Shown: positions 1 through 64,000 of the stretch, piece after piece
Layout of the letters: every line of letters starts with the position of its first letter
How positions within the stretch are numbered: the first letter of the stretch is position 1
NCBI GenBank assembly: GCA_030765235.1
Contig: JAVCCW010000018.1
Coordinates: 25,465 to 89,464 of the forward strand
DNA length: 64,000 nt
DNA from: Candidatus Gorgyraea atricola
GTDB lineage: Bacteria > Omnitrophota > Gorgyraeia > Gorgyraeales > Gorgyraeaceae
Direction of reading: 5' to 3'
Notes under the pieces: model-generated
Seen by the model: only the letters and a program-made list of their open reading frames with translations
What the model was told of the DNA's origin: nothing
Databases searched by the model: none
Translations under genes and position numbers: made by a program

Positions 1-497
1 TCTTCATTGATATAACGATGTCTTGAGAATATCCTCTTTGTATACGCGTCTACCACAAATACTGGTTTTTTGCCCGCGTACAAAAGGATGCTGTCAGCTG
101 TCTCAGGACCTATACCATTTATACTTAAAAGCTCATTTCTCAGGACGCGCGTATTCTGCCTTAACATCTTTTCCAGGCTATTCTTATGCGCGCTATCCAG
201 AAACGTTAAAAAATTCTTTAGTCTATCGGCTTTTATATTATAGTAACCCGCCGGCCTTATTAAACCAGCAAGTCTTTTCTTAGGGGTCCGGGAAAGCTGT
301 TTTAAATCTAATGCCTTTGCTTTCTTTAGATTCGCGATCGCCTTTTCAACATTGGCCCAAGACGTATTTTGCGTTAGTATGGCGCCTACTATTATCTCTA
401 ATCTTGTATCAGCGGGCCACCATTTCCTTGGCCCGAATCTTTGGTATAGTAAATCGTAGATCCTTAATAGTGACTTTTTATGCCTTGTCCTTTTCAA
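1..497 (-). CDS. Endonuclease III-like HhH-GPD DNA glycosylase; 3' end runs off the window start; probable TTG start overlapping the upstream stop (TTGA)
   Basis: Manual minus-strand translation is open from 497 to position 1: ...KKSLLRIYDLLYQRFGPRKWWPADTRLEIIVGAILTQNTSWANVEKA...LLSINGIGPETADSILLYAGKKPVFVVDAYTKRIFSRH. This has a helix-hairpin-helix GIGxxTA motif and a catalytic Asp (VVDAY). There is no in-frame ATG, so the ORF track missed it. Confidence 0.7.
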   Translation of the reverse strand, partial: MKRTRHKKSLLRIYDLLYQRFGPRKWWPADTRLEIIVGAILTQNTSWANVEKAIANLKKAKALDLKQLSRTPKKRLAGLIRPAGYYNIKADRLKNFLTFLDSAHKNSLEKMLRQNTRVLRNELLSINGIGPETADSILLYAGKKPVFVVDAYTKRIFSRHRYINE

Positions 498-1225
498 TAT
501 TCAGAGCGCTTTTTTATTTCAGAAACGATCTCTATCAGTTCATTATAGTATTTCGAGTTTCTTGTAACAGGCCGCTTTACATACTTTTCTTTCTGAGAAT
601 GTTCTTTAAAAGATGATACGCTTAAGGAGGAAAGATTCCCAGATTCCTTTATCTCGAATGTAGCGACGAGATTATGGTCTATTGCCGCTACTGCGTCAGC
701 CCACAGTTCTTTTAGCATAGAAAGCGCTAAGGGTTTTTTCGCCAATATAGTGCCTGCTGTCCTGTTCGAAGAGATCACTGAAAAACCATTCTCCTGCAAG
801 GCCAGAGCGGCATACGTAAACACTCTTTTAGACTCACTATGTATATTAAGGCTAAAGGTGTCTCCTTTTTCGCTGACTGCCGGTCTGACAGTATAGTCAC
901 GCCTTTCCTGAAAAGGCCTTTTTACAAGTAATATGCTGTCCCCTTCGCGGATCTGGTAATCATCCACTGTCCTTAGTACCTCCGCGGCTGAAACGGTCGG
1001 CCGCACTTCAATGATGTGCGCCTCCGCGATTTTTTCACCGCCCCTGTGCACGATAAATCCATTGCCCATCACTATGCCTGCATCCTGACCGCGCCTTATT
1101 ATAAAAAATTCACCATCAGGATCCACAGTGATTATCTCGGAAACCACCTCTACCTCTTCGCAGAACGCAGGGAAGCTACCCAAAAAACTACACAAGAATA
1201 AAATCAATAAAATTTTTCTCATCAC
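494..1225 (-). CDS. hypothetical secreted protein (N-terminal signal peptide)
   Basis: ORF of 243 aa with a hydrophobic N-terminus, MMRKILLILFLCSFLGSFPAFCEE. I recognise no motif. Confidence 0.55.
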   Translation of the reverse strand: MMRKILLILFLCSFLGSFPAFCEEVEVVSEIITVDPDGEFFIIRRGQDAGIVMGNGFIVHRGGEKIAEAHIIEVRPTVSAAEVLRTVDDYQIREGDSILLVKRPFQERRDYTVRPAVSEKGDTFSLNIHSESKRVFTYAALALQENGFSVISSNRTAGTILAKKPLALSMLKELWADAVAAIDHNLVATFEIKESGNLSSLSVSSFKEHSQKEKYVKRPVTRNSKYYNELIEIVSEIKKRSEY

Positions 1226-1294
1226 AGTCTTATTTTAATACAGATTCGGAACAAACTCAAGAAAAATCTTCAGAAATCTTTAGGAGTTGGGAAA

Positions 1295-1687
1295 TTAGTG
1301 GAGGGAATACTTGCAGGCCTTGTCAAATGTTGCCTTAAAATCAAACCTTCTCCTGAAATCCCTTTTCGAATCCTTCTCAGTCTTGCCAAGCATGCCAGCA
1401 TCTATCATATTAAAGACTATCTCGCCAAAGTCATCAGTCCTTTTTATGCCCCAGCGCTCAAATACCAGCCTTGTCATCGGGCCAAACTGATCAAGGGCAT
1501 AATCCTTTATTCCCTCAAGCAGCTCTATGCCGCTTACATGGCCTTTTCTTTTGAGTTTTTTTGTTGTGAAGTTTAGCGCGGACATGACAAAGGAATACGC
1601 CTCAGGGTCATAGCGCTTGTCCTTGTCCAGGACATTAAGCAGGGCCATTACTTTATTTATGCTTTGCTTACTTTTCCTCTCAGCCAT
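1295..1687 (-). CDS. conserved hypothetical protein, 130 aa; possibly the Planctomycetes/Verrucomicrobia-restricted 'Minf_1886-like' family
   Basis: Clean ORF with a Lys/Arg-rich N-terminus; the family assignment is from memory only. Confidence 0.45.
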   Translation of the reverse strand: MAERKSKQSINKVMALLNVLDKDKRYDPEAYSFVMSALNFTTKKLKRKGHVSGIELLEGIKDYALDQFGPMTRLVFERWGIKRTDDFGEIVFNMIDAGMLGKTEKDSKRDFRRRFDFKATFDKACKYSLH

Positions 1688-1737
1688 AGTGATAAAAAGT
1701 ATACACGGTGGGGTCTAATTTGTCAAGGAAGCTAGGG

Positions 1738-2034
1738 TTAGATAGCTACTGGCGGGCCGAAAAATCTTGCGCCCACGGAATATCTCTCAGAGTGCGGCTG
1801 GCTGGAGATCCAGGCGATCTCCCCTGCTGCCTTTATGAATTGGTTTGTTTGGGGATGCTGAAACTCGAAGACAAGATTTGTAGCAACAGGGAAAAATTCA
1901 TCTGATGCAAATCCGATACCGCTTTTGCTTATATCCCGGCAGACAGAATTACCGAATCTTTGCGAACCCTTTTGCTGGTAGCGCAATGCCGCTGATAATA
2001 CTGTTCGATTAAATGATCTTCTTTCCTGTGCCAT
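1738..2034 (-). CDS. PilZ domain protein (c-di-GMP binding)
   Basis: RRSFNR (RxxxR) and DISKSGIGF (DxSxxG) motifs. Confidence 0.75.
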   Translation of the reverse strand: MAQERRSFNRTVLSAALRYQQKGSQRFGNSVCRDISKSGIGFASDEFFPVATNLVFEFQHPQTNQFIKAAGEIAWISSQPHSERYSVGARFFGPPVAI

Positions 2035-2041
2035 AGCTCTA

Positions 2042-2392
2042 TTATTCCTGTAAGACCTTTTCCACGATAAAGTTTATTCTCTCAGCGTCTTTTCTATTTA
2101 TGGTTGTAAATTCAACACCTGTATCAAAAGCCTTGGTTTTGTCTTCCTTGTTCGAGACTATCCACACGATCGTACCATCACACTCTATTACAGGCTGGGC
2201 ATCGAGAAGATCCAATTGTATCTCAACAGGCGCGAATATCCCCAGGTCCTTGGGAAGCATTGCGCATATGCCGCCTATACCGATGTTTTCAGTGATGGCG
2301 GATACACTATCAGGGTGATCCTTCTTTTTTACAGTGATCTTGCACGGGTATTTTGCCCTGGGAAACTTTCTTCTATTGATTCCACTCCACAT
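2042..2392 (-). CDS. PilZ domain protein (second, in tandem)
   Basis: RRKFPR and NIGIGGI motifs; 116 aa. Confidence 0.7.
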   Translation of the reverse strand: MWSGINRRKFPRAKYPCKITVKKKDHPDSVSAITENIGIGGICAMLPKDLGIFAPVEIQLDLLDAQPVIECDGTIVWIVSNKEDKTKAFDTGVEFTTINRKDAERINFIVEKVLQE

Positions 2393-2465
2393 AAGGCCTC
2401 CTTAATTCATACTTATTATAACCTAAAATTCCACACAATTCAAGCATTTTTCAATCTTTTTACCT

Positions 2466-2504
2466 AAAGTAGACAAAACAGACAGTGACTGTTTTGTCTA
2501 CTTT
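2466..2504. repeat. Palindrome family F copy 1 (AAAGTAGACAAAACAG-n-CTGTTTTGTCTACTTT)
   Basis: Near-perfect 39-bp palindrome; the same element recurs at 19451 and 56341. Confidence 0.85.
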
Positions 2505-2547
2505 TCTGTTTGCCATGGGGGTTCAAAGGTGTTATAATCAAAATGAT

Positions 2548-3360
2548 ATGTACTTGGACTTCTATGGATTAAAAGAAAAACCGTTTAGCGTAACATCAGA
2601 TCCTAATTTCCTCTATCTCAGCAGGAAGCACCAGGAGGCTATCTCGCACATGCAATACGGGATCGAGGAGCGCATGGGTTTTCTGGAGATCACTGGAGAG
2701 ATAGGCACAGGAAAAACTACCCTGTGTAAAGGTCTTCTGAATACACTTGATGAGCACACCAAGACCGCCTTTATACTCAATTCCAATCTTTCAGAGATCC
2801 AGCTCCTGCAGGCGATCGTTCAGGATTTCGGGATCCAGCTAAAGAATAAGCAAAAGATCACCATGCTCAACGAGCTCAATAGATTCCTGCTCGAGCAGCT
2901 AAAGATGAAGAATAACGCTGTACTCATAATAGATGAGGCGCAGAATCTAAAGCCAGCTATGCTTGAACAGATCCGGCTTCTCTCAAACCTTGAGACTGAA
3001 AAAGAAAAACTGCTTCAGATCATTCTGGTAGGCCAGCCTGAGTTAAAAGAAAAACTTGCCTCCAGGGAATTGGCACAGCTGCGACAAAGAATAGCCATCA
3101 GGTATCATATCTCTCCTCTTGGCAGAGACGAGGTCGAAGGATATATAAATCACAGGCTGAAGGTGGCTGGCTCCGAGAGCAATGATTTCTTTAAAGATAA
3201 GGCGATGGATGAGATCTTTAAGTTTTCCAGGGGCGTGCCTAGATTGATAAACATACTATGTGATAAAACTCTTTTAGCAGGATATGTAAGAGAGAAAAAA
3301 GCCATAGACAGCGCTATGGTAAAAAAATCCGCGAAGGAAATTGAGGGCATATTCGAGTGA
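2548..3360 (+). CDS. ExeA/GspA-like AAA+ ATPase (general secretion pathway protein A / MshM family)
   Basis: MYLDFYGLKEKPF N-terminus, Walker A GEIGTGKTTL and Walker B LIIDEAQNL. I moved the start to the ATG at 2548, downstream of the palindrome. Confidence 0.85.
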   Translation: MYLDFYGLKEKPFSVTSDPNFLYLSRKHQEAISHMQYGIEERMGFLEITGEIGTGKTTLCKGLLNTLDEHTKTAFILNSNLSEIQLLQAIVQDFGIQLKNKQKITMLNELNRFLLEQLKMKNNAVLIIDEAQNLKPAMLEQIRLLSNLETEKEKLLQIILVGQPELKEKLASRELAQLRQRIAIRYHISPLGRDEVEGYINHRLKVAGSESNDFFKDKAMDEIFKFSRGVPRLINILCDKTLLAGYVREKKAIDSAMVKKSAKEIEGIFE

Positions 3361-3824
3361 GCATAATAAACGATGCTATTAAAAAGGCAAGAAAAGAATC
3401 AGGCCTGAAAGGTGTGGGCGAGGTAGTCAACCTTTCAGAAATAAGCCCTTCTGCGCCAAAGACCTCTGAAGTAAAGTGGATAGCGATCGTGGTGATTTCC
3501 CTAACAATCATCGCCTCTCTCTTTGGCTCTATGTTTTTATATAATCACATAACAAAGATAGATGAACCTGTCACCTATTCTATTACAGAAAGAAGCGAAC
3601 CTATTGCCCTGTCCAGAAAGGCCAAGCCAAGCTATAGTGAATTTCAAGAGACAATAGAGCTAAACGGCATTGTCTACGAAACTCTGGACCGCTGGGCCAT
3701 CATAAACGACAAAATCGTCCGCGAAGGCGACCTCCTCCCAAATGGCAAACTAATCCTCATCCAAAAAGACTACGTAAAAATCCAAAAAAATAACGGCGAA
3801 GAACTAGTCCTGAATCTAAGATAG
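3357..3824 (+). CDS. GspB/ExeB-like membrane protein (partner of ExeA)
   Basis: ATGA overlap with exeA, a single TM helix, and C-terminal ...IELNGIVYETLDRWAIINDKIVREGDLLPNGKLILIQKDYVKIQ, which resembles the GspB C-terminal domain. Confidence 0.6.
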   Translation: MSIINDAIKKARKESGLKGVGEVVNLSEISPSAPKTSEVKWIAIVVISLTIIASLFGSMFLYNHITKIDEPVTYSITERSEPIALSRKAKPSYSEFQETIELNGIVYETLDRWAIINDKIVREGDLLPNGKLILIQKDYVKIQKNNGEELVLNLR

Positions 3825-3876
3825 TAAAAGTAGGGTGTACCCAAACAGGACGTCTACTATTTCCCTCTATTTCCCT

Positions 3877-5205
3877 TTATAAGCTCCAACCGGCTTCCGA
3901 GTTTTTCTCTGGTTTTTCTTGAAAATCTAAGTTTTCCAAATTCTTCATTTCCTGTATAACATTAAGTACTTCCTTGGCTTCCAAGGTTTCTTCAAAAATT
4001 ATAGCTTTCCGCCTTCGATTTGAAACTTTCTGCGACAGATATCCTTTGACTTTCTCTGTGACTAGGTTACTTTTTACATTTTTAAAAAGAGAGATAGCTT
4101 TTAGGGCTCTAAGATTCCCCGCCTCATGGAGTTTTTTAAGCTTTTCAACAGCCTCTAGCTGCAACTGTTCTTCATTGGAATTTTTTAATAGCTCAATTTC
4201 TTTAATTAAAATATATGCCAAGATAGATTTTGCCTTATCTCCTGTATAATATTTTTCAATATCGCGTAACGCTAACTCTGTTTTTTTTGTTCCTGTGTAT
4301 TTTTTCAAAAAGTATTTATTTATAAAATTATAAATCTTTCTAGGTTTTGTTTGTTTTAGAAAATTAGGGTCTATTTCTGATACTATTAAAGTTGCGTGTA
4401 ATAATCTATAGAGAGATTTTCGCAAGATATCTCTTATAATTACCGAATCCAAATCATACTTTATAAAAAAACTGTGAATATTCATACTATCAATCAATTC
4501 TTTAGCTCTGTAAGAGGCCTCTTTTCTTAAAGTTAGAACGTCTATTTTTTTTCTCCTTATCTGTGTACCATATATAGCCACGCCATAATCAAAACGCAAA
4601 GCAGCCAAATATTCTATTTCATGCGTCAAAGGGTCGAATCCTAAGAATTTAAACTCACAGTCTATAGGGGTATAGTTTTTTTCTGGAAAAACTAAGATTG
4701 GAGACTGAGAATTAATAAAAGCTGTCATGTGTTCTACTTTTTTTTGATAATCAACCATTTCCCGAGCATTTATCCTCAGTCCTATTTTAAAATCAACATC
4801 GCTTGGTTCAGGCGAGTAAATAGAGCTTCCAAAAATAATGATGTGTTCTAATCTATCTTTTAAATCAAAATGAGAAAGCACGTACTCAACGTATTCAATT
4901 ATTGTCCTTTCTTCTCCAGATTGCGTTTTAATAAAAGCTTTTTGTGACATCTTGATTCTTTTTACGATTTCACGTTGTAACTGTGGTTTGAGTAGAGGGA
5001 AATATGCATTCCCTTCTTCTAAATATTTTTTAATCGTATATTTCGAAGGGAAAAGTTTAGCTAATCTGCCTCCCCCTTCTTCCATGGGAACCCTAAGAGC
5101 ATTCTTTGATGCTGTATAGGAATAAGTGGTGCTAGTTAATAAGAACGAACTGCATGTTACAATAATCAGCACTCTCAAATTATACCCTTTTTTAAACCTT
5201 ACCAT
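3877..5205 (-). CDS. AT-rich gene: signal-peptide protein with a Pol-beta-type nucleotidyltransferase motif and a long helical C-terminal region
   Basis: 442 aa with a hydrophobic N-terminus (RVLIIVTCSSFLLTSTT). IIFGSSIYSPEPSDVDFKIGL matches hG[GS]-x9-13-DhD. GC is clearly lower than in neighbouring genes. Confidence 0.6.
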   Translation of the reverse strand: MVRFKKGYNLRVLIIVTCSSFLLTSTTYSYTASKNALRVPMEEGGGRLAKLFPSKYTIKKYLEEGNAYFPLLKPQLQREIVKRIKMSQKAFIKTQSGEERTIIEYVEYVLSHFDLKDRLEHIIIFGSSIYSPEPSDVDFKIGLRINAREMVDYQKKVEHMTAFINSQSPILVFPEKNYTPIDCEFKFLGFDPLTHEIEYLAALRFDYGVAIYGTQIRRKKIDVLTLRKEASYRAKELIDSMNIHSFFIKYDLDSVIIRDILRKSLYRLLHATLIVSEIDPNFLKQTKPRKIYNFINKYFLKKYTGTKKTELALRDIEKYYTGDKAKSILAYILIKEIELLKNSNEEQLQLEAVEKLKKLHEAGNLRALKAISLFKNVKSNLVTEKVKGYLSQKVSNRRRKAIIFEETLEAKEVLNVIQEMKNLENLDFQEKPEKNSEAGWSL

Positions 5206-5352
5206 AATTCACCCATAAAAATAGCCTCTGCCTGTCTTATAAGGCTATATTGCTCCTATCGTTATTGTAATGTAATTATACCATATAAATAGGGGTTTGG
5301 GAAGGGAATTTTAGGGGGCAGGTGAATTTGAAAATGTAGCCTTTTATGGATA

Positions 5353-5563
5353 AGTGTGGCGCGGGGTGTCCTGTGAGTGGGAGGATCCACACCGGGCCGT
5401 GCCCCGTACCGATAGGTATGGGGCGGAGGGGCCCGCCCCGTTCCAAATTCTAGTCGATAATCGATTCATTGTTTGTAACTAATTGCGGGCAATTCTGATT
5501 GATTATTTGATGATATTTGAGAATTTGGAACGGGGCCCGCTCACAGGACACCCCGTGCCACAC
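5353..5563. repeat. GC-rich long inverted repeat (MITE-like): ~45-bp arms (GTGTGGCGCGGGGTGTCCTGTGAG...CCCCGTTCCAAATTC), the left arm interrupted by a ~50-bp insert
   Basis: Arms are reverse-complementary over about 45 bp; the CCCCGTTCCAAA arm motif also forms hairpins at 56297 and 60195. Confidence 0.55.
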
Positions 5564-5581
5564 AATACGGGTTAAAGAGTT

Positions 5582-6304
5582 CTAATCCGTCTCTTCGATT
5601 GTGGTAAGGGCTTCTTTGGCTGAGGATTGTTCTGCGGTTTTTTTGTTGGGGCCGGAACCTATGCCGTAGCGTTTGCCTTGTATAAGGGCTTCTACAATGA
5701 AATGCTTCTTGTGGTCCGGGCCTATTTCTGAGATGATCTTATAGGAAGGTGTAGCCTTAAATCTCTTTAACGCGATCTGCTGGAGCGCGGACTTGTAATC
5801 CTTCGAACCTTTTCCCTCTCTTACAAGCTGGATCTCTGAATAAAAGACCTTTTTTATAAATTTAGAAGCTGGTTTTATGTCCCCGTCCAGGTAAATAGCG
5901 CCTATTAATGCTTCTAATGCGCACAAAATATTCGATGTGTGCTTTCTTCCGCCAGAGGCCTCTTCTCCTTTTCCCAGGAGAATAAAATCGCCTAAGTGAA
6001 GATGCTTTGCTATGCGGCCAAGCGTGGAGCCGCTTACCAGCTGAGACTTATAGCGCGTGAGAACCCCTTCATCCTGGTCAGGAAAATCCTCGTAAAGCAG
6101 CCTGCTCATGACTATGCCCAGCACAGAGTCGCCTAAAAACTCGAGTCTTTCATTATCCTCTAATTTTAATTTAGATTTTTCGTTCGCAAAAGATTTATGG
6201 GTCAGGGCCTGGTTCAAAAGCTCTTTATTTCTAAAGCGGTAACCAATGGATCGTTCCAGGTCTTTAAGTTTTTTCAAGCGGGTCTTGTCTTTTTTTAGAA
6301 TCAT
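5582..6304 (-). CDS. rnc: Ribonuclease III
   Basis: ERLEFLGDSVL signature and a C-terminal dsRBD. Confidence 0.95.
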   Translation of the reverse strand: MILKKDKTRLKKLKDLERSIGYRFRNKELLNQALTHKSFANEKSKLKLEDNERLEFLGDSVLGIVMSRLLYEDFPDQDEGVLTRYKSQLVSGSTLGRIAKHLHLGDFILLGKGEEASGGRKHTSNILCALEALIGAIYLDGDIKPASKFIKKVFYSEIQLVREGKGSKDYKSALQQIALKRFKATPSYKIISEIGPDHKKHFIVEALIQGKRYGIGSGPNKKTAEQSSAKEALTTIEETD

Positions 6305-6333
6305 ATAGATTCCCGCTTTCGCGGGAATGACAA

Positions 6334-7425
6334 TTACAGCAGGCTCTTGATGGAATTTAGTATAACTGACTTAGGTATGTTTTCCTTTACCACAGTCTTT
6401 CCTATATTTACAGGAAGTACGAATCTATTTTTTCCGTGGATGAATTTTTTATCATGTTCCTGCGCCTTAAATATAGCTTTTATATCCAGGCCCTTTAGGG
6501 TAACTGGCAAGCCTATCTTTTTTATCAGGTTCTTTATCCGCAGAAAGCTTCCCTCATCCAATAGCCCCAATTCCCTAGCTATATGCGACGCGGCAATAGT
6601 GCCAAGCGCTATTGCCTGGCCATGGCTATATGATTTACCATAATGCGCGGCTGTTTCAATAGCATGGCCTATTGTGTGGCCGAGATTGAGTATTACGCGT
6701 ATGCCTTTATTATCATGTTCGTCCTTTTCCACCACGCGAGCCTTTATTAAACTACACGTGTAGATTATGTATTCCAGTGACTTTTTGTCACGACCCAATA
6801 CCTTTTTGTAATTTTTTTCAAGAAAACTGAATAGCTGCGGTGATTTGATGATACCATATTTAACGACCTCTCCTAATCCGGATATCAGATCTTTTTTAGG
6901 TAGAGTCTTTAATAAAGCTGCGTCACTAAAAACAAGTCGCGGCTGGTAAAACGCACCTGCAAGATTCTTGCCTACGCTTAGATCTATGGCTACCTTGCCC
7001 CCTATTGCAGAATCTACTTGAGCAAGGAGCGTTGTCGGGACCTGAATGTAAGGAATGCCGCGCCTATAAATACTCGCGACAAAACCTGCCAGGTCTCCTA
7101 TCACGCCACCGCCTAAAGCAACAATAAACATCCTGCGACTGGAGCCATCGAATTTAGAAAGCCTGTTAAGGAGACTGATACAATATTTCTCTGATTTGGA
7201 TTTTTCGCTGTCTGGCACAACCGAGAATCTGACGTTAAAACCAGATAAAGAAAGAGATGCTTGTATCTTTTTACCTAAAAGCCTTTTTATAACAGGATTG
7301 GTAATTATTACAGCATCAGTGCCGATCTTTAATCTCTTCAGGTGTTTGCCAAGATCAGCGATTTCATTGCGAGAAACCTTTATGTCATAGCTTCTTTTAC
7401 CGAGATTTACGCGTATTTTTTTCAT
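6334..7425 (-). CDS. aroB: 3-dehydroquinate synthase
   Basis: GGGVIGDLAGFVA...VPTTLLAQVDSAIGGK. Confidence 0.93.
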   Translation of the reverse strand: MKKIRVNLGKRSYDIKVSRNEIADLGKHLKRLKIGTDAVIITNPVIKRLLGKKIQASLSLSGFNVRFSVVPDSEKSKSEKYCISLLNRLSKFDGSSRRMFIVALGGGVIGDLAGFVASIYRRGIPYIQVPTTLLAQVDSAIGGKVAIDLSVGKNLAGAFYQPRLVFSDAALLKTLPKKDLISGLGEVVKYGIIKSPQLFSFLEKNYKKVLGRDKKSLEYIIYTCSLIKARVVEKDEHDNKGIRVILNLGHTIGHAIETAAHYGKSYSHGQAIALGTIAASHIARELGLLDEGSFLRIKNLIKKIGLPVTLKGLDIKAIFKAQEHDKKFIHGKNRFVLPVNIGKTVVKENIPKSVILNSIKSLL

Positions 7426-8039
7426 GTCTCCACACCCAATAATCGGGCCAGGAACATAACAATAGGCCAGATCACCCCACCTATTATGCCCAGCCAGAGC
7501 ATTCCGAATATAATCATGAATCCATACGGTTCGAGCTTTGCGTATTTAATAGCCATATCTCTTGGCAAAAGCCCCATGGCAACCCTGGAACCATCCAGCG
7601 GAGGTATGGGTAATAGATTAAATACCGCAAGTACCAGATTTATAAGTATGACAGAGTTTAGGATCGATATAAATAAAGGGCTTCCTGCCAGAGTCAAATT
7701 CGAGATCTTTAGTATAAAAGATAGGACGATCGCAAACAGCATATTTGCCGCGGGTCCTGCCAGACCTACCCATACCATGTCTTTTTTAGGGTTGTTTAAT
7801 CTATGGAAATCAACAGGAACTGGTTTTGCCCAGCCAAACACAATAGGCGCATGAGTTGCTAGAAGTACTAGAGGAAGAAAAATCGTGCCTATGGGGTCTA
7901 TGTGGGCCACAGGATTGAGCGTGAGCCTGCCTGCATTCTTTGCAGTAGAATCGCCTAATTTCCATGCGACCCAGCCATGCGCGTACTCGTGGATTATTAC
8001 AGCAAGAAAGAATATCGAGAGTGTTATTAAAAATCTCAT
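7422..8039 (-). CDS. Site-2 protease family (peptidase M50) zinc metalloprotease
   Basis: HEYAHG HExxH motif, LLPIPPLDG, several TM helices. Confidence 0.85.
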   Translation of the reverse strand: MRFLITLSIFFLAVIIHEYAHGWVAWKLGDSTAKNAGRLTLNPVAHIDPIGTIFLPLVLLATHAPIVFGWAKPVPVDFHRLNNPKKDMVWVGLAGPAANMLFAIVLSFILKISNLTLAGSPLFISILNSVILINLVLAVFNLLPIPPLDGSRVAMGLLPRDMAIKYAKLEPYGFMIIFGMLWLGIIGGVIWPIVMFLARLLGVET

Positions 8040-8737
8040 TGGCTCTGCGTTGAGAATGTCAGGTTGCCTTTTGGCTCAGGCGCCTTACGCTCTAGTATAA
8101 TACCTTTAGAGAAAGTTCCCTTTATCCCTCGACTGCGTCCTTCGACGCGCTTCTCTTGCTCAGGACGACCCTGAGTTTGTCGAATGGGTCGCTCGGGACT
8201 CGCTTCTTTTTTTACCTCTCCTACCTCAGGTTTTACTAGTTCCAGATTGAACATGACTTGACTGGCATGTATCCAGCCTGTTGTTTTCTCAGGCGGCTTT
8301 ACCTCATACCAATCATCCTTTTCCGATACGATCTGAAGTTCCTGCGGCTTCGAGGCCTGGCCGAGTATGGAATACTTTGTTCCAGGGCCTGCCCTGAGAT
8401 TTACGCGCGTGGCATTAACTTCGCCCTTCGACAAGCTCAGGACTTCGCCCACTCCTTTTTTATCGATGATATCCACATAATCATTTTTGATATAAAGATG
8501 CGCTGTTTCTGGCAGCACGACCTTGAACCAACTATAACGCTTATCAATGATCTTAACAGGGTCACCCTTTTTTAATTTACCCAGGATCTCATAATTCACA
8601 TTATCCCCTGCCCTTACATTGGCCCCATCGCTCTTTGCAAAGCCTATCTTAGACAATGCCTCTTCCTCAAGCGAGAAAGAAACCCCACATGCAAACAATA
8701 CAACGCAAAATGTTACAGCAAGTATCTTCATAGCCAC
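8036..8737 (-). CDS. secreted protein with two SH3b-like domains
   Basis: Signal peptide; repeated ANVRAGPxxxYxILGxL...GDxV blocks. Confidence 0.6.
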   Translation of the reverse strand: MAMKILAVTFCVVLFACGVSFSLEEEALSKIGFAKSDGANVRAGDNVNYEILGKLKKGDPVKIIDKRYSWFKVVLPETAHLYIKNDYVDIIDKKGVGEVLSLSKGEVNATRVNLRAGPGTKYSILGQASKPQELQIVSEKDDWYEVKPPEKTTGWIHASQVMFNLELVKPEVGEVKKEASPERPIRQTQGRPEQEKRVEGRSRGIKGTFSKGIILERKAPEPKGNLTFSTQSQ

Positions 8738-8742
8738 TCCTT

Positions 8743-9039
8743 TTATTTTTTGTCTTTCTTGTCTTCTTTCTTTCCTTTTGCCTCGGGTTCTTTCTTGGCG
8801 CCTGCGCCTGGTGCTGGAACTGCGCCTTCAGCAGCTACCTGGCCTTCCTCGGGCTTTTCTTCCGCCTTTTCCTTCTTTATCTTGGTCCTTACTATCTTTA
8901 GTTTAGGTAAACCAAAGATAGAGTCCTCATCTTTTATGATGCCTTTTTCTTTTAGCGCAAAGAACTTTTCGAACCTCTTTAAGACTGTCCTGTGTCTTTT
9001 CCCTGCCTTAGAAGTCTTTAAACTTGGATGCTGTGACAT
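8743..9039 (-). CDS. small basic protein (resembles a PVC-restricted small basic protein family); Lys/Glu-rich tail
   Basis: MSQHPSLKTSKAGKRHRTVLKRFEKF...; start taken at the internal Met. Confidence 0.55.
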   Translation of the reverse strand: MSQHPSLKTSKAGKRHRTVLKRFEKFFALKEKGIIKDEDSIFGLPKLKIVRTKIKKEKAEEKPEEGQVAAEGAVPAPGAGAKKEPEAKGKKEDKKDKK

Positions 9040-9611
9040 TATTCCCCCTTTTTGACATAACAATCTTTGTATGTCTCTTTTAGCTTCTTTTCCAGTTGCT
9101 CCGCGTGTTTTTTCTCACTGAAACCGCCTATGTAAAGCTGATAATAATCTCCTGATTTCTTAATATCAGCCTTGTACCCTTGTATTCGCAGTTTTTCTCG
9201 TCCCTGCTCCGCAGCGCCCCTCGCCTTAAAAGCCGCCAACTGAAGAATATATTTATCTTCTACCTGAGGCTTAGGGCTAGGCGTCTTTTGACTGATAGCT
9301 GATAGCTGAGAGCTGAGGGCTATCTTTCTTGTCCCTTGTCCCTTGCCTGCCCCGTACGAAATCTTTGATTTTCGTATGGGGTCTCTTGTCCCTGCCGTAT
9401 CTCGCCTTCCCTTCTCAACTCCCAACGAGAAACATATTATGCATGCCATCGCAAGTCCTATCGCGACAAATATCACATGCTCATAAGAAAGTGTCAGGCT
9501 TTTTTTTAAATTAGGCAGCAGGATCTTTGTCTTTTTCCTTATCTTCCTGTCAGATATCTGCGACTGGCCAAATAAGTCCCTCTCTTGCCTATCTTGAGAT
9601 CTCGCGCTCAT
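9039..9611 (-). CDS. SPOR domain membrane protein (cell-division associated)
   Basis: TM helix then C-terminal YILQLAAFKARGAAEQ...YYQLYIGGF SPOR-like motif. It contains an in-frame heptamer repeat segment. Confidence 0.7.
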   Translation of the reverse strand: MSARSQDRQERDLFGQSQISDRKIRKKTKILLPNLKKSLTLSYEHVIFVAIGLAMACIICFSLGVEKGRRDTAGTRDPIRKSKISYGAGKGQGTRKIALSSQLSAISQKTPSPKPQVEDKYILQLAAFKARGAAEQGREKLRIQGYKADIKKSGDYYQLYIGGFSEKKHAEQLEKKLKETYKDCYVKKGE

Positions 9612-9870
9612 ATGTCTTTATGTGTTTTTCGATCTTTTTTACAATGTCCTTCTGGTTCGTATATGAATAAGCCTCCGTAGAAGCTGTTTTATGACTCATC
9701 AGTATTTTTTCTTTAGCCAATTTTTTCAGCGCCTTTCGTACCTTATCGGGATCACATCCTATCCACACAGAGATACCCTTTGCTGTATCAATGCACTGGG
9801 GATTCTCATTGAAGAAAAGAAGCGTCTTTTTTGTAATCTCATTTTTGAATAAGGCGCTTAAATTTTTCAT
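9589..9870 (-). CDS. hypothetical protein, 93 aa
   Basis: ORF only; overlaps downstream gene by 23 nt. Confidence 0.4.
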   Translation of the reverse strand: MKNLSALFKNEITKKTLLFFNENPQCIDTAKGISVWIGCDPDKVRKALKKLAKEKILMSHKTASTEAYSYTNQKDIVKKIEKHIKTYEREISR

Positions 9871-9873
9871 AGC

Positions 9874-11352
9874 CTAAAGGAGTTTCTTGAAGTCAGATTT
9901 TTTTGATAATGATATAAAGGCTCTTACTGCATCAGGATCAAACTGGGTATTTTTATTTTTTTCAAGTTCTTTTATGGCCTGTAACATGCCTTTCTTCCTG
10001 GACACCATTGCCTCAAAGGCATCCGCGACTGCCATGATCCTTGCGCCTACAGGAATATCCTTACCCTTTAATCCTTCAGGATATCCTGTGCCGTCATATC
10101 TCTCATGATGATACATTATCGTGGGCATGGCAGGCTTTAAGAACTCCAGGGGCCTTAGTATCTTCAGACTTTCAAGATGTTGTTTCTTTACTATACTGAA
10201 TTCCTTTCTCGAGAGCCCGCCGCGTTTTCTCAGTATCTCATCTGGTATGCTGAATTTCCCTGTATCTGGCAGGAGCGCCGCATATCGCAGGTTAGTGATC
10301 TCTTCCCTGGAGAGTCTCATTTCTTCCGCAAGCGCCAGCACTATTTTTACAAACTTTTCAGAATGCGTGTACGTGTGCGGGGATTTCGCGTCCAAAAGCG
10401 CTGCGAGAGACTTAATACTGCCATAGGCCATCTTTTTCTGCTCTTCATACATCTGGGCATTTCTAATAGCTATCACTGCCTGTTCCGCTAAAGTAAGCAG
10501 TATCTCCATATCAAATTTAGTAAAAGGTGTGTTGTTGGTCTTGTTCTTTGCGCAGATGATGCCGATTATGTCTTCCTCAACAAGAGGAACGCATACGCAG
10601 TCGCGCGACAAATCAGCCTTGCCTGTCTTGGCCACCTTACCTATTGCGCCAGAGCCTATTTTTATTTTTCTATATTTTTTACGCATGCTGCCTGTATTGA
10701 ACTTCAGATCTATGACCGCCTTTGGCGTCAGGTAGTTTTTTGAAGCATCCAAAAGCATTATTGAGCAATATTTAGATCTCATCACCTGAAGCGTGAGCCT
10801 CGCTATCCTTTCTATTAATTCATGCATATCAAGAGTTGATGTAAGAAGCCTGTGTACGGTATGTATGGTGGATAGTGCTATGGCCCTCGGCCTTATTGTA
10901 TCGTAAAGCTTTCTGAGCTCCCCTTCTTTCTGGAAATCCTTGAGGGCAAGGCCTATGAAGAGTTTCATAACAGCGAGTTCTTTTTTGTCAGGCTCCCGTC
11001 GCAGATTTAGGACAACAACAAACCCGTAGATATTCTGTCCCTGCATTATAGGGATAGAAAGGCAGGGCTTGCCTCGCGAACCCTTAAAGACCTTTATCTC
11101 TTTTAAGAGACCAGGCTTTATGTCTTTCAGGCTATTTGGAATTTTTTTCCTGTATCGTTTTTTGGTTTCAAGAGGCGCGTATTCAGAATCAAAGAAGAGA
11201 CAGTCTACTTTCCTGCCCACTATGTCAGAAAACGCCTCTTTAAACAGCTGTATAGCGCTAGAGCCGCAGAATCTTAAGAGAAATTCCTTTTTTTCTTTTC
11301 CGTTAGACTCGTTCATAAGGGTCGAATAATTTTTTATACTCGTCCAGGGCAA
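9874..11352 (-). CDS. GAF domain + HD-GYP phosphodiesterase (c-di-GMP hydrolase family)
   Basis: HHERYDGTGYPEGLKG HD-GYP signature with HD upstream. Confidence 0.85.
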   Translation of the reverse strand: MPWTSIKNYSTLMNESNGKEKKEFLLRFCGSSAIQLFKEAFSDIVGRKVDCLFFDSEYAPLETKKRYRKKIPNSLKDIKPGLLKEIKVFKGSRGKPCLSIPIMQGQNIYGFVVVLNLRREPDKKELAVMKLFIGLALKDFQKEGELRKLYDTIRPRAIALSTIHTVHRLLTSTLDMHELIERIARLTLQVMRSKYCSIMLLDASKNYLTPKAVIDLKFNTGSMRKKYRKIKIGSGAIGKVAKTGKADLSRDCVCVPLVEEDIIGIICAKNKTNNTPFTKFDMEILLTLAEQAVIAIRNAQMYEEQKKMAYGSIKSLAALLDAKSPHTYTHSEKFVKIVLALAEEMRLSREEITNLRYAALLPDTGKFSIPDEILRKRGGLSRKEFSIVKKQHLESLKILRPLEFLKPAMPTIMYHHERYDGTGYPEGLKGKDIPVGARIMAVADAFEAMVSRKKGMLQAIKELEKNKNTQFDPDAVRAFISLSKKSDFKKLL

Positions 11353-12457
11353 ACCTGTCAGTCATCCCGGCCAGATAGTCACATACGACCCTGTAAAGGC
11401 CATACTTTTTTATCTTTTTCTGATCAGAAACAGGGAGCTGCTCTGGTTTTTCAATATAGACATTAAACAGCTCTGTAATAAAGCGCTTGGCCTTATTAGA
11501 CATGCGCACGACCCGCACGTTCTTATATAGATTATCGCTTAAAAACGCGCGCAACGCCAGTCTTTTTTTCTGCATATCCCTGGAGAATGCTATCAGTTTC
11601 TCAGTGCGTGCCCTGACGTCAGACACACTTTTGATCCCGGTATCCTTAATATTTTTTTCTGAATTTTCCACCAGGTCTTTTATGTGCATATTTATAAGAG
11701 CCCTGATCGTCTGGTATCTTTGGATATTATCAGACATATCGTAGCATTTCTTTTTTATGCAAGAGGCGGCGTTTTTCCATAATTCTAACTTGGAGAGCTC
11801 CTTCTCTTCTATAAGACCTGAGGCTATGCCATCGTCTATATCGTGATTATCATAAGCGATCTCGTCAGCGACATCAACGACCTGGGTCTCCAGCGTCGCT
11901 GATTTTTCAGGCTCTAACTCTGCGAGCCTCTCTGCCCTGTCAAAAAGCGTAGTATGTTTATTTATGCCCTCCCTTACTTCCCATGACAGGTTAAGCCCAG
12001 GAAAATCCGGATACCTCTGCTCCAGTTCATCCACCACACGCAGTCCCTGGAGATTATGATCAAATCCGCCATTATCTTTCATCAAAAGGCTCAGAGTATC
12101 TTCTCCCGCGTGACCAAAAGGTGGGTGGCCGATGTCATGCGCAAGGGCAATGGCCTCGACAAGATCTTCGTTCAAGGCCAATTCTCTGGCGATCGAACGC
12201 GCGATCTGGCTCACTTCCAGTGTATGCGTAAGCCTTGTCCTGTAATAATCTCCTTCATGGTTTACAAAGACCTGCGTCTTATATTCAAGCTTGCGGAAGG
12301 CAATAGAATGTACGATCCTGTCTCTGTCCCTCTGATAGCAGGACCTGTACGGCGGCTTTTTTTCAGAGTGCTTTCTTCCCTTTGTGTTCTTGCTCTGCAT
12401 TGCATAAGGAGCAAGAATTACCTTTTCCCGTTGTTCTATGTCCTTGCGTGTCAGCAT
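11303..12457 (-). CDS. dgt: dGTP triphosphohydrolase-like HD phosphohydrolase
   Basis: RDRDRIVHS...RTRLTHTLEVSQIAR...HDIGHPPFGH. Confidence 0.9.
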   Translation of the reverse strand: MLTRKDIEQREKVILAPYAMQSKNTKGRKHSEKKPPYRSCYQRDRDRIVHSIAFRKLEYKTQVFVNHEGDYYRTRLTHTLEVSQIARSIARELALNEDLVEAIALAHDIGHPPFGHAGEDTLSLLMKDNGGFDHNLQGLRVVDELEQRYPDFPGLNLSWEVREGINKHTTLFDRAERLAELEPEKSATLETQVVDVADEIAYDNHDIDDGIASGLIEEKELSKLELWKNAASCIKKKCYDMSDNIQRYQTIRALINMHIKDLVENSEKNIKDTGIKSVSDVRARTEKLIAFSRDMQKKRLALRAFLSDNLYKNVRVVRMSNKAKRFITELFNVYIEKPEQLPVSDQKKIKKYGLYRVVCDYLAGMTDRFALDEYKKLFDPYERV

Positions 12458-12459
12458 GA

Positions 12460-12918
12460 TTATTTAAGTAATTTGTGCAGTTCTTTCAGTGACTGCGGCA
12501 GTACCTTTGTGTTTGCGATAATGGGCATGAAGTTTGTATCGCCATCCCAGCGCGGCACAATATGAATATGGATATGACCCCTATAGCCCGCGCCCCCGAC
12601 TTTGCCAGTATTGATACCTATATTAAAACCATGGGGTTTTAGCTTCTTTTCAAGCAAACGCTGCATGTCTTTTACCAGCTTCATCGTGTCCAGAAGCTCC
12701 GCGTCACTCAGTCCCTTTATGTCTTTTACGTGCCTGTAAGGACTTACCATTACATGTCCATTATTATAGGGATATATATTTAATATAGCAAATGAGTGCT
12801 TGGATCTTTTTACAACATAATCATCTTTATCCGGCCTGGACTTCAGACAAAATATGCAGCCTTTCTTTTTCTTAGCCTTCACAAACTCACTCCTCCACGG
12901 CGCCCATAATTTGTCCAT
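12460..12918 (-). CDS. HIT family hydrolase
   Basis: GHIHIHIVPRW histidine triad; N-terminal CxxC. Confidence 0.85.
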   Translation of the reverse strand: MDKLWAPWRSEFVKAKKKKGCIFCLKSRPDKDDYVVKRSKHSFAILNIYPYNNGHVMVSPYRHVKDIKGLSDAELLDTMKLVKDMQRLLEKKLKPHGFNIGINTGKVGGAGYRGHIHIHIVPRWDGDTNFMPIIANTKVLPQSLKELHKLLK

Positions 12919-12933
12919 GTCTACTCCTCTATG

Positions 12934-13055
12934 GATGTTACGAAGGTTACGGAAGGTTTCGGAATGTTACGTAAGGTTGCATTAAAAGCCTTGAAATCCA
13001 TAGCTTTTGTAACCTTCCGCAACCTTCTCTAACATTCCGTAACATTATGTAACCT
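12934..13055. repeat. Hairpin repeat family E (GTTACG-based imperfect tandem units forming a long inverted repeat)
   Basis: gttacgaaggttacggaaggtttcggaatgttacgtaaggttgc ... gtaaccttccgcaaccttctctaacattccgtaacattatgtaacc. Confidence 0.65.
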
Positions 13056-13059
13056 CCAT

Positions 13060-13548
13060 TTACAGTCTATGTATGTTAGCCTCTATCTTTCCATTGTCTA
13101 TCTCAATAATTCCGTACGATCTATATGGGGCGCAGACAGTTTCTGTGGGGCTGCCGGGATTAAAAAATAAAACACCGTCTATGTATTCATTGGCAGGTTG
13201 GTGTGAATGGCCAAAGACTATAATGTCAGGCTTTTTCGCAAGAAACTCCTCTTTCATAATATCCTTGAGTTTTTCAGGATGACCATAACCATGCATCAGA
13301 CATATCTTTTTACCAGCTACCTTGAGGATCTTTTTATCCCCTAAAGAAAAGAGCGTTTTTGTATGGTCCATGTTTCCAGATACAGCCTCTACCTTTGCTA
13401 TCTGTTTGAGTGGTTCCAGTATGCTTATGTCTATCAGGTCGCCCGCATGAAGTATGAGATCGCATCCTTTAAGCGCTGCAAGAAGATCATCCGGTAATCT
13501 ATCAGCTGCAACAGGTACATGCGTGTCAGATATAACGCCTATTCTCAT
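13060..13548 (-). CDS. YfcE/MJ0936-type metallophosphoesterase
   Basis: MRIGVISDTHV...GDLID...GHSH motifs; start moved to the internal Met. Confidence 0.85.
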   Translation of the reverse strand: MRIGVISDTHVPVAADRLPDDLLAALKGCDLILHAGDLIDISILEPLKQIAKVEAVSGNMDHTKTLFSLGDKKILKVAGKKICLMHGYGHPEKLKDIMKEEFLAKKPDIIVFGHSHQPANEYIDGVLFFNPGSPTETVCAPYRSYGIIEIDNGKIEANIHRL

Positions 13549-13566
13549 ATAGTAAGCACCTCCTGA

Positions 13567-13648
13567 AAATCCCAAATCCAAAACCGTGTTTGGGATTTGG
13601 AAATTGGGATTTATTTGGGATTTGGTAGTATTGGGATTTGGGATTTTT
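13567..13648. repeat. Hairpin repeat family A copy 1 (GGGATTT/AAATCCC degenerate heptamer arrays around a CATGTTTGGGATT-like centre)
   Basis: aaatcccaaatcc...gtgtttgggatttggaaattgggatttatttgggatttggtagtattgggatttgggattttt. Confidence 0.75.
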
Positions 13649-13660
13649 CATGTGTGTCAG

Positions 13661-15280
13661 TTACCCCACCTGCGGCTTCTCGTACAGTTCCATCAATACA
13701 TTAAGGTCTTCCATGTTCCAAACCCAAAGCTTTGCATCTTTTGCCATGAGATACGCATTTTCATTTATGCCAGCGAGTGAAATAAGGATATTTCTATTTA
13801 TCCTGTTTGCGCGAGATTTGGTTTTAGTGTTTTTTATGATCTCTGTTATCTCGGTCTCTGTTACGTGTTCTTTTTTAATAGTGCACAGCCATTTGAACCT
13901 GTTGTTCGCGGCAAGGATATTTATATTGCCAGGCACTTCAGTACTGGAACGCTCTACATCAGTAAACGATAGAAATTTATGTTTCTTCCCATTTAGCTGT
14001 ATTACATCATTCTTGAACAGCCTAAAAAGATCTACGACCCTGGATGAAAGTTCTTTTTCGAATTCCTGTAAAAACATGCTTATCTTGGTCCTTATATCTT
14101 TTTTGAAATAACCCTCTTCCAGGAGTTCATCCAGGCTAAAAGATAAGATCCTTTTTAGATAGACAGACTGGAGCCAGAAAGAGAAAAGCCTGTCTTTAAA
14201 TCTGTAAAACGAACCATTACGTACGATTATATCCATGTCAGCCAGCCTGCTTAATATTTTGGAGGCATCTCGCGCCTGCAGTCTGGATGAGGCAGCCATG
14301 TCAGCCTGTTTTTTATTTCCCGACGAAAGCGCGATGAGTAAGGCCGCGGTCTTTGACAGCAATTTACCGTCGGAGATCCTAAAGAAGAGGTTGGAAAACA
14401 GCTGGTTTATTACACCTGTTTTTTTAAACACGCTTTCTGTCAGCGCAAACTCTATAAGCTCAGTGTAACTATCAGGAGAGATCTTTCTGGAAAAAACACC
14501 TTTTTCCATCTCGTCACACAGCACCTGCATATAAAAAGGTTTATTTCCTGTAAAGGTGGCAACGAAATCCATGTACACCTGAGGCAGTGTTACACCGCGC
14601 ATCTTATCCTGCAGAAAAGAGCGCGACATATTCATATCAAAAGGCGAGAGGATCATCTTTTCAAAGTTTCCAAAAAGGAGAGCCAGTTTTTCGCTGAATA
14701 TACGCTGAGAGATCGTTGCCTTAGAACTGAGCAAAAGATACATGGTGTCTTTCTGCAGCATGATCTTTTTGGCAAGCGTGGCATAAGGGTGCTTCAAATC
14801 AAAGTTACCAAGATTATGAAACTCGTCCAGTATAAGGAGGCATCTTTTTTTGCTTTCCTCTGATATCATGGCTGTAATGTCCAGCATAAAGGAATGTCCT
14901 TCGTCGAGCCTACCCTTATCTATGTCCTGGAGTACCCTTATGCATGTCTCAGCTGTCTTCGGGTGAGTCCTTTTTAAATCCTCTATCAAGAGCACTGTGT
15001 CATGAGGCGCTGTTAGCGTAGGATCTGATCGCATTAGCTGGAAAAGAGCTGATTTTATGAATCTCTTGGCGCAGAATTCAAACGGCTCTATCTTTATCTC
15101 GAGGTATATTGGGATAATACTCTCCTTTTTTATTTGCTCTGAAGATAAGATATCTTTTATAAGAGAGGTCTTTCCTATGGAGGGTTCGCCTATAATGGCT
15201 ATATTCTGCCTGTAGCCTTCGGAAAAAGAATTCACGCGACGTATGATAGCCTCGATTATGTCTGGTCTATTGTAAGACAT
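13661..15280 (-). CDS. P-loop ATPase, 539 aa, resembling the archaeal-type/STAND-like ATPase family with an extended C-terminal domain
   Basis: Walker A GEPSIGKTSL and Walker B LLILDEFHNL. The long C-terminal region is uncharacterised; I recall this architecture as Arch_ATPase plus DUF234-like. Confidence 0.65.
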   Translation of the reverse strand: MSYNRPDIIEAIIRRVNSFSEGYRQNIAIIGEPSIGKTSLIKDILSSEQIKKESIIPIYLEIKIEPFEFCAKRFIKSALFQLMRSDPTLTAPHDTVLLIEDLKRTHPKTAETCIRVLQDIDKGRLDEGHSFMLDITAMISEESKKRCLLILDEFHNLGNFDLKHPYATLAKKIMLQKDTMYLLLSSKATISQRIFSEKLALLFGNFEKMILSPFDMNMSRSFLQDKMRGVTLPQVYMDFVATFTGNKPFYMQVLCDEMEKGVFSRKISPDSYTELIEFALTESVFKKTGVINQLFSNLFFRISDGKLLSKTAALLIALSSGNKKQADMAASSRLQARDASKILSRLADMDIIVRNGSFYRFKDRLFSFWLQSVYLKRILSFSLDELLEEGYFKKDIRTKISMFLQEFEKELSSRVVDLFRLFKNDVIQLNGKKHKFLSFTDVERSSTEVPGNINILAANNRFKWLCTIKKEHVTETEITEIIKNTKTKSRANRINRNILISLAGINENAYLMAKDAKLWVWNMEDLNVLMELYEKPQVG

Positions 15281-15283
15281 GTT

Positions 15284-15583
15284 CTATTCCCTCTCGAATT
15301 CAATAAACTTACAGCTCTTGGTGTCAACAAATAAGACCTTTGCTTTTTTTGTCAATGCAAGGCTCAGGCCCATCAGGTTAAAACAGTTCTTGCCTGTGAC
15401 CTCTTTTTTTATGGTATAGCAATGCTCAGGGTTATGCGCGTTGCGCGCAGCCTGAAAATCTGACGAGCAATTTATCCTGACCTTTACCTTTTCCTTGCAG
15501 TCCGAACACTCGACCAATGCATAAAAGGCGTTCTTTGGACTTTTCGGAAGCAAGTTTTTAACAAATTTCTTAATAGTCTTCAT
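15284..15583 (-). CDS. small Cys-rich hypothetical protein, 99 aa, probably co-transcribed with the ATPase
   Basis: 4-nt gap to the ATPase; CSDC...C...C...C pattern suggests a zinc-binding fold. Confidence 0.5.
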   Translation of the reverse strand: MKTIKKFVKNLLPKSPKNAFYALVECSDCKEKVKVRINCSSDFQAARNAHNPEHCYTIKKEVTGKNCFNLMGLSLALTKKAKVLFVDTKSCKFIEFERE

Positions 15584-15672
15584 TATAATTAAGGACCCTC
15601 GACGCGCTTAATAATGTTCCTATTCGTCACATTATTAAACTTGCTCGGGATCAAATTCGCCTTCGGCGGATT

Positions 15673-15746
15673 TGGAGCGGGTAAGGGGAATCGAACCCCT
15701 GCTGCGAGCTTGGGAAGCTCGTGTTCTACCATTGAACTACACCCGC
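15673..15746 (-). tRNA. tRNA-Gly (anticodon CCC)
   Basis: Reverse complement GCGGGTGTAGTTCAATGGTAGAACACGAGCTTCCCAAGCTCGCAGCAGGGGTTCGATTCCCCTTACCCGCTCCA: 7-bp acceptor stem, anticodon loop TTCCCAA, GGTTCGATTCC T-arm, encoded CCA. Confidence 0.9.
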
Positions 15747-15782
15747 CTACGTTCAAATAGAGCTATTCTTCGCAGTATACTT

Positions 15783-15881
15783 CGGCGGGCAAGCCCGCCT
15801 GCACATACGATTTACCACCCGTAGCATGCTGCGAAGATTAACCGCATGTGAGCGAAGGGTGGCGGGCAAGCCCGCCACCCT
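15783..15881. repeat. GC-rich palindromes (GGCGGGCAAGCCCGCC, twice) within a larger inverted repeat, upstream of the tRNA
   Basis: cggcgggcaagcccgcctg and ggtggcgggcaagcccgccacc, flanked by cttcgcag/ctgcgaag arms. Confidence 0.55.
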
Positions 15882-16786
15882 TAAGTCGTAGTTAATTTTA
15901 AAAATTTGTTATGTCTCGATTTTATGTCTTTTTTATTTAACTTTAAGAATCTATTGACGCTGAAATCCTCGACAGTGAATGATGCCATTGTAGCGCCATA
16001 TGCAAGAGCGCCTCTTACAGTTTTCGTATCTATCTTGTTCATTTTTGCTATATAGCCCATGAATCCCCCGGCAAATGTATCTCCTGCCCCAGTAGGGTCA
16101 CATACATCTTCTATCGGGTATGCCGGGATCAAAAGCGCTGAGGCATTCTTACAGAACAATGCCGCGCCATACTCGCCCCTTTTTATTATCGCGAATCTTG
16201 GACCGAGCGAAAGCAGGTACTTTCCTGCCTTTATAATGTTTGACTCGCCAGAAAGAAGCCTGGCCTCAGTGTCATTTAAAAATATAGCTGATGTCTTGCG
16301 TATGGTTTTCTTTAATGTCTTACCTTTGCTCTGGATCCAATGATTCATGGAATCGCAGCCTGTAAATCGTTGATCCTTTAGCGATTTCAAGATAAATAAC
16401 TGGAGGTCAGGATCTATATTGGCCAGAAATACATAAGGACTTTTTTTATACTCATCAGGTATCACAGGCTTAAAATCCGCGAATACATTTAGCTGTGTAT
16501 CTATTGTCTTTGCGCAATTTAAATCATCCACATACGAGCCTTCCCATCGAAATGTCCTGCCCTTTTTTGTTTCCAGGCCTGACAGATCCACGCCGAATGA
16601 TCTTATAAGCTTCTTATGCTTAAGGGGAAAATCTTTTCCTACAGTAGCAACAAGATTCACGCCACTAAAAAAACTGGCGCTTACTGAAAAATAGGTAGCT
16701 GAACCACCGAGCACCTCTTTTGACCTGGCTTGAGGCGTAGTAATGGTATCAAGCGCTACAGAGCCTATTACAAGTATTTTGCTCAT
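15881..16786 (-). CDS. PfkB-family carbohydrate kinase; probable D-glycero-beta-D-manno-heptose-7-phosphate kinase (HldE/RfaE domain I as a separate gene)
   Basis: MSKILVIGSVALD, GGSA and C-terminal DTTGAGDTF. Same operon as gmhA and the hldE adenylyltransferase domain. Start shares 1 nt with the thiC stop. Confidence 0.75.
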   Translation of the reverse strand: MSKILVIGSVALDTITTPQARSKEVLGGSATYFSVSASFFSGVNLVATVGKDFPLKHKKLIRSFGVDLSGLETKKGRTFRWEGSYVDDLNCAKTIDTQLNVFADFKPVIPDEYKKSPYVFLANIDPDLQLFILKSLKDQRFTGCDSMNHWIQSKGKTLKKTIRKTSAIFLNDTEARLLSGESNIIKAGKYLLSLGPRFAIIKRGEYGAALFCKNASALLIPAYPIEDVCDPTGAGDTFAGGFMGYIAKMNKIDTKTVRGALAYGATMASFTVEDFSVNRFLKLNKKDIKSRHNKFLKLTTT

Positions 16787-18042
16787 TAAAAATATTTCTC
16801 CATTGTTTTCATGGAACAATAGTTACTGCACATCGTGCACACGTCTTTATTCTTTGGCATGGATGATTTCCTGTAACGGGTCGATTTTACAGGGTCTATG
16901 GATTTCTTTATCTGGGCCTTCCAGTTTCTTGTTGAGCGGTGTTTTGACATTTCTCTATCCCAGTTCAATGCACCTGGTACCCTCTTTGCTATATCAGCTG
17001 CGTGCGCGGCGATCCTGGAGGCTATGACCCCGTCTTTTATGTCATTTTCATCAGGTATCCTCAAATGTTCTGATGGCGTGACATAACAAAGAAAATCCGC
17101 GCCGTAAAATGCGGCAAGCGCGCCTCCGATAGCGCCTACTATATGGTCATAACCTGGCGCAATATCTGTTACAAGCGGGCCCAGCACGTAAAATGGCGCG
17201 TTATTGCACAGCTTTTTCTCTATGACTACATTTGACTCTATCTGATCTATTGGTACATGGCCAGGGCCTTCAATGATCACCTGGACATTGTTTTGCCTGG
17301 CCTTTTCCGCGAGCTCGCCAAGCGTAATAAGTTCCTGTATCTGAGGTCTGTCAGTCGCATCCACTATCGACCCTGGCCTCATGCCATCGCCAAGACTCAG
17401 TGTTATGTCGTATTTCTTTGCTATCCTGATTATCTCGTCAAAATATTCATAGAGAGGATTTTCTTTTTTATTCAGCATCATCCATTCGACCAGGATAGAG
17501 CCGCCTCTTGACACAACGCTGATCAGTCTTTTCTGTTTCTTCAGGCGGCTTACCGCGCTCCGCGTTACGCCACAGTGAACTGTAAAAAAATCCACGCCAT
17601 CAGCTGCCTGTTCTTCAAAGGTCTCGAGAATATCCTCTTTTGACATGCGCGAGACAGCGCCTCTTTTTTTATGCGCCTTTATAGCTGCTTCATATATAGG
17701 TACAGTACCTACTGGTACGCTTGAAGCCTTTATGATCGCTTTCCGGATCTTTCTTAGATTTCCACCTGTACTCAGGTCCATGACTGCGTCCGCGCCATAC
17801 TCTATCGCAATACGCACTTTTTTTACTTCCCTCTTTATATCTGCGTCATCCTGCGATGTGCCGAGGTTTGCGTTTATCTTTGTACGCAGGCCTTCGCCAA
17901 CAGCGCACGGGGCTATTTTTCTCTTTGAATTTTTAATGAGGGCAATACGGCCCTGCCTGATGCGTTTCCTCAATTCATCAAGGCCCATACTCTCGTTTTT
18001 AGAGACTTGTTTTATTAGATCTTTTTTCGATATTGTAGGCAT
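16786..18042 (-). CDS. thiC: Phosphomethylpyrimidine synthase ThiC
   Basis: GLRTKINANLGTS and C-terminal CTMCSNYCS. The start could instead be the internal Met at 17988, which would avoid overlap. Confidence 0.92.
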   Translation of the reverse strand: MPTISKKDLIKQVSKNESMGLDELRKRIRQGRIALIKNSKRKIAPCAVGEGLRTKINANLGTSQDDADIKREVKKVRIAIEYGADAVMDLSTGGNLRKIRKAIIKASSVPVGTVPIYEAAIKAHKKRGAVSRMSKEDILETFEEQAADGVDFFTVHCGVTRSAVSRLKKQKRLISVVSRGGSILVEWMMLNKKENPLYEYFDEIIRIAKKYDITLSLGDGMRPGSIVDATDRPQIQELITLGELAEKARQNNVQVIIEGPGHVPIDQIESNVVIEKKLCNNAPFYVLGPLVTDIAPGYDHIVGAIGGALAAFYGADFLCYVTPSEHLRIPDENDIKDGVIASRIAAHAADIAKRVPGALNWDREMSKHRSTRNWKAQIKKSIDPVKSTRYRKSSMPKNKDVCTMCSNYCSMKTMEKYF

Positions 18043-18415
18043 CGAATCTTAGCTTTCTGTATTTGCGGCTTGTGTCCTGGTCCAGGATCTTGCAGCACTC
18101 TTCCATGACCCTGAGGGACTCTTTCACGCGTTGAATATTAGACATAAATATGTCCTGGATGTCTGTACCTTTTTGCTTTTCAAAATCCTCGAATTTCACC
18201 GGATCCTTCTTTGTGTCTCTTGCCTTAACGAGTTGCCTGAGTGCCAATCTCTTTGAAGAGAGCATCGCCTCTGTTGCAGAGTGACGCATGGCCTTCAAGG
18301 ATCTCGAGATCTTTTTATCTGCCACTACAAATCTCGCTATATCCTCGCATACCCTCAGACCTTCCCGTGTCCTGTTTAGATTTGCATCGATGATCTTTAA
18401 AAGTTCTTGATTCAT
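17999..18415 (-). CDS. hypothetical protein, 139 aa (start at the Met that makes an ATGA overlap with the upstream gene)
   Basis: [29 protein letters not shown]...; conserved-looking but I cannot assign a family. Confidence 0.45.
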
Positions 18416-18885
18416 GAGGATCTTATTTTTTTGATCAACTTCCTTGTGGAAAACCCTTTTATATAGGGCAGGCTTTTTACGAGGCCACCTAAGGATTGAA
18501 CAAAATCTCCTCCTACGATATCTTTTGCCTTCCAGTCCCCGCCTTTTACCAAAATCTTTGGCTTTATTGCCTTTATCAGATTTAATGGCGTGAGGCTGTT
18601 GAATATTACAATAAAATCCACACATGCAAGCGCTGAAAGCACCTTTGCCCTGTTTTTCTGAGCATTTACGGGTCTTTTTCTGCCTTTTAGCTTTCTTACA
18701 GAACTGTCGCTATTCAGTCCCACCACCAGGATGTCTCCTAAGGACCTTGCCTTTTGCAAATAAGCAACATGTCCCACATGCAGGATATCAAAGCATCCGT
18801 TGGTAAAAACAATTCTTTTTTTACCTTTAGATTTTTTTAACGCCTTTATTACTTCAGGCAGGTTTTTTATTTTATTACAAAGCAT
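18412..18885 (-). CDS. hldE: D-beta-D-heptose 1-phosphate adenylyltransferase (HldE/RfaE domain II, cytidylyltransferase fold)
   Basis: [14 protein letters not shown] HxGH motif; 157 aa. Confidence 0.85.
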
Positions 18886-19440
18886 CTTCTATTATCTCGC
18901 AGACAATGTGTCCGATTATGCTATGGGACTCCTGGATACGCGGAGTACTGTTTGAAGGCACGTTCACAGAGACATCAGCTATCTCTACAAGCGCTCCTTT
19001 TGATTTTCCTATGAGCACAGCTGTTTTCATATTCATCTTCGAGGCCTTTTCTATCGCGCGTATTACATTTTTTGATTTGCCGCTGGTCGATATACCCAGG
19101 GCCATGTCTCCTTCTTTTCCAAGTGCCTCTACCTGTCTTTCGAATATAGCTTCAAAACCATAGTCGTTTCCAAGCGCAGTCAGTGTAGAGACGTTGGTGC
19201 TTAAGGCTATTGCTGGCAGGGCCTCTCTCTCTTTGCGAAACCTGCCCACCAGCTCTGCTGTAATGTGAATACTGTCAGCGGCGCTGCCGCCATTGCCAAA
19301 TATAAGGATCTTGTTGCCCGACTTTACTGTAGCAAGCATCATCCTGGCAAGCGCCTCTATGTTACTGACCTGCGTCTTAATGAGCGCGTTCTTGACCTCA
19401 ATATCCTCTTTTATTAACTCTATTATCTTCTTTTTCATAT
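18875..19440 (-). CDS. gmhA: Phosphoheptose isomerase (SIS domain)
   Basis: [20 protein letters not shown]...; start placed at the Met just downstream of palindrome F. Confidence 0.88.
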
Positions 19441-19450
19441 CAAACCTCCT

Positions 19451-19490
19451 AAAGTAGACAAAACAGACAGTGTCTGTTTTGTCTACTTTA
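19451..19490. repeat. Palindrome family F copy 2
   Basis: aaagtagacaaaacagacagtgtctgttttgtctacttta. Confidence 0.85.
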
Positions 19491-20519
19491 GCCAAAGAAG
19501 ATCTTGGCGATGTTGTATAGTTCCATGTCAACAGTCTTTAGCTTGGCTACAGCAGCTTCTAATGAAACGCCCTTTACCTGGTTGCCTTGTAATGCAGCCA
19601 TCTTGCCATAATCCTTTTTTAGCACCAGCTCCATTGCTTTTATGCCGAAACGTGTGCCAAGCACTCTGTCAAAGGCAGTGGGCGTACCACCCCTTTGTAA
19701 GTGGCCAAGCACTGTGACTCTTGTTTCAAAACCTGTATTTTTCTCTATTGCTTCACCTAATGCATGGCCTATGCCGCCCAGGCGTATATGGCCAAACGCA
19801 TCTAACTTTTCCTCTTGCTTGACAAGTTTACCCTGCTTAAACTTCGCGCCTTCTGCCACTACAACAATGCTGAAGCTCTTGCCCCTAGCGTGGCGCTTCT
19901 TTAAAAGAGCGCATACCTCATCCATATCTATTGGAAGCTCTGGTATCAAAATAATATCAGCGCCTCCTGCTAATCCAGACTCTACAGCAATCCAGCCTGC
20001 GTGCCTGCCCATTACCTCGACTACCATGATCCTGTTATGTGACTCGGCTGTAGTGTGCAGCCTGTCAATGGCCTCAGTGGCAATATTTATTGCAGTATCA
20101 AACCCAAACGTTACATCTGTGCCTGAAAGATCATTGTCAATGGTCTTTGGCGCGCCAACTACACTCAGCCCTTCTTTGTGTAACTTTGATGCTACGCCAA
20201 GCGTATCCTCGCCGCCAATGACTATTAGCGCCTCCAGCCCCATTTTTTTAAAATTCGCTTTTACCTTTTCTACATCCCCTTGTTTTTTATAAGGATTTGT
20301 CCTTGAGGTGCCAAGTATTGTGCCGCCTTTTGGCAATATCCCAGAAACAGACTTAAGGTCTAATTTTTCAGTATTGTTTTCTACTAATCCTTTCCATCCA
20401 TTCTTTATACCTATTACTTCATACCCTTCTTTGAGCGCAAGCCTCACAACTGCCCTGATCACTGAATTTAACCCAGGACAATCCCCTCCTCCTGTTAATA
20501 CACCAACCCTCTTTGTCAT
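19488..20519 (-). CDS. pfkA: 6-phosphofructokinase
   Basis: MTKRVGVLTGGGDCPGLN...GGEDTLG...MGRHAGW. Confidence 0.9.
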   Translation of the reverse strand: MTKRVGVLTGGGDCPGLNSVIRAVVRLALKEGYEVIGIKNGWKGLVENNTEKLDLKSVSGILPKGGTILGTSRTNPYKKQGDVEKVKANFKKMGLEALIVIGGEDTLGVASKLHKEGLSVVGAPKTIDNDLSGTDVTFGFDTAINIATEAIDRLHTTAESHNRIMVVEVMGRHAGWIAVESGLAGGADIILIPELPIDMDEVCALLKKRHARGKSFSIVVVAEGAKFKQGKLVKQEEKLDAFGHIRLGGIGHALGEAIEKNTGFETRVTVLGHLQRGGTPTAFDRVLGTRFGIKAMELVLKKDYGKMAALQGNQVKGVSLEAAVAKLKTVDMELYNIAKIFFG

Positions 20520-20540
20520 TTCAACCTCCGTATAGCAATT

Positions 20541-20665
20541 AAATCCCAAATCCCAATAATACCAATACTACCAAATAAATCCCAATTTCAAAATCCCAAA
20601 CATGGTTTTGGATTTGGGATTTTGGATTTATTTGGGATTTGGTAGTATTTGGATTTTGGATTTTT
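20541..20665. repeat. Hairpin repeat family A copy 2 (about 125 bp, long inverted repeat)
   Basis: aaatcccaaatcccaataataccaatactaccaaataaatccc...catggttttggatttgggattttggatttatttgggatttggtagtatttgg. Confidence 0.8.
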
Positions 20666-20693
20666 CCATTGTTTGGTTATTTCGCGTTCCCCA

Positions 20694-21305
20694 TCAATAT
20701 TTAATTTCGCCTTTAAAACCGCTTTCAGCAGCGTCCTGTGTTTCTTGTTTTGATTGTTTTTTATCTTTTCGCTTATCTCGCTGCGCTATCTTTGAGACAT
20801 GGACCTTTATCGTAACCTTTTCTTCCAGGCCAAGCATCTCCTGCAGCCGTATGCGAATAGCGCCCTGTACCTTCTCAGTAGTCTCTGGTATGTTCACATC
20901 AGAATAAAGCACGACCCTTGCGGTTACGAGGACTCCATTACGGCCTACAGATATGTTTGATCTTATATCTCTTATCTCAGGTATCCTGTGCGTAAGTTTC
21001 TTTACGTAGTCTTCTATTGCTGACAAAGAGAGCGTCACCTGTCCATCCGGGTTCTCAAAGGCAATGGCCTTGTTTTTACGCAATTTTCCTATGGATAGCT
21101 GCGCGATCGATATATTGACGAGTATCAATGCCGCGCCTGTCAATGCCATGCCCATTCTTAGATTTTCTGTCTGCGAGAGGTATTCGATCGCACTCAGCAC
21201 TGAATCAAGAGAAGCGGTTCGAAGAGACAGCGCTATAAGCACTCCTCCTATGATAGAAAAAAACAGTGTATAAATAAAGATTGCGAGGATATTAAAAATT
21301 CTCAT
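20694..21305 (-). CDS. Asp23/AmaP-like membrane-anchored protein (alkaline shock family); tentative
   Basis: N-terminal TM helices then a soluble domain; Lys/Glu-rich tail. Confidence 0.45.
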   Translation of the reverse strand: MRIFNILAIFIYTLFFSIIGGVLIALSLRTASLDSVLSAIEYLSQTENLRMGMALTGAALILVNISIAQLSIGKLRKNKAIAFENPDGQVTLSLSAIEDYVKKLTHRIPEIRDIRSNISVGRNGVLVTARVVLYSDVNIPETTEKVQGAIRIRLQEMLGLEEKVTIKVHVSKIAQRDKRKDKKQSKQETQDAAESGFKGEIKY

Positions 21306-21321
21306 GGTTTACCTCCGCGGG

Positions 21322-22668
21322 TTATCCGCCAAATTTTAATTTCTCTACGTAATCTGTTGCAAAATCTCCCCGTAAAAACAGCGCGTCATTCATTACATGC
21401 TTATGGAACGGGATGGTGGTCTTTGTCGGCGAGATTAAAAATTCGTCCAGCGAACGCCTCATTACCTTTATCGCCTCTTGTCTATTTTTGCCATAGGTGA
21501 TGATCTTGGCTATCATAGAATCGTAATAAGGCGGTATGGTATAGCCTGAATATACGTGCGAATCTACTCTCACGCCAGGGCCGCCTGCTGGCAAAAATAT
21601 CTCTATCTTGCCAGGACACGGCATAAAATCTTTCTCGCTGTCCTCGGCATTTATCCTGCATTCTATGGCAACACCTTTCACCTTTACATCGTCCTGCTTG
21701 TAAGCGAGTTTCATGCCAGAAGCGATCTTTATCTGTTCTTTTACTATATCTATGCCTGTTACCATTTCTGTTACCGGGTGCTCGACCTGGATCCTTGTAT
21801 TCACTTCCAGAAAATAAAAATTCTCGTATCTGTCAAGCAGGAATTCTACTGTGCCGGCATTCAGGTAATTACATGCCTTTGCCGCTTTAATGGCCATGTC
21901 ACCTATCTTTTTCCTTAATTTAGAATCCATGGCTGGCGAAGGCGATTCTTCTATTAGTTTTTGATGCCGCCTCTGTATAGTGCAATCTCTTTCCCCGAGA
22001 TGTATCGTATGGCCGTGCCTGTCAGCCAGGATCTGGACCTCAACGTGCCTGGGTCTTTCTATATACTTTTCTAAATATACGTCTGGATTCCCGAATGCTG
22101 CCTCTGCCTCTTGTTGGGCAGTCATGAGCGCGCTCACGAGCCGCACATCATTATGACAAACTCTCATGCCTTTGCCGCCGCCTCCTGCAGAGGCCTTGAT
22201 TATAACCGGGTATTTCAACCTCTTGGCTATTTTTATAGCATCTTCTTTTGTTTTTATAATATCTTTACTGCCTGGTATGACAGGTATACCTATCTTTTGC
22301 ATGGTCTGGCGCGCAGTCATTTTATCGCCGAGAAGCCGCATATTTTCAGGCGTAGGGCCAATAAAGGTAATGTCACATGAGTCGCATATCTCAGCAAAGT
22401 GCGCGTTTTCAGCTAGAAAGCCATAGCCTGGATGTATTGCATCAACATCTGTGATCTCAGCAGCGCTTATGATAGCAGGGATATTCAGATAGCTTTCTGT
22501 GGGCGATGTAGAGCCTATACACACAGCCTCATCCGCTAATCTTGTATGCAGAGATTCCGTGTCAGCTTCTGAATAGACAGCTACTGTGCGAATGTCCATT
22601 TCCTTGCATGCGCGGATCACTCTTATCGCTATTTCACCCCGATTGGCTATTAATATCTTAGAAAACAT
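21322..22668 (-). CDS. accC: Acetyl-CoA carboxylase, biotin carboxylase subunit
   Basis: MFSKILIANRGEIAIRVIRAC...; ATP-grasp motifs; start moved to the internal Met. Confidence 0.95.
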   Translation of the reverse strand: MFSKILIANRGEIAIRVIRACKEMDIRTVAVYSEADTESLHTRLADEAVCIGSTSPTESYLNIPAIISAAEITDVDAIHPGYGFLAENAHFAEICDSCDITFIGPTPENMRLLGDKMTARQTMQKIGIPVIPGSKDIIKTKEDAIKIAKRLKYPVIIKASAGGGGKGMRVCHNDVRLVSALMTAQQEAEAAFGNPDVYLEKYIERPRHVEVQILADRHGHTIHLGERDCTIQRRHQKLIEESPSPAMDSKLRKKIGDMAIKAAKACNYLNAGTVEFLLDRYENFYFLEVNTRIQVEHPVTEMVTGIDIVKEQIKIASGMKLAYKQDDVKVKGVAIECRINAEDSEKDFMPCPGKIEIFLPAGGPGVRVDSHVYSGYTIPPYYDSMIAKIITYGKNRQEAIKVMRRSLDEFLISPTKTTIPFHKHVMNDALFLRGDFATDYVEKLKFGG

Positions 22669-22674
22669 AGGCAG

Positions 22675-22752
22675 AAATCCCAATACTACCAATAATACCA
22701 ATACTACCAAATAAATCCAAAATCCCAAATCCCAAAACATGTTTGGGATTTT
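22675..22752. repeat. Hairpin repeat family A copy 3
   Basis: aaatcccaatactaccaataataccaatactaccaaataaatccaaaatcccaaatcccaaaacatgtttgggattttt. Confidence 0.8.
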
Positions 22753-22755
22753 TCA

Positions 22756-23208
22756 TTATGTCGGTTCCACCATGAACAGCGCTTGTCCGTATTCAACTGG
22801 TTCAGCATTTTCTACCAGCACTTCGACTACTTCACCCTTTACCTCTGACTTTATTTCATTCATCAGCTTCATCGCTTCTATAATGCATACTACCTCGCCA
22901 ACAGCCACGACCTTGCCTATTTCCACGTAGGGCTTTGCATCAGGCGAGGACGATCTGTAAAAGGTGCCTACCATGGGTGTCTTTATGGCTGTGAGTTTCC
23001 TGGCTAATTCTTCTTTTGCTGCCGCGCCTTGATCTGGCCTGATAGTCTGCACTGTCCTTGCTGCGCTCGGATCTTCAGTGATCGCCTCAAAGTTTCCGGA
23101 AGGCGATTTCCTAAGTTTTATCCTCGTGCCTTCCCGTTCGATCTCCAGCTCGGAAAGCCCATTCTCATTCATTAAGTTGATCAACTCTTTGATCTCTTTT
23201 AGGTTCAT
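22756..23208 (-). CDS. accB: Biotin carboxyl carrier protein
   Basis: EAMKLMNEI biotinyl-lysine motif. Confidence 0.9.
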   Translation of the reverse strand: MNLKEIKELINLMNENGLSELEIEREGTRIKLRKSPSGNFEAITEDPSAARTVQTIRPDQGAAAKEELARKLTAIKTPMVGTFYRSSSPDAKPYVEIGKVVAVGEVVCIIEAMKLMNEIKSEVKGEVVEVLVENAEPVEYGQALFMVEPT

Positions 23209-23258
23209 GATTGACCTCTGTTTTTGTCACACTAAAGTGTGACCTACAATGTGAATGA

Positions 23259-23819
23259 TTACGCCCGGCCTAAGTATTTTTTTGTCCTGGTATCTACGAG
23301 GATAGTCTCCCCTTCATTTATAAAAAGCGGTACAAGAACAGTCATGCCAGTCTCTGTTTTTGCGGGCTTTGTCCCTGCCCTGGATGTATCGCCTCTTATC
23401 CCCGGCTCAGTGGATACTATTTTTAATTCAATAGAAGTAGGCAGTTCCAATGACAGGACATTTCCTTTGTGGACCAGCGCGGTTACCTCCAGATTTTCCT
23501 TTAGATAATTTACTGCGTCGCCAAGCTGGTCGCTATGAAGAGACATCTGATCATATGTCTCATGGTCCATGAACTCGTATATATCTTTTGACTGGTAAAG
23601 GAACTGTAAGTTCTTTTTCTCTATGTAGGCGAGCTCGAATTTTTCATTGGGCCTGAATGTCCTGTCTATAACAGCTCCTGTCTTTATATTCTTTAATTTT
23701 ACACGCATGAATGCCCCGCCTTTTCCAGGCTTCACGTGTTTACCGTCTACGATAAAATAGAGTATCCCTCCCATTTCTATGCTCAGTCCGTTTTTTATCT
23801 GATTAAGTGATATACTCAT
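23259..23819 (-). CDS. efp: Elongation factor P
   Basis: KPGKGGAFMRVKLKN. Confidence 0.95.
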   Translation of the reverse strand: MSISLNQIKNGLSIEMGGILYFIVDGKHVKPGKGGAFMRVKLKNIKTGAVIDRTFRPNEKFELAYIEKKNLQFLYQSKDIYEFMDHETYDQMSLHSDQLGDAVNYLKENLEVTALVHKGNVLSLELPTSIELKIVSTEPGIRGDTSRAGTKPAKTETGMTVLVPLFINEGETILVDTRTKKYLGRA

Positions 23820-24724
23820 AACCCCTTTTTACAATCTGATGTTAATACCTTGCACCCATTTTTAGTAACCAGTACGACATCCTCTATTCTGATGCCTCCC
23901 CAGCCAGTCATGTAGATCCCAGGCTCCACTGTTATGACCATATTTTCCTTTAATGTTATATTGCTGTTCTTAGAAATACTCGGGCCTTCATGTGTCTCCA
24001 GGCCTATGCCATGACCCAGGCCATGGATAAAATATCTACCCAGGCCTTTCTTTGATATATATTGCCTAGATATATTATCTATATAGTTAGCCTTGATGCC
24101 TGGCCTGATCTTTTCAATGGCCCTTTTCTGCGCTGCCAGAACAATATTATAAATACGCAGACACTTGCGGTCAATTCTACCTAAAAAAACCGTTCTTGTC
24201 AAGTCGGAATTATATCCGTAATTCATTGCGCCCAAATCTATTACGACCATTTCTCCTTCTTTGATTTTCTTGGACGAAGGGACTGCGTGCGGCATAGAAG
24301 CATTTCTCCCAGACGCGATTATTATATCAAAATCAGCCCTTTTCTTCCCCTTCTTTATTATGTATTGCTCTACTTTATCTTTGACTGATCTCTCGCTGAT
24401 GCCTGGCACTATGCATCTTATCGCGTAGTTCATTATGTCGCAGCCATCCTTGCATGCCTTTTTAATATGCCTTAACTCGTCGCTGTCTTTGAGTATCCTG
24501 AGCGATTCCACGATGCCTTTTTTTGAGCGAATCCTTTTTAGATGCGCGGGGATGGCCCCATTTTTAACGAGGTAGGTTTTTTTATGAGATACGAAAAAGA
24601 CAACACCCCTATCTCTTGTGCCAGTAAGGTAGGTTATGTTTTGCCTTTTTTTAATCCGTAATGAGTCGAGAGAGTTTGATTCCAGCAGCCTTATTAACTT
24701 GCGCCGCCTGTTTATATAATTCAT
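23816..24724 (-). CDS. pepP: Xaa-Pro aminopeptidase (M24 family)
   Basis: HGLGHGIGLETHE; start placed at MNYINRRRKLI. Confidence 0.85.
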   Translation of the reverse strand: MNYINRRRKLIRLLESNSLDSLRIKKRQNITYLTGTRDRGVVFFVSHKKTYLVKNGAIPAHLKRIRSKKGIVESLRILKDSDELRHIKKACKDGCDIMNYAIRCIVPGISERSVKDKVEQYIIKKGKKRADFDIIIASGRNASMPHAVPSSKKIKEGEMVVIDLGAMNYGYNSDLTRTVFLGRIDRKCLRIYNIVLAAQKRAIEKIRPGIKANYIDNISRQYISKKGLGRYFIHGLGHGIGLETHEGPSISKNSNITLKENMVITVEPGIYMTGWGGIRIEDVVLVTKNGCKVLTSDCKKGL

Positions 24725-24734
24725 AGATAAATAT

Positions 24735-24795
24735 CCAATGCCCAATTACCAATGACCAATAAATTCCCAATTACCAATTTCCAATTGGTCATTGT
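24735..24795. repeat. Hairpin repeat family D (CCAATTA/TGGTAAT heptamer-like units)
   Basis: ccaatgcccaattaccaatgaccaataaattcccaattaccaatttccaattggtcattg. Confidence 0.7.
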
Positions 24796-24803
24796 ACTGC
24801 GTG

Positions 24804-25244
24804 TTATTTCTTCTTTGCTAATTTAATCGCTGCCTCAAGGCCATACAGGTAACTATCCATGCCAAAGCCTGATATCTGGCCTTTTACCACAGAGGCAGTA
24901 AGTGAGATATGCCTAAAATCCTCTCTTGCGTATATATTTGAAAGGTGTACCTCTATAGCTGGGATCCCGGTAGCCAATATTGCGTCTCGGATCGCAATGC
25001 TCGTATACGTATAGGCCGCGGGATTAATAAGCAGTACCTTGTATTTCTTCTTGGCTTTGCCTATCTTATCAACGATCTCGCCCTCGTGATTTGACTGGAA
25101 GATGTCCAGACTCACGCCCTTTTTCTTGGCAATCAAGCGAAGTTTTTTATTGATCTCTTCTATCGTGACCACGCCGTAAATACCCGGCTCTCTCTTGCCC
25201 AATAGATTCAGATTCGGACCATGGATAACTAATATTTTTGTCAT
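24804..25244 (-). CDS. aroQ: 3-dehydroquinate dehydratase, type II
   Basis: MTKILVIHGPNLNLLGKREPGIYG. Confidence 0.95.
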   Translation of the reverse strand: MTKILVIHGPNLNLLGKREPGIYGVVTIEEINKKLRLIAKKKGVSLDIFQSNHEGEIVDKIGKAKKKYKVLLINPAAYTYTSIAIRDAILATGIPAIEVHLSNIYAREDFRHISLTASVVKGQISGFGMDSYLYGLEAAIKLAKKK

Positions 25245-26215
25245 TGCAACCTCCCTACTTGTTGCTCTTTTACCTCTATTGGATATAGTAAGTTTAATAA
25301 ACCCCCGATGATGCTATATATGATGATCACGCCCAGCCATAAAATAGACACGGCAAAGGCAGCATCTGTACCAATATCCCCTTTCAAAAAATAGACAAAG
25401 GCCCCTTCCCTGACACCCAGCCCGTTCAAAGAAGGCAGCATGCTGATGGCCCAGACAAGAGGCACGATAAGAAACAACTTGACCAGAGGGACATTGCCGC
25501 CTAAAAATAACACAAAAAAATAGACACTCAATATGGCCCCTGCCTGGCCCAAAAAGGATATCAGAAGCGCCTTTGTCAGTATCTTTGGTGAACTCTTGTA
25601 GAGACTGATGGCATCGCGTAATTTTGAGATATGTGCCATTATCTTAGTCACTATGCCTGGCTTTGCGGATCCGGTGTTATCTGCCCCGGCTTTTTTATTC
25701 AATAAAATGCCGACCACTACTATCGCTATGCCTGACATGCCGATGACAGCCCAAAAGATCCTGTCGTTTTTAAATTTATCCCCCATAAAAATAATGCCGG
25801 TCAATGTGATGAATAATAGCGCGACGACCCCGCACAGCCTGTCAGCCAGCACTGCCGCATATGAACCTACTTTATTATGCGTCTTTTTAGAGGCATAATA
25901 TGCCTTTACTATGTCTCCACCTACAGCTGTCGGCAGGAAATTATTGAAGAAATACCCTATGTACGTCAGATAGAGAAAATCTTTCATGGACAGGAATATC
26001 TTTTGGCCTGTCATCAAGATCTTAAGCCTGTAGGCCAGAATCGGTGAAAGAGGTATACTGACACATAGCGCTAGTATCAGAAACATCTTGTTTGATCTTT
26101 TTATGATGTCTAAAATATTGCCTATATCGCCCCGCATCATCCACAATAGTCCTGCCAAAAGTCCAAAACTTATCAAAAATCTTATGAAAAACGATATTTT
26201 ACTTTTATTTATCAT
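25241..26215 (-). CDS. UPF0104/LPG-synthase-TM-like flippase-like membrane protein
   Basis: Polytopic membrane protein, 324 aa. Confidence 0.55.
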   Translation of the reverse strand: MINKSKISFFIRFLISFGLLAGLLWMMRGDIGNILDIIKRSNKMFLILALCVSIPLSPILAYRLKILMTGQKIFLSMKDFLYLTYIGYFFNNFLPTAVGGDIVKAYYASKKTHNKVGSYAAVLADRLCGVVALLFITLTGIIFMGDKFKNDRIFWAVIGMSGIAIVVVGILLNKKAGADNTGSAKPGIVTKIMAHISKLRDAISLYKSSPKILTKALLISFLGQAGAILSVYFFVLFLGGNVPLVKLFLIVPLVWAISMLPSLNGLGVREGAFVYFLKGDIGTDAAFAVSILWLGVIIIYSIIGGLLNLLYPIEVKEQQVGRLQ

Positions 26216-26232
26216 AATAACTTCCTCTTCCT

Positions 26233-26264
26233 CTTGTAGGCCAGGTTTAAACCTGGCCTACAAG
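26233..26264. repeat. Palindrome family G copy 1 (TGTAGGCCAGGTTTAAACCTGGCCTACA)
   Basis: Perfect palindrome centred on GTTTAAAC. Confidence 0.85.
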
Positions 26265-26270
26265 AGGGGG

Positions 26271-27077
26271 TTACCACAATAGTAATCCCCCGTAGCCCAC
26301 AACAGATGTATAATCGCCAGAGATATCCCCGCTTGTCTGATACTTTACGAGTCCGGCCTTTTCAGCGCCTAGATTTTTACATACGCTTATAAGAGTGCAT
26401 GTCGGCGCAACTCCGCACATCGATATGTTAAGCTCTTTTACGACCTGAAAGAGCCTCTCCTCATCGAGCGCCAGTATGGCATTTATGGCGAGCCTGTCTT
26501 TTTCCTCCGCGCTATCTCTTGATTCATAGTGCGTAAAATCCGTACTCGCTATAAAAATAGCGGATCTCCCTATCTTTTTAAATCCTTCTGCTATTTCCTT
26601 TCCTATCTGCTGATATTGTGCGAGATCCCCCTGAGAGATAGTTATGGGCACTATTTTTATGTCCTTTTTCAGATACTGCAAAAAAGGCACCTCTACTTCT
26701 ATGGAATGCTCATTTAAATGCGAAGCGCTGTCCTCTTTTAGAAGCGTACTTCCTTTTAATATAGACTCTGCGATCTCAGTATCTATCTTTGCCTCTCCCA
26801 AGGGGGTTTCCCATGTACCCTTGGTCATTATAGCAAATGGCTTTCCTGATCCAGTGTGGTTTGTCCCTAATATTATGGCTGTCTTTTTTAGCTCTACCTT
26901 TGATATCACAGCTCCCGCTACAGAACCAGAATAGATATAACCTGCGTGAGGCAGAATGGCACCTTTTATTTCCTGTTTTTCCGCCTCAAGATCTATCATC
27001 CCGGAAAGCATCTTATTTAGAGCTACTGTTGTCTGCGGATAGAACTGACCAGCTACGATAGGTTTTCTTCGCGTCAC
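26271..27077 (-). CDS. AmmeMemoRadiSam system protein B (MEMO1-like)
   Basis: VAGQFYP...AILPHAGYIYSG. Confidence 0.85.
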   Translation of the reverse strand: MTRRKPIVAGQFYPQTTVALNKMLSGMIDLEAEKQEIKGAILPHAGYIYSGSVAGAVISKVELKKTAIILGTNHTGSGKPFAIMTKGTWETPLGEAKIDTEIAESILKGSTLLKEDSASHLNEHSIEVEVPFLQYLKKDIKIVPITISQGDLAQYQQIGKEIAEGFKKIGRSAIFIASTDFTHYESRDSAEEKDRLAINAILALDEERLFQVVKELNISMCGVAPTCTLISVCKNLGAEKAGLVKYQTSGDISGDYTSVVGYGGLLLW

Positions 27078-29671
27078 TTTCCCTCCAATATTAGAATGGC
27101 GTACCTATCCAGGGTCAAAAATCTTTTTGCCACTCTCTTAATGTCCTCTTTTGTGACGATATCTATGTTTTTGTTGTAGTTCTTGTAATTATCATAGCCC
27201 AGCCCGTAAAGTTCATCCAGAGAAACCCCGAAGATAAAACTCGCGTTAGTCTGCATTTCTATCTGGCGCATTGCCTTTAGATGATTTTTAGACTTCTGTA
27301 TATCCTGTTCGGTGGCACCTTTTTTTACAAAACGAGCTGTTTCCCTGAGCATGATCTCCTTGACCTTATCGATATTTTTCTTTGAGGTAAGTGTATATAA
27401 AACTATATACCCCGGGTCTATGCCCAGGACATGAAACGCGCCAGTCGCATAAGAAAGTCCTTGTTTCCCTCTGATGCTTTTAAAGAGAATTCCTGACTGG
27501 CCGGAAAACATGTTCACCATGATCTCAAGGGCGAATCTATCTCTATTATAAATATCTGCGCCGCGGAAACCTACAAGCACTAAGGATTGCTCCTTGTCTG
27601 TCTCAACGAGCTGAGTCCTTTTTCTTCTTATTGGCGACTCTTTCTCAGGAGACCGAATTCTGCTGGTTCCAGACGTGATAGCTGAAAAGTATTGTTTTAC
27701 CAGTCCTTCTATCTCGCTAGTATTACAATCACCTGATATCCCGAGGACCATATTGTCTGCGGAAGTAATACCTCTATGAAGATCTACAAGGTCTTGCCTT
27801 TCTAACCTGGTTACGCTATCAATAGTACCTATAGCCTGGAAACCATAGGGGTGCGTCTTAAAAAGAAGCTTCTTTAATAATCTGTGGCCATGGTTAAAGA
27901 CTTGATTGTCCTGCATTTCTATTGCGGAAATAAGTTCTGTCTTTTCTCTTTTTAACTCATTTTCCGGAAAAGAAGGATTCATGCACAGCTCTGAGGTAAG
28001 GCTCAGCGCATCTTCAACGTGTTCCCTCAGGCATTTTACCAGGATACCTACGCTATTATTGCCAGAATACGCGCTGACAGCCATGCCCCTTGACTCATAA
28101 AATTTTACTATTTCCTCTCGAGGCATAGACGTGGTCCCGTCTATAAACATAGTGCTCGCGAGCCCTGAGACGCCATTATTCCCCTCTGTCTCGACCCTCA
28201 CACCAGCCTTAAAAAGCAGAGAAATAGCTACTATTGGCAGTGTATGATCCTCGGAGATCAGAACAGGTAATTTATTTTCAAGGGTTATTTTCTTTATCTG
28301 CCTCTGTGTCTTCTGCAAACTATCTTCGGATTCAGATGCAAGCGCGTTCCCAGAGCCACTTATAATAGCTATAGTCATATTGTCCTTGGTCAAATACCTT
28401 TTAGCTGTCTGCTGTATTTCTTCCCGTGTTACTGCCTTGATACGCTCTATATAGAATTCAAAAAACTTAGGGTTCCCGGTAAGAAGTTCTGCTATGGCAA
28501 AGTCATTTGCCTGAGATTCTATGGTCTCTTTTTGGTAGATATATCCTGCGAGAAAATTATTCTTTGCCTTTAGAAGATCCTCGTCGCTCACGCCATTTTC
28601 TTTTACATCGTTTATGACCTTTAGTATCTCATCTATGGCATTTTCTGTTGCTTCTTCTTTTAGCACACTTGATACAACAAAAAGGCCTGGGTCTTTTGGC
28701 GTGTAATTATATGCGGTAATGGCAAGTACCAGCGACTGTTTTATCCTTAATTCCTCATTCAAGATCGAGCCCTCGCCATCTCCAAGAATAAAAGATAAAA
28801 GATCCATGGCATGCAGGTCATTATCCAGGAGTGATGTGGAATGAAACGCGATATTTAGATACGCCCCATCAATATCCAGGGACTCTTCGGAAATATTCTG
28901 CGCTATTTGCTGGGGCTCTTCAGGAAGGACAGTGGATCTATTTTTGCCTCTTGGGATGCCTCCAAAAAGATGCTCTATCTCCTTCAAAGTCTCTTCCTTT
29001 TCAATGTCACCGACAACTGCTATCACGATGTTCTCAGGCGTATAGTTGGTATTGAAAAAGTCGATGAGGTCATCTCTTCCTAACCTTCTAAAATTCTCCT
29101 TATAACCGATGACAGGTATTTTATAAGGATGGGTGATATATGCGCTGGAAAAGGTCAGCCTGGAGACCCGACGGCCAGGGTCATCCTTGCCAAGGTCCAT
29201 CTCCCTTTCTATAACAGCCATTTCTTTCTTTAATTCCTTTTTGTCAAAGCTAGGTACGGTCAACATCTCTTTTAGTATGTCCAGGGCAATGTCTTTGTGT
29301 TCCTTGAGGATGGTTATCCTGTAGCCCGTATAGTCATAGGAGGTAAAGCCATCTATACTTCCTCCATATTGATGTAATGTATTCTCTATAGTGCCAGTGG
29401 GATATTTGGCAGTGCCCTTGAAAAGCATATGCTCTGTCAAATGGCTTATACCACTGCCAAGGTATTCTCCTTCCCAAGCTGAGCCAACGTCCACAAAAAC
29501 AGAAAAGACCACAATAGGATTTCTGTGGTCTTCTTTAATAATGACCCTTAACCCGTTCTCAAGGGCCTTGGTGTCCTGGGCGCATACGCGAGACGCGCTA
29601 AAAATAAAAAATGCCAAGGTGATTATTTTGGCAATGCTTACCCTGTTACAAATATTTGATGAGTGTCGCAT
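27074..29671 (-). CDS. Peptidase M16 (insulinase/pitrilysin) family zinc protease, tandem-domain, secreted
   Basis: HLTEHMLFKGT HxxEH motif; 860-870 aa; signal peptide; the start could also be at 29692. Confidence 0.85.
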   Translation of the reverse strand: MRHSSNICNRVSIAKIITLAFFIFSASRVCAQDTKALENGLRVIIKEDHRNPIVVFSVFVDVGSAWEGEYLGSGISHLTEHMLFKGTAKYPTGTIENTLHQYGGSIDGFTSYDYTGYRITILKEHKDIALDILKEMLTVPSFDKKELKKEMAVIEREMDLGKDDPGRRVSRLTFSSAYITHPYKIPVIGYKENFRRLGRDDLIDFFNTNYTPENIVIAVVGDIEKEETLKEIEHLFGGIPRGKNRSTVLPEEPQQIAQNISEESLDIDGAYLNIAFHSTSLLDNDLHAMDLLSFILGDGEGSILNEELRIKQSLVLAITAYNYTPKDPGLFVVSSVLKEEATENAIDEILKVINDVKENGVSDEDLLKAKNNFLAGYIYQKETIESQANDFAIAELLTGNPKFFEFYIERIKAVTREEIQQTAKRYLTKDNMTIAIISGSGNALASESEDSLQKTQRQIKKITLENKLPVLISEDHTLPIVAISLLFKAGVRVETEGNNGVSGLASTMFIDGTTSMPREEIVKFYESRGMAVSAYSGNNSVGILVKCLREHVEDALSLTSELCMNPSFPENELKREKTELISAIEMQDNQVFNHGHRLLKKLLFKTHPYGFQAIGTIDSVTRLERQDLVDLHRGITSADNMVLGISGDCNTSEIEGLVKQYFSAITSGTSRIRSPEKESPIRRKRTQLVETDKEQSLVLVGFRGADIYNRDRFALEIMVNMFSGQSGILFKSIRGKQGLSYATGAFHVLGIDPGYIVLYTLTSKKNIDKVKEIMLRETARFVKKGATEQDIQKSKNHLKAMRQIEMQTNASFIFGVSLDELYGLGYDNYKNYNKNIDIVTKEDIKRVAKRFLTLDRYAILILEGK

Positions 29672-29714
29672 GAACCTTCCTTTGCCTCTCATTATAGCTA
29701 TTATGTAACAGGGC

Positions 29715-29894
29715 CTATCTTGGTCTTTGTGATGTCTTGGCTGCTCTTAGTCTTTTCCTCTTTTTCTCGCTTGGTTTTTCGTAATGTTTACGCGCCTTTA
29801 GCTGTTTTAGAATGCCTTCGCGCTCTATCTTCTTCTTGAAACGCCTGAGCGCCCTTTCCAAGGGTTCACCTTGCCCTACCTCTATTCTCGACAT
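29715..29894 (-). CDS. rpsU: 30S ribosomal protein S21
   Basis: Manual translation MSRIEVGQGEPLERALRRFKKKIEREGILKQLKARKHYEKPSEKKRKRLRAAKTSQRPR; under 60 aa, so absent from the ORF track. Confidence 0.85.
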   Translation of the reverse strand: MSRIEVGQGEPLERALRRFKKKIEREGILKQLKARKHYEKPSEKKRKRLRAAKTSQRPR

Positions 29895-29980
29895 TTATCC
29901 TCACCTCTTTTCCAAGTTTTAGCCTGTATTCTATCCAAAAACCCCTACCCTGTCAAGGACATTCCCTAAACAAGTCTTAT

Positions 29981-30016
29981 CTTCTGTAGGCCAGGTTTAA
30001 ACCTGGCCTACAGAAG
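29981..30016. repeat. Palindrome family G copy 2
   Basis: ttctgtaggccaggtttaaacctggcctacagaagg. Confidence 0.85.
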
Positions 30017-30026
30017 GAGGATAAGC

Positions 30027-30173
30027 TTATTTTTCAGGGTCTTTCATCTCTTTTTTAAATGCCTTTATGCCTTTTCCCAGATTTCTGGCGATCTCTGGAA
30101 GCTTTGCTGCCCCGAAGATTAAAAGGCATATTACGAGAATTACGATAAGTTCCGGCATGCCTATACCAAACAT
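30027..30173 (-). CDS. tatA: Twin-arginine translocase subunit TatA/E
   Basis: Manual translation [48 protein letters not shown], 48 aa. Confidence 0.85.
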
Positions 30174-30186
30174 AATGACCTCCGTC

Positions 30187-31299
30187 TTATTTAATCTTGC
30201 TTAGTATCTTTTCTATATCCACGTACTCTTCCACTAATCTCTCAGCTGTCTTTGTCTTTTCTTTGTCATCTGGTCGTATCTTTATGGCGAGATCATGTAT
30301 TTCGGCAGCTGTGGCATAAGTATGTTTCTTGCTCATGAGAACTGGTATCTTTGCCTCTTCTATAAGCGTTGTGATCTTCTTATCAGGCACTATCCCACCT
30401 GTAAGCACTATGCCTGCGATAGAGACGTTCCTTTTTGGCCTTTTCAGGAGGTGCGCGCTGAGTAACGTCATCAGTATGTCCTCTCTGTCACCAGGCGTTA
30501 TTAGAAGTGAGCCATTTTCAATATAATCCAGTGCCGCGTGCGGCTGCATCGCGCCTACCAGGATATTTTGGACTTTATTGTGCATGCCGACCTTTTTTGA
30601 AATGAGCTTAATGCCTGTCTCTTCCATGATATGCTTTATCGTGGGTCTGGACAATGAGGATGTGTATGGTATAACACCCAGCACATCGATCCCTCTTTTT
30701 CCAAGGCCAATCTTTACTATTCTTTTTACCTTTTTATACTTAGACGGTAGAACCTTGTTTACGATAACACCTATGACATCAACGCCTTCCTTTTCAAATA
30801 AGGCCATGTTTAGCTCTATCTCATCAATCGGCCTTCCTATCCCGCCTGCTGTTACAAGTATCACCTTTGCGCCTAAAAGATTTGCCACCCTTGCGTTCGA
30901 GAGGTCAAAGACAGAACCTACGCCAGCATGACCTGTGCCTTCGATGACAACAAGCTCTTTTTTCTTTGATACGCGTTCGAATGAGTCGATTATGTTGCTG
31001 ACCAGTTTTTCATGGCCGCCTTTTTTTATATATTTTTCCGTAAAGCCCTTTTCAATGGCTATGGGGCTCATGTCTTTTAAGCGACATTTTGTGCCGCACA
31101 CCTTTTCGATCAGCACAGAATCTTCGTCAGCCTTAAACCCGTCTTCAATAACATATCTCTGACCAACAGGTTTTATAAAACCAACACTCCTGAATCTTTT
31201 CTTAAACGCGTTTATAAGTCCCAGGGATATCGTGGTCTTACCGTCATTCTGCTTTGTAGCGGCTATAAATATCTTACCTTTTGTCATTTCTTCTCCCAC
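30187..31299 (-). CDS. P-loop NTPase (CobQ/MinD-like) with C-terminal DRTGG domain (phosphotransacetylase N-terminal-domain-like)
   Basis: [10 protein letters not shown]-loop; ITPGDREDI. Confidence 0.6.
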
Positions 31300-32570
31300 C
31301 TCAATAGCTCTATTACTTTTGCCAGGGTACTGCCTTCGTCTATTTCTTTTCTTACGCGATTTTCCATTTCAAGGACATTCATGGCCCTATTTGCTATTTC
31401 CAATGCCTTTTGTGCCGGGATTACGACCACGCCATCGTCATCGCCTACTATATAATCTTCACTAAAGACCTTTGTGTCGCTGATGTTAACAGGTATGCCA
31501 ATTTCTCCAAAACCTTTTGGCTCTCCGGCAGATGGCGAAGCGAGCTTACTAAACGCGGGAAAGCCAAGTTTTCTTATCTCTCCTACATCCCTTATCGCTC
31601 CGTCAATAACAACACCTGCTATTTTTTTCTGCATAGCGCCATGCGTTGCCAGCTCCCCCCATACAGCAGGTCCGACTCCACCAGCATCGATCACAATGAC
31701 CTGGCCAGGCTCTGCAATGTCAATGGCCTCGACTGTCTTTGCCCAGTCACCAGGATATGTCCTGACTGTAAGAGCTCTTCCGAACATCTTTACGTCTGGC
31801 GTAATTGCTTTTAAAAACTTTAGGTCTCCTGTGCGGTGCATCGCATCTGAAATATTTGCAGTCGAGACCTTAGCCAGGACCTTTTCTATATCTTTTTCAG
31901 AGACTCGCTTGAATAATTCTGTTTTGACCTTTTTCATTGTCTGTAGTGATTTTTTTATATCAGCTGTGGCCTTTTTTGCGTTTTTAGATTTATTGATAGC
32001 TCCTCCGACTACGACTATAGACGCGCCTGATTTTACTGCTAAAGGTGCTGTTTCAGAATTTATGCCACCCGCAACAGCTATTTGCGTATTTATCTTTTTT
32101 GAGATCTTCTTAAGCTGACTAAACGGGTCTTTTGCCTTCATCTGGTCATCAATGGCGCAGTGGATCCCGATGTAGTCTACGCCGAGCGCCTCTATCTCTT
32201 TTGCTCTTTTTTCAGGGTCTTTTATTGCAATCAGGTCTGCCTGGATCTTTGCGCCATAATTATGCGCTGCCTCAACGCATTCTTTTATGGTCGAGTCGCT
32301 GGCAGCGCCGAGCACACATACTATGTTCGCGCCTGCCTTTGCCGCGATCTCCACTTCTGTGCGGCCAGCATCCATTATCTTCATGTCAGCCACTATGATC
32401 TTTTTCGGAAATTTCTCGCGCAGCTTGCGGACAGCATTTAATCCTTCGCTCTTTATCAGAGGCGTGCCTGCCTCTATCCAATCTACGCCACCTGCTACAG
32501 CCTCTTCAGCGCATTTCATGGCGCGGGAAAGATTAACAAAATCTAATGCGACCTGTAATATCGGTTTCAT
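31284..32570 (-). CDS. Fusion protein: 3-hexulose-6-phosphate synthase (OMPDC family) + RraA/MenG-like aldolase domain
   Basis: N-terminal ILQVALDFVNL...IEAGTPLIK...VADMKIMDAG; C-terminal GQVIVIDAGGVGPAVWGELATHGA...VIDGAIRD. Confidence 0.8.
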   Translation of the reverse strand: MKPILQVALDFVNLSRAMKCAEEAVAGGVDWIEAGTPLIKSEGLNAVRKLREKFPKKIIVADMKIMDAGRTEVEIAAKAGANIVCVLGAASDSTIKECVEAAHNYGAKIQADLIAIKDPEKRAKEIEALGVDYIGIHCAIDDQMKAKDPFSQLKKISKKINTQIAVAGGINSETAPLAVKSGASIVVVGGAINKSKNAKKATADIKKSLQTMKKVKTELFKRVSEKDIEKVLAKVSTANISDAMHRTGDLKFLKAITPDVKMFGRALTVRTYPGDWAKTVEAIDIAEPGQVIVIDAGGVGPAVWGELATHGAMQKKIAGVVIDGAIRDVGEIRKLGFPAFSKLASPSAGEPKGFGEIGIPVNISDTKVFSEDYIVGDDDGVVVIPAQKALEIANRAMNVLEMENRVRKEIDEGSTLAKVIELLRWEKK

Positions 32571-32585
32571 TTATTCTCCTAGGAA

Positions 32586-32632
32586 GGAGGCGAAACCTCC
32601 GCACATCAATGATGTGCGGAGGTTTCGCCTCC
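32586..32632. repeat. 47-bp perfect palindrome (GGAGGCGAAACCTCCGCACATCAATGATGTGCGGAGGTTTCGCCTCC)
   Basis: Nested hairpin; sits between the HPS fusion start and the yjbQ stop. Confidence 0.85.
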
Positions 32633-32637
32633 TTCGT

Positions 32638-33057
32638 CTATTCACCCATTATTTGAACCAATAATTCACGCGAACGTGGTCTATTGTCAAAATCTATGAA
32701 TATGATCTGTTGCCACGTGCCAAGCTGCATCTGGCCATTGACAAAAGGAACTGAGATACTGGGACCTAGAAACGATGCCCTTACGTGCGCATAGCCATTT
32801 CCATCATGCCATCTCACGTTGTGTTCGTAGTGGCTGGATTTCGGCGCTATTTTTTCAAAATAATCTTTAAGGTCTTGCACTAACCCTGGTTCGTATTCCA
32901 CTGTAGTAAGTCCGCCTGTTGAACCAGACACAAATACAGTAACAATGCCAGAGCCTAATTTGGACTTAGATAGGGCACTGGCCACTTGAGCAGTTATGTC
33001 AATAATATCCGTGTCACCTTTAGTGCTAAGTTTTATCTTTTTAGTAACGACTGACAT
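32638..33057 (-). CDS. YjbQ/UPF0047 family (secondary thiamine-phosphate synthase enzyme family)
   Basis: 139 aa with the family-typical length and HVRASFLGPS motif. Confidence 0.8.
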   Translation of the reverse strand: MSVVTKKIKLSTKGDTDIIDITAQVASALSKSKLGSGIVTVFVSGSTGGLTTVEYEPGLVQDLKDYFEKIAPKSSHYEHNVRWHDGNGYAHVRASFLGPSISVPFVNGQMQLGTWQQIIFIDFDNRPRSRELLVQIMGE

Positions 33058-33070
33058 GTTTTACCCTGTC

Positions 33071-33108
33071 TGACCTCGTAGGTCGGATTTAAATCCGACC
33101 TACGAGGT
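33071..33108. repeat. Palindrome (CCTCGTAGGTCGGATTTAAATCCGACCTACGAGG)
   Basis: Perfect palindrome centred on ATTTAAAT; the same theme as family G. Confidence 0.8.
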
Positions 33109-33116
33109 CTAATAAT

Positions 33117-33911
33117 TTATTTCTTCCTATATGCGTTGAGGAATGAGTCGCAGTAGAGCTGCTTTTCCATGAGTAGCTCTGCTGTTATCGCAGCGTCTAC
33201 TAGTTCTTTGTCTGTGGCGTCCATGATAGCTGCGTCAAGGCCGTTGGCTATTGCCATTGCTAGAAATGTCCTGTTAATGATGCTTTTACATTGAGAAGGC
33301 GCGCCCTGTGAAACATTGGAAAGGCCAAGTATGGTCTTTGGCGCGGGATCTGCGAGCATCTTTGACTCTCGTATAGTCCTTAGCACCTCTTTTGCATGCA
33401 CCTGCGCAACGTTTACAGGGAGTATCACAGCATCCAGGTATAGATCTGACAGGTTAATGCCATGCTCCATGGCAGATGCTACGATCTTCATGCCGAGCTC
33501 GAGCCTGCCTTCGGTATCCTTTGGTATGCCTGCTTTGTCCATGGTCAAGCCTATGACTGAGGCATTGTATTTTTTTGCTAGAGTAAACAGCGAATCCATT
33601 TTATCCTGGTTGGCGTTTACGGAATTTATTATGGGTTTTGATTTACATGCTGATAGACCGGCTTCCATTACATCTTTTTTTGTTGTATCAATCGCAAGTG
33701 GCGCATCGCTGACTTCGGTAATGGTTTTTACAAGCCACTCCATTGCCTCTTTTGGGTTGTCTGATGATGGGCCAACATTTACATCAAGCGCGCTTGCGCC
33801 AGCTGAAGTCTGCTTTTTCGCAAGGTCCTGTATTACAGATTTATCTTTTTTCTGTATTGCCTGCGCCACATCCTTAAACATCCCGTTGATTCGCTCACCG
33901 ATAATAAACAT
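33117..33911 (-). CDS. acsE: Methyltetrahydrofolate:corrinoid/iron-sulfur protein methyltransferase (pterin-binding)
   Basis: MFIIGERINGMFK...; Wood-Ljungdahl context with acsD, cooC and RACo. Confidence 0.85.
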   Translation of the reverse strand: MFIIGERINGMFKDVAQAIQKKDKSVIQDLAKKQTSAGASALDVNVGPSSDNPKEAMEWLVKTITEVSDAPLAIDTTKKDVMEAGLSACKSKPIINSVNANQDKMDSLFTLAKKYNASVIGLTMDKAGIPKDTEGRLELGMKIVASAMEHGINLSDLYLDAVILPVNVAQVHAKEVLRTIRESKMLADPAPKTILGLSNVSQGAPSQCKSIINRTFLAMAIANGLDAAIMDATDKELVDAAITAELLMEKQLYCDSFLNAYRKK

Positions 33912-33925
33912 GTTAAGCTCCTGTG

Positions 33926-34010
33926 TTCTGTGTAATGTGTAAGGTGTAAGGTGTAATGTAACCGGGATAGCTTGGTACATTACACATTAAACATTACACC
34001 TTACACAAGT
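33926..34010. repeat. Hairpin repeat family C (GGTGTAA heptamer units, inverted)
   Basis: tgtgtaatgtgtaaggtgtaaggtgtaatgta...tacattacacattaaacattacaccttacaca. Confidence 0.75.
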
Positions 34011-34947
34011 CCTGTATGATCTTTTTAGTCTCCTCAACCGCCCGAGGATGGTTCATGACAAGGATGTCTGAACCTGCATTGAGATACGCTACAGCAGTGG
34101 CTGTCTCATACAATGCACCCCTGTCTTTGCTAGGTCCCCAGTCTTTCGCAGCCTCGTCGCCAGTCTTTGCCTCTTTAGTACGCCAGACCTCTTGCCCCAC
34201 AAAATTTATGAGAGGCATTGAAAGCATCTTGTCGCCTGATAGACCAGCAAGCCGCGTCCTTTCCATTATTGAATAAGTGTATTCCAGGCCATAGCCCAGC
34301 GCGCCTGTTGCGTGATGAATCACTATTTTATCCTGCGGGAATTGCATATCGCAGATAAGTATGTTCAGCTGCTTTGCAATATTTATGTCAATCGGTGCCT
34401 CAGAAATAATAGCATGACCTCCGCTCAAGCACGCTGCGGTCAGGGTCTTGTAATTTTCCTGTGTCGCAATACCAAAAAGACAGTTTTTGCCTTTTGCAAC
34501 ATCTGTGCAATGTACCATTACGTCGCTATCCTTTTGTGCAGTCCCGCTGCCTATTACAATAAGCGGCACATCCACAGCCTTTAAGATGTTTTCCAGTGTC
34601 TTGCCGGCATCTTGCCCAGAGGCGTTTTTCGTATCCGGGTGCGCGCTTGCAAGGCGAAGACATATCAAATCTGCTGAGAATTTCTCTACACAGAGCTTTG
34701 CCCATGCAACTGGATCCTTTAACGCAGCGCCGAAATTAGCCTTTAAGTCCTCTGGCCACTCAGGCGGCTCCATATCCCACACCTCCATTGCCACCTTAGG
34801 GGAATTCGGACATTTATCCTCACCTTTTATGAAAAATATACCCGTCTCCCCACCAACAGTAACCCTTGTCCCTTGTCCCTTGTCACTTGTCACTCCCAGC
34901 GCAACCTCACTTATTGTGTCCTGCCATTTTTCAATTACCCTGTCCAT
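33994..34947 (-). CDS. acsD: Corrinoid iron-sulfur protein small subunit (AcsD/CdhD)
   Basis: TIM-barrel protein of about 317 aa; N-terminus carries the in-frame heptamer-encoded segment TSDKGQGTRV. Confidence 0.8.
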   Translation of the reverse strand: MDRVIEKWQDTISEVALGVTSDKGQGTRVTVGGETGIFFIKGEDKCPNSPKVAMEVWDMEPPEWPEDLKANFGAALKDPVAWAKLCVEKFSADLICLRLASAHPDTKNASGQDAGKTLENILKAVDVPLIVIGSGTAQKDSDVMVHCTDVAKGKNCLFGIATQENYKTLTAACLSGGHAIISEAPIDINIAKQLNILICDMQFPQDKIVIHHATGALGYGLEYTYSIMERTRLAGLSGDKMLSMPLINFVGQEVWRTKEAKTGDEAAKDWGPSKDRGALYETATAVAYLNAGSDILVMNHPRAVEETKKIIQDLCKV

Positions 34948-35657
34948 ACTGTCTCCTTAAGTTCAAATTCTATTGTCTCTGGTATTTTTTCACCTGTCTC
35001 ACTTATTTTTTGTATCTCTTCCTGAAAAGGAATATGACATTCTACAGTTAAGCCAGAATTATTTATTAGTTCCTGACTTTTCTTCTCAATAGTCCCTTTT
35101 GACTTATTTATAATGAGCGAGGCGCTTTTTACCTTTAGGCCAGCCTTTTTTGCAGTTTCGAATGCGTTTATAGCTGATCGTACACCAACTGCGGTTGTGT
35201 CGCTGACCAATAAAAGCTTATCTACGCGATCTGCTGTACGCCGGCTAAGGTGTTCCATGCCAGCTTCGTTGTCTATCACGATATATTTATAATTCTTACC
35301 GAGTTTTGACAGGTATTCTCTCAGGATATTGTTTATGGCGCAATAACAGCCAGGCCCTTCTGGTCTTCCCATAACAAGAAGGTCTATGCCTTCTCCTTCT
35401 GTAATTATCTCCTCCAGCCTCATGTTGAAAAGATCACTTTTGGAAAAACTTGCTGAAGAAGATTTTTTTGCCTCTTCGCGTATATCTGAAATGGTCTCGT
35501 TATATTCAAGTCCTAACGCTACATTGAGATTGGCATTCGGGTCAGCGTCAATTGCCAGTATTGGCCTATCTATTTTCAGAAGGCGCCTGATTAGTAACGC
35601 GCTAACTGTAGTCTTGCCAACCCCGCCTTTTCCAGCAATAGCTATTATGTATGGCAT
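34935..35657 (-). CDS. cooC: CO dehydrogenase maturation ATPase CooC/AcsF
   Basis: IAIAGKGGVGKTTVSA...AIDADPNANL. Confidence 0.9.
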   Translation of the reverse strand: MPYIIAIAGKGGVGKTTVSALLIRRLLKIDRPILAIDADPNANLNVALGLEYNETISDIREEAKKSSSASFSKSDLFNMRLEEIITEGEGIDLLVMGRPEGPGCYCAINNILREYLSKLGKNYKYIVIDNEAGMEHLSRRTADRVDKLLLVSDTTAVGVRSAINAFETAKKAGLKVKSASLIINKSKGTIEKKSQELINNSGLTVECHIPFQEEIQKISETGEKIPETIEFELKETVWTG

Positions 35658-35668
35658 TTGATATATTT

Positions 35669-35800
35669 TGTTGTGTGTTGTGAGGGTGAGTTATGGGTTG
35701 TGGGTCGAGTTGTGGGTTGTGAGTAGTGAGTTAAAACCCACAACTCATCCACACAACCCGACTCACAACTCACAACACACCCCCACCCTCACAACTCACA
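35669..35800. repeat. Hairpin repeat family B copy 1 (GGTTGTG/CACAACC heptamer-like units)
   Basis: ttgtgtgttgtgagggtgagttatgggttgtgggtcgagttgtgggttgtgag...cccacaactcatccacacaacccgactcacaactcacaacacacccccaccctcacaactcaca. Confidence 0.8.
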
Positions 35801-37706
35801 GCAGCCACTTTTTCACCGACGGGAACAGCTCTATGTCCGTGTGCGGCAAAAATAGCGCTGCGCTGTAATTATTCATAAAAGATGAATTCACGCTTAAGTC
35901 AAGGTATGTCATTTTATCAGCGATCAAATGAGCCTTATCCATTGCCTCGCTTGAAAGGATCGCCATCTTTGCCCCTGTTATCGAAGTATTGCCCAGAAAT
36001 TCAAATTTTGACTCTGGAAAATCTGGCAAGAGCCCAATGTTTATGGCTGAGCGTATGTCCAGTGCTGTACCAAGGCCGCCTGCAATAAATACGTGCTTTA
36101 AGTCAGACTTTTTATAGCCTGATTCTTTTAAAAGTACCTCGATGCCAGTATAGATGGCACCTTTTGAATGGATGATATTTTTGATATCGTTCTCATCGAT
36201 AATTATCTTGCCCGTGAGGACTACGGCCTTTACGCCATTCACCTCTTTTACCTTGCAGATCTTGTTGTCATTGATCCTGCCAGAGCGATCAATGATCCCG
36301 TGTTTTAGAAGCGCGCTAAGACAGCTTATTATTCCAGAACCACATATGCCTTTTGCAGGCGCATTGCCTATGGTCTTTACGCAGAGTTTGTTTTTCTTTA
36401 TGGATACATCTTCGATCGCGCCTTTCATTGCCCTGATACCTGAGGACAGGCCGCCGCCTTCAAAGCATGGGCCAGCAGATGTGGAACATGCCATGTAGTA
36501 TTCTTTGTTGCCCACAACCACTTCACCGTTTGTGCCCAGGTCAATAAAAAGCGACAGGTCTTTACTGCTATCCATGCCAGATGCCAAGACACCACTTATA
36601 ATGTCTCCGCCCACATAACTGCCTATTGAAGGCAGGCACGATAAAAGGCCGCGTGGATTTATTTTTATACCTGCTTCCGCGGCACGGATAACTGGCATAA
36701 AGTTTACAGCTGGTATATAGGGGTCTTTTCTTATGTATTCAGGATCTATCTTTAAGAGAAGATGCGTCATTGTTGTATTGCCTGCGCACATTACTGCTGT
36801 GATGTCATCGAGTGTTAGGCCGCGCTCCTTTGCCAGGTTATATACGAGCATGTTTACAGTATCTATTACTGCGTGGTGGAGTTTTTCAAGGCCTCGCCCT
36901 TCTTTTGCGTATACAATTCTTGAGATTACATCTTCGCCAAAATCGACCTGTGGGTTATAGCTTGCCTTTGCAGCCAGGACTTGTTGGGATTTTAGATCAA
37001 TGAGGTACGCGACTATGGTAGTGGTGCCGATATCAAGCGCTACGCCGAGATTTTTCGCTGAGCGACTGCCTGGCTCAACAAGCACTATTTCTGTGGTGCC
37101 GTTTCTGTTGCCAAGGGTTACTGTGACTTCCCAGTTACTTTCTCTTAGTAGTCGCGGGAGTTTTTTTATGTTTGCGAGTCCCATCTGCATGACAGGGATA
37201 TTTTTATCCTTTCGTATCTCTCTGAATAAGCGCTCTACATCGCCGCAATTATCATCAATGGAGGGTGGCGGGAGCTTTAGAGATAGTTTTGTGGAAAGCG
37301 GGCCATGCTTGAATACCTTTGCCCTTGTCTTGTGGTGCTCTTCTTCTATTTTTTCAGCTGGCGTATATAGGCCTGCGAGCCGCTTTGTCTTTGTCTCTTC
37401 TGTAAGCACCTCTATGTCGCCTAATCTTGATTCCTCAGGGATCAGGACTTCCAGATCAGACTGGGGTATGGTCCTGCAGGCAAGCACATAGCCTTTCTTG
37501 CGTTCTTTCTCGGAAATTCTACCGCTATATTCAGTATCATACTTACCTTTTTTAACAATAACCTTGCACCTACCGCACACACCCTCTCCCCCACAGCTAT
37601 TATATATATGTATCCCAGCTTTAATAGATGCAGTAAGTAGATCCGTGCCCTTATCTACACTAATAGCCTTCTTCTCAGGCAGAAATGTAATCTTAATATC
37701 CTTCAT
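35796..37706 (-). CDS. Reductive activator of corrinoid protein (RACo/AcsV): N-terminal 2Fe-2S ferredoxin + ASKHA ATPase
   Basis: CGGEGVCGRCK ferredoxin motif; 636 aa. Confidence 0.85.
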   Translation of the reverse strand: MKDIKITFLPEKKAISVDKGTDLLTASIKAGIHIYNSCGGEGVCGRCKVIVKKGKYDTEYSGRISEKERKKGYVLACRTIPQSDLEVLIPEESRLGDIEVLTEETKTKRLAGLYTPAEKIEEEHHKTRAKVFKHGPLSTKLSLKLPPPSIDDNCGDVERLFREIRKDKNIPVMQMGLANIKKLPRLLRESNWEVTVTLGNRNGTTEIVLVEPGSRSAKNLGVALDIGTTTIVAYLIDLKSQQVLAAKASYNPQVDFGEDVISRIVYAKEGRGLEKLHHAVIDTVNMLVYNLAKERGLTLDDITAVMCAGNTTMTHLLLKIDPEYIRKDPYIPAVNFMPVIRAAEAGIKINPRGLLSCLPSIGSYVGGDIISGVLASGMDSSKDLSLFIDLGTNGEVVVGNKEYYMACSTSAGPCFEGGGLSSGIRAMKGAIEDVSIKKNKLCVKTIGNAPAKGICGSGIISCLSALLKHGIIDRSGRINDNKICKVKEVNGVKAVVLTGKIIIDENDIKNIIHSKGAIYTGIEVLLKESGYKKSDLKHVFIAGGLGTALDIRSAINIGLLPDFPESKFEFLGNTSITGAKMAILSSEAMDKAHLIADKMTYLDLSVNSSFMNNYSAALFLPHTDIELFPSVKKWLL

Positions 37707-37764
37707 AATAGCTATGATTTTAACACGCGGGTTGGGCGATGGTCAAGGGAAATGAGGTTGGCGT

Positions 37765-37989
37765 AAAAGCTAAAAGCAGACCTGTGCGCTCAGGTGAAAA
37801 TTTCCCCCTTGCGGGGTCGTCTTTTATTTTGCATTTTGGTGGGGCCGAAAAAACTTACCCGACACCATAGGTGTCGGGGTCGAACAGTTTTCGACCTTTT
37901 TGTCTCATAAAATGTGACGGAATAAACCACCAAAACACAAAATAAAAGACTAAATTTTCAATTCGCTCCCAGGTCTGCTTTTAGCTTTT
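37765..37989. mobile_element. MITE-like element copy 1 (225 bp) with perfect 20-bp terminal inverted repeats AAAAGCTAAAAGCAGACCTG
   Basis: aaaagctaaaagcagacctg...caggtctgcttttagctttt; the interior holds several hairpins and no ORF. Confidence 0.75.
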
Positions 37990-38072
37990 AAGATTCCCTG
38001 TTTAAAAAATCTGTGCTTGCAATCTGATTAAATCTAACCTGGTTAGAAATGTCAAGAAATCTTAAAAATTTT

Positions 38073-38435
38073 TTAATTTTTAAAAAGCAAAGAGACTAAA
38101 GATGATAATGAAAATAGTGTTATCGCCGTACTGAAAGTCAAATGCCACGATATGTTTAAATTCTTGCTATTTTGTGTCGAAGTATCGCTGATTTGTTTTT
38201 GTTCAACATGATAAGCTTGCGCTGTGCCGCTACCACTAGAATTAACACGAATATCATTATCTTTCCATATACTTTTTGGGCCTGTCATGCTTTGAGATGT
38301 TTGGATTGTAATCATCAATTTTGAGATAGAAAATCGAAGATAGAGTAGAGAGAGAACAACAAATATAGCCATAATTACTGTAATTATTTTTCGATTTTTC
38401 ACATTTTTCTCCTTTTTTATTTTCTCAGCTAACAA
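38073..38435 (-). CDS. AT-rich hypothetical small membrane protein, 120 aa
   Basis: Two hydrophobic segments; low GC; sits between the two MITE copies. Confidence 0.45.
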   Translation of the reverse strand: MLAEKIKKEKNVKNRKIITVIMAIFVVLSLLYLRFSISKLMITIQTSQSMTGPKSIWKDNDIRVNSSGSGTAQAYHVEQKQISDTSTQNSKNLNISWHLTFSTAITLFSLSSLVSLLFKN

Positions 38436-38578
38436 TTAATAGGCGAATCTACTATTCTTTGCTATTAGTAGCAGCTTAGAACGTCTTATTCTATAGCCGA
38501 GCATACTGTCTATCGCGACTTATATAGTATTATGTTACCACTTAAAGCAAGAGAAGACAATTGTTTAAATTGCACGAT

Positions 38579-38850
38579 AAAAGCTAAAAGGAAGACCTGG
38601 TAGCGAATTTGAAAATTTAGTCTTTTATGTAGCATTTTGGCGGTTTCTATGGCTCATTATATGAGCCCAAAAGGCCGAAAACTGTTCGACACCCACACCT
38701 ATGGTGTGGGTGAAGTTTTTTCGGTCCCGCCAAAATGCGGAATAAAAGACGACCTGTTTCCGAGCGGAGTCCCGCCCTTTCGTAGAAAGGGCGGGGCGAA
38801 GCGAGGAGGGAAATTTTCATCTGAGCGAACAGGTCTTCCTTTTAGCTTTT
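38579..38850. mobile_element. MITE-like element copy 2 (272 bp), inverted orientation, diverged, with a ~50-bp internal insertion
   Basis: aaaagctaaaaggaagacctg...caggtcttccttttagctttt; the interior is homologous to copy 1 (shared ccgaaaaaactt...caccataggtg...cgaacagttttcg). Flanked by cacgat/atcgtg. Confidence 0.75.
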
Positions 38851-38892
38851 ATCGTGTATGGCGCTACATTTTAGTGTAGGATTAGACAGAAA

Positions 38893-38921
38893 AAGGCCTC
38901 GCGAGTGGGCGAGGCCTTTTG
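38893..38921 (-). terminator. Rho-independent terminator-like hairpin downstream of the lipoprotein gene
   Basis: ggcctcgcgagtgggcgaggcc followed by a T-run on the minus strand. Confidence 0.6.
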
Positions 38922-38953
38922 GATTCCCGCTTGCGCGGGAATGACATTTCTGG

Positions 38954-39256
38954 TTACTTCTGCTTGACCTTTAGCTCCGTGCCGCAGGTTGGGCAATATT
39001 GGACGCCTGAGGTATGGTCTGATCCGCATTCAGGGCAGAATTTTGTGTCCATTGCATCGCCTATTAAGGCGCCGCCTGCTGCTCCTGCTGCTCCGCCTAT
39101 TAGAGCGCCTTCAGCAGTATGGCCTGACTGGTGGCCTATGATCGCGCCTGCTCCTGCTCCGATCAAGGTGCCCATGCCAGCGCCCTTTTGCGTACCTGTG
39201 CAACCAACAACAAAGGCCAACATAATTACTAATGCTACTACAGTGTATTTTTTCAT
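38954..39256 (-). CDS. Lipoprotein with glycine-zipper segment and C-terminal zinc-ribbon (CPECG...CPTCG)
   Basis: Lipobox LAFVVGC; GAGAGAIIG...GGAAGAAGGALIG; C-terminal CxxC-x13-CxxC. Confidence 0.65.
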   Translation of the reverse strand: MKKYTVVALVIMLAFVVGCTGTQKGAGMGTLIGAGAGAIIGHQSGHTAEGALIGGAAGAAGGALIGDAMDTKFCPECGSDHTSGVQYCPTCGTELKVKQK

Positions 39257-39312
39257 ATCTACATCCTCCCTCTATTTCAATTATAGCATTGTATCCAATA
39301 AAAACAAGAGCG

Positions 39313-39855
39313 CTACTTAATTAATCTGATCCTAGTTGGTGGCCAGTAGATCAGGAAGGCCTTGCCCTTGACATATTTTTTCGGCAAAAATCCCCAGTAC
39401 CTCGAGTCCCTGCTCGAGATGCTATTATCTCCGAGCACATAATAGTCATTGTCTGGTATTTCTAAAACCTGATCTTTTTCGCCGTAATCGCCCCTATTGT
39501 AATAATACCTCTCCTTTATGATAGAGCTCGCGTCAACAGCCTTATTACCAATAAGAATCGTGCCATTTGATATTTCTAGACTCTCCCCAGGTAGCCCCAC
39601 AAGCCTCTTTATAAAATCCTTTTTCTTGTCCTCAGGCGAGACAAACACGATCACATCGCCCCTCTCTGGTTTTTTGAATTTGTATATAAATTTACTCACC
39701 ATGATCCTATCGCCTTCCATTAAAGTAGGCCTCATAGAACCAGTGGGTATCTTAAATGCCTGCACAATAAATGTCCTGATTATAAGCGCCAATATTACAG
39801 CTATAATTATCGGCTCGACCCACTCCTTCATGAAATAACGTAGTTTGGGATTCAT
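39313..39855 (-). CDS. lepB: Signal peptidase I
   Basis: IPTGSMRPTL with catalytic Ser; GDNS box. Confidence 0.9.
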   Translation of the reverse strand: MNPKLRYFMKEWVEPIIIAVILALIIRTFIVQAFKIPTGSMRPTLMEGDRIMVSKFIYKFKKPERGDVIVFVSPEDKKKDFIKRLVGLPGESLEISNGTILIGNKAVDASSIIKERYYYNRGDYGEKDQVLEIPDNDYYVLGDNSISSRDSRYWGFLPKKYVKGKAFLIYWPPTRIRLIK

Positions 39856-39871
39856 ATAGTCTCCAGTCTCG

Positions 39872-39920
39872 AGCCGAGGTCCAGCCTCGGCTTTTGAAAA
39901 AGCCGAGGCTGGACCTCGGC
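39872..39920. repeat. Palindrome family H copy 1 (CCGAGGTCCAGCCTCGGCTTTTGAAAAAGCCGAGGCTGGACCTCGG, nested hairpins)
   Basis: Perfect palindrome directly downstream of the lepA stop. Confidence 0.85.
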
Positions 39921-39924
39921 AATA

Positions 39925-41718
39925 TTATATCTTAAGCGCTGCCAGAAATGCCTCTTGTGGTATTTGTATTCTGCCGAATTGCTTCATTCGTTTTTTTCCT
40001 GCTTTTTGCTTCTCCCAGAGTTTTCGTTTTCTGGTAATGTCCCCGCCGTAGCATTTGCTGGTTACGTTTTTTCCTACAGGCGCCACCCTTGACCGCGCAA
40101 GGATCTTACTGCCTATGGCAGCCTGTATGATCACCTCAAAGAGCTGGCGAGGGATCAGTTCTTTTAACTTCTCAGCAAGGGCCCTGCCTTTAAACTGCGC
40201 CTTTTCTCTGTGCGCAATAGAGGAAAGCGCCTCGCATATCTGACTATTTATCAATATATCAAGCTTGACCAGATCACTTGACCTGTAGCCTATTACTTCA
40301 TAGTCCAGGGAACCATAGCCTTTTGTCATTGACTTTATCTTGTCATAAAAATCCACTATGAGCTCAGCCAATGGCATTTCAAAGACGAGTTTTATCTTAT
40401 CGTGAGAAATATACTCTGTGGATTTATACTCACCTCTTTTTGTCTTACAAAAATCAATGACTATGCTCAGGCTTTCCTGCGGTATCATGATGTATGTCCT
40501 TGCGTATGGCTCAAATGTCTCAAGTATATCCTGCGGATCAGGGAGCCTGCTTGGATTATCCACCTCGATTAATTTCTGCTTATTATCCTTGATCTTATAT
40601 ACGACGCTTGGTGTTGTAAGTACGAGATCGAGATCGTATTCTCTCTCAAGGCGTTCCTGCACTATCTCCATGTGAAGAAGCCCTAAGAAACCGCACCTGA
40701 ACCCAAATCCAAGTGACTGCGAGCTCTCAGCTTCGTAAATAAAAGAGGAGTCGCTCAGCTTTAATTTATCAACAGCTTTTTTCAATGCGTCAAAGTCCTT
40801 TGCGTTCACAGGATAGATCCCGCAAAAGACCATTGACTTTAACTGTTTGTAACCTGGCAATGTCTCTTTCGCAGGATGGCTTGCATCTGTGACTGTGTCA
40901 CCATTGGTTACCTCTTTGGCCTCTTTGATCTGGCAAGTAACATACCCTACCTCTCCGCAGGAAAGCGACTCAACAGGTTCCATTTTTGGACGAAATATAC
41001 CAAGTTCCTGCACCTCGTATTTCTTACCTGAGGACATCATGGTTACGTGCATACCTTTTTGCAATGCTCCGTTTACCACCCTTACGTAAATGATAACGCC
41101 TCTATAGACATCGTACTTTGAATCAAATATCAATGCCTGGAGCAGTTCTTTTTTCTTCCCCCCTGGAGGAGGTACGTCTTTTACTATGCGCTCGAGTATT
41201 TCTTCTGTGCCTATGCCTTCCTTTGCGCTTGCCATTATAACTGTATCTTCCTCTAATTTCAATATGCTCTTCATCTCCTCTTTTACTCTGTCTGGCTCAG
41301 CGTTCTGAAGGTCGATTTTATTTATAACAGGTATGATCTTTAACTCCTTATCAAGCGCCTGCTGAAGATTCGCTACTGTCTGGGCCTCTACGCCTTGCGC
41401 AGCGTCCACCAGAAGCAACGCGCCTTCGCATGCTGACAGGGACTTTGAGACTTCGTAGCTAAAATCCACGTGGCCAGGCGTATCAATGAGGTTTAATTCG
41501 TATACATTACCATCCTTGGCCTTATAGGACATGCGCACAGCACTAGCCTTGATCGTGATCCCGCGCTCCCTCTCCAGATCCATGTCGTCGAGGATCTGCG
41601 CCCTGAACTGCCGCTCATCCACTGTATGCGTGAACTGCAGCAGCCGGTCCGCAAGCGTAGACTTACCATGATCTATATGCGCAATTATGCAAAAATTTCT
41701 GATTTTAGATATATTCAT
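39925..41718 (-). CDS. lepA: Translation elongation factor 4
   Basis: IRNFCIIAHIDHGKSTLADR...; 597 aa. Confidence 0.95.
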   Translation of the reverse strand: MNISKIRNFCIIAHIDHGKSTLADRLLQFTHTVDERQFRAQILDDMDLERERGITIKASAVRMSYKAKDGNVYELNLIDTPGHVDFSYEVSKSLSACEGALLLVDAAQGVEAQTVANLQQALDKELKIIPVINKIDLQNAEPDRVKEEMKSILKLEEDTVIMASAKEGIGTEEILERIVKDVPPPGGKKKELLQALIFDSKYDVYRGVIIYVRVVNGALQKGMHVTMMSSGKKYEVQELGIFRPKMEPVESLSCGEVGYVTCQIKEAKEVTNGDTVTDASHPAKETLPGYKQLKSMVFCGIYPVNAKDFDALKKAVDKLKLSDSSFIYEAESSQSLGFGFRCGFLGLLHMEIVQERLEREYDLDLVLTTPSVVYKIKDNKQKLIEVDNPSRLPDPQDILETFEPYARTYIMIPQESLSIVIDFCKTKRGEYKSTEYISHDKIKLVFEMPLAELIVDFYDKIKSMTKGYGSLDYEVIGYRSSDLVKLDILINSQICEALSSIAHREKAQFKGRALAEKLKELIPRQLFEVIIQAAIGSKILARSRVAPVGKNVTSKCYGGDITRKRKLWEKQKAGKKRMKQFGRIQIPQEAFLAALKI

Positions 41719-41722
41719 AATA

Positions 41723-41766
41723 CCGAGGTCCAGCCTCGGCTTTTGAAAAAGCCGAGGCTGGACCTC
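41723..41766. repeat. Palindrome family H copy 2
   Basis: ccgaggtccagcctcggcttttgaaaaagccgaggctggacctc. Confidence 0.85.
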
Positions 41767-43171
41767 AAACTTGCGCTGCGATTTTTTTGCCGAATTCCAG
41801 GTAATCCTTGGCCATCTTGTTGCTTGGCGCTTCTGCGTAGATCCTGAGAATAGGCTCTGTTCCAGAAAGTCTCAGCATAAGCCAGCTGTCATCCTCCACG
41901 ATAAATTTGTAACCATCACATGTCTTTGTCTCTTTTACAGGCCTTTCCAGGATTTTTTTGAGAGGCGTGGTTTTTAAGAATTCCATCAGTTTTTTCTTTT
42001 TGTCGTCGGGATAATCCATGATATCTATCCTTGTATAACAAAAACTTCCGTATTCCTTTTCCACATCAGCCAGTATTTCCAGTATGCCTTTTTTCCTGTG
42101 TGCCATCATTTCGATAAGCAATATCCCTAAAAGCATCCCGTCTCTCTCAGGTATGTAACCCTTGACCCCTATTCCTCCTGATTCTTCTCCTCCTATAAGG
42201 ATATCTTCATCGAGCATAAGCCTGCATATATACTTAAAACCCACAGGTGTCTCGTATAGTTTCAGATTATATTTTTTTGCAATGCGTTCTATAAGAGTGG
42301 TGTTGGAAACTGTCTTGACTACTCCGCCGCTCCATTTTTTATCCTCTACAAAATGAAGTAAGAGCAGCGCCATTATCTGGCCGGCATTCATGTATCCGCC
42401 TTTTGGCACAACTGCCGCGATCCTGTCCGCGTCGCCGTCATTTACTATCGCGATATCAAACTTGCCTTTTTTCATTTCCTTAAACACTGCCTCTAAATTT
42501 TTAGGGATAGGTTCAGGGTTTATGCCGCCGAAAAGTGGGTCACGGCCTGTTCTCATCTGAGTGACCTGAATGCCTGTATCTTTCAGGATTTCCTTTATAT
42601 AACCATCCCCGACCCCATGCATGCAGTCTACCAGGACATTGAGCTTTGCTTTCTTCAGGGCCTTCCCATCTATATAAGATTTTACAAATTTCATATAGTC
42701 TGGTTTTAGATCCACCATCTTCACTGCCCCTGAAGCAACAGCCTCTTTTAAAGGTGTGCTTTTTATCTCGTTCTTCCCAAGAAAAGATTCAACAGATTTA
42801 GTTATGCCCTCGTCCGCGGTGCTTGCGTAATGCGCCTTTATTTTTATACCGTTATAAGAAGGTGGGTTGTGGCTGGCGGTGATCATCACTCCACCTGCTA
42901 ATTTTTTATTTTTTATCGCAAGGCTTACAAATGGTGTAGGAACTGCCTTGTCTGAAAGCAACACCTTTATGCCATTAGCTGCGAGCACACATGCGACCAG
43001 CTCAGCATATTTCTCGGACAGAAACCTCCAGTCATAGCCTATGACCATTGTTGCGCCATTACCCTTGAAATGATCTGCGATGGCCTGCGAGACTATCTCT
43101 ACATTCTCAAAAGTAAAATCCTCTGATATTATCGCTCTCCATCCATCGGTGCCAAACTTAATCGCCATCAC
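41765..43171 (-). CDS. Phosphoglucomutase/phosphomannomutase family protein
   Basis: TASHNPPSYNGIKI active-site Ser loop. Confidence 0.88.
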   Translation of the reverse strand: MMAIKFGTDGWRAIISEDFTFENVEIVSQAIADHFKGNGATMVIGYDWRFLSEKYAELVACVLAANGIKVLLSDKAVPTPFVSLAIKNKKLAGGVMITASHNPPSYNGIKIKAHYASTADEGITKSVESFLGKNEIKSTPLKEAVASGAVKMVDLKPDYMKFVKSYIDGKALKKAKLNVLVDCMHGVGDGYIKEILKDTGIQVTQMRTGRDPLFGGINPEPIPKNLEAVFKEMKKGKFDIAIVNDGDADRIAAVVPKGGYMNAGQIMALLLLHFVEDKKWSGGVVKTVSNTTLIERIAKKYNLKLYETPVGFKYICRLMLDEDILIGGEESGGIGVKGYIPERDGMLLGILLIEMMAHRKKGILEILADVEKEYGSFCYTRIDIMDYPDDKKKKLMEFLKTTPLKKILERPVKETKTCDGYKFIVEDDSWLMLRLSGTEPILRIYAEAPSNKMAKDYLEFGKKIAAQV

Positions 43172-43881
43172 TTTCCTCCGTGTAATTTTCTCACTGCCTC
43201 TTTAGCATCTTTTGCTCCAAAGAAATAAGAGCCGGCTACAATCACATTTGCACCAGCGTCTAAAACTAACTTAACATTTTTATCATTTATCCCACCGTCG
43301 ACCTCTATATCTCCAGCATATAGTTTTCGAGCCTGTTTTATTTTTGGTATTACTGAATCAATAAATTTCTGCCCTCCGAACCCAGGATGAACTGACATTA
43401 GAAGAATCATGTCGACTTCACCCAGTACGCCTTCTATGCAGAAGGACGAATCAGGATTAAGCGACAACCCTGCCTTTTTGCCAAGAGACTTTATCTCGCT
43501 CAGGACCTTTTTAACACGCACTTCATCTATCTTATCCACAGACCTCGAAGTCTCCACCCTTGTCGCTTGTTGCTTGTCGCTTGTCCCTAACGTATAAGTC
43601 TCCGCATGCACAGTGATGATATCGCTTCCGGCATCTGCAAATGCCTTCAAAAGCTTATGCGGCTGGTCGATCATGAGATGAACATCTAGAGGCAATTTAG
43701 TACATCTCTTCACTGCCTCTACAATAAGCGGCCCTATAGTAATGTTAGGCACGAAACGCCCGTCCATTACATCAACGTGTATCAAGTCTGCTCCGGCATC
43801 TTCGATCCTTTTTATCTCATCGCTCAGCCTTGCAAAATCAGCCGACAATATGCTCGGCGCTACCAATATCTTTTTCATCAT
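43168..43881 (-). CDS. rpe: Ribulose-phosphate 3-epimerase (with an inserted heptamer-repeat-encoded loop)
   Basis: LVAPSILSADFARL...HVDVMDGRFVPN. The extra segment LGTSDKQQATRVETS is encoded by (CTTGTCN)x4 at 43551-43580. Confidence 0.9.
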   Translation of the reverse strand: MMKKILVAPSILSADFARLSDEIKRIEDAGADLIHVDVMDGRFVPNITIGPLIVEAVKRCTKLPLDVHLMIDQPHKLLKAFADAGSDIITVHAETYTLGTSDKQQATRVETSRSVDKIDEVRVKKVLSEIKSLGKKAGLSLNPDSSFCIEGVLGEVDMILLMSVHPGFGGQKFIDSVIPKIKQARKLYAGDIEVDGGINDKNVKLVLDAGANVIVAGSYFFGAKDAKEAVRKLHGGK

Positions 43882-45149
43882 AGCTCCTTCAATTCCCCTT
43901 CAAGACCTTTTCTCTCTTTATCATCTATAGGGCCGACAACTGCCAGATTCAACCCCTCATTATTGAATATATCCTTTGCAACCCGCAATAGATCCGCAGA
44001 CGATATCGCGGTTACCTTCCTGATGATATCGTCTTTATCAGGAAGTTTGTCCAGCGCCGTTACATTATCTCCCAGCCAGAGCATACGCTCCATCGTGTCT
44101 TCAAGGGCAAGCAGCAACTGCACCTTAAAAAATTCCTTGGCCCTTTTTAATTCATTGGCGCTGACGCCGCTGGTCTTGATCTTCCTCAATTCCTTTATTA
44201 TAAGTCCGAGCGCTTTCTTGAGCTTGGTATGCTCTATGCCTGCATTTACAATAAATCCGCCTGTCTCATAATGCCGCTTTACCTCTGTGCCTATCTCATA
44301 AGCAAGCCCTTTTTGCTCTCTTACTTTTTCAAATAATCTTGACGACATGTTTGCGCCCAGGATTATATGCAGGAGGCTCAAGACGAACTTATCTTTATGC
44401 GTCCTTCCGAATGCATGCAGGCCCATTGAGATGCGCGTCTGCGCTGTTTGTTTATAAAATATCTTTAGCTGCGGAGCAGTCTGTTTATTTTTGAAGCTGA
44501 CAACAGGACTCGAGGTCTTTTTTGGATCCAAAGGGAATAGTTTTTCTATTTTTTTAACCGGCGGTATTTCTTTTAAATTGCCGCATAAGACCAGGACAAT
44601 ATTTTTTGAAATATACTCTTCATTTTTGTAGTCTACCAGGTCCTGCCGTGTAATGGAATTTACAGATTTGATACTTCCTGCTATAGGGAGGCCCAGAGGA
44701 TGCGAAGGCCACATGATCTCATATAGCGTGTCATGTACCTGGTGATGAGGCAGGTCACGGTACATCTTGATCTCTTCTGTTATAACGCCGCGCTCTCGCT
44801 CGATATCCTGTTTACGCATAGAGGCATTTAGAGCCATATCAGACAATACGTTCAAGGCTATATCTGCGTGCTGGCTGCTCACTTTCGTAAGATAGCATGT
44901 CACTTCTTCAGAAGTAAAACCATTTAACGAGCCGCCGCGTCCTTCTATTTCTTCTTTTATCTGGCGCGAGCCTCTTGTGGGCGTCCCTTTAAACACTATG
45001 TGCTCCAGAAAATGAGATATGCCGCATAGTGATTTTTTTTCATTCCGAGAACCCGCACCAATCCACAGCCCTATCACTGCTGATTCCATGTGGCTCATGT
45101 GATGCAGTACTACACGAAGACCGTTTTTAAGAATGATTTTTTTGTGCAT
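43878..45149 (-). CDS. Peptidase M16 family zinc protease
   Basis: HFLEHIVFKGT. Confidence 0.85.
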   Translation of the reverse strand: MHKKIILKNGLRVVLHHMSHMESAVIGLWIGAGSRNEKKSLCGISHFLEHIVFKGTPTRGSRQIKEEIEGRGGSLNGFTSEEVTCYLTKVSSQHADIALNVLSDMALNASMRKQDIERERGVITEEIKMYRDLPHHQVHDTLYEIMWPSHPLGLPIAGSIKSVNSITRQDLVDYKNEEYISKNIVLVLCGNLKEIPPVKKIEKLFPLDPKKTSSPVVSFKNKQTAPQLKIFYKQTAQTRISMGLHAFGRTHKDKFVLSLLHIILGANMSSRLFEKVREQKGLAYEIGTEVKRHYETGGFIVNAGIEHTKLKKALGLIIKELRKIKTSGVSANELKRAKEFFKVQLLLALEDTMERMLWLGDNVTALDKLPDKDDIIRKVTAISSADLLRVAKDIFNNEGLNLAVVGPIDDKERKGLEGELKEL

Positions 45150-45552
45150 GTAACTCCAGGTATGTTTGTAAAATTAGCTGCGCTGCGATCTTGTCTATAG
45201 AGCGTTTTCGTTTTTTTCTCGAGACATCCGCCTCTAAGAGTATACGCTCGCCCTGCGCAGTGGTAAGCCTTTCGTCTACCACCTCAATACCTACCTCTAT
45301 ATCCTTTTTCATCAGAGAAATAAAATCTTCCATGGACCGGGCACTTGGGCCTTTTGAACCATCCATGTTAAGGGGCATGCCAACAATGATCTTGCCAACA
45401 TCGTGTTGTTTTATCAGCTCTTTGATCTTAGTCAGGGTTTCTTTGTCGTCTGCCCTTTTTATTGTCTCTAATCCCTGCGCAATAAGGTTTAGCGCGTCGC
45501 TCAGCGCAACACCTATCCGCTTTTCCCCTACATCCAGCGCAAGTATCCTCAT
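45127..45552 (-). CDS. ruvX: Holliday junction resolvase-like RuvX/YqgF
   Basis: MRILALDVGEKRIGVALSD. Confidence 0.9.
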   Translation of the reverse strand: MRILALDVGEKRIGVALSDALNLIAQGLETIKRADDKETLTKIKELIKQHDVGKIIVGMPLNMDGSKGPSARSMEDFISLMKKDIEVGIEVVDERLTTAQGERILLEADVSRKKRKRSIDKIAAQLILQTYLELHAQKNHS

Positions 45553-46598
45553 CTGAGCTTTTTAACCAGGGCCTTTACTCTTTGGGCATCATCCTTGTTA
45601 CACACGAGCGTGCCTGATTTGGTCTGCACTATTATGAGGTTATCCACCCCTATTACACCTATTTTATGACCCCGCTCGCCTATTATAGTCGAATTCTTAA
45701 CATCTATAAGCGCTCCTGCAGAAAGCACTATGTTGCCACTGGCATCCCTATCGTATATCTCCTCCACACTGGACCAGGAACCTATGTCTACCCAATCAAA
45801 ATCCCCTTTTACGCAGCATATCTTCTGTGACCTGTTTCTCGCGCTCGGCTCCATTACGCCATAGTCTATGGACATGGGCTTGAGCCTTGCGTATTCGCTC
45901 GCTAGTTTTATAGCATAACCCTTTTTGCCTTTAAATGCTACAGCGTCTTTTAGACTGTAATATAAATTAGGCATAAATCTCTTTAGCGCTGCCAGGATCG
46001 AATCCACTTTCCATACGAATATGCCGCTATTCCACAAAAAATTCGCTTTTTTGTAAAATTTCTCCGCCCTTTTCTTCTGTGGCTTTTCAATGAATCCCTT
46101 TACTACATAATGGCCCCGGATCTTTCTGCCAGTCTTTATATAACCATACCCGATGGACGGATATTTTGGTTTTATACCTATAGTGGCAAGATGCGAATTC
46201 GAACAGGCTAATTTTTCAGCAGACAAGAGATTCTTATGGAATGATTTTGAATTCTTTATTATGTGATCTGCCGGCAGGACTACCATTGACGCGTTGCCAA
46301 ATCTTCTTTCGATTATAAGCGCTGCCAGGCATATGGCCGCGGCAGTATCTTTTCCTTCAGGCTCCAGGATCACATTATCCTTTTTTAATGTCGAGATATA
46401 GGGCCTGAGCACAGTATATTGTTTCTTTGTAGTAATAAGTAATATATTTTCTATTGGCAGGTACTGGCACAGCCTCTTTATAGTCTCCTGGATCATCACG
46501 TTCCTGGTACCAAAGCTAAGCATGTGCTTTGCCTTGCCGCGAGTGCTCTTCGGCCACAACCTCTCGCCCTTACCCCCAGCCATTATTACAGCATACAT
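45549..46598 (-). CDS. Mannose-1-phosphate guanylyltransferase
   Basis: MYAVIMAGGKGERLWP... Confidence 0.85.
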   Translation of the reverse strand: MYAVIMAGGKGERLWPKSTRGKAKHMLSFGTRNVMIQETIKRLCQYLPIENILLITTKKQYTVLRPYISTLKKDNVILEPEGKDTAAAICLAALIIERRFGNASMVVLPADHIIKNSKSFHKNLLSAEKLACSNSHLATIGIKPKYPSIGYGYIKTGRKIRGHYVVKGFIEKPQKKRAEKFYKKANFLWNSGIFVWKVDSILAALKRFMPNLYYSLKDAVAFKGKKGYAIKLASEYARLKPMSIDYGVMEPSARNRSQKICCVKGDFDWVDIGSWSSVEEIYDRDASGNIVLSAGALIDVKNSTIIGERGHKIGVIGVDNLIIVQTKSGTLVCNKDDAQRVKALVKKLR

Positions 46599-47377
46599 GT
46601 AAGCCTCCTAACAAAACTACCTACTTTTTTTATCAAATCTTTTTTGCCTATATTCTTCTCGATCACCTTTATGATAGCGCTCCCGACTATTACGCCATCA
46701 GCTATTTTTGATATTGATTTTACCTGGTCGGGCCTGGAAATGCCAAAGCCCACGCATACAGGCTTCCTGGTCACTCTCTTTATTGCCCTGAGGCTGGCTG
46801 AGAGCTCTTTTGGTAATTCTCTTCTCGCGCCTGTTGTGCCTGTAAGCGAGACATAATAGATAAAGCCGGTTGAGGCGTCTGCGATTTTTTTGAGTCGCTC
46901 TCTTGAGCTTGTGGGTGCTGCAAGATGTATTATTGACAGGTTTTTCTTTTTTGCAATGCGGCGCAGTTCCTGTGACTCTTCAGGCGGCAGGTCTGGGATT
47001 ATTACGCCGTCGACCCCGCATGATTTTGCCTTTTGCACAAACTTTTCCAGGCCATAGTGGTGTATAAGATTATAGTAAGTTAAAAATGCTATTGGAATCT
47101 GCGTTTGTAATCGGACATTTCTAACCAGGTTAGAAACAGAGTTTATGGTTGCTTTGCGCTTTATGGCGCGTTCGGATGAGCGCTGGATAGTAGGGCCATC
47201 TGCAAGCGGATCTGAAAATGGCACGCCTAATTCGATTATATCAGCGCCATTTTTCTCCAATTCAAATATGAGCTTCTTTGTAATAGCCAGCGATGGATCG
47301 CCAGCCATTATAAAGGCCGCAAATGCCTTCTTGCGTTTTTTCTTTAGTTCTTTGAATTTCTTATCTATACGATTCAT
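46586..47377 (-). CDS. trpA: Tryptophan synthase alpha chain
   Basis: FIMAGDPSL...ELGVPFSDPLADGP. Confidence 0.92.
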   Translation of the reverse strand: MNRIDKKFKELKKKRKKAFAAFIMAGDPSLAITKKLIFELEKNGADIIELGVPFSDPLADGPTIQRSSERAIKRKATINSVSNLVRNVRLQTQIPIAFLTYYNLIHHYGLEKFVQKAKSCGVDGVIIPDLPPEESQELRRIAKKKNLSIIHLAAPTSSRERLKKIADASTGFIYYVSLTGTTGARRELPKELSASLRAIKRVTRKPVCVGFGISRPDQVKSISKIADGVIVGSAIIKVIEKNIGKKDLIKKVGSFVRRLTCML

Positions 47378-47391
47378 AATTCTCACAACGT

Positions 47392-47435
47392 CCCTACATT
47401 TGTAGACCAGGTTTAAACCTGGTCTACAAATGTAG
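47392..47435. repeat. Palindrome family G copy 3 (compensatory variant TGTAGACCAGGTTTAAACCTGGTCTACA)
   Basis: cctacatttgtagaccaggtttaaacctggtctacaaatgtagg. Confidence 0.85.
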
Positions 47436-48605
47436 GCCCTTGCCTTTAATGATATCTATATCCTTGTCGCCTCTACCGGATAGGCAGATGGCTATGATTT
47501 TATTTTTGTTCAGCTTCGGCGCTAGTTTTTTTACTGCATAGTATATGGCATGGCTTGGCTCAAGGGCTGGGATAATGCCTTCTGTCTCAGATAACATTCT
47601 AAAGCCTTCTAAACCTTCTTTATCATTTACAGCCACATACTGGGCGCGGCCAATGTCTTTGTAATACGAATGCTCCGGGCCTACGCCTGGGTAGTCCAGG
47701 CCTGCGGAGATCGAATGCGCGACTTTTACCTGGCCGTCTTTATCCTGTAACAAATAGCTCTTACTTCCATGCAAAACCCCGGGTTTACCTTTACAGAGTG
47801 CTGCACCGTGTTTGCCGCTTGCTAAACCTAAGCCGCCTGCTTCTACGCCGATAAATTTCACCCTTGTCTTAAAAAACGTGTGGAAAAATCCTATGGAATT
47901 GCTTCCTCCGCCAACGCATGCCACCATGTAATCTGGAAGTCGGCCTTCATATTTTAAGATCTGTTTCTTTGTCTCTTTGCCAATAACTGCCTGAAAATCA
48001 CGAACCATTGCAGGATATGGGTGTGGGCCTACTACAGAGCCTATTATATAATGAGTTGTACGAACATTTGTAACCCAGTCTCTTATTGCTTCATTGGTCG
48101 CGTCTTTAAGAGTCTTGCTTCCTGAATAAACAGGTATTACCTTTGTGCCAAGAAGCTTCATTTTTAATACATTCAACGCTTGACGCTCTATGTCCTCTAT
48201 GCCCATATATACTTCGCAAGGAAGCCCAAACATAGCTGCAGCAGTAGCTGTGGCAACACCATGCTGGCCAGCGCCTGTCTCAGCTATAATGCGCGACTTG
48301 CCCATCTTTACAGCCAAAAGCACCTGGCCAAGCGTATTATTTATCTTATGCGCGCCTGTATGCAGCAGATCCTCGCGTTTAAGATAGATTCTTGTGCCTG
48401 TTTTTCTGGACAGGTTCTTGGCAAAATAAAGCGGCGTGGGCCGACCTGCATAGACCTCCAGCAATTCACCTAATTCACGCTTAAACTTAGCATCTTTAAG
48501 AGCCTTTTTATATTCCCTCTCCAGCTCCTCAAGCGCTACCATAAGCGTCTCAGGCACAAACTTCCCACCAAATCCCCTGAATTTACCATTCTTATCAGGT
48601 AGCAT
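47424..48605 (-). CDS. trpB: Tryptophan synthase beta chain
   Basis: [12 protein letters not shown]-lysine motif. Confidence 0.95.
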
Positions 48606-48699
48606 ACATTTCTCCCTTATATAGCTTATAAATTATATATTATAAAAGGTGAGGTGTCAAGTCCTGTCATTCCCGCGAAAGCGGGAATCCACATAAAAA

Positions 48700-48727
48700 A
48701 ATCCCGTCCGCCAATGGCGGACGGGAT
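48700..48727 (-). terminator. Rho-independent terminator-like hairpin after the 48758..49936 gene
   Basis: cccgtccgccaatggcggacggg followed by a U-run on the minus strand. Confidence 0.6.
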
Positions 48728-48757
48728 TGTAATCTGCTAAAATCTAACCTGGTTAGA

Positions 48758-49936
48758 TTAGCCTTTTTCCAACGCATTCCTTATTGCAATAGCCTGTGAT
48801 TCGTCTAATACGCCCAACTCCACGCCTTTTTGAATAACCTTCTCAAGGTCACTCCATGTCTTCGCATCTTTTATAAGACTAAAGAACACCTTAGTATTAA
48901 TTGACTTTTCGAGCCCAGAAAGTTTTTCTTTAATAAGGGCTTCAGCTTTACCTTCCTCAAAAAGTTCCTCATCATTAGTAGCTATTGCAAGAGCATAACC
49001 CTCGTTTATTACCTTGTCTTTTATTTTTTGTCTTGCTGATGCAGGCAGGCCTATTAGACCTGCTTCTGTTATAGTTATTACTCGAGTGTTTGAGAATTGA
49101 TTGAATCTCTCCTTTAAGATAGGCTTGGTTACGGCAGGTACGCCGCTATCTTGTGCCGTTTCTCCGAGTTTTGCAAGCTCTGAGCCTGCTGGCTGAGGTT
49201 TCGCTGCAGTGACTACCCTTGACGTGTCGGATAAATCATCAAAGATGCTGCCGATATCAACATTAGCGGATTTTAATATGTCTTCTGCCTTTGTTCGCAC
49301 TATACTTCCGCTCTTAAAAGCAAATATAGCTTCAAGAGCTAGTGGATTTTTCAGCAGATCCAGTCTGTTGGTGTTTTTCAGTACCTCCTCGACAACTGAA
49401 ACATTGCTAACTATCCGCTTCATCTGAGTCTTTTCTTCATCACTGGTTCTACCTATTAAATCAAATGAATTAAGGCCTATATTCGCCTCTCTCGAGCCAT
49501 CTTTTCTAGTCAAAGGTTTTATCTGTGTCCCGAACGCCGCGTCAATAGCCTTCATTTGATTCTTATTCATGGGTTGAAGAATTTTATAGTTACCTGTGCT
49601 GGTGCGTTCAATTAAACCCAACATTATCATGTCGTTTAATTCATTGGTCAGCATAGTATTGCCGATGTCCCATTTCTTATTACCGGTTTTTCTTCGACCA
49701 TACTCACGTCTCATTTGTCTAAATTTATCTGTTGTAAATGTCTGTCCTTGCAGAAACTCAGCTTCTTCGATCAAGGTATCGATTCCAGCAAGAGCAGATT
49801 TTTTAGTCTCTCCGTCAACTATTTCTATTCCATCATCTGTTACGCTTTTCTTCTTTAATGCATACCCTGAATCAGCTATTAGAAAGGTGCTTACCAGCAT
49901 TAAAATAGCTGAAATTGTAAATATTTTTCTAAACAT
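48758..49936 (-). CDS. AT-rich hypothetical secreted protein, 392 aa
   Basis: Signal peptide MFRKIFTISAILMLVSTFLIA; no recognised motif. Confidence 0.5.
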   Translation of the reverse strand: MFRKIFTISAILMLVSTFLIADSGYALKKKSVTDDGIEIVDGETKKSALAGIDTLIEEAEFLQGQTFTTDKFRQMRREYGRRKTGNKKWDIGNTMLTNELNDMIMLGLIERTSTGNYKILQPMNKNQMKAIDAAFGTQIKPLTRKDGSREANIGLNSFDLIGRTSDEEKTQMKRIVSNVSVVEEVLKNTNRLDLLKNPLALEAIFAFKSGSIVRTKAEDILKSANVDIGSIFDDLSDTSRVVTAAKPQPAGSELAKLGETAQDSGVPAVTKPILKERFNQFSNTRVITITEAGLIGLPASARQKIKDKVINEGYALAIATNDEELFEEGKAEALIKEKLSGLEKSINTKVFFSLIKDAKTWSDLEKVIQKGVELGVLDESQAIAIRNALEKG

Positions 49937-49958
49937 ATTCCCCTCCTTTTTTATTTGC

Positions 49959-51419
49959 CTATTCCATCTTTAAGGTCCATCGGTAGTGTTCATCATCTGT
50001 TTCTGTGGTAACCTTTGGACTTATTACAATATATGAATAGCCTTTATCAGCTAGTAACTTAGTTAGAGTTGGCGTATGAAAACCACCTGCTACAAGTGCT
50101 GCTAGATCTACACCTTCGTTCTTTAAGTGTTCTTCTGTCATTTTTACAAAGATCTTGTCTCTTTTAAATGCTATGCCATAAAACTCCTCTAGATTCGAAA
50201 GGTTATCGCTGATTATAAAGTAATTTTCAGGTATGGTTAAAGAAAGGTTTAGCTCCTGAGATTTTTCCTTTAAGAAATTAGACCAGAATTTAGGGTCAAA
50301 ATCTTTCTTATTTTCTGTGAAATATTTATATTCCTCAGGCACAACTTTTATCCTCAGGAGATTTTTCATTATTGCTAAAGCATTAGAAACCCTTATGAGC
50401 TTTTTCTGATCATAGGTTTCAGCTAATGTATCCTGCAAGACATCCTCGAGCAAAGGCTCTTCTTTAAATAGCTCATTAACATTCAGGTCCCTTGTGGCTT
50501 CTATATATTCATTATACATATTCATTTCTTCAGCTGAGGCACTACCATCACGTACTTTTACAAGGTCGATCTTCTTTTCTAATTCACTAGCTTTTATGAG
50601 GTTCTGAAAATTCGGGAATGTGTATAGAGGTATCTCGTTCTCTTCAGCCTGATTATAAAGGAATTCATAGTATGCCAGAAGATCTATTGTTTCTGCATCA
50701 TATTCTTTCTTTTTGCTGTCCAGGGCTACAAGACCTTCATTGTAGATCTTTGGCTTTATAACATCAGAGACAGTAATTAATTTACTGACATATTCACTAG
50801 CTAAGTCTTTAAATTCATCTATCTTCCATAATGCATCAGCATGCGTATCGTACAGGGCTTCATCCTCCAAGGCTAATACCTTTGTTTGATAGTCAGTGGC
50901 TAAATCCAGGTAGTTTATACAAGTAAAATATCCATTTTTTACAAGGCGATCTGCAACCTCTATTCTTTCTTCTAAAGGCAGTCTATCTCGTAAATATTTA
51001 TAACCTCTTTCATCAAATTGACCCTCTGGCAATATTACGTTAAGGTTTACATCTTCTATAAGAGACTCAAGGATTTTTGCAGCATTAATCTGGCCCTCGT
51101 AGTTTGCATGTGCATCCTGGACATGGATAATCAGCTTGCCATTAGTGCCTTTGTGGGTCTCGATTATGCTTCCGTATTGGTCAGGGATAAATATGTCTTC
51201 CGGGTCGAGTGCGTCAGTTAATAGGTCTTCAAAGGGGAGTTCTTCGAGCTCTTCAAGTGCTTCTGTTGTTTCTTCAACTGGTTCTGGGGCCTGGGTTGTC
51301 TTTCCTGTAGCGCCTTTGCGCTTATCCCAGATGCTTGCAGCATAACTAGGGCAAGACATTACGATAGCGTTTACAAAAAGGAGCAAAAAAATAAGAGCTA
51401 TTTTTCCGGTATTCTTCAT
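49959..51419 (-). CDS. AT-rich hypothetical secreted protein, 486 aa; possibly TraB/GumN/Tiki-like (tentative)
   Basis: Signal peptide; acidic low-complexity linker; HVQDAH near the N-terminus and AGGFHT near the C-terminus resemble the GxxH pairs of the TraB/GumN family. Confidence 0.45.
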   Translation of the reverse strand: MKNTGKIALIFLLLFVNAIVMSCPSYAASIWDKRKGATGKTTQAPEPVEETTEALEELEELPFEDLLTDALDPEDIFIPDQYGSIIETHKGTNGKLIIHVQDAHANYEGQINAAKILESLIEDVNLNVILPEGQFDERGYKYLRDRLPLEERIEVADRLVKNGYFTCINYLDLATDYQTKVLALEDEALYDTHADALWKIDEFKDLASEYVSKLITVSDVIKPKIYNEGLVALDSKKKEYDAETIDLLAYYEFLYNQAEENEIPLYTFPNFQNLIKASELEKKIDLVKVRDGSASAEEMNMYNEYIEATRDLNVNELFKEEPLLEDVLQDTLAETYDQKKLIRVSNALAIMKNLLRIKVVPEEYKYFTENKKDFDPKFWSNFLKEKSQELNLSLTIPENYFIISDNLSNLEEFYGIAFKRDKIFVKMTEEHLKNEGVDLAALVAGGFHTPTLTKLLADKGYSYIVISPKVTTETDDEHYRWTLKME

Positions 51420-51501
51420 TTATAGCCTCCTGTACCTTTTCTTAAAGCTTTTATAATCAATATAATTATATCATCTTGATCGAATTCTGTCAAACATTTT
51501 T

Positions 51502-53559
51502 TTAATTATTTTTCCCCGTACCACTCGCTTCGCTCGGGTACGGGGCATACGCGTGAATGGCATCTTCTATTATTACCTCACACTCAGGAATAGACTTTAA
51601 AAACGCTTGGCCATAGGATTTATTGATGATGCGGCTGTCAAGTATGGCTATTATGCCTGTATCCTGCTTGCTCCTTATGAGCCGGCCAAAGCCCTGTTTG
51701 AATTTAAGCACTGCTTCAGGCAGATTGTATTCCAGGAACGCGTCACCTCCTCTTCTCTGTATCTCCTCTGTCCTTGCCTCTATTACTGGGTGGTCAGGCA
51801 CTGAAAAAGGCAGCTTTGTTATGATTACATTTGAAAGTGCCTTGCCCTGCACATCTATGCCCTGCCAGAAGCTGTCCACGCCAAAGAGCACTGAACCTCT
51901 TTCTTCCTTGAATCTTGAAAGCATCTTGCTCCTACCAAGGCCTGCGCCCTGTTTCAGGACATTAAAGCCCTTTTCATCTAAATAATCTATCAGCTCTTCA
52001 TGCACTATGTTCATAAGCGAATAGCTTGTAAACAAGACAAAGGCATTGCCATTGGTAAGATCAAGGAATCTCTTAATCCTATCTGCTAAGGCCTCGGAAT
52101 ATTCTGTGATCCTACTAGGCAAAGGCATGTTTTTGGCAATGTACATACGGACCTGGTTCTTGTAATCAAAAGATGAGCCAAGTTTAAGGTCTTTGGACTC
52201 GCTTATGCCTAGTCTCTTTTTAAGATAGCTAAAAGGCGCAACGCCATTTCCTACAGAAAGGGTTGCGCTTGTTAAGATTATAGGTATGGGGCTTGAGAGA
52301 AGCCTTTCCTTTAATATAGCGCCTACATCTATAGGTGCTGCATTAATCGAGATCTTCTTCTTTGAACACTCTAGCCAGTAAACCCCATTCGAAAAGGCCT
52401 TATTGTCTAAATCAGCTTCTTTTCGAACGGGGCACGCATAGTTCTCCAAGTCCTGGCTCAGGATAATATCCAAGGAGGTATTTAAATCATTTATCTTTTT
52501 AATAAATGCGCTTATCTCAATCTCATCCTCTTTATTCCTTGCATTGCGCTTAGCATCTATGAGCGACTCTACTAACTTGGAAAGCGGCAGGGAAATTTCA
52601 TTAGCCACAAAATTTGGTTTTCTTATCCTGAGTGAATCTGATTCGCCGTTTAATTTTCTTGCCTCGAAATACTCTTTTACATCTTTAAAAAACGCGTCTG
52701 AGCGCTTTCTAATAATCTCTATCCACTCCATAGAGTCCTGATTACCTACAGTAAGAAGAAATCCTTTTTGCTTCCTGGCATTGAATAAAAGATCCATTAG
52801 ATACTTTATGCCAGAGCTACTGACACTCGCGCCAAGATGCTCTGTTGCCACGCCTTCAATGGAATGGGCCTCGTCAAACACCAGGACTTCGCTCTGAGGA
52901 AGTATGGCCTTTTCTTCGTCTTCAATAGCCATGTTCGAAAAAAATAGATGGTGGTTTACGATCAGGATGCGGGCATCGCGCATCCGCTCTCTTGCTTTTT
53001 GAAAAAAACATTGTTTGTGGTGAGGGCATTTTTTGCCAAGACAGTTTTCTGTATTAGCTGAGACCATGTCCCACACCTTAGGATCTGGCTTCTCGTCCAA
53101 GTCATATAGCGACCCATCCTCTGTCCTGTATGACCATGCCGCTATCTTTGCAAAGTGCTTCATCTCGTACTCGTCATTAAACAGGTCTTTTTGTTTCAGG
53201 TCTGACCTGCGAAGCCTGCGCAGGCAAAGATAATTCCTGCGGCCTTTAACAAGCGCGGCCTTAAACTCCATGCCCAAGGCCTTTTCAAGAAATGGTATGT
53301 CTTTGTGGATGATTTGTTCCTGCAGGCTTATTGTATTTGTGGAGATTATAGCTGTGGAGTCTGTTGCAAGTACGTGCCTTGCGACTGGCACAAGATACGC
53401 AAAGCTCTTGCCAACGCCTGTGCCTGCCTCGACAACGAGTGTCTGCGAGCGCAGTATAGCATCAGCAATAGCGCCTGCCATCTCTATCTGCTCAGGCCGC
53501 TCCTCATAGCTCTCGAGAGCCCTCGCAATAGGTCCATCTTGCCCAAACACATCTCTCAT
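51502..53559 (-). CDS. DinG/Rad3-family ATP-dependent DNA helicase (Fe-S domain)
   Basis: AGTGVGKSFAYL Walker A; DEAH box VFDEAHS; Cys cluster CLGKKCPHHKQCF. Confidence 0.88.
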   Translation of the reverse strand: MRDVFGQDGPIARALESYEERPEQIEMAGAIADAILRSQTLVVEAGTGVGKSFAYLVPVARHVLATDSTAIISTNTISLQEQIIHKDIPFLEKALGMEFKAALVKGRRNYLCLRRLRRSDLKQKDLFNDEYEMKHFAKIAAWSYRTEDGSLYDLDEKPDPKVWDMVSANTENCLGKKCPHHKQCFFQKARERMRDARILIVNHHLFFSNMAIEDEEKAILPQSEVLVFDEAHSIEGVATEHLGASVSSSGIKYLMDLLFNARKQKGFLLTVGNQDSMEWIEIIRKRSDAFFKDVKEYFEARKLNGESDSLRIRKPNFVANEISLPLSKLVESLIDAKRNARNKEDEIEISAFIKKINDLNTSLDIILSQDLENYACPVRKEADLDNKAFSNGVYWLECSKKKISINAAPIDVGAILKERLLSSPIPIILTSATLSVGNGVAPFSYLKKRLGISESKDLKLGSSFDYKNQVRMYIAKNMPLPSRITEYSEALADRIKRFLDLTNGNAFVLFTSYSLMNIVHEELIDYLDEKGFNVLKQGAGLGRSKMLSRFKEERGSVLFGVDSFWQGIDVQGKALSNVIITKLPFSVPDHPVIEARTEEIQRRGGDAFLEYNLPEAVLKFKQGFGRLIRSKQDTGIIAILDSRIINKSYGQAFLKSIPECEVIIEDAIHAYAPYPSEASGTGKNN

Positions 53560-53583
53560 GTCGCTTCAGCCCCTCCTCTGTCA

Positions 53584-53645
53584 GACCTGGCAAGGCTGGA
53601 CCTCGGCTTTTTTAAAAGCCGAGGTCCAGCCTTGCCAGGTCTGCT
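53584..53645. repeat. Palindrome family H copy 3 (variant centre TTTTTTAAAA, longer arms)
   Basis: ctggcaaggctggacctcggcttttttaaaagccgaggtccagccttgccag. Confidence 0.85.
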
Positions 53646-54266
53646 TTAGCGTTTCTTAAATAAGGATATACGTTTTTCTTCCCCTTTTATCAGGCGGGAT
53701 ATGTTTGGACGGTGTTTATAGGTGATCAGGAGACATAAGAGGCTCGTGAAAATCACTATCTCGGTTGCTTCTCCGAATACGAGCGCGAATATGGGTATTG
53801 ATATGGACGCTATAATGGATGCCGCAGATACAAAACCTGTTAAAGAAAAAGCAATGCCCCACACCAGAAAACCAAGCCAGAATATCTTTGGTATCAGACC
53901 GACTACGACACCCGCGCTTGTTGCAACGCCTTTGCCCCCTTTAAATCTCAAAAATATTGTCCAGCTATGGCCAGCTATCGCGGCTAAACCTGCTAAGATC
54001 CTGTATAGTTCAGGCCGCGCTACTGGCGCAAGATGCATGAAAAAACTGGCGATGTATGTCGCGCACAAAAATCCCTTAAAGATATCCAGCGCAAGCGCGA
54101 TAAAGCCAGGCACTTTCCCAACTACTCTAAAGACATTTGTCGCGCCTACATTGCCGCTTCCATATTCCCTTATGTCCACACCTTTAAATAAACGTCCAAA
54201 TATGTAGGCTGTGGGAATTGAACCAATAAGATAACTAGCTATGAGTCCGACTAACAATATAATCAC
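53646..54266 (-). CDS. plsY: Glycerol-3-phosphate acyltransferase PlsY
   Basis: GSGNVGATNVFR. Confidence 0.92.
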   Translation of the reverse strand: MIILLVGLIASYLIGSIPTAYIFGRLFKGVDIREYGSGNVGATNVFRVVGKVPGFIALALDIFKGFLCATYIASFFMHLAPVARPELYRILAGLAAIAGHSWTIFLRFKGGKGVATSAGVVVGLIPKIFWLGFLVWGIAFSLTGFVSAASIIASISIPIFALVFGEATEIVIFTSLLCLLITYKHRPNISRLIKGEEKRISLFKKR

Positions 54267-54817
54267 AGTTTTGCGCCTTCGAGTTCTTTTGAGCCGCGCC
54301 AGATATAGTCTATTCCGGAAAGGATTGTAAAAAATACTGCGGGATAGATAAAAAATTTATTGTATTTAAATGTTATGAGGATCGCCAATATCGCTATCAT
54401 CTGAAAAAAGGTAGTTATCTTTCCAAGCCAGCTGGGCTTTATCTTGATCTCGCCTTTTAAGAAATACATGATCATAGAACCTATGACAATGATTATGTCG
54501 CGAGTCAATACCACAAGCACTGCCCAAGCAGGTATGCGAAAATCCTGCGGTATACTTTTGACTATGGACAATGATATAAAAGCGCTCGCGATCAATAGTT
54601 TATCAGCTATGGGATCAAGTATTATGCCTAATTCTGTAATTTGGCCGCGGCTTCGCGCAATACCACCATCAATGGCGTCTGAAAAGGCTGCGAGAGCGAA
54701 TATAGCGAGCGCCACAAATCTCAGATGCGGCATGGCATCGCCATAATACAAGACACTGGCTATAAAAAATGGGATTATGAGAATGCGGAATATAGTTATT
54801 TTATTGGCAAGATTCAT
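54263..54817 (-). CDS. pgsA: CDP-diacylglycerol--glycerol-3-phosphate 3-phosphatidyltransferase
   Basis: DAIDGGIAR...GIILDPIADK CDP-alcohol phosphatidyltransferase motif. Confidence 0.88.
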   Translation of the reverse strand: MNLANKITIFRILIIPFFIASVLYYGDAMPHLRFVALAIFALAAFSDAIDGGIARSRGQITELGIILDPIADKLLIASAFISLSIVKSIPQDFRIPAWAVLVVLTRDIIIVIGSMIMYFLKGEIKIKPSWLGKITTFFQMIAILAILITFKYNKFFIYPAVFFTILSGIDYIWRGSKELEGAKL

Positions 54818-54823
54818 AAGATA

Positions 54824-54939
54824 AATCCCAAATTCAAATACTACCAAATCCCAAATAAATCCAAAATCCCAAAGCATGTTTGGGATTTAGAAATTGGGAT
54901 TTATTTGGTAGTATTGGTATTATTGGGATTTGGGATTTT
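54824..54939. repeat. Hairpin repeat family A copy 4
   Basis: aaatcccaaattcaaatactaccaaatcccaaataaatccaaaatcccaaagcatgtttgggatttagaaattgggatttatttggtagtattggtattattgggatttgggatttt. Confidence 0.8.
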
Positions 54940-56275
54940 ACTGACATAGCTCCTTAAGATATTTTGGTATGCCTGAGGCCTCTTTTGGTCCCACCAGCAC
55001 CTTCCAGCCTGACGCGTCTTCGAGTTTTCCGCTCAAGATAGAGGCATATCCCGGGATGATAATATTTTTATGCGAGACTGCTTTTTCAGTCTCGAATTTT
55101 TTCATTGTCTCGGCTATCACCTCAGGCGTGAATTTCTCAGCTGCCCATGCTGTCAATACGCTCATACCCTCTGAATCTGTCACAAGTAAATAAGACGGGA
55201 TCTTACTTGCCTCGATCTCAGGCGAAACAGTATAAAAGGTAAGCGAAAAATTGGTCGTCACCATGACAGGTGAATTTTCATTGACCTGACCAAAGGCATA
55301 GAGTTTCGGTTCGACTGTAACCGGCTTTTGCGGGTCAGTGTAGATATTTTGGCGAAGCGTAATAATAGGAAGCAACACCTCTTTATCCAGAGAATCAAGC
55401 ACTATTAAGCCCGCGTATTTTGCTATCAGCGTACATGCCTCTTGTACTAATTTATATTTATCGCTTTGTTTTATAACTCTTACTAGAGGGTAACCAAAGA
55501 CCCTGTGGCTTTTCTTCAGGCTCAACCTTCTGATGTGCGTAAAATCATTCAAGGTTTGATTTAATATATCAGAGTCTGGGTCAAGCATTAACTCCTGCAC
55601 TCCTAATGATGCTGCTTCCTGGGAAAGTTTGTCAAGCTCTTCCAATCCCTTTGCTTTTAATGTAAGCGCTGCTTTGTGGGTCTTTGCGATCTGACACATG
55701 TCTTTTAAATTCGCGCTGGTCGCGGCGTATATAAGGGGTTTTCTGTCAGCGCATTTTTTCAGGGCCTGTTCTATTGTCTTTGGATCATCGCTTGCCAGGA
55801 CCAGGGGCTTTTTTGAATTCGCGATTATTTTATCCAGGGCGTTTGCAAATTTTTCAGGAGAAGCGCTTTTATTGACCAGGGCTATCATATCAATAACAAT
55901 ATGCTGGCCAATTCGCTCAAAGCCCATTTCTTCTATAGCCTTGACTCTTTGCAAGAGATCTGAGTCAGATAGCGTATCTTCGACACTGATTGCTATGGGA
56001 GTTTGGTGATAAAAGGTCTTCTCGTGCCTGAAAAGCACTGTCTCGCCGCCTGTTTCAACCTTAGCATCTCCAGAACCCAGCGATATAGTTGCAATAGGCG
56101 GCTTTGACGCAGCATCAAGCGCAGCTTTTGCTTCCTCTGTCACATCAGGACAATCATCCAGTGACGCCTTTTTCATAGCCAGCTTCATTGCAAAAGCAAG
56201 ACAAGTAGGCGAACCACATTTCTTGCAGTTTGTTTTTGGTAGCAACTTATATATATCTAAACCCGATAAAGCCAT
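54938..56275 (-). CDS. acsC: Corrinoid iron-sulfur protein large subunit (AcsC/CdhE)
   Basis: MALSGLDIYKLLPKTNCKKCGSPTCLAFAMKLA with a GGAGAG ribosome-binding site upstream; C-terminal B12-binding domain. Confidence 0.88.
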   Translation of the reverse strand: MALSGLDIYKLLPKTNCKKCGSPTCLAFAMKLAMKKASLDDCPDVTEEAKAALDAASKPPIATISLGSGDAKVETGGETVLFRHEKTFYHQTPIAISVEDTLSDSDLLQRVKAIEEMGFERIGQHIVIDMIALVNKSASPEKFANALDKIIANSKKPLVLASDDPKTIEQALKKCADRKPLIYAATSANLKDMCQIAKTHKAALTLKAKGLEELDKLSQEAASLGVQELMLDPDSDILNQTLNDFTHIRRLSLKKSHRVFGYPLVRVIKQSDKYKLVQEACTLIAKYAGLIVLDSLDKEVLLPIITLRQNIYTDPQKPVTVEPKLYAFGQVNENSPVMVTTNFSLTFYTVSPEIEASKIPSYLLVTDSEGMSVLTAWAAEKFTPEVIAETMKKFETEKAVSHKNIIIPGYASILSGKLEDASGWKVLVGPKEASGIPKYLKELCQ

Positions 56276-56296
56276 TAATCTCTCCTTCCGCGTGCC

Positions 56297-56383
56297 CCGT
56301 TCCAAAATCTCTGATTTTGGAACGGGGCGTAGTTCCGCGTCTAAAGTAGACAAAACAGTCAGTGACTGTTTTGTCTACTTTAG
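56297..56383. repeat. Two adjacent hairpins between acsB and acsC: a CCCCGTTCCAAA hairpin and palindrome family F copy 3
   Basis: gtgccccgttccaaaatctctgattttggaacggggc followed by ctaaagtagacaaaacagtcagtgactgttttgtctactttag. Confidence 0.8.
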
Positions 56384-56406
56384 CTTCCGCGTAAGTTCCG
56401 CGATTC

Positions 56407-58584
56407 TCACATTACCGCTTCCATTGTTAGTGCCGGATGACCGACCTTTTCCAGATGCGGCAATAACTTTTCCATGTCTGTAGCAACGGTCTCGTCAGCT
56501 ATTTTATTTATAAAATCTGGATCACCCAACTCTTCGCATCTCTTTTTTAATTTATCAGATAGAACCTCTTTTAATTCCTTAGGCATCCATACGACTCTTT
56601 TGAGCCCGCCTTCCGCTGAAATGAATTTCTTGCTGGCAATGTACAGTCTTCCAACACCCATGAAACCAGGTGTTTGCTGGCCTCCGCCTATAGTTCCCGC
56701 CAATGTAGAAAATCCCATACCAGCTGGCGTCGGGCCTGCGTATTCTCTATTTACCACCATAAAACCATTTGCCTCAGGCAATATCGCGATTATACATTCA
56801 AAGCACCCGCAGCTTGTCTCTGGCGAATCCATGATAGAATAACCGCAGAATCTATCCAGGCTGCGATTAGATTTTTGCGCAACAGCTTCATTTACACCTG
56901 TCCACTCACCTTTAACAGGGTCAAGACACTGGCCTTTTTTAATAGGTTGATTTGGCCCTGCAGGATTCAGCTCATTAGATGCCTTTGCGTCCAACCAGTT
57001 ATAAGCGCCGCAAAGGCCCAGCCTCTCAGGCTTTATTATGCATACATGATTTGGCGCAAAACTCTGACAAAGCGTACATGTCCAGAATAGATCTACGCTC
57101 TCATCTGTCATGCCAGCGACACGCGCATCCCTTTCATCATAGGCCTTTTGTGCCCCTTCTATATTTTTTTCAATATCTTCCTGCTTTGTATATACGGTGA
57201 CCTGTACTTTATCAGCTATTGCGCTAAACACATCATGAAACCTTGCATGCAGAATCACGCCAAAATGTTTTAGCTTAAGGCCTTTGTTTTTGGCATCTTT
57301 CGAGATCCTTATCCAGCACATGTCTCTCTGGCCCATATGAAAAATACCCATGGCCTCGTTCAAGAAACTATGTATCTGTCTCTCGAGTATTGGCTCAAAA
57401 TCCTTTTGCATCTTTCTGCCTGCTACCTCGACAACAATACCAAGAGGTATGGCCTTGCCTTCTTTGATATCATCGATTTCTGGTCCAATGACCTCGATCT
57501 TCCCATCCTCTACTTTAGCCGCATCTACCATTTTGACAAACTCGAATGCATCGGAGTATTTTCCGCCGAACTGCGCATACATCTGCTCGCGCCGAACTCT
57601 CTCGCCCTCGAATGCCGGAGAATAAGAAACTGGTATGGGGATCTCTGAGACCTTTAGTTTTATGCCTCGAAGTTCAATGGCCGCGGGTACTATTTTTTTA
57701 TGATCCAATTCTCTTATCACATGTTCGTATGTGCAGATACCTGTTGGCCTGATCTCAGGTATATTTGTATCAGCTATTATTGGAAAACCCATGTTTATGG
57801 CGCCTGCGCCTGTTGCGTATTTTACATCATCCAACTCATCCAAGACCATTCCAAACGCAAATACTCTGTCTTTACAATATTTTAGGCATTTCAGTGCCTC
57901 GCCTTTTCTGTGGCCGCCAAATGTAAGCGCGCCGCGAATAGCCCAGTTTAAAGGATATATGGCGCTCAGGGTATCTCTGCCGTAAGGCACTATATAGGTA
58001 TCCCAGCCCATTTCTACTTTTTCTTCTAGTAACTGGTCGATTATACTCCTACCGTTGACATTGCTGCCGACAAAGGTCATTATGCTGCGTTTTTGTAGCT
58101 CGCGTACAATATAAACAGCTGTCTTATTGTCTGGCGCAGCGCCTAAGATCGCTGCAAATCCAGGCATCCTGCCATCCACAAGCTGAATGCCAAGCGTACG
58201 CAGGATCGTATCTGAGAAAAATCCATTGCAGTCCTTTTGCGGTTCCTGATTATACAGGTAGCGCAATGCCATTATGATCTCTTCGCATAGTAACGCAGCT
58301 ATACCTGAATCCAGAGTATCTCCTAAATATGGCAGCCATATCTTCTGCGTGGGCTCATCGTGAAGCAGTGTCTTTGAAAAATCCAGGACCTCTTTGGCGC
58401 CGCTCAAGGTCTGCACTTCTTTTCCAAGCAGCGCGTATGCCATAGGAAAATAAAAAGCTGTCTCTGGAAACTTGACCTCACATGACTCGCCCTTCTCTTT
58501 TATAGCCTTTAATAGAAAATCTTCTGCTTCTTTATAAATTTTCTGCGCGCCTCTAATAGCAGCCGATGCAATGATCTTCGACAT
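56407..58584 (-). CDS. acsB: Acetyl-CoA synthase catalytic subunit (AcsB/CdhC, A-cluster)
   Basis: 725 aa; CGCFEC A-cluster motif. Confidence 0.92.
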   Translation of the reverse strand: MSKIIASAAIRGAQKIYKEAEDFLLKAIKEKGESCEVKFPETAFYFPMAYALLGKEVQTLSGAKEVLDFSKTLLHDEPTQKIWLPYLGDTLDSGIAALLCEEIIMALRYLYNQEPQKDCNGFFSDTILRTLGIQLVDGRMPGFAAILGAAPDNKTAVYIVRELQKRSIMTFVGSNVNGRSIIDQLLEEKVEMGWDTYIVPYGRDTLSAIYPLNWAIRGALTFGGHRKGEALKCLKYCKDRVFAFGMVLDELDDVKYATGAGAINMGFPIIADTNIPEIRPTGICTYEHVIRELDHKKIVPAAIELRGIKLKVSEIPIPVSYSPAFEGERVRREQMYAQFGGKYSDAFEFVKMVDAAKVEDGKIEVIGPEIDDIKEGKAIPLGIVVEVAGRKMQKDFEPILERQIHSFLNEAMGIFHMGQRDMCWIRISKDAKNKGLKLKHFGVILHARFHDVFSAIADKVQVTVYTKQEDIEKNIEGAQKAYDERDARVAGMTDESVDLFWTCTLCQSFAPNHVCIIKPERLGLCGAYNWLDAKASNELNPAGPNQPIKKGQCLDPVKGEWTGVNEAVAQKSNRSLDRFCGYSIMDSPETSCGCFECIIAILPEANGFMVVNREYAGPTPAGMGFSTLAGTIGGGQQTPGFMGVGRLYIASKKFISAEGGLKRVVWMPKELKEVLSDKLKKRCEELGDPDFINKIADETVATDMEKLLPHLEKVGHPALTMEAVM

Positions 58585-58596
58585 ATCTCCTCCTGA

Positions 58597-59886
58597 TTAT
58601 AATGTCATTGTTGTTTCTTTGAATTCCTTTTGCTTAAAGCCCTGCTTTGAGTTCTTTACAATATTGACTATCTTGCCATAATTAAAATGGTCTTCGAGGA
58701 TCGTATCTTTTATTGCGCTTACATCTACTTTATTCTTGATCAAGGTACCCAGGATACCGATTGTTTCAACTGCGTTTAGCGTTATGGCGCCTACAATAAT
58801 GCCGTTACGCAAAACTATTTTCTTGTAGATCTTTCTATTCTCGTCTTTTTTTATCAGTTCTTCGTATATATCTTTCTTGGGCTTTGTGATCCCTATTGAG
58901 ATCACAGGCAGGCCAAAAAACTCCAAAGAATTCATGGCAAGAGAACCTTCATAAGATTCTTTCTCACCTGTCATATTTAAACCAGCGATCCTGCCTTGTT
59001 CGCAGGCAGCTGGCCAGATCGCGTTTATCGAGTTCTCTTCTAGAGCAATGTCATGCGCCTCAGCAACATCACCGGCTGCAAAGATATCTTTGTTATCCGT
59101 CTTTAAAAATCCGTCCGCTAATATCCCCCAGTTTGTCTTTATTCCCGCGTCTTTTGCTATAGCTATATTTGGGCTGACCCCTTTACCTATAATAACCAGC
59201 TCGCAGGGATATTCAGATCTATTGTCGATGATCAAATTTTTAACAGAATCGCTTCCTTTGATCTCGGTTGCAGCGCTTCCAGTCTTGATCTTTATGCCTT
59301 TTTCTTCTATATGTGCCTGCATTATGTCAGCAGAACCTTTGTCTATTATTTGGGAAAGGATCTGAGGCGACCGCACAAATACTGTGACCTCTTTACCTCT
59401 ATTCTTAAGCGCGTATGCAGCTCGCAGACCCACAAGACCGCCACCCAGTACTGCGACCTGCTTGACCCTGCCCAGCATGGATTGCATTTCCAAGGCATGC
59501 TCTATAGTCCTTAAAGGAAATACACCTTTTTTGTCAACGCCTTTTACGCTTTCCATCTTTGCGGACGCGCCTGTTGCAATAAGAAGCTTGTCGAATTTTA
59601 TCTTTTCTTTGTTCGCGAGAGTGATCTCTTTTTTGTCAGTGTCTATTTTTTCTGCCCTGACCCCTAAAACGGTATCGACCTTGTTTTCCTTGAAGAAATT
59701 TTCAGACCGGTACCATATTTTTTTCTCGTCAATAGTCCCTGCCAGAAAATATGAGATCAGGCATCTGGAGTAAAGAGGTGTTTTTTCGTCAGATAAAACT
59801 ACTATCTTGGATTTTTTATCCTTTGAGCGAATGGCCTCTATCGCGTTTATGCCAGCAGCGCTGGAGCCAATGATCACGTATTGCAT
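58597..59886 (-). CDS. FAD-dependent pyridine nucleotide-disulfide oxidoreductase (CODH-associated)
   Basis: VIIGSSAAGINA and VAVLGGGLVGLRAA dinucleotide-binding motifs. Confidence 0.8.
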   Translation of the reverse strand: MQYVIIGSSAAGINAIEAIRSKDKKSKIVVLSDEKTPLYSRCLISYFLAGTIDEKKIWYRSENFFKENKVDTVLGVRAEKIDTDKKEITLANKEKIKFDKLLIATGASAKMESVKGVDKKGVFPLRTIEHALEMQSMLGRVKQVAVLGGGLVGLRAAYALKNRGKEVTVFVRSPQILSQIIDKGSADIMQAHIEEKGIKIKTGSAATEIKGSDSVKNLIIDNRSEYPCELVIIGKGVSPNIAIAKDAGIKTNWGILADGFLKTDNKDIFAAGDVAEAHDIALEENSINAIWPAACEQGRIAGLNMTGEKESYEGSLAMNSLEFFGLPVISIGITKPKKDIYEELIKKDENRKIYKKIVLRNGIIVGAITLNAVETIGILGTLIKNKVDVSAIKDTILEDHFNYGKIVNIVKNSKQGFKQKEFKETTMTL

Positions 59887-60395
59887 AATTTTTTCTTAAA
59901 CTCCTTTTCTGTGCCTAAGAATAACGCGGCTGTCTGGCATGCCTCTACGCATGCGGGTATATCCCTATCAGGACAAAGGTCGCACTTTACAATGATCTTA
60001 TCTTGTTTCTGCCTTGAAAGTGCGCCAAATGGACAGCTCATTATGCACATCCAGCAGCCCACGCATTTTTCTTCATCATGTTTTGTCTGACCGGTCTTCT
60101 TGTCTTTATACATCGCACTAGACATGCACGCTGCTACGCACGGCGCGTCCTCGCAGTGATGACAGCCTGTTGAAATAACTATACCCCATTCCAAATTGCC
60201 AGCTTCTGTAATTTTAGGAAATTTGGAACGGGGCACGTCTCCCTCGATTGATTCAGCCTTGCGCCTTTTTATTGGCAGCGGCCTTTCTTTTATTGCCTCA
60301 TCAAGCTTTTTGGATTTAGAATGCTCCACTGCGCATGCAATCTCGCATGCCCTGCAGCCTATGCATTTTTTAATATCACAATATATTTTTTTCAT
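59874..60395 (-). CDS. cooF: 4Fe-4S ferredoxin, CooF-like
   Basis: Several CxxCxxCxxxC(P) motifs. Confidence 0.85.
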   Translation of the reverse strand: MKKIYCDIKKCIGCRACEIACAVEHSKSKKLDEAIKERPLPIKRRKAESIEGDVPRSKFPKITEAGNLEWGIVISTGCHHCEDAPCVAACMSSAMYKDKKTGQTKHDEEKCVGCWMCIMSCPFGALSRQKQDKIIVKCDLCPDRDIPACVEACQTAALFLGTEKEFKKKLCNT

Positions 60396-60399
60396 AACC

Positions 60400-62316
60400 T
60401 TATGCCGCAGTAGCGTACATCCTGGGTTTCAACTTTAATGCCTTGCGTTTTCTATCTATGTGCTCTATCATCATATGCGCTGCCTTTATGGGATCCTCCT
60501 CAAAAGCGAATTTACCACCAACGACTTCTTCAATCTCATTGCATATATAATTAGTGACATTTTTACTTCCTAATACAGGTTGAGCACCTCCAAAAATTGT
60601 AAAAACACCTGAAGCAACAAAATACATACCTATGGATATGGCCTTCTGGCTCATCCATTCAGGCGCAGCGCCTGCTGCAGGCAGATCAGAAATATCTTCG
60701 CCCAGCCCACCTTCCTTTACAACTTCGGCTGCAGCTATCAGGATACGCGAATTATCCACGCAAGAGCCCACGTGAAGAACAGGAGGAATACCCACTGCCT
60801 CGCAGACCTCTCTTAGGCCAGGGCCTGCCATTTCCATTGCTGCTTCGGGCGTCATAAGGCCTGCCTTTGCGCATGCGATAGCTGAGCAGCCAGTCTGCAA
60901 TACTATGACGTCGTTTTTGATCAACTCCTTAACCATTTCGATATGGGCCCAATCATGTTTTATCTTTGGATTATTGCATCCAACCACTCCTCCTATGCCG
61001 CGAATCCTTCCAGATATTATTGCATCGTTTAATGGCCTGTAAGTGCTCCTAAAACGGCCGCCCAATATCTGCTTAACCTGTTCTGCTGTAAACCCAGCCA
61101 CTAAGTCCATTATCTCTTTTGGGATATTCACTCTATTCTTATCTCGCTTTTTATAATTGTCGACTGCTCGCTTTATTATGCTTTTTGCTACCTCGTAGGC
61201 CTTTTCTTCCTTGAATTCAATGTGAGTTACTCCTGGAAATTTCAACTTAGGCGAGGTAGTGACGATCTCTGTATGAAAACACTGCGCCAGGTCTGTCAAT
61301 GCAGGCATAATACACTGTACATCCACCATCATGACTTCTACCGACCCTGTAAGGATCGCTAACTCCTGCTGGAGAAAATTCCCGGCAGTGTGTACACCGT
61401 GGCGCATCAGTATTTCATTGGCAGTGCAGCACATACCCACTAGATTGATTCCTTTTGCGCCTTGTTTTTTTGCCAGTTCCAATAATTCTGGATCTTTGCA
61501 CGCCTTAACAGCCATTTCTGAAAGCGTAGGCTCATGGCCATGTACTACAACATTGACCTCATCCTCTTTTAAGACCCCAAGATTTACCTTGCTCCTTATG
61601 GGTTGGGGGCTGCCTAGCATTATGTCCTGTAACTCAGTAGCTATCATTGAGCCGCCCCAGCCGTCGCCCAATGAACACCGCATGCCATGTGTGATTATGT
61701 TTTTATAATCATTGTCCACACCCATGTGAACTCTGTGCAGTGATTCGACTATTTCTCTGTCTATTCCCCGAGGCATAATGCCCAACTTTCTCCACAGCTC
61801 CACCCTTTTCTTGGGCGCCCTTGAAACAAATTTCAGCTCGCCATGCTGCTGCCCAAATTCAGAAAGCGCCTTTTCAGCAATCTCTTTGGCTATTTCGATA
61901 TCTGACTTTCCATCTACAGAGATCTCGTATATCCTGGCAATCTCTATGAGTTTTATTTTGTCTGAAATGCCATAATCGTGCGTTTTTCCTTCGCCAACAA
62001 GGGCTAGCGTATGGGCCACATCCCTGCCATGGTCTGAATGCGCTGCTGCGCCAACTGCTATGTGGTTGAGCAGGTTTCTTGCAACTATTGTGTCAGCATT
62101 AGCGCCGCATACGCCGACCTGCGCGCCTTCGCCAAACGGGTCTATTCTGCACGGACCCATCCTGCAATTCGTGCAACACACGCCCAGCTCGCCAAAGCCG
62201 CATTGCGGCTGCATCGCCTCCAGCCTGTCCCACGCAAGCTGTACTGAATCTTTCTCTGCCTGTTTTAGAATATGTTGAGACGCTTTATCTGCAGACCTCT
62301 CTGAATACTTCGTCAT
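60400..62316 (-). CDS. cooS: Anaerobic carbon monoxide dehydrogenase catalytic subunit
   Basis: CGFGELGVCCTNCRMGPCRI; 638 aa. Confidence 0.93.
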   Translation of the reverse strand: MTKYSERSADKASQHILKQAEKDSVQLAWDRLEAMQPQCGFGELGVCCTNCRMGPCRIDPFGEGAQVGVCGANADTIVARNLLNHIAVGAAAHSDHGRDVAHTLALVGEGKTHDYGISDKIKLIEIARIYEISVDGKSDIEIAKEIAEKALSEFGQQHGELKFVSRAPKKRVELWRKLGIMPRGIDREIVESLHRVHMGVDNDYKNIITHGMRCSLGDGWGGSMIATELQDIMLGSPQPIRSKVNLGVLKEDEVNVVVHGHEPTLSEMAVKACKDPELLELAKKQGAKGINLVGMCCTANEILMRHGVHTAGNFLQQELAILTGSVEVMMVDVQCIMPALTDLAQCFHTEIVTTSPKLKFPGVTHIEFKEEKAYEVAKSIIKRAVDNYKKRDKNRVNIPKEIMDLVAGFTAEQVKQILGGRFRSTYRPLNDAIISGRIRGIGGVVGCNNPKIKHDWAHIEMVKELIKNDVIVLQTGCSAIACAKAGLMTPEAAMEMAGPGLREVCEAVGIPPVLHVGSCVDNSRILIAAAEVVKEGGLGEDISDLPAAGAAPEWMSQKAISIGMYFVASGVFTIFGGAQPVLGSKNVTNYICNEIEEVVGGKFAFEEDPIKAAHMMIEHIDRKRKALKLKPRMYATAA

Positions 62317-62325
62317 CTTGCCTCC

Positions 62326-63192
62326 TTATAATCCAGCTGCATCCAATACTAAAGGTACTTTCTTATCCCAGCCAATAGGCATGATGTGAATACCATGGCA
62401 CATGGGTTTTAGTTCTTTTATTAGCCGTGCTGCTATCTCTATTGATTTAGCGCTTCTATCCTGCGCCTTGTCCATCTCCTGAATGAGATCGTCAGGCACA
62501 AACACGCCGCTCACATTTTTATTCATGAATTTTGCCATGCCTGCTGATTTTAAAAGCACAATGCCTGCAATAATCGTGGTTTTTAAATGCTTTGACGCGT
62601 CTAAAAATTTCTTGAACAGTTCTATATCGTAAATCGCCTGGGTCTGGAAAAACTGCGCGCCAGCTTCGATCTTCTTCTCCATCTTTATAACTTCTGGCTC
62701 TATAGGATCTGCGCCTGGATTCACAACCGCGCCTGTGCAGAATTTTGGAGCGCCCTTTAATTCCTTTCCTGCCATGTCTTTTCCTGACTCGAGCGTCCTG
62801 ATCGCATCTAAAAGCTGCACTGAATCCATGTCAAACACAGGCTTTGCATCAGGATGATCACCTAATGCAGGATGATCACCTGTTAGCGCCAACACATTCT
62901 CTATGCCCAGGACCGCTGCTGAGAGAAGATCAGACTGAAGAGCAAGCCGGTTCCTATCCCTACATGTCATCTGAAATACTGGCTCTAAGCCTTGCTCGAT
63001 CAAAAGCTTGCATATAGCCAAAGACCCCACGCGCATCACTGAGCTCTGTAGATCAGTGACATTTATCGCATCCACTTTACCTTTAATAAGCTCTGCGTCT
63101 TTTAACACCTCTTCAATATCCGTACCCTTAGGTGGCCCTATCTCAGAGGTAATTATGAACTTCTCTGTCTTGATTCTTTCGCATAAAGACAT
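62326..63192 (-). CDS. metF: Methylenetetrahydrofolate reductase
   Basis: TIM-barrel MTHFR, 288 aa. Confidence 0.8.
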   Translation of the reverse strand: MSLCERIKTEKFIITSEIGPPKGTDIEEVLKDAELIKGKVDAINVTDLQSSVMRVGSLAICKLLIEQGLEPVFQMTCRDRNRLALQSDLLSAAVLGIENVLALTGDHPALGDHPDAKPVFDMDSVQLLDAIRTLESGKDMAGKELKGAPKFCTGAVVNPGADPIEPEVIKMEKKIEAGAQFFQTQAIYDIELFKKFLDASKHLKTTIIAGIVLLKSAGMAKFMNKNVSGVFVPDDLIQEMDKAQDRSAKSIEIAARLIKELKPMCHGIHIMPIGWDKKVPLVLDAAGL

Positions 63193-63204
63193 GTTGCTCC
63201 TTTT

Positions 63205-63320
63205 GGTTGTGAGGGTGAGTTATGTGTTATGAGTCGGGTTGTGGGGGTGGGTTGTGAGGCGCTAACTCACTACCCACAACTCACAACTCGACCCACAACC
63301 CATAACCCACCCACACCCTC
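63205..63320. repeat. Hairpin repeat family B copy 2
   Basis: ggttgtgagggtgagttatgtgttatgagtcgggttgtgggggtgggttgtgagg...cccacaactcacaactcgacccacaacccataacccacccacaccctc. Confidence 0.8.
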
Positions 63321-63321
63321 A

Positions 63322-64000
63322 TTACTTCTGCAACTTAGTCGTTTCCAGCAGATTCTTCATAAGTATGGCTACGGTTAAAGGGCCTACGCCGCCTGGAACA
63401 GGCGTGATATACGCGGCTCTTTCCTGCGCCTTATCAAATTCCACGTCTCCAACCAACTTGCCTTCTACTCGATTTATGCCTACATCAATAACAATCGCGC
63501 CTTCTTTTATCCACTCGCCCTTTATGAGCCCTGCTTTGCCCACTGCAACTATCAGAATCTCTGCCTTTTTTACAAATTCGGGTAAGTTTCCTCTTTCGCC
63601 TGTAGCAATATGACACACAGTAGTAGTCGCAAATTTATTTAGCAGCATGAGCGCCAGCGGTTTTCCGACTATCTCGCTATGCCCTACTACAACAACCTCT
63701 TTTCCGTAAAGCTTCAATCCTTCGATCGAATTTAATATCTCCATACACGCTGCAGCTGTGCACGGCAAGACCTTTGCGTTGCCAAACACGATCTCGCCCA
63801 TGTTCTGCGGGTGCACTGCCTCTACATCTTTTAAAGGCGCTATGTGCTTGGATATTGACTTGGCATCTATGTGAGAAGGAAGCGGCATCTGAATAATTAT
63901 GCCATTAACCGCAGCATCTTTATTTAATTTCTCAATGGTCTTTATAAGGTCTGCCTGCGAGACATCTGAGGCGAGTTTTTCAATATGATAATCTATGCCG
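63322..64000 (-). CDS. folD: Bifunctional methylene-THF dehydrogenase/methenyl-THF cyclohydrolase; 5' end beyond window end
   Basis: Reading frame stays open upstream of the annotated Met (...NKDAAVNGIIIQMPLPSHID...), so the true N-terminus lies beyond position 64000. Confidence 0.88.
   Translation of the reverse strand, partial: GIDYHIEKLASDVSQADLIKTIEKLNKDAAVNGIIIQMPLPSHIDAKSISKHIAPLKDVEAVHPQNMGEIVFGNAKVLPCTAAACMEILNSIEGLKLYGKEVVVVGHSEIVGKPLALMLLNKFATTTVCHIATGERGNLPEFVKKAEILIVAVGKAGLIKGEWIKEGAIVIDVGINRVEGKLVGDVEFDKAQERAAYITPVPGGVGPLTVAILMKNLLETTKLQK

Follow-up and report, generated by a model that had tools for sequence, protein, structure and literature searches.

Genes at the locus

The DNA analysed here, referred to as 'the window', is a 64,000-nucleotide stretch of the genome of Candidatus Gorgyraea atricola (assembly GCA_030765235.1, contig JAVCCW010000018.1, positions 25,465–89,464, forward strand). 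Open reading frames (ORFs) were called mechanically and identified by means of Pfam and NCBIfam. Three mechanical starts—those of acsC, pgsA and acsE—run into hairpin DNA, and were corrected using family and orthologue alignments. The window carries two blocks of Wood–Ljungdahl (CODH/ACS) genes, both on the minus strand, and the gene assignments of an earlier, sequence-only reading hold for both.

The first block begins with folD (63322 to beyond 64000), encoding a bifunctional methylene-THF dehydrogenase/cyclohydrolase (Pfam THF_DHG_CYH_C, 208.7 bits, plus a partial THF_DHG_CYH). The window edge truncates its 5' end, with the loss of roughly 60 N-terminal residues, and alignment to the NCBIfam FolD models begins near position 60. 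There follow a metF-type methylene-THF reductase of 288 aa (62326–63192; Pfam MTHFR, 137.2 bits), which among NCBIfam models comes closest to the MTHFR half of PRK08645 and does not reach the equivalog cut-offs; cooS/acsA, for the catalytic subunit of Ni,Fe-CODH (60400–62316; TIGR01702, 688 bits, cut-off 478); a cooF-like 4Fe–4S ferredoxin gene (59874–60395; Pfam Fer4_11 and other Fer4 families); and an FAD/NAD(P)-dependent oxidoreductase gene (58597–59886; Pfam Pyr_redox_2 and Rubredoxin_C; best NCBIfam match PadH, 308 bits, under the cut-off), whose slot between cooF and acsB is kept in most Omnitrophota loci. Next are acsB, for acetyl-CoA synthase (56407–58584; NF040764, 1027 bits, cut-off 800), and acsC, for the large subunit of the corrinoid iron–sulfur protein (54938–56275; NF003195, 597 bits, cut-off 306; Pfam CdhD and FeS). 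The acsC start was corrected to 56275 (MALSGLDIY); NF003195 aligns from residue 27 of the mechanical ORF. Directly after acsC come pgsA, for a CDP-alcohol phosphatidyltransferase (54263–54817, start corrected to 54817, MNLANKIT; Pfam CDP-OH_P_transf, 128.7 bits), plsY, for glycerol-3-phosphate acyltransferase (53646–54266; Pfam G3P_acyltransf, 184.8 bits), which overlaps pgsA by 4 nt, and a DinG/YoaA-like helicase gene (51502–53559; Pfam Helicase_C_2, DEAD and DEAD_2; NCBIfam YoaA, 605 bits, under the cut-off of 680). These, too, lie on the minus strand.

The second block, which the sequence-only reading had placed about 17 kb away, starts 17.2 kb from the acsC stop with the gene for RACo/AcsV, the reductive activator of the corrinoid protein (35796–37706; Pfam Fer2, RACo_linker, Raco_middle and RACo_C_ter; NCBIfam AcsV, 636 bits, under the exception cut-off of 800). 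The CooC/AcsF-type Ni-insertion ATPase (34935–35657; Pfam CbiA, AAA_31 and Fer4_NifH) matches generic P-loop families only; it has GKGGVGKT at residues 9–16 and C104-Y-C106, and its position between RACo and acsD is kept in more than 30 loci. Then come acsD, for the small subunit of the corrinoid iron–sulfur protein (33994–34947; NF003376, 391.5 bits, cut-off 280), and acsE, for the methyl-THF:CoFeSP methyltransferase (33117–33911; NF005719, 305 bits, cut-off 259), its start corrected to 33911 (MFIIGERING) with NF005719 aligning from residue 24 of the mechanical ORF. The unit ends in a conserved, minus-strand tail (30187–33116) made up of a GTAG-type palindrome (33072–33109), a YjbQ/UPF0047 gene (32638–33057; Pfam; TIGR00149, 108.5 bits), a palindrome with 26-bp arms (32583–32635), an HPS–RraA fusion (31284–32570; Pfam; NF005442, 601 bits, cut-off 593) and an AAA_26+DRTGG protein (30187–31299; Pfam; PRK05632, positions 4–371 of 708) that resembles the N-terminal half of Pta. 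Of 27 loci, seven have all three genes of this tail after acsE, and nine others have only the DRTGG gene there.

Enzymes and pathway capacity

All metal-cluster ligands of the central enzymes are kept. CooS, whose PDB matches are 6t7j_B (E 1.6e-229) and 6ytt_B (E 4e-203), the latter the CODH of the C. autoethanogenum CODH/ACS, has the ligands C39, C47, C48, C51, C56, C70, H261, C296, C335, C447, C477 and C519; it is nearer to these two than to Moorella AcsA. AcsB (PDB 7zkj_B, E 2.7e-210) is full length, with the CODH-docking N-terminal domain and the A-cluster motifs C503-x2-C506-x8-C515-x9-C525 and C592-G-C594, and AcsC has C43-x2-C46-x4-C51. The ligands of the A-, B-, C- and D-clusters of CooS and AcsB all align with solved CODH and ACS structures, and neither enzyme has a disrupted active-site motif. 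CooS–CooF–FAD/NAD oxidoreductase modules occur in clostridial acetogens and other anaerobes, with the same three-gene architecture (CODH, poly-ferredoxin and Pyr_redox_2 flavoprotein). Unlike these stand-alone modules, the one in the window is embedded in the acs operon between metF and acsB.

The methyl-branch enzymes were correctly recognized by the sequence-only reading as far as FolD (truncated) and MetF; the others are absent from the window. Among relatives, loci L003 and L005 have fhs and fchA immediately upstream of folD, and on the strength of this synteny the two genes probably sit a little beyond the folD end of the window. The 64 kb contain no genes for formate dehydrogenase, hydrogenase or Rnf, Pta–Ack, or a MetV-type partner of MetF.

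The host belongs to Candidatus Omnitrophota: its AcsB is 96%, 92% and 89% identical to those of Omnitrophota single-cell and metagenome-assembled genomes (96% with SAG AM-312-B13). This phylum lies within the PVC superphylum, in keeping with the PVC-like placement first proposed. For the Omnitrophota classes Gorgyraia and Velamenicoccia, acsABCDE and predicted acetogenesis have been published already (Seymour et al. 2023, PMC10066038), which largely bears out the alternative named with the sequence-only reading, a well-known acetogen lineage in which this arrangement is standard. The 'most complete' CooS/F type of that study has the same gene set, cooS and cooF included. Its closest named relative to the window is L015 (JABMQJ01; Gorgyraia, family RBG-13-46-9), with AcsB 74% identical; the window's own clade (L001–L006) was not found in its supplementary tables. 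The study scores gene presence only, and gene order, the split, the pgsA fusion and the RACo promoter discussed below are not described there. The window holds, then, an intact but ordinary Wood–Ljungdahl gene set of an uncultured Omnitrophota bacterium.

Whether such a set runs in the reductive direction is a separate question. CooS, CooF and the oxidoreductase could instead oxidize CO to yield NAD(P)H, and/or acetyl-CoA could be cleaved oxidatively, in a syntrophic or host-dependent lifestyle. The CooF–oxidoreductase module that accompanies CooS speaks for such use, as do two remarks of the phylum survey (PMC10066038): Wood–Ljungdahl enzymes could act in reverse, and formate dehydrogenase is absent from many Omnitrophota. 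AcsB, on the other hand, keeps the docking domain typical of the bifunctional complex. The window contents do not discriminate direction, and the clustering of fhs, fchA, folD and metF in relatives fits both. We regard non-reductive use as possible, though less likely than not.

History of the split

The genes between the two blocks are co-oriented housekeeping genes. After pgsA, plsY and the helicase, the rest of the block (38954–51419, minus strand; ORFs and NCBIfam) encodes two unknown secreted proteins, trpB, trpA, mannose-1-P guanylyltransferase, ruvX, an M16 peptidase, rpe, a phosphohexomutase, lepA, lepB and a glycine-zipper lipoprotein. This order is kept in L003, L005, L006, L053 and L082–L084.

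We compared gene order in the 62 related loci with enough flank to be informative. In 32 of these, labelled as several phyla, acsB-acsC-RACo-cooC-acsD-acsE is contiguous. The acsC–pgsA junction of the window is found in seven, and also in L004, which has a shorter flank. In the remaining kind (23 loci) acsC is missing after acsB and the cluster is broken there; in L035, for example, acsB is followed by genes for a TPR protein, polA, glgA, coaE, rho and prfA. These counts indicate that the split is a derived state that has arisen repeatedly, a polarity that rests on locus numbers and submitter taxon labels and not on a rooted species tree. In the window's own clade the arrangement is standard; other parts of the phylum commonly show a second kind of split.

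In Moorella thermoacetica and Carboxydothermus hydrogenoformans the acs order is cooC-acsA-acsB-acsC-orf7/RACo-acsF-acsD-acsE. The enzyme set is the same as in the window, whose AcsB aligns end to end with the structures from both species, all A-cluster ligands being conserved; the internal order acsB-acsC-RACo-cooC/acsF-acsD-acsE is that of the contiguous relatives. The window differs in the 17.2-kb break between acsC and RACo, in having folD and metF directly upstream of cooS with no cooC ahead of it, and in the CooF–oxidoreductase pair between cooS and acsB.

The two-part layout might conversely be ancestral for Omnitrophota, the contiguous clusters having arisen later by fusion or by horizontal transfer of whole operons. 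Taxon labels are indeed followed imperfectly by the AcsB and CooS identities, and modules are evidently exchanged, since one position in the clade is taken by either of two cooS types: in L003 and L006, which share the split, the cooS slot is filled by a different type, accompanied by a cooC of its own. But the contiguous order spans 32 loci of several labelled phyla and matches the Moorella cluster, and the split types differ in breakpoint (after acsC or after acsB) and in neighbours. An ancestral split is thus improbable.

An assembly artefact—unrelated contig pieces joined, or the 17-kb block mis-scaffolded into the cluster—might be suspected of an uncultured organism with repeats at the junctions. 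It is effectively refuted, because separate projects have produced assemblies, independent of one another, in which both junctions recur. The left one is seen in L001–L006, L026 and L053. The right one (lepA-lepB-lipoprotein-RACo-cooC-acsD-acsE-YjbQ-HPS-DRTGG-M16-Memo) is found in independent metagenome contigs, whole in L082 and L084 and partial in the shorter L081, L083, L099 and L113. L125, moreover, is 100% identical to the window over cooC-acsD-acsE, and GC content (0.39–0.45) and strand are uniform over the block and its flanks.

The same GC content argues against a horizontally acquired island or mobile element inserted into the operon, as do the single-copy housekeeping genes of the block (trpBA, lepA, lepB, rpe, ruvX, pgsA, plsY) and its lack of an integrase or transposase. 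What recommends an island is that both junctions in the window carry MITE-like elements and repeat hairpins. At the right breakpoint, two inverted, MITE-like long-hairpin elements flank a 120-aa ORF (38073–38435) within 37764–38860: one at 37764–37990 (MFE -111 kcal/mol, z -12.4) and one at about 38590–38855 (MFE -138 kcal/mol, z -13.9). Two copies of the terminal inverted repeat TAAAAGCTAAAAGCAGACCTG, at 37764–37784(+) and 37970–37990(-), form the two ends of the first element; the version in the second is more diverged and was missed by a 3-mismatch search. In L081–L083 the lipoprotein-to-RACo gap is only about 130–180 nt, and by this comparison the pair is an insertion private to the window's genome. 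Since relatives with the same split have neither the MITE pair nor the junction hairpins, these are younger than the split, and an island is very unlikely.

The gene-order comparison thus shows one contiguous operon as the ancestral layout, folD-metF-cooS-cooF-oxidoreductase-acsB-acsC-RACo-cooC-acsD-acsE, and in the window's clade a rearrangement by which some 17 kb of housekeeping genes, all in the same orientation (from pgsA to lepB and the lipoprotein), came to lie between acsC and RACo.

Two predicted transcription units

Operon boundaries were judged from consensus scans and comparative footprints. The suggestion that pgsA and plsY are co-transcribed with acsC is supported by relatives: three of them (L002, L004 and L053) have overlapping acsC stop and pgsA start codons, as TTGA or ATGA. 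The consensus scan found no strong promoter or terminator in the acsC–pgsA gap of the window. The first half of the pathway would thus be fused to pgsA–plsY transcriptionally and, in relatives, translationally as well.

The second half is predicted to be driven by a conserved promoter of its own. A promoter-like site, TTGACC-N18-TAAAAT with a TG extension (37717–37746, minus strand), ends 10 nt ahead of the RACo start codon. Seven split-clade contigs share an unvarying CTTGACC-N14/15-CGTGTTAAAAT upstream of RACo, 10–11 nt from the ATG, while the DNA flanking it cannot be aligned. In contiguous-type relatives the gap before RACo is 0–10 nt. With a promoter so near the ATG, the mRNA would be nearly leaderless.

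Intergenic hairpins and palindromes

The hairpin repeats noticed in the intercistronic gaps are real and far exceed what chance would give (MFE -33 to -77 kcal/mol, z -3.3 to -12). Every gap of more than 20 nt within the two acs blocks contains a very stable one. In the folD–metF gap it is a 129-nt, low-complexity, G/U-rich to C/A-rich hairpin (63193–63321, minus strand; MFE -68.9 kcal/mol, z -6.45), of the same repeat family (D7/D14) as the 138-nt low-complexity hairpin of the RACo–cooC gap (35658–35795, minus strand; MFE -76.9 kcal/mol, z -9.0). The acsB–acsC gap (56276–56406, minus strand; MFE -67.6 kcal/mol, z -11) holds two perfect hairpins (56340–56384 and 56294–56328), the first of which (D4) has copies at 2464 and 19449. 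At the left breakpoint, the acsC–pgsA gap (54818–54937, minus strand; MFE -44.3 kcal/mol, z -7.2) forms an (AAATCCC)n/(GGGATTT)n hairpin (D1/D2), with copies at 13567, 20584 and 22689. Between plsY and dinG lies a perfect palindrome, I1, with 30-bp arms (53582–53643, minus strand; MFE -64.7 kcal/mol, z -11.2), and a (GTGTAAG/GTGTAAT)n hairpin (I3/I6/I8) covers the acsD stop and the acsD–acsE gap (33922–34007, minus strand; MFE -32.7 kcal/mol, z -3.3).

Their presence in every such gap might suggest dedicated regulators of the Wood–Ljungdahl operons that set subunit stoichiometry. The hairpins are not, however, a feature of the pathway. The same families lie between unrelated genes across the window, and all 19 near-perfect hairpins whose stems reach 12 bp or more (0–1 in shuffles) are intergenic, within the 11.5% of the window that is non-coding. 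They are denser in the window (3.0 per 10 kb) than over 84 loci (0.61 per 10 kb). Relatives with AcsB 89–96% identical lack the inserts: the folD–metF gap is 12–58 nt in L003–L005, the acsB–acsC gap is 0–26 nt in L001–L005, and the RACo–cooC gap (41–103 nt) folds weakly. The acsC–pgsA position has unrelated hairpins or no gap in other species, and none of the window's palindrome families is shared with relatives. Dedicated regulation is accordingly hard to credit. Occurring window-wide, differing between species and not conserved in position, the hairpins fit REP/MITE-like elements, species-specific palindromes that would insert into any intergenic gap.

Like the REP/BIME and MITE-like palindromes of Proteobacteria, they are multi-copy, near-perfect and solely intergenic; two families have GTAG...CTAC ends, and presence varies between close relatives. 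They differ in their unusually long stems (up to 30 bp perfect, about 60 bp imperfect), in that several are low-complexity heptamer repeats, in being species-private, and in that no RAYT-type transposase lies in the window. Purely by inference, they are likely to terminate transcription in part, to protect the 3' ends of mRNA or to be processed by RNase III, a gene for which lies at 5582–6304.

A split but functional-looking module

Our best explanation of the locus as a whole, to which we give a probability of roughly 0.85, is a functional-looking Wood–Ljungdahl module with a derived split and REP/MITE-like hairpins. Judged by homology, FolD and MetF, with Fhs and FchA, would reduce formyl-THF to methyl-THF, and AcsE would hand the methyl group to the corrinoid iron–sulfur protein AcsC/AcsD, which RACo would hold in the active Co(I) state. 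CooS, with CooF and the FAD/NAD oxidoreductase as its electron path, would reduce CO2 to CO, or oxidize CO; the CooC/AcsF-type ATPase would load the nickel; and AcsB would combine methyl, CO and CoA into acetyl-CoA.

Gene layout and enzyme integrity

The genes of the acetyl-CoA pathway lie in two blocks, and Pfam and NCBIfam bear out the gene list that the sequence-only reading had drawn up for both. All genes between 30 and 64 kb of the window are called on the minus strand. The first block opens with folD (63322 to beyond 64000; the window end removes ~60 N-terminal residues) and continues with metF (62326–63192; MTHFR domain), cooS (60400–62316), a cooF-like poly-ferredoxin gene (59874–60395), an FAD/NAD oxidoreductase gene (58597–59886; Pyr_redox_2), acsB (56407–58584) and, next in transcription order, acsC (start 56275). 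There follow pgsA (start 54817), plsY and a gene for a DinG/YoaA-like helicase (51502–53559). The second block, 17.2 kb from the acsC stop, consists of RACo (35796–37706), the gene for a CooC/AcsF-type ATPase (34935–35657), acsD (33994–34947) and acsE (start 33911). The mechanical ORF starts of acsC, pgsA and acsE extend into hairpin DNA; the starts given here were reset from family and orthologue alignments. Over the whole window (1–64000) nearly all genes occupy the minus strand, the plus strand being used only at 2485–3824, and the cumulative GC skew drops monotonically over the 64 kb, which indicates extreme gene-strand bias.

The carbonyl branch appears intact. AcsB scores 1027 with NF040764 (cut-off 800) and matches solved acetyl-CoA synthases end to end, 7zkj_B included. 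It keeps the [4Fe-4S] ligands Cys503-x2-Cys506-x8-Cys515-x9-Cys525 and the A-cluster nickel site Cys592-Gly-Cys594. CooS scores 688 with TIGR01702 (cut-off 478); its nearest structures are 6t7j and the CODH of the Clostridium autoethanogenum CODH/ACS (6ytt), and compared with 6t7j_B and 6ytt_B it retains the D- and B-cluster cysteines and the C-cluster His/Cys motifs (conserved motifs: CGFGELGVCCTNCRMGPC, GVCGA, HGHEP, GMCCT, VQCIM, VGCNNP, TGCSA and GSCVD). The metal-ligand motifs of both enzymes are thus conserved, and the objection that their active sites might be disrupted therefore fails. The two-subunit corrinoid iron–sulfur protein, AcsC (NF003195, 597; cut-off 306) plus AcsD (NF003376, 391.5; cut-off 280), and its methyltransferase AcsE (NF005719, 305; cut-off 259) are all present. 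All four Pfam domains of RACo/AcsV pass their cut-offs; the NCBIfam AcsV exception model scores 636, below its threshold of 800. The CooC/AcsF-type ATPase has a deviant Walker A motif (GKGGVGKT) and a C104-Y-C106 pair, its family matches are to generic P-loop proteins only, and its slot between RACo and acsD is conserved in relatives.

Gene order among relatives

The window proteins were mapped by tblastn onto all fetched loci, and arrangements were counted in the 62 loci whose sequence extends 4 kb or more beyond acsB. In 32 of these the genes are contiguous, in the order acsB-acsC-RACo-(cooC)-acsD-acsE, usually with folD-metF-cooS-cooF-oxidoreductase in front; these loci carry the labels Omnitrophota, Elusimicrobia, Kiritimatiellia, Lentisphaerae, Phycisphaerae, Armatimonadota and others. 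The acs cluster of Moorella thermoacetica has this same order, whereas that of the window is broken between acsC and RACo. The left junction of the window, acsC-pgsA-plsY-dinG, occurs in seven of the 62, and also in L004, a related locus with a shorter flank; these loci run on, as the window does, into trpB-trpA-manC-ruvX-M16-rpe. The remaining 23 lack acsC in the flank that follows acsB; in one of these (L035) acsB is followed by genes for a TPR protein, polA, glgA, coaE, rho and prfA. The right junction was found again in independent metagenome contigs whose RACo is 76–83% identical to that of the window. Its order, lepA-lepB-lipoprotein-RACo-cooC-acsD-acsE-YjbQ-HPS/RraA-DRTGG-M16-Memo, is complete in two of them (L082 and L084) and partial in shorter contigs.

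An assembly artefact could also have separated the two halves; we reject this explanation, since the junctions recur across loci and in independent contigs. From the recurrence of both junctions and the 62-locus counts we conclude that the two-part split proposed from the sequence is real, that by gene order it would be derived from a contiguous operon, that it is the standard layout in the window's clade, and that within the phylum the cluster has probably been broken two or more times. The block between the halves is a chromosomal rearrangement. An inserted island is rejected as an account of it, because the block holds single-copy housekeeping genes with the same strand and GC content as its flanks and no integrase. 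Nor did repeats at the junctions cause the split, as relatives share it without having those repeats.

Two CODH types alternate at the cooS slot upstream of acsB within one clade. The first (L004 and L005) lies directly after metF and is 87–89% identical to the window CooS; the second (L003 and L006) has its own cooC in front and is only 62% identical. In another relative (L053) there is no cooS-cooF-oxidoreductase between metF and acsB.

Expression of the two halves

Expression units were inferred from comparative footprints. In three relatives the acsC stop and the pgsA start codon share bases, as TTGA or ATGA (L002, 5705–5720; L004, 12055–12070; L053, 9255–9270), a predicted fusion, by translational coupling, of a corrinoid-protein gene to genes of phospholipid synthesis. 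In the window acsC and pgsA are parted by a 120-nt hairpin insert, and this gap contains neither a strong promoter nor a canonical terminator. The overlaps in relatives, together with the makeup of the gap, support probable read-through from acsC into pgsA and plsY, and so favor the co-transcription suggested earlier from the sequence. Perfect (12/12) sigma-70-type sites precede the genes for two secreted proteins (51493–51465) and trpB, the latter site coming after a strong terminator; these promoters suggest that the first unit may end at or after dinG. The two neighboring predicted secreted proteins (48758–51419, minus strand; 486 and 392 aa) match no family in Pfam or NCBIfam, and the 486-aa protein is kept in the clade relatives L005, L053 and L026.

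Upstream of RACo lies TTGACC-N18-TAAAAT with a TG extension (37717–37746, minus strand). In an alignment of this region, CTTGACC-N14/15-CGTGTTAAAAT is invariant in seven split-clade contigs, where the surrounding DNA cannot be aligned, and it ends 10–11 nt before the RACo ATG. Because this footprint is invariant, and because the acsC-to-RACo gap of contiguous-type relatives is only 0–10 nt, the second half seems to have a promoter of its own. No Shine–Dalgarno sequence is visible before the RACo start codon, which, with the footprint so close to the ATG, would imply a near-leaderless RACo mRNA.

Beyond this putative promoter is an insert private to the window. Two inverted copies of an element of ~230–270 nt (37764–37990 and ~38590–38855) flank an ORF of 120 aa (38073–38435) that has no family match. 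Each copy can form a very long hairpin (−111 kcal/mol, z −12, and −138 kcal/mol, z −14), and an internal stem shows paired changes between the two. The terminal inverted repeat TAAAAGCTAAAAGCAGACCTG bounds the first copy; the other has a more diverged version of it. The entire 1.25-kb insert is missing from relatives. At the gathering threshold Rfam finds only a tRNA-Gly in the window, and relaxed thresholds applied to the 1.6-kb lepB-to-RACo spacer gave only sub-threshold matches to a long-hairpin miRNA precursor model, reflecting no more than 'long hairpin'.

Intergenic palindromes

Folding energies of the gaps in and next to the acs genes range from −33 to −77 kcal/mol, and their z-scores from −3.3 (acsD-to-acsE) to −12. 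Near-perfect hairpins, defined by a stem of 12 bp or more and a loop of no more than 10 nt, number 19 in the window, all 19 within the 11.5% that is non-coding; shuffled sequences gave 0–1. They form multi-copy families (D1–D7) spread over all 64 kb. Among these are GTAG-ended palindromes (e.g. TGTAGGCCAGGTTTAAACCTGGCCTACA; four copies), CTAAAGTAGACAAAACAG... (three copies) and terminator-like GCCGAGGTCCAGCCTCGGCTTTT palindromes placed back-to-back (three copies). Further long, low-complexity hairpins are built from units of GGGATTT, GTTGTGAG or GTGTAAG. The GCCGAGGTCCAGCCTCGGCTTTT / AAAAGCCGAGGCTGGACCTCGGC palindromes, found after pgm, lepA and plsY (39873–39920, 41725–41766 and 53582–53643), each comprise two copies, set back-to-back, of a GC-rich terminator hairpin with a T-run, and can adopt either a single long stem or the form of a bidirectional terminator.

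The idea of conserved regulatory hairpins was dropped, because none of three palindrome families searched for is shared by the 125 fetched loci, one copy in L123 excepted. The gaps themselves vary: that between acsB and acsC is 17 nt in the relative with 96% AcsB identity (L001) versus 131 nt in the window, relatives lack the inserts of the folD-to-metF and RACo-to-cooC gaps, and the acsC-to-pgsA gap holds unrelated hairpins, or none, species by species. Hairpin density is 3.0 per 10 kb in the window, 1.8–6.6 in L002, L003, L005 and L026, 0.95 in L006 and nil in L004, with a mean of 0.61 over 84 loci. Multi-copy, intergenic-only palindromes whose presence varies among relatives are REP/MITE-like, and they are best read as elements of this kind that expanded at the level of the clade, landing in any intergenic gap. 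No transposase domain occurs in the scanned window ORFs, and a literature search on intergenic palindromes in Omnitrophota found no match. The hairpins noticed earlier in the intercistronic gaps are real, and do not belong to the pathway as such. Inferred side effects—partial termination, protection of mRNA 3'-ends or RNase III processing—are possible. The perfect intercistronic stems of 20–30 bp would be textbook substrates of RNase III, and its gene, rnc, lies at 5582–6304 (minus strand).

Host lineage and completeness of the pathway

The host had been guessed to be PVC-like, correctly so: AcsB points to Omnitrophota. AcsB, scanned against species-representative genomes, gave 80 loci, the best matches being Candidatus Omnitrophota (SAG AM-312-B13, 96%; KR13_N2.mb.45, 92%), followed by MAGs at 87–89%, some of them labelled 'uncultured Planctomycetia'. 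A JGI metagenome contig (L125) is 100% identical across cooC-acsD-acsE. Of the closest relatives, AM-312-B13 and the KR13 bins were not found in the supplementary tables of the phylum survey (PMC10066038); among the relatives only JABMQJ01 (L015; AcsB 74% identical) is classified there, as Gorgyraia, family RBG-13-46-9.

FolD and MetF pass their Pfam cut-offs; MetF is of a divergent type, under the cut-offs of the NCBIfam equivalogs. In two relatives whose AcsB is 89% identical to that of the window, fhs (FTHFS, 876–881 bits) and fchA (FTCD_C) lie directly upstream of folD, preceded by trmD-rplS-rnhB-UPF0102 (L003, 2494–4898; L005, 2120–4507). By this synteny the Fhs and FchA genes of the window genome are probably just past the window end, which would stop ~2.5 kb short of the cluster start. 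The 64-kb window encodes no formate dehydrogenase, hydrogenase, Rnf or Ech, or Pta-Ack, and no MetV, Hdr or RnfC partner for MetF; formate dehydrogenase is reported missing in many Omnitrophota (PMC10066038). The pathway may serve as a reductive electron sink or for CO2 fixation, for CO oxidation via CooF and the flavoprotein, or for oxidative cleavage.

Genes downstream of acsE

After acsE (30187–33057, minus strand) come genes for a YjbQ/UPF0047 protein, an HPS-RraA fusion that passes NF005442, and an AAA_26+DRTGG protein that matches Pta in its non-catalytic N-terminal half only. Of 27 informative loci, seven have all three genes after acsE and a further nine have only DRTGG there. No gene for PHI, the ribulose-monophosphate (RuMP) isomerase, was found nearby; a SIS-domain protein (18875–19531) considered for that role was rejected as GmhA-like. 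Speculatively, and we think improbably, this conserved Omnitrophota tail might mark a C1 shunt in which formaldehyde is exchanged with methylene-THF, coupled to the RuMP route. If true, it would tie the acetyl-CoA pathway to pentose/hexose metabolism in ultra-small cells.

Significance

For two Omnitrophota classes, Gorgyraia and Velamenicoccia, acsABCDE genes and predicted acetogenesis are on record (PMC10066038); CooS/F may or may not accompany them, and formate dehydrogenase is usually missing. The pathway was reported in the phylum earlier still (PMC8542988). The objection that the arrangement might be standard in a well-known acetogen lineage largely stands: acetogenesis has been predicted for Omnitrophota in print (PMC10066038), and the split is clade-standard. 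The pathway is a published one, the phylum is already known for it and the rearranged layout is typical of the clade; the significance is low. There is little new biology in a lineage that simply holds a rearranged copy of published Omnitrophota acetyl-CoA pathway genes. What the window offers is a clean and well-replicated case of operon evolution, in which an ancestral acs operon was apparently broken, one half probably becoming joined to phospholipid-synthesis genes and the other running from what seems a conserved, near-leaderless promoter of its own. It bears, too, on metabolic calls from MAGs: breaks after acsB or acsC are common in the Omnitrophota cluster, so that a fragmented bin can miss one half of the carbonyl branch and have its pathway called 'partial'.

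Follow-up and report, generated by a model that had tools for sequence, protein, structure and literature searches.

Two inverted copies of a small palindromic element, here called family A, lie shortly before the carbon-fixation operon (RACo) of Candidatus Gorgyraea atricola, an uncultured bacterium of the Omnitrophota, in an upstream gap that is highly variable. They probably inserted separately and belong to a low-copy, non-autonomous palindromic repeat of the Gorgyraea lineage that is bounded by terminal inverted repeats (TIRs), i.e., a miniature inverted-repeat element (MITE) in the broad sense, most like the ERIC and Correia elements. The window analysed is the whole stretch of 64,000 nucleotides (64 kb), and all positions refer to it.

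Location of the two copies

The following features define the locus:

35796-37706, minus strand: RACo, with its start codon side facing the element copies
37717-37746, minus strand: RACo promoter (TTGACC, 18 nt, TAAAAT; TG upstream of the -10 box)
37764-37990, plus strand: copy 1, a palindromic element of family A, 227 nt counting the flanking T and A
38073-38402, minus strand: AT-rich small open reading frame (ORF) between the copies, 109 aa from a GTG start with AAGGAG before it, 120 aa from a TTG start
38578-38851, minus strand: copy 2, an element of family A, 274 nt, inverted relative to copy 1
38891-38920, minus strand: intrinsic terminator of the lepA-lepB-glycine-zipper lipoprotein operon; bounds the variable gap on the side away from RACo

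The pair had been placed directly downstream of the RACo/cooC/acsD/acsE operon in a preliminary description of this DNA, but RACo lies on the minus strand and the pair is actually upstream of its start codon. The repeats are positioned right at the promoter of a Wood-Ljungdahl accessory operon. The gap that holds them is bordered by the terminator of the lepA-lepB-lipoprotein operon and by the RACo promoter. This promoter is native rather than supplied by the element; 17 nt separate it from copy 1, and relatives without the element (L084, L091, and L092) have kept it. The orthologous operon terminator is also present in L092 and L091.

The whole block of copy 2, small ORF, and copy 1 comprises 1.09 kb, whereas L092, an 84% relative, has only about 45 nt there. 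In L092 and L093, the lipoprotein gene is followed by the terminator, these 45 nt, and the RACo promoter, and the insert is absent. Three other unrelated inserts occupy the orthologous gap in L084-88, L091, and L082. Between these flanking genes, L084-88, L091, and L092/93 lack the element, and each has a different intervening sequence. A precise empty site was not recovered from these relatives, as the sequence between terminator and promoter is too poorly conserved. The repeats mark a hypervariable insertion hot spot between terminator and promoter, the cargo of which differs in every relative examined. Contig ends were noted at this locus (38349, 38357, and 38434); short-read assemblies are broken by such repeats here, and L089 is possibly a chimera. 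Three metagenome assemblies obtained independently of one another (L027, L095, and L096) contain copy 1 and its flanks with 100% identity.

Structure of the two copies

The ends and the variable segment of the copies are as follows (no strand assigned):

37764-37789: left TIR of copy 1, partner of 37965-37990; outer 21 bp perfect, 26 nt at 92%
37965-37990: right TIR of copy 1, partner of 37764-37789
38573-38599: inner-side TIR of copy 2, including the five mirrored flank bases CACGA plus TA
38755-38807: extra hairpin segment, in copy-2-type elements only; 53 nt versus 8 nt in copy 1
38830-38856: outer-side TIR of copy 2, including TA plus the mirrored flank TCGTG

Copy 1 begins with AAAAGCTAAAAGCAGACCTG at 37765-37784 and ends with the exact reverse complement at 37970-37989, confirming the perfect 20-bp TIRs described before, which extend to 21 bp once the flanking T and A are counted. 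With up to three mismatches allowed, this TIR sequence occurs at just two sites in the 64 kb, against a chance expectation of 0.05. The inverted repeat of copy 2 comprises 27 bp and is likewise perfect (CACGATAAAAGCTAAAAGGAAGACCTG at 38573-38599 and 38830-38856).

Alignment of copy 1 (plus strand) to copy 2 (minus strand) spans the whole length, with 84.3% identity over 178 nt and 90.9% over 44 nt, and the similarity is therefore not limited to the ends. Copy 2 is hence a diverged homologue in opposite orientation, as had been proposed, and the insertion of about 50 bp reported for it corresponds to the extra segment, about 45 nt more than in copy 1. This segment forms a perfect hairpin, CCCGCCCTTTC-GTA-GAAAGGGCGGG, with its stem at 38770-38794. 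It is also found in two related loci, L089 and L090, with one compensatory change from G-C to A-U. The claim that the copies contain no ORF holds only loosely; spurious ORFs of 38-80 aa without a Pfam family are present, and some of them were called by gene callers.

Further copies and copy number

Matches to the spurious ORFs (P0121 and P0122) made it possible to trace related copies in two other contexts. In L089, the element is followed by a promoter and then by cvpA; in L090, an element 90% identical to copy 2 is followed by a promoter and a glycosyltransferase (GT2) gene. All four mismatches of the L089 element and a different flank lie in its right third, so that the population would hold a third copy that is nearly identical. 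Family A thus occurs in at least four contexts, i.e., upstream of RACo, downstream of the lepB operon, upstream of cvpA, and upstream of GT2. The preliminary description had regarded its own proposal as refuted if no further copies existed and the similarity was restricted to the 20-bp ends; copies in L089 and L090 and homology over the full length were found instead. Together with the three relatives without the element, these contexts identify family A as a dispersed low-copy repeat.

A four-copy profile run with nhmmer over the window and every related locus (about 190 kb) revealed no further copies; its only extra match was a patch of 28-38 nt at 5323-5361. When profiles of the spurious ORFs were searched against 1.84 billion protein representatives, only the P0122 cluster was real, and the other four matches were discarded as long proteins with several short matched stretches. 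The copy number looks very low, with one real cluster in this library. Scans of viral contigs for interior motifs and blastn against plasmid and phage collections yielded nothing.

Independent insertion or composite transposon

The small ORF corresponds to MDP8230161.1, annotated in Ca. Gorgyraea atricola as a hypothetical protein; it forms a singleton cluster and has hydrophobic stretches at its two ends. It matched no Pfam or PADLOC family, and PADLOC detected no defence family among the alternative cargo genes of the relatives. The ORF is cargo or a neighbour and lies outside the element. Since the copies bracket it, they had been likened to a composite element, in which case copy 2, the ORF, and copy 1 would have moved as one transposon by their outer ends and inserted between the terminator and the RACo promoter. 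The 1.09-kb block sitting exactly where L092 has about 45 nt would agree with this, as would the inverted and TA-flanked outer ends and the AT-richness of the singleton ORF (GC about 0.29-0.37 versus about 0.45 in its neighbours). MITE-bounded composite units are also known from other bacteria, namely the integron mobilisation units and TIME-COMP.

We nevertheless consider a composite transposon very unlikely. The other copies are solo (L090 and the right side of L089), and the two copies here are only about 84% identical. The flanks of copy 2 themselves form a perfect 12-bp palindrome (CACGA-TA-TCGTG), as do those of the solo copy in L090 (CTTGT-TA-ACAAG), which indicates that copy 2 inserted into a sequence in which its flanks adjoined each other; no such palindrome results from the outer flanks of the pair (GGCG-TA and TA-TCGTG). 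Within the block, a segment of 44 nt (38005-38048) has a counterpart at the matching site ahead of RACo in L082, a point weakened by shorter copies of the motif elsewhere in the window. The solo copies and the flank palindrome of copy 2 favour independent insertion of the two copies over a composite transposon.

Target site and mobility

Several features of family A agree with a MITE. The copies in the window are small (227 and 274 nt, below about 500 bp) and without coding capacity; their TIRs are perfect over 21 bp in copy 1, 27 bp in copy 2, and 22 bp plus flank in L090; and they are dispersed over four unrelated contexts, with two copies in the 64 kb. Copy 1, copy 2, and the L090 copy each have TA at either end; of the L089 copy only one side is known, and TA is present there as well. 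TA is self-complementary, and a TA duplication is thus indistinguishable from a TIR longer by 1-2 bp; the TA flanks are consistent with the IS630/Tc1-mariner type. Terminal TA and TA target duplications are also known from ERIC-type repeats, which form stem-loops (PMC2759123).

The elements may have been moved in trans by a TA-targeting transposase of the IS630/Tc1-mariner type encoded elsewhere. The mirrored 5-nt flanks of copy 2 (CACGA/TCGTG) and of the L090 copy (CTTGT/ACAAG) suggest that the central TA of short palindromes might be the preferred landing site. No transposase domain was detected among the 49 ORFs of the window, which bears out the earlier statement that a transposase is missing from it, and neither the window nor about 190 kb of related loci yielded an autonomous parent with matching ends. 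Genome, metagenome, and viral contig collections were also scanned with the TIR pattern AAAAGCTAAAAG N1-3 AGACCTG. The matches (26 genome, 47 metagenome, and 7 viral) were attributed to chance, being single stretches of 20-24 nt with neither interior similarity nor a partner end.

Folding and variable termini

The highly structured interiors reported for both copies were confirmed by fold energies of -104.6 kcal/mol for copy 1 and -131.1 kcal/mol for copy 2 (z = -12.2 and -12.7), which none of 200 shuffled sequences reached for either copy. Fifteen of 96 pairs are changed on both sides and still pair, compared with 5.9 +/- 1.8 in shuffles (0 of 500 as high) and 0-3 in slid controls, a count that rests on only three independent sequences; nine of the 15 belong to the terminal helix.

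It had been suggested that the interiors could carry a small RNA, and the element might accordingly encode, or belong to, a structured RNA, either a small RNA present in several copies or a leader or trailer that acts in cis, under selection for its fold. The very stable folds and the two-sided changes are in line with this, as are a closing helix that varies in sequence while internal loops and inner helices are invariant, a pattern seen in many RNAs, and a common orientation of three of the four copies towards the gene downstream of them. The reading is nonetheless unlikely. The doubly changed pairs stem from few sequences, and neither strand is favoured, as G-U (7 cells) and A-C (6 cells) are balanced. 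In every copy, the terminal helices consist of Watson-Crick pairs throughout and contain no G-U, which speaks for the DNA level. None of the promoter-like sites is positioned to transcribe the element, and its terminator-like hairpins, being central and not terminal, would truncate transcripts from either side. Rfam 15 assigned no family to family A at gathering score, and up to an E value of 10 only generic long-hairpin miRNA models appeared, far below threshold (best, a plant miRNA hairpin model with 33 bits versus 180). A 6S RNA was rejected for want of a model match, and a retron because the partner gene is missing.

The TIRs differ from copy to copy and are exact mirrors within each copy, whereas the interior is better conserved. 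That the TIRs are the part least conserved between copies is contrary to classical MITEs. Variable but perfectly mirrored TIRs fit selection on pairing better than sequence-specific binding by a transposase. The most likely source of the exact mirroring would be arm-to-arm correction in a DNA hairpin or a requirement for pairing; an RNA function would be a less apt explanation. Mirrored yet variable termini pose a small, testable puzzle on how such repeats are recognised and maintained.

One answer could be a site specified by structure, i.e., a folded single-strand DNA hairpin resembling attC, REP/RAYT, or single-strand origins, and used by a recombinase or HUH enzyme instead of a DDE transposase. 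The terminal helix retains its pairing and not its sequence, the perfect Watson-Crick stems show no strand bias, and the mirrored flanks are specific to each copy. An unrelated element, family B, behaves likewise: its cores in L082 and L090 are 92.5% identical, and its termini are different but mirrored. We still regard such a site as highly doubtful. No integrase, RAYT, or HUH gene is present in the window, and the copies are not arrayed in one orientation. Copies 1 and 2 lack the attC cores (RYYYAAC followed by GTTRRRY), and the element of L090 has the reverse arrangement (GTTAAGC...GCTTAAC). The usual sizes of attC (about 57-141 nt) and REP lie below 227-274 nt. On core motifs and size, the attC and REP readings were rejected.

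Family A adjoins family B in L090, and the lineage also holds a nested element, "C", and several short palindromes; no Rfam family was found for family B or element C. The Gorgyraea lineage proves rich in mobile small repeats. Clustering and nesting of MITEs, as well as terminator-like SPRITE elements, have been described (PMC10969869). A more far-reaching proposal would be that families A and B are structure-specified mobile DNA hairpins that home to the central TA of short palindromes upstream of promoters, keep their arms complementary by a hairpin intermediate, and deliver a bidirectional terminator or insulator, i.e., a portable boundary of transcription units in the compact genomes of Omnitrophota; we give it little credence.

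Central terminator-like module

The interior of each copy contains two central hairpins (no strand assigned):

37844-37903: central module of copy 1, with A-run 37846-37853, hairpin A 37858-37878, hairpin B 37879-37896, and T-run 37897-37902
38673-38712: central hairpins B and A of copy 2; on the plus strand, hairpin A followed by AAGTTTTTTC is terminator-like

The module of A-run, two hairpins, and T-run is common to copy 1, copy 2, L089, and L090, and hairpin A shows two compensatory pair changes. In copy 1, it is terminator-like on the minus strand (CCCGACACCTATGGTGTCGGG followed by TAAGTTTTTT) as well as on the plus strand (GGGGTCGAACAGTTTTCGACCTT followed by TTTGTCTCAT), and a terminator consensus scan was positive on both strands in all copies. 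By this consensus match, the module resembles a bidirectional terminator.

In every case examined, the element lies 17-60 nt upstream of the -35 box of the neighbouring gene, and promoter-like sites were found just past it. The conserved centre with its GC-rich hairpins is predicted to act as a bidirectional intrinsic terminator; an element landing in either orientation would then stop read-through into the adjacent promoter. The transcript of the small ORF, for example, would be ended by copy 1 ahead of the RACo promoter. Blocking of read-through might render insertions tolerated or mildly useful, and family A, if bidirectional termination is true, would clearly illustrate how a selfish repeat is tolerated for insulating neighbouring transcription units.

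Comparison with known repeat families

Descriptions of mobile small repeats from Omnitrophota did not turn up in a full-text literature search, and transposases and mobile elements go unmentioned in the paper that describes Ca. Gorgyraea. Family A is most readily compared with ERIC/RU-1 and YPAL/RU-2 of Enterobacteria, which are also intergenic imperfect palindromes with stable stem-loops, terminal TA, and TA insertion sites, and measure 100-170 nt or more (PMC2759123). ERIC and YPAL have size variants through internal insertions, comparable to the extra hairpin of copy 2, and vary in copy number by lineage (PMC10969869). Family A has no sequence similarity to them, occurs in another host phylum, is longer (227-274 nt), and has an apparently far lower copy number. 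In contrast to ERIC and YPAL, its termini vary between copies while remaining mirrored, and the central terminator-like module with two hairpins is present.

Correia elements (CREE/NEMIS) of Neisseria are 100-155 bp long, occur in hundreds of copies, and have conserved 26-bp TIRs, whereas the Gorgyraea TIR sequence is not conserved between copies, and neither outward promoters nor an IHF site were demonstrated in family A. The integron mobilisation units and TIME-COMP share with this locus two inverted small TIR elements that bracket a gene; the Gorgyraea copies differ from them in being diverged (84%) and in having flanks that favour independent insertions. Like family A, Correia elements are small, TIR-bounded, TA-flanked, located beside promoters, and able to form hairpins once transcribed, and they are known to affect the expression of neighbouring genes (PMC10969869). 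Small dispersed repeats with a terminator-like hairpin that are bunched or nested with other families (PMC10969869) recall families A and B in L090; they have no sequence relationship to family A, the module of which is bidirectional and lies within long inverted-repeat arms. Against this background, family A is a new but fairly ordinary bacterial miniature inverted-repeat element, an ERIC/Correia-like MITE.

Two homologous elements upstream of RACo

The palindromic elements under study, here called family A, lie as an inverted pair between the RACo gene and the lepA-lepB-glycine-zipper lipoprotein operon. The features concerned are as follows.

37746-37717, minus strand: RACo promoter (TTGACC-18-TAAAAT), ending 10 nt before the ATG
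37764-37990, plus strand: family-A copy 1, from direct reading of the sequence
38578-38851, minus strand: family-A copy 2, from direct reading and alignment with copy 1
38891-38920, minus strand: terminator of the lepA-lepB-glycine-zipper lipoprotein operon, on the other side of the elements

Copy 1 ends in AAAAGCTAAAAGCAGACCTG and its exact reverse complement. At up to three mismatches, this sequence has two matches in the 64-kb window, both at the ends of copy 1 (0.05 expected). The perfect inverted repeat of copy 2 is 27 bp long, including five bases beyond the shared sequence. Copy 1 (plus) and copy 2 (minus) align over their full length (84.3% over 178 nt and 90.9% over 44 nt), and the insertion of about 50 bp described earlier in copy 2 corresponds to 53 nt (38755-38807) in place of 8 nt in copy 1, forming a perfect 11-bp hairpin with shoulders. 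Folding energies are -104.6 kcal/mol for copy 1 and -131.1 kcal/mol for copy 2 (both z about -12 against shuffled sequence), in line with the structured interiors already proposed. Copy 1 and its flanks are 100% identical in three independent metagenome assemblies (L027, L095 and L096). Whole-length homology, terminal inverted repeats (TIRs), strong folding and the identity of copy 1 in independent assemblies thus establish that the inverted pair of TIR-bounded elements is real.

RACo matches, at 100% identity, a protein on a 153-kb contig of Candidatus Gorgyraea atricola (Omnitrophota); Gorgyraea is a genus of Wood-Ljungdahl-encoding MAGs from Ace Lake (PMC8542988). RACo (35796-37706), cooC, acsD and acsE are all on the minus strand, so that the elements lie upstream of RACo and not downstream of the operon, as the preliminary description had placed them. 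The RACo promoter is kept in relatives without the element.

Almost all genes of the window (1-64000) are on the minus strand. Its Wood-Ljungdahl genes form two blocks, RACo-cooC-acsD-acsE (33117-37706) and a second at 54938-63888 (CdhD/FeS protein, ACS/CODH beta, NAD(P) oxidoreductase, ferredoxin, CooS-like Prismane protein, MTHFR and FolD).

Further copies and dispersal

Exact TIR scans of large sequence collections returned chance 20-mers only. With the spurious 80-aa ORF of copy 2 as protein query, two relatives were found in metagenome loci L089 and L090. L090, from a different metagenome, holds a solo copy-2-type element (90% identical, extra hairpin present). A TTGCAA-17-TATAAT promoter and a glycosyltransferase gene follow immediately downstream, and an element of a second palindromic family, B, adjoins it. 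L089, from a sister sample of the source of L027, is identical to the window sequence from 38434 into copy 2. All four mismatches lie in the last third of the element, after which come a promoter and cvpA, a locus that the window lacks. This implies that another near-identical copy, the third, stands beside cvpA; L089 itself is a recombinant or else an assembly chimera through the shared core. Among 1.84 billion representative proteins, a profile search found only the one family-A cluster, and neither the window nor about 190 kb of related loci contains any more copies. As far as available data show, family A is real, dispersed and low-copy, with similarity that extends well beyond the 20-bp ends.

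Independent short-read assemblies end at 38172 (L096), 38349 (L027) and 38357 (L095), and L089 begins at 38434; the break point is the AT-rich 5' part (38349-38434) of the small ORF between the copies. At the starts of RACo (window 37707-37746) and the L090 glycosyltransferase (L090 618-654), -10 boxes end 7-10 nt upstream and Shine-Dalgarno sequences are absent; both mRNAs are probably leaderless or near-leaderless.

A variable gap between terminator and promoter

Orthologous loci were fetched via close RACo orthologues.

Content of the lipoprotein-RACo gap (RACo identity in brackets)
Window: copy 2, the AT-rich 109/120-aa ORF, copy 1
L082/83 (94%): another unrelated gene (L082 2-217) and a family-B palindromic element of about 215 nt
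L084-88 (92%): a 537-aa HATPase_c protein and a 1057-aa protein with a weak MgsA_C match (L084 2926-7900)
L091 (90%): three genes of 414, 102 and 1588 aa, no family (L091 3516-9935)
L092/L093 (84%): lipoprotein gene, terminator, about 45 nt, RACo promoter; without insert

Since the contents differ in the window and its relatives, the gap is a hypervariable insertion hot spot. The family-B element of L082 occupies precisely the position of copy 1. PADLOC found no match in the gap cargo of L084, L091 and L082. No clean empty site was seen among the relatives examined, because the spacer sequence itself is unconserved.

It had been proposed that the two copies bracket the ORF like a composite element. 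The block does stand where L092 has a spacer of about 45 nt, and the bracketed ORF is AT-rich and annotated solely as a singleton hypothetical protein (MDP8230161.1). However, copies elsewhere are solo, the two flanks of copy 2 pair together, and identity between copies 1 and 2 has fallen to 84%. A segment of 44 nt inside the block (38005-38048) also recurs at the equivalent position of L082, a point weakened by the motif that it contains, TCTAACCWGGTTAGA, being a short dispersed palindrome. A composite unit is very improbable.

Target sites and mobility

TA borders copy 1, copy 2 and the L090 copy at each end, and the L089 copy at its one known end. Outside it, copy 2 is flanked by CACGA/TCGTG and the L090 copy by CTTGT/ACAAG; copy 1 is without such flanks. 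Without the element, the flanks would join into the 12-bp palindromes CACGATATCGTG (copy 2) and CTTGTTAACAAG (L090). As its two flanks belong together, copy 2 seems to have inserted alone. Insertion is inferred to occur at the TA in the middle of short palindromes, which fits TA-targeting transposases, and family A may home to palindromes and be mobilised in trans by such an enzyme. A reading that fits the data equally well is that the mirrored flanks are simply a longer, covarying terminal helix. The reported lack of a transposase in the window is confirmed: Pfam scans of 49 window ORFs gave no transposase, integrase or HUH domains, and these ORFs, taken with the synteny-identified genes, make up nearly every long ORF present. 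An AAA_22 protein (2485-3360) reads by eye as ExeA-like.

Anatomy and mirrored termini

In all copies, a terminal helix of 21-27 bp is followed inward by a conserved asymmetric internal loop, helix GAAAATTT, a side hairpin (8-nt or 53-nt form) and a 24-bp helix (GTCTTTTAT...TTTTGGYGG). The centre is non-palindromic and consists of an A-run, hairpin A (CCCGACACC-ATA-GGTGTCGGG), hairpin B (GTCGAA-CAGTT-TTCGAC), a T-run and a third small hairpin. Copy 1 and L090 fit the terminator consensus on both strands (hairpin A then TTTTTT on one, hairpin B then a T-run on the other), and hairpin A fits likewise in copy 2 and L089. By consensus match, copies 1 and 2 each contain a probable bidirectional terminator. 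The hairpin-A terminator of copy 1, L089 and L090 is co-directed with the gene downstream and its promoter, giving the order terminator, then promoter; copy 2 is turned the other way with respect to the small ORF. Each of the four copies has a promoter-like -35 box at a distance of 17-60 nt (consensus scan; copy 2 judged by eye). Family A may act as a terminator or insulator.

In the four-sequence alignment, which holds three independent sequences, 96.4% of cells pair, and both sides have changed in 15 of 96 pairs (shuffles 5.9 +/- 1.8, 0/500 reaching 15; slid partners 0-3). The terminal helix accounts for nine of these, hairpin A for two, and the 24-bp helix, the extra hairpin and hairpin C for one each. 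Terminal repeats are unlike between copies and exactly mirrored inside each: AAAAGCTAAAAG-CAGACCTG in copy 1, AAAAGCTAAAAGGAAGACCTG in copy 2 and TTAAGCCAAAAGTAGAGGCCTG in the L090 copy. Inner helices are invariant. As G-U and A-C cells are about equal (7 vs 6) and terminal helices have no G-U, the pairing signal is suggestively not strand-specific, and seems to reflect the DNA itself more than selection acting on a single RNA strand.

A dedicated RNA function, raised before as a possible small RNA, is quite unlikely: families A, B and a third, C, match no Rfam family, no promoter-like site is positioned to drive the element, and the predicted central terminators would halve any transcript. 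Family A is atypical chiefly in having variable, mirrored termini and a better conserved interior, which keeps a structure-specified hairpin mechanism in play as an outside chance. The arms may be kept complementary by arm-to-arm correction.

Other palindromic repeats

Family B (L082, about 395-600; L090, about 105-290; 200-215 nt) parallels family A, with cores 92.5% identical between two metagenomes and termini that differ yet are mirrored. Element C (5320-5563; -163.6 kcal/mol, z -12) has 28-nt arms (5354-5381 and 5536-5563) and lies directly downstream of the RNase III gene (5582-6304, minus) and upstream of a 442-aa protein without Pfam family. One 38-nt stretch (5324-5361) is similar to family A. 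Element C looks nested, since its inner 100 nt (5436-5535) are 89% identical to L092 17375-17474. The position of this giant hairpin beside rnc is suggestive.

Intergenic palindromes are unusually abundant in this genome. A perfect palindrome of about 40-60 nt, of the type AAAAGCCGAGG(C)TGGACCTCGGCTTTT, has three copies (39873-39920, 41725-41766 and 53582-53643) between co-oriented genes such as lepA and lepB, and is a putative REP-like or bidirectional-terminator repeat family. Several other families of short palindromic or degenerate repeats in intergenic gaps, of types CTAAAGTAGACAAAACAG..., CCAAATCCCAAAT..., TGTGTAAGGTGTAAGG..., AGGTTACGGAAGG... and ...ACCTGGTCTAC..., lie at 19449-19491 and 56341-56383, 20546-20642 and 54823-54938, 33929-34007, 12944-13055, and 26230-26267 and 47393-47436. 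The TCTAACCWGGTTAGA palindrome recurs at gene ends (38035-38050, 47119-47134 and 48737-48752), and hairpin TCATTCCCGCG-N-CGCGGGAATCC adjoins terminators (38925-38950 and 48666-48690).

Relation to known elements

The family-A copies are shown to be homologous, bounded by TIRs and flanked by TA, dispersed, structured, variable in a mirrored fashion and missing from relatives. The evidence best supports reading them as a new family of ERIC/Correia-like MITEs, present at low copy number in Omnitrophota, with copies 1 and 2 as two independent insertions in a hypervariable terminator-promoter gap.
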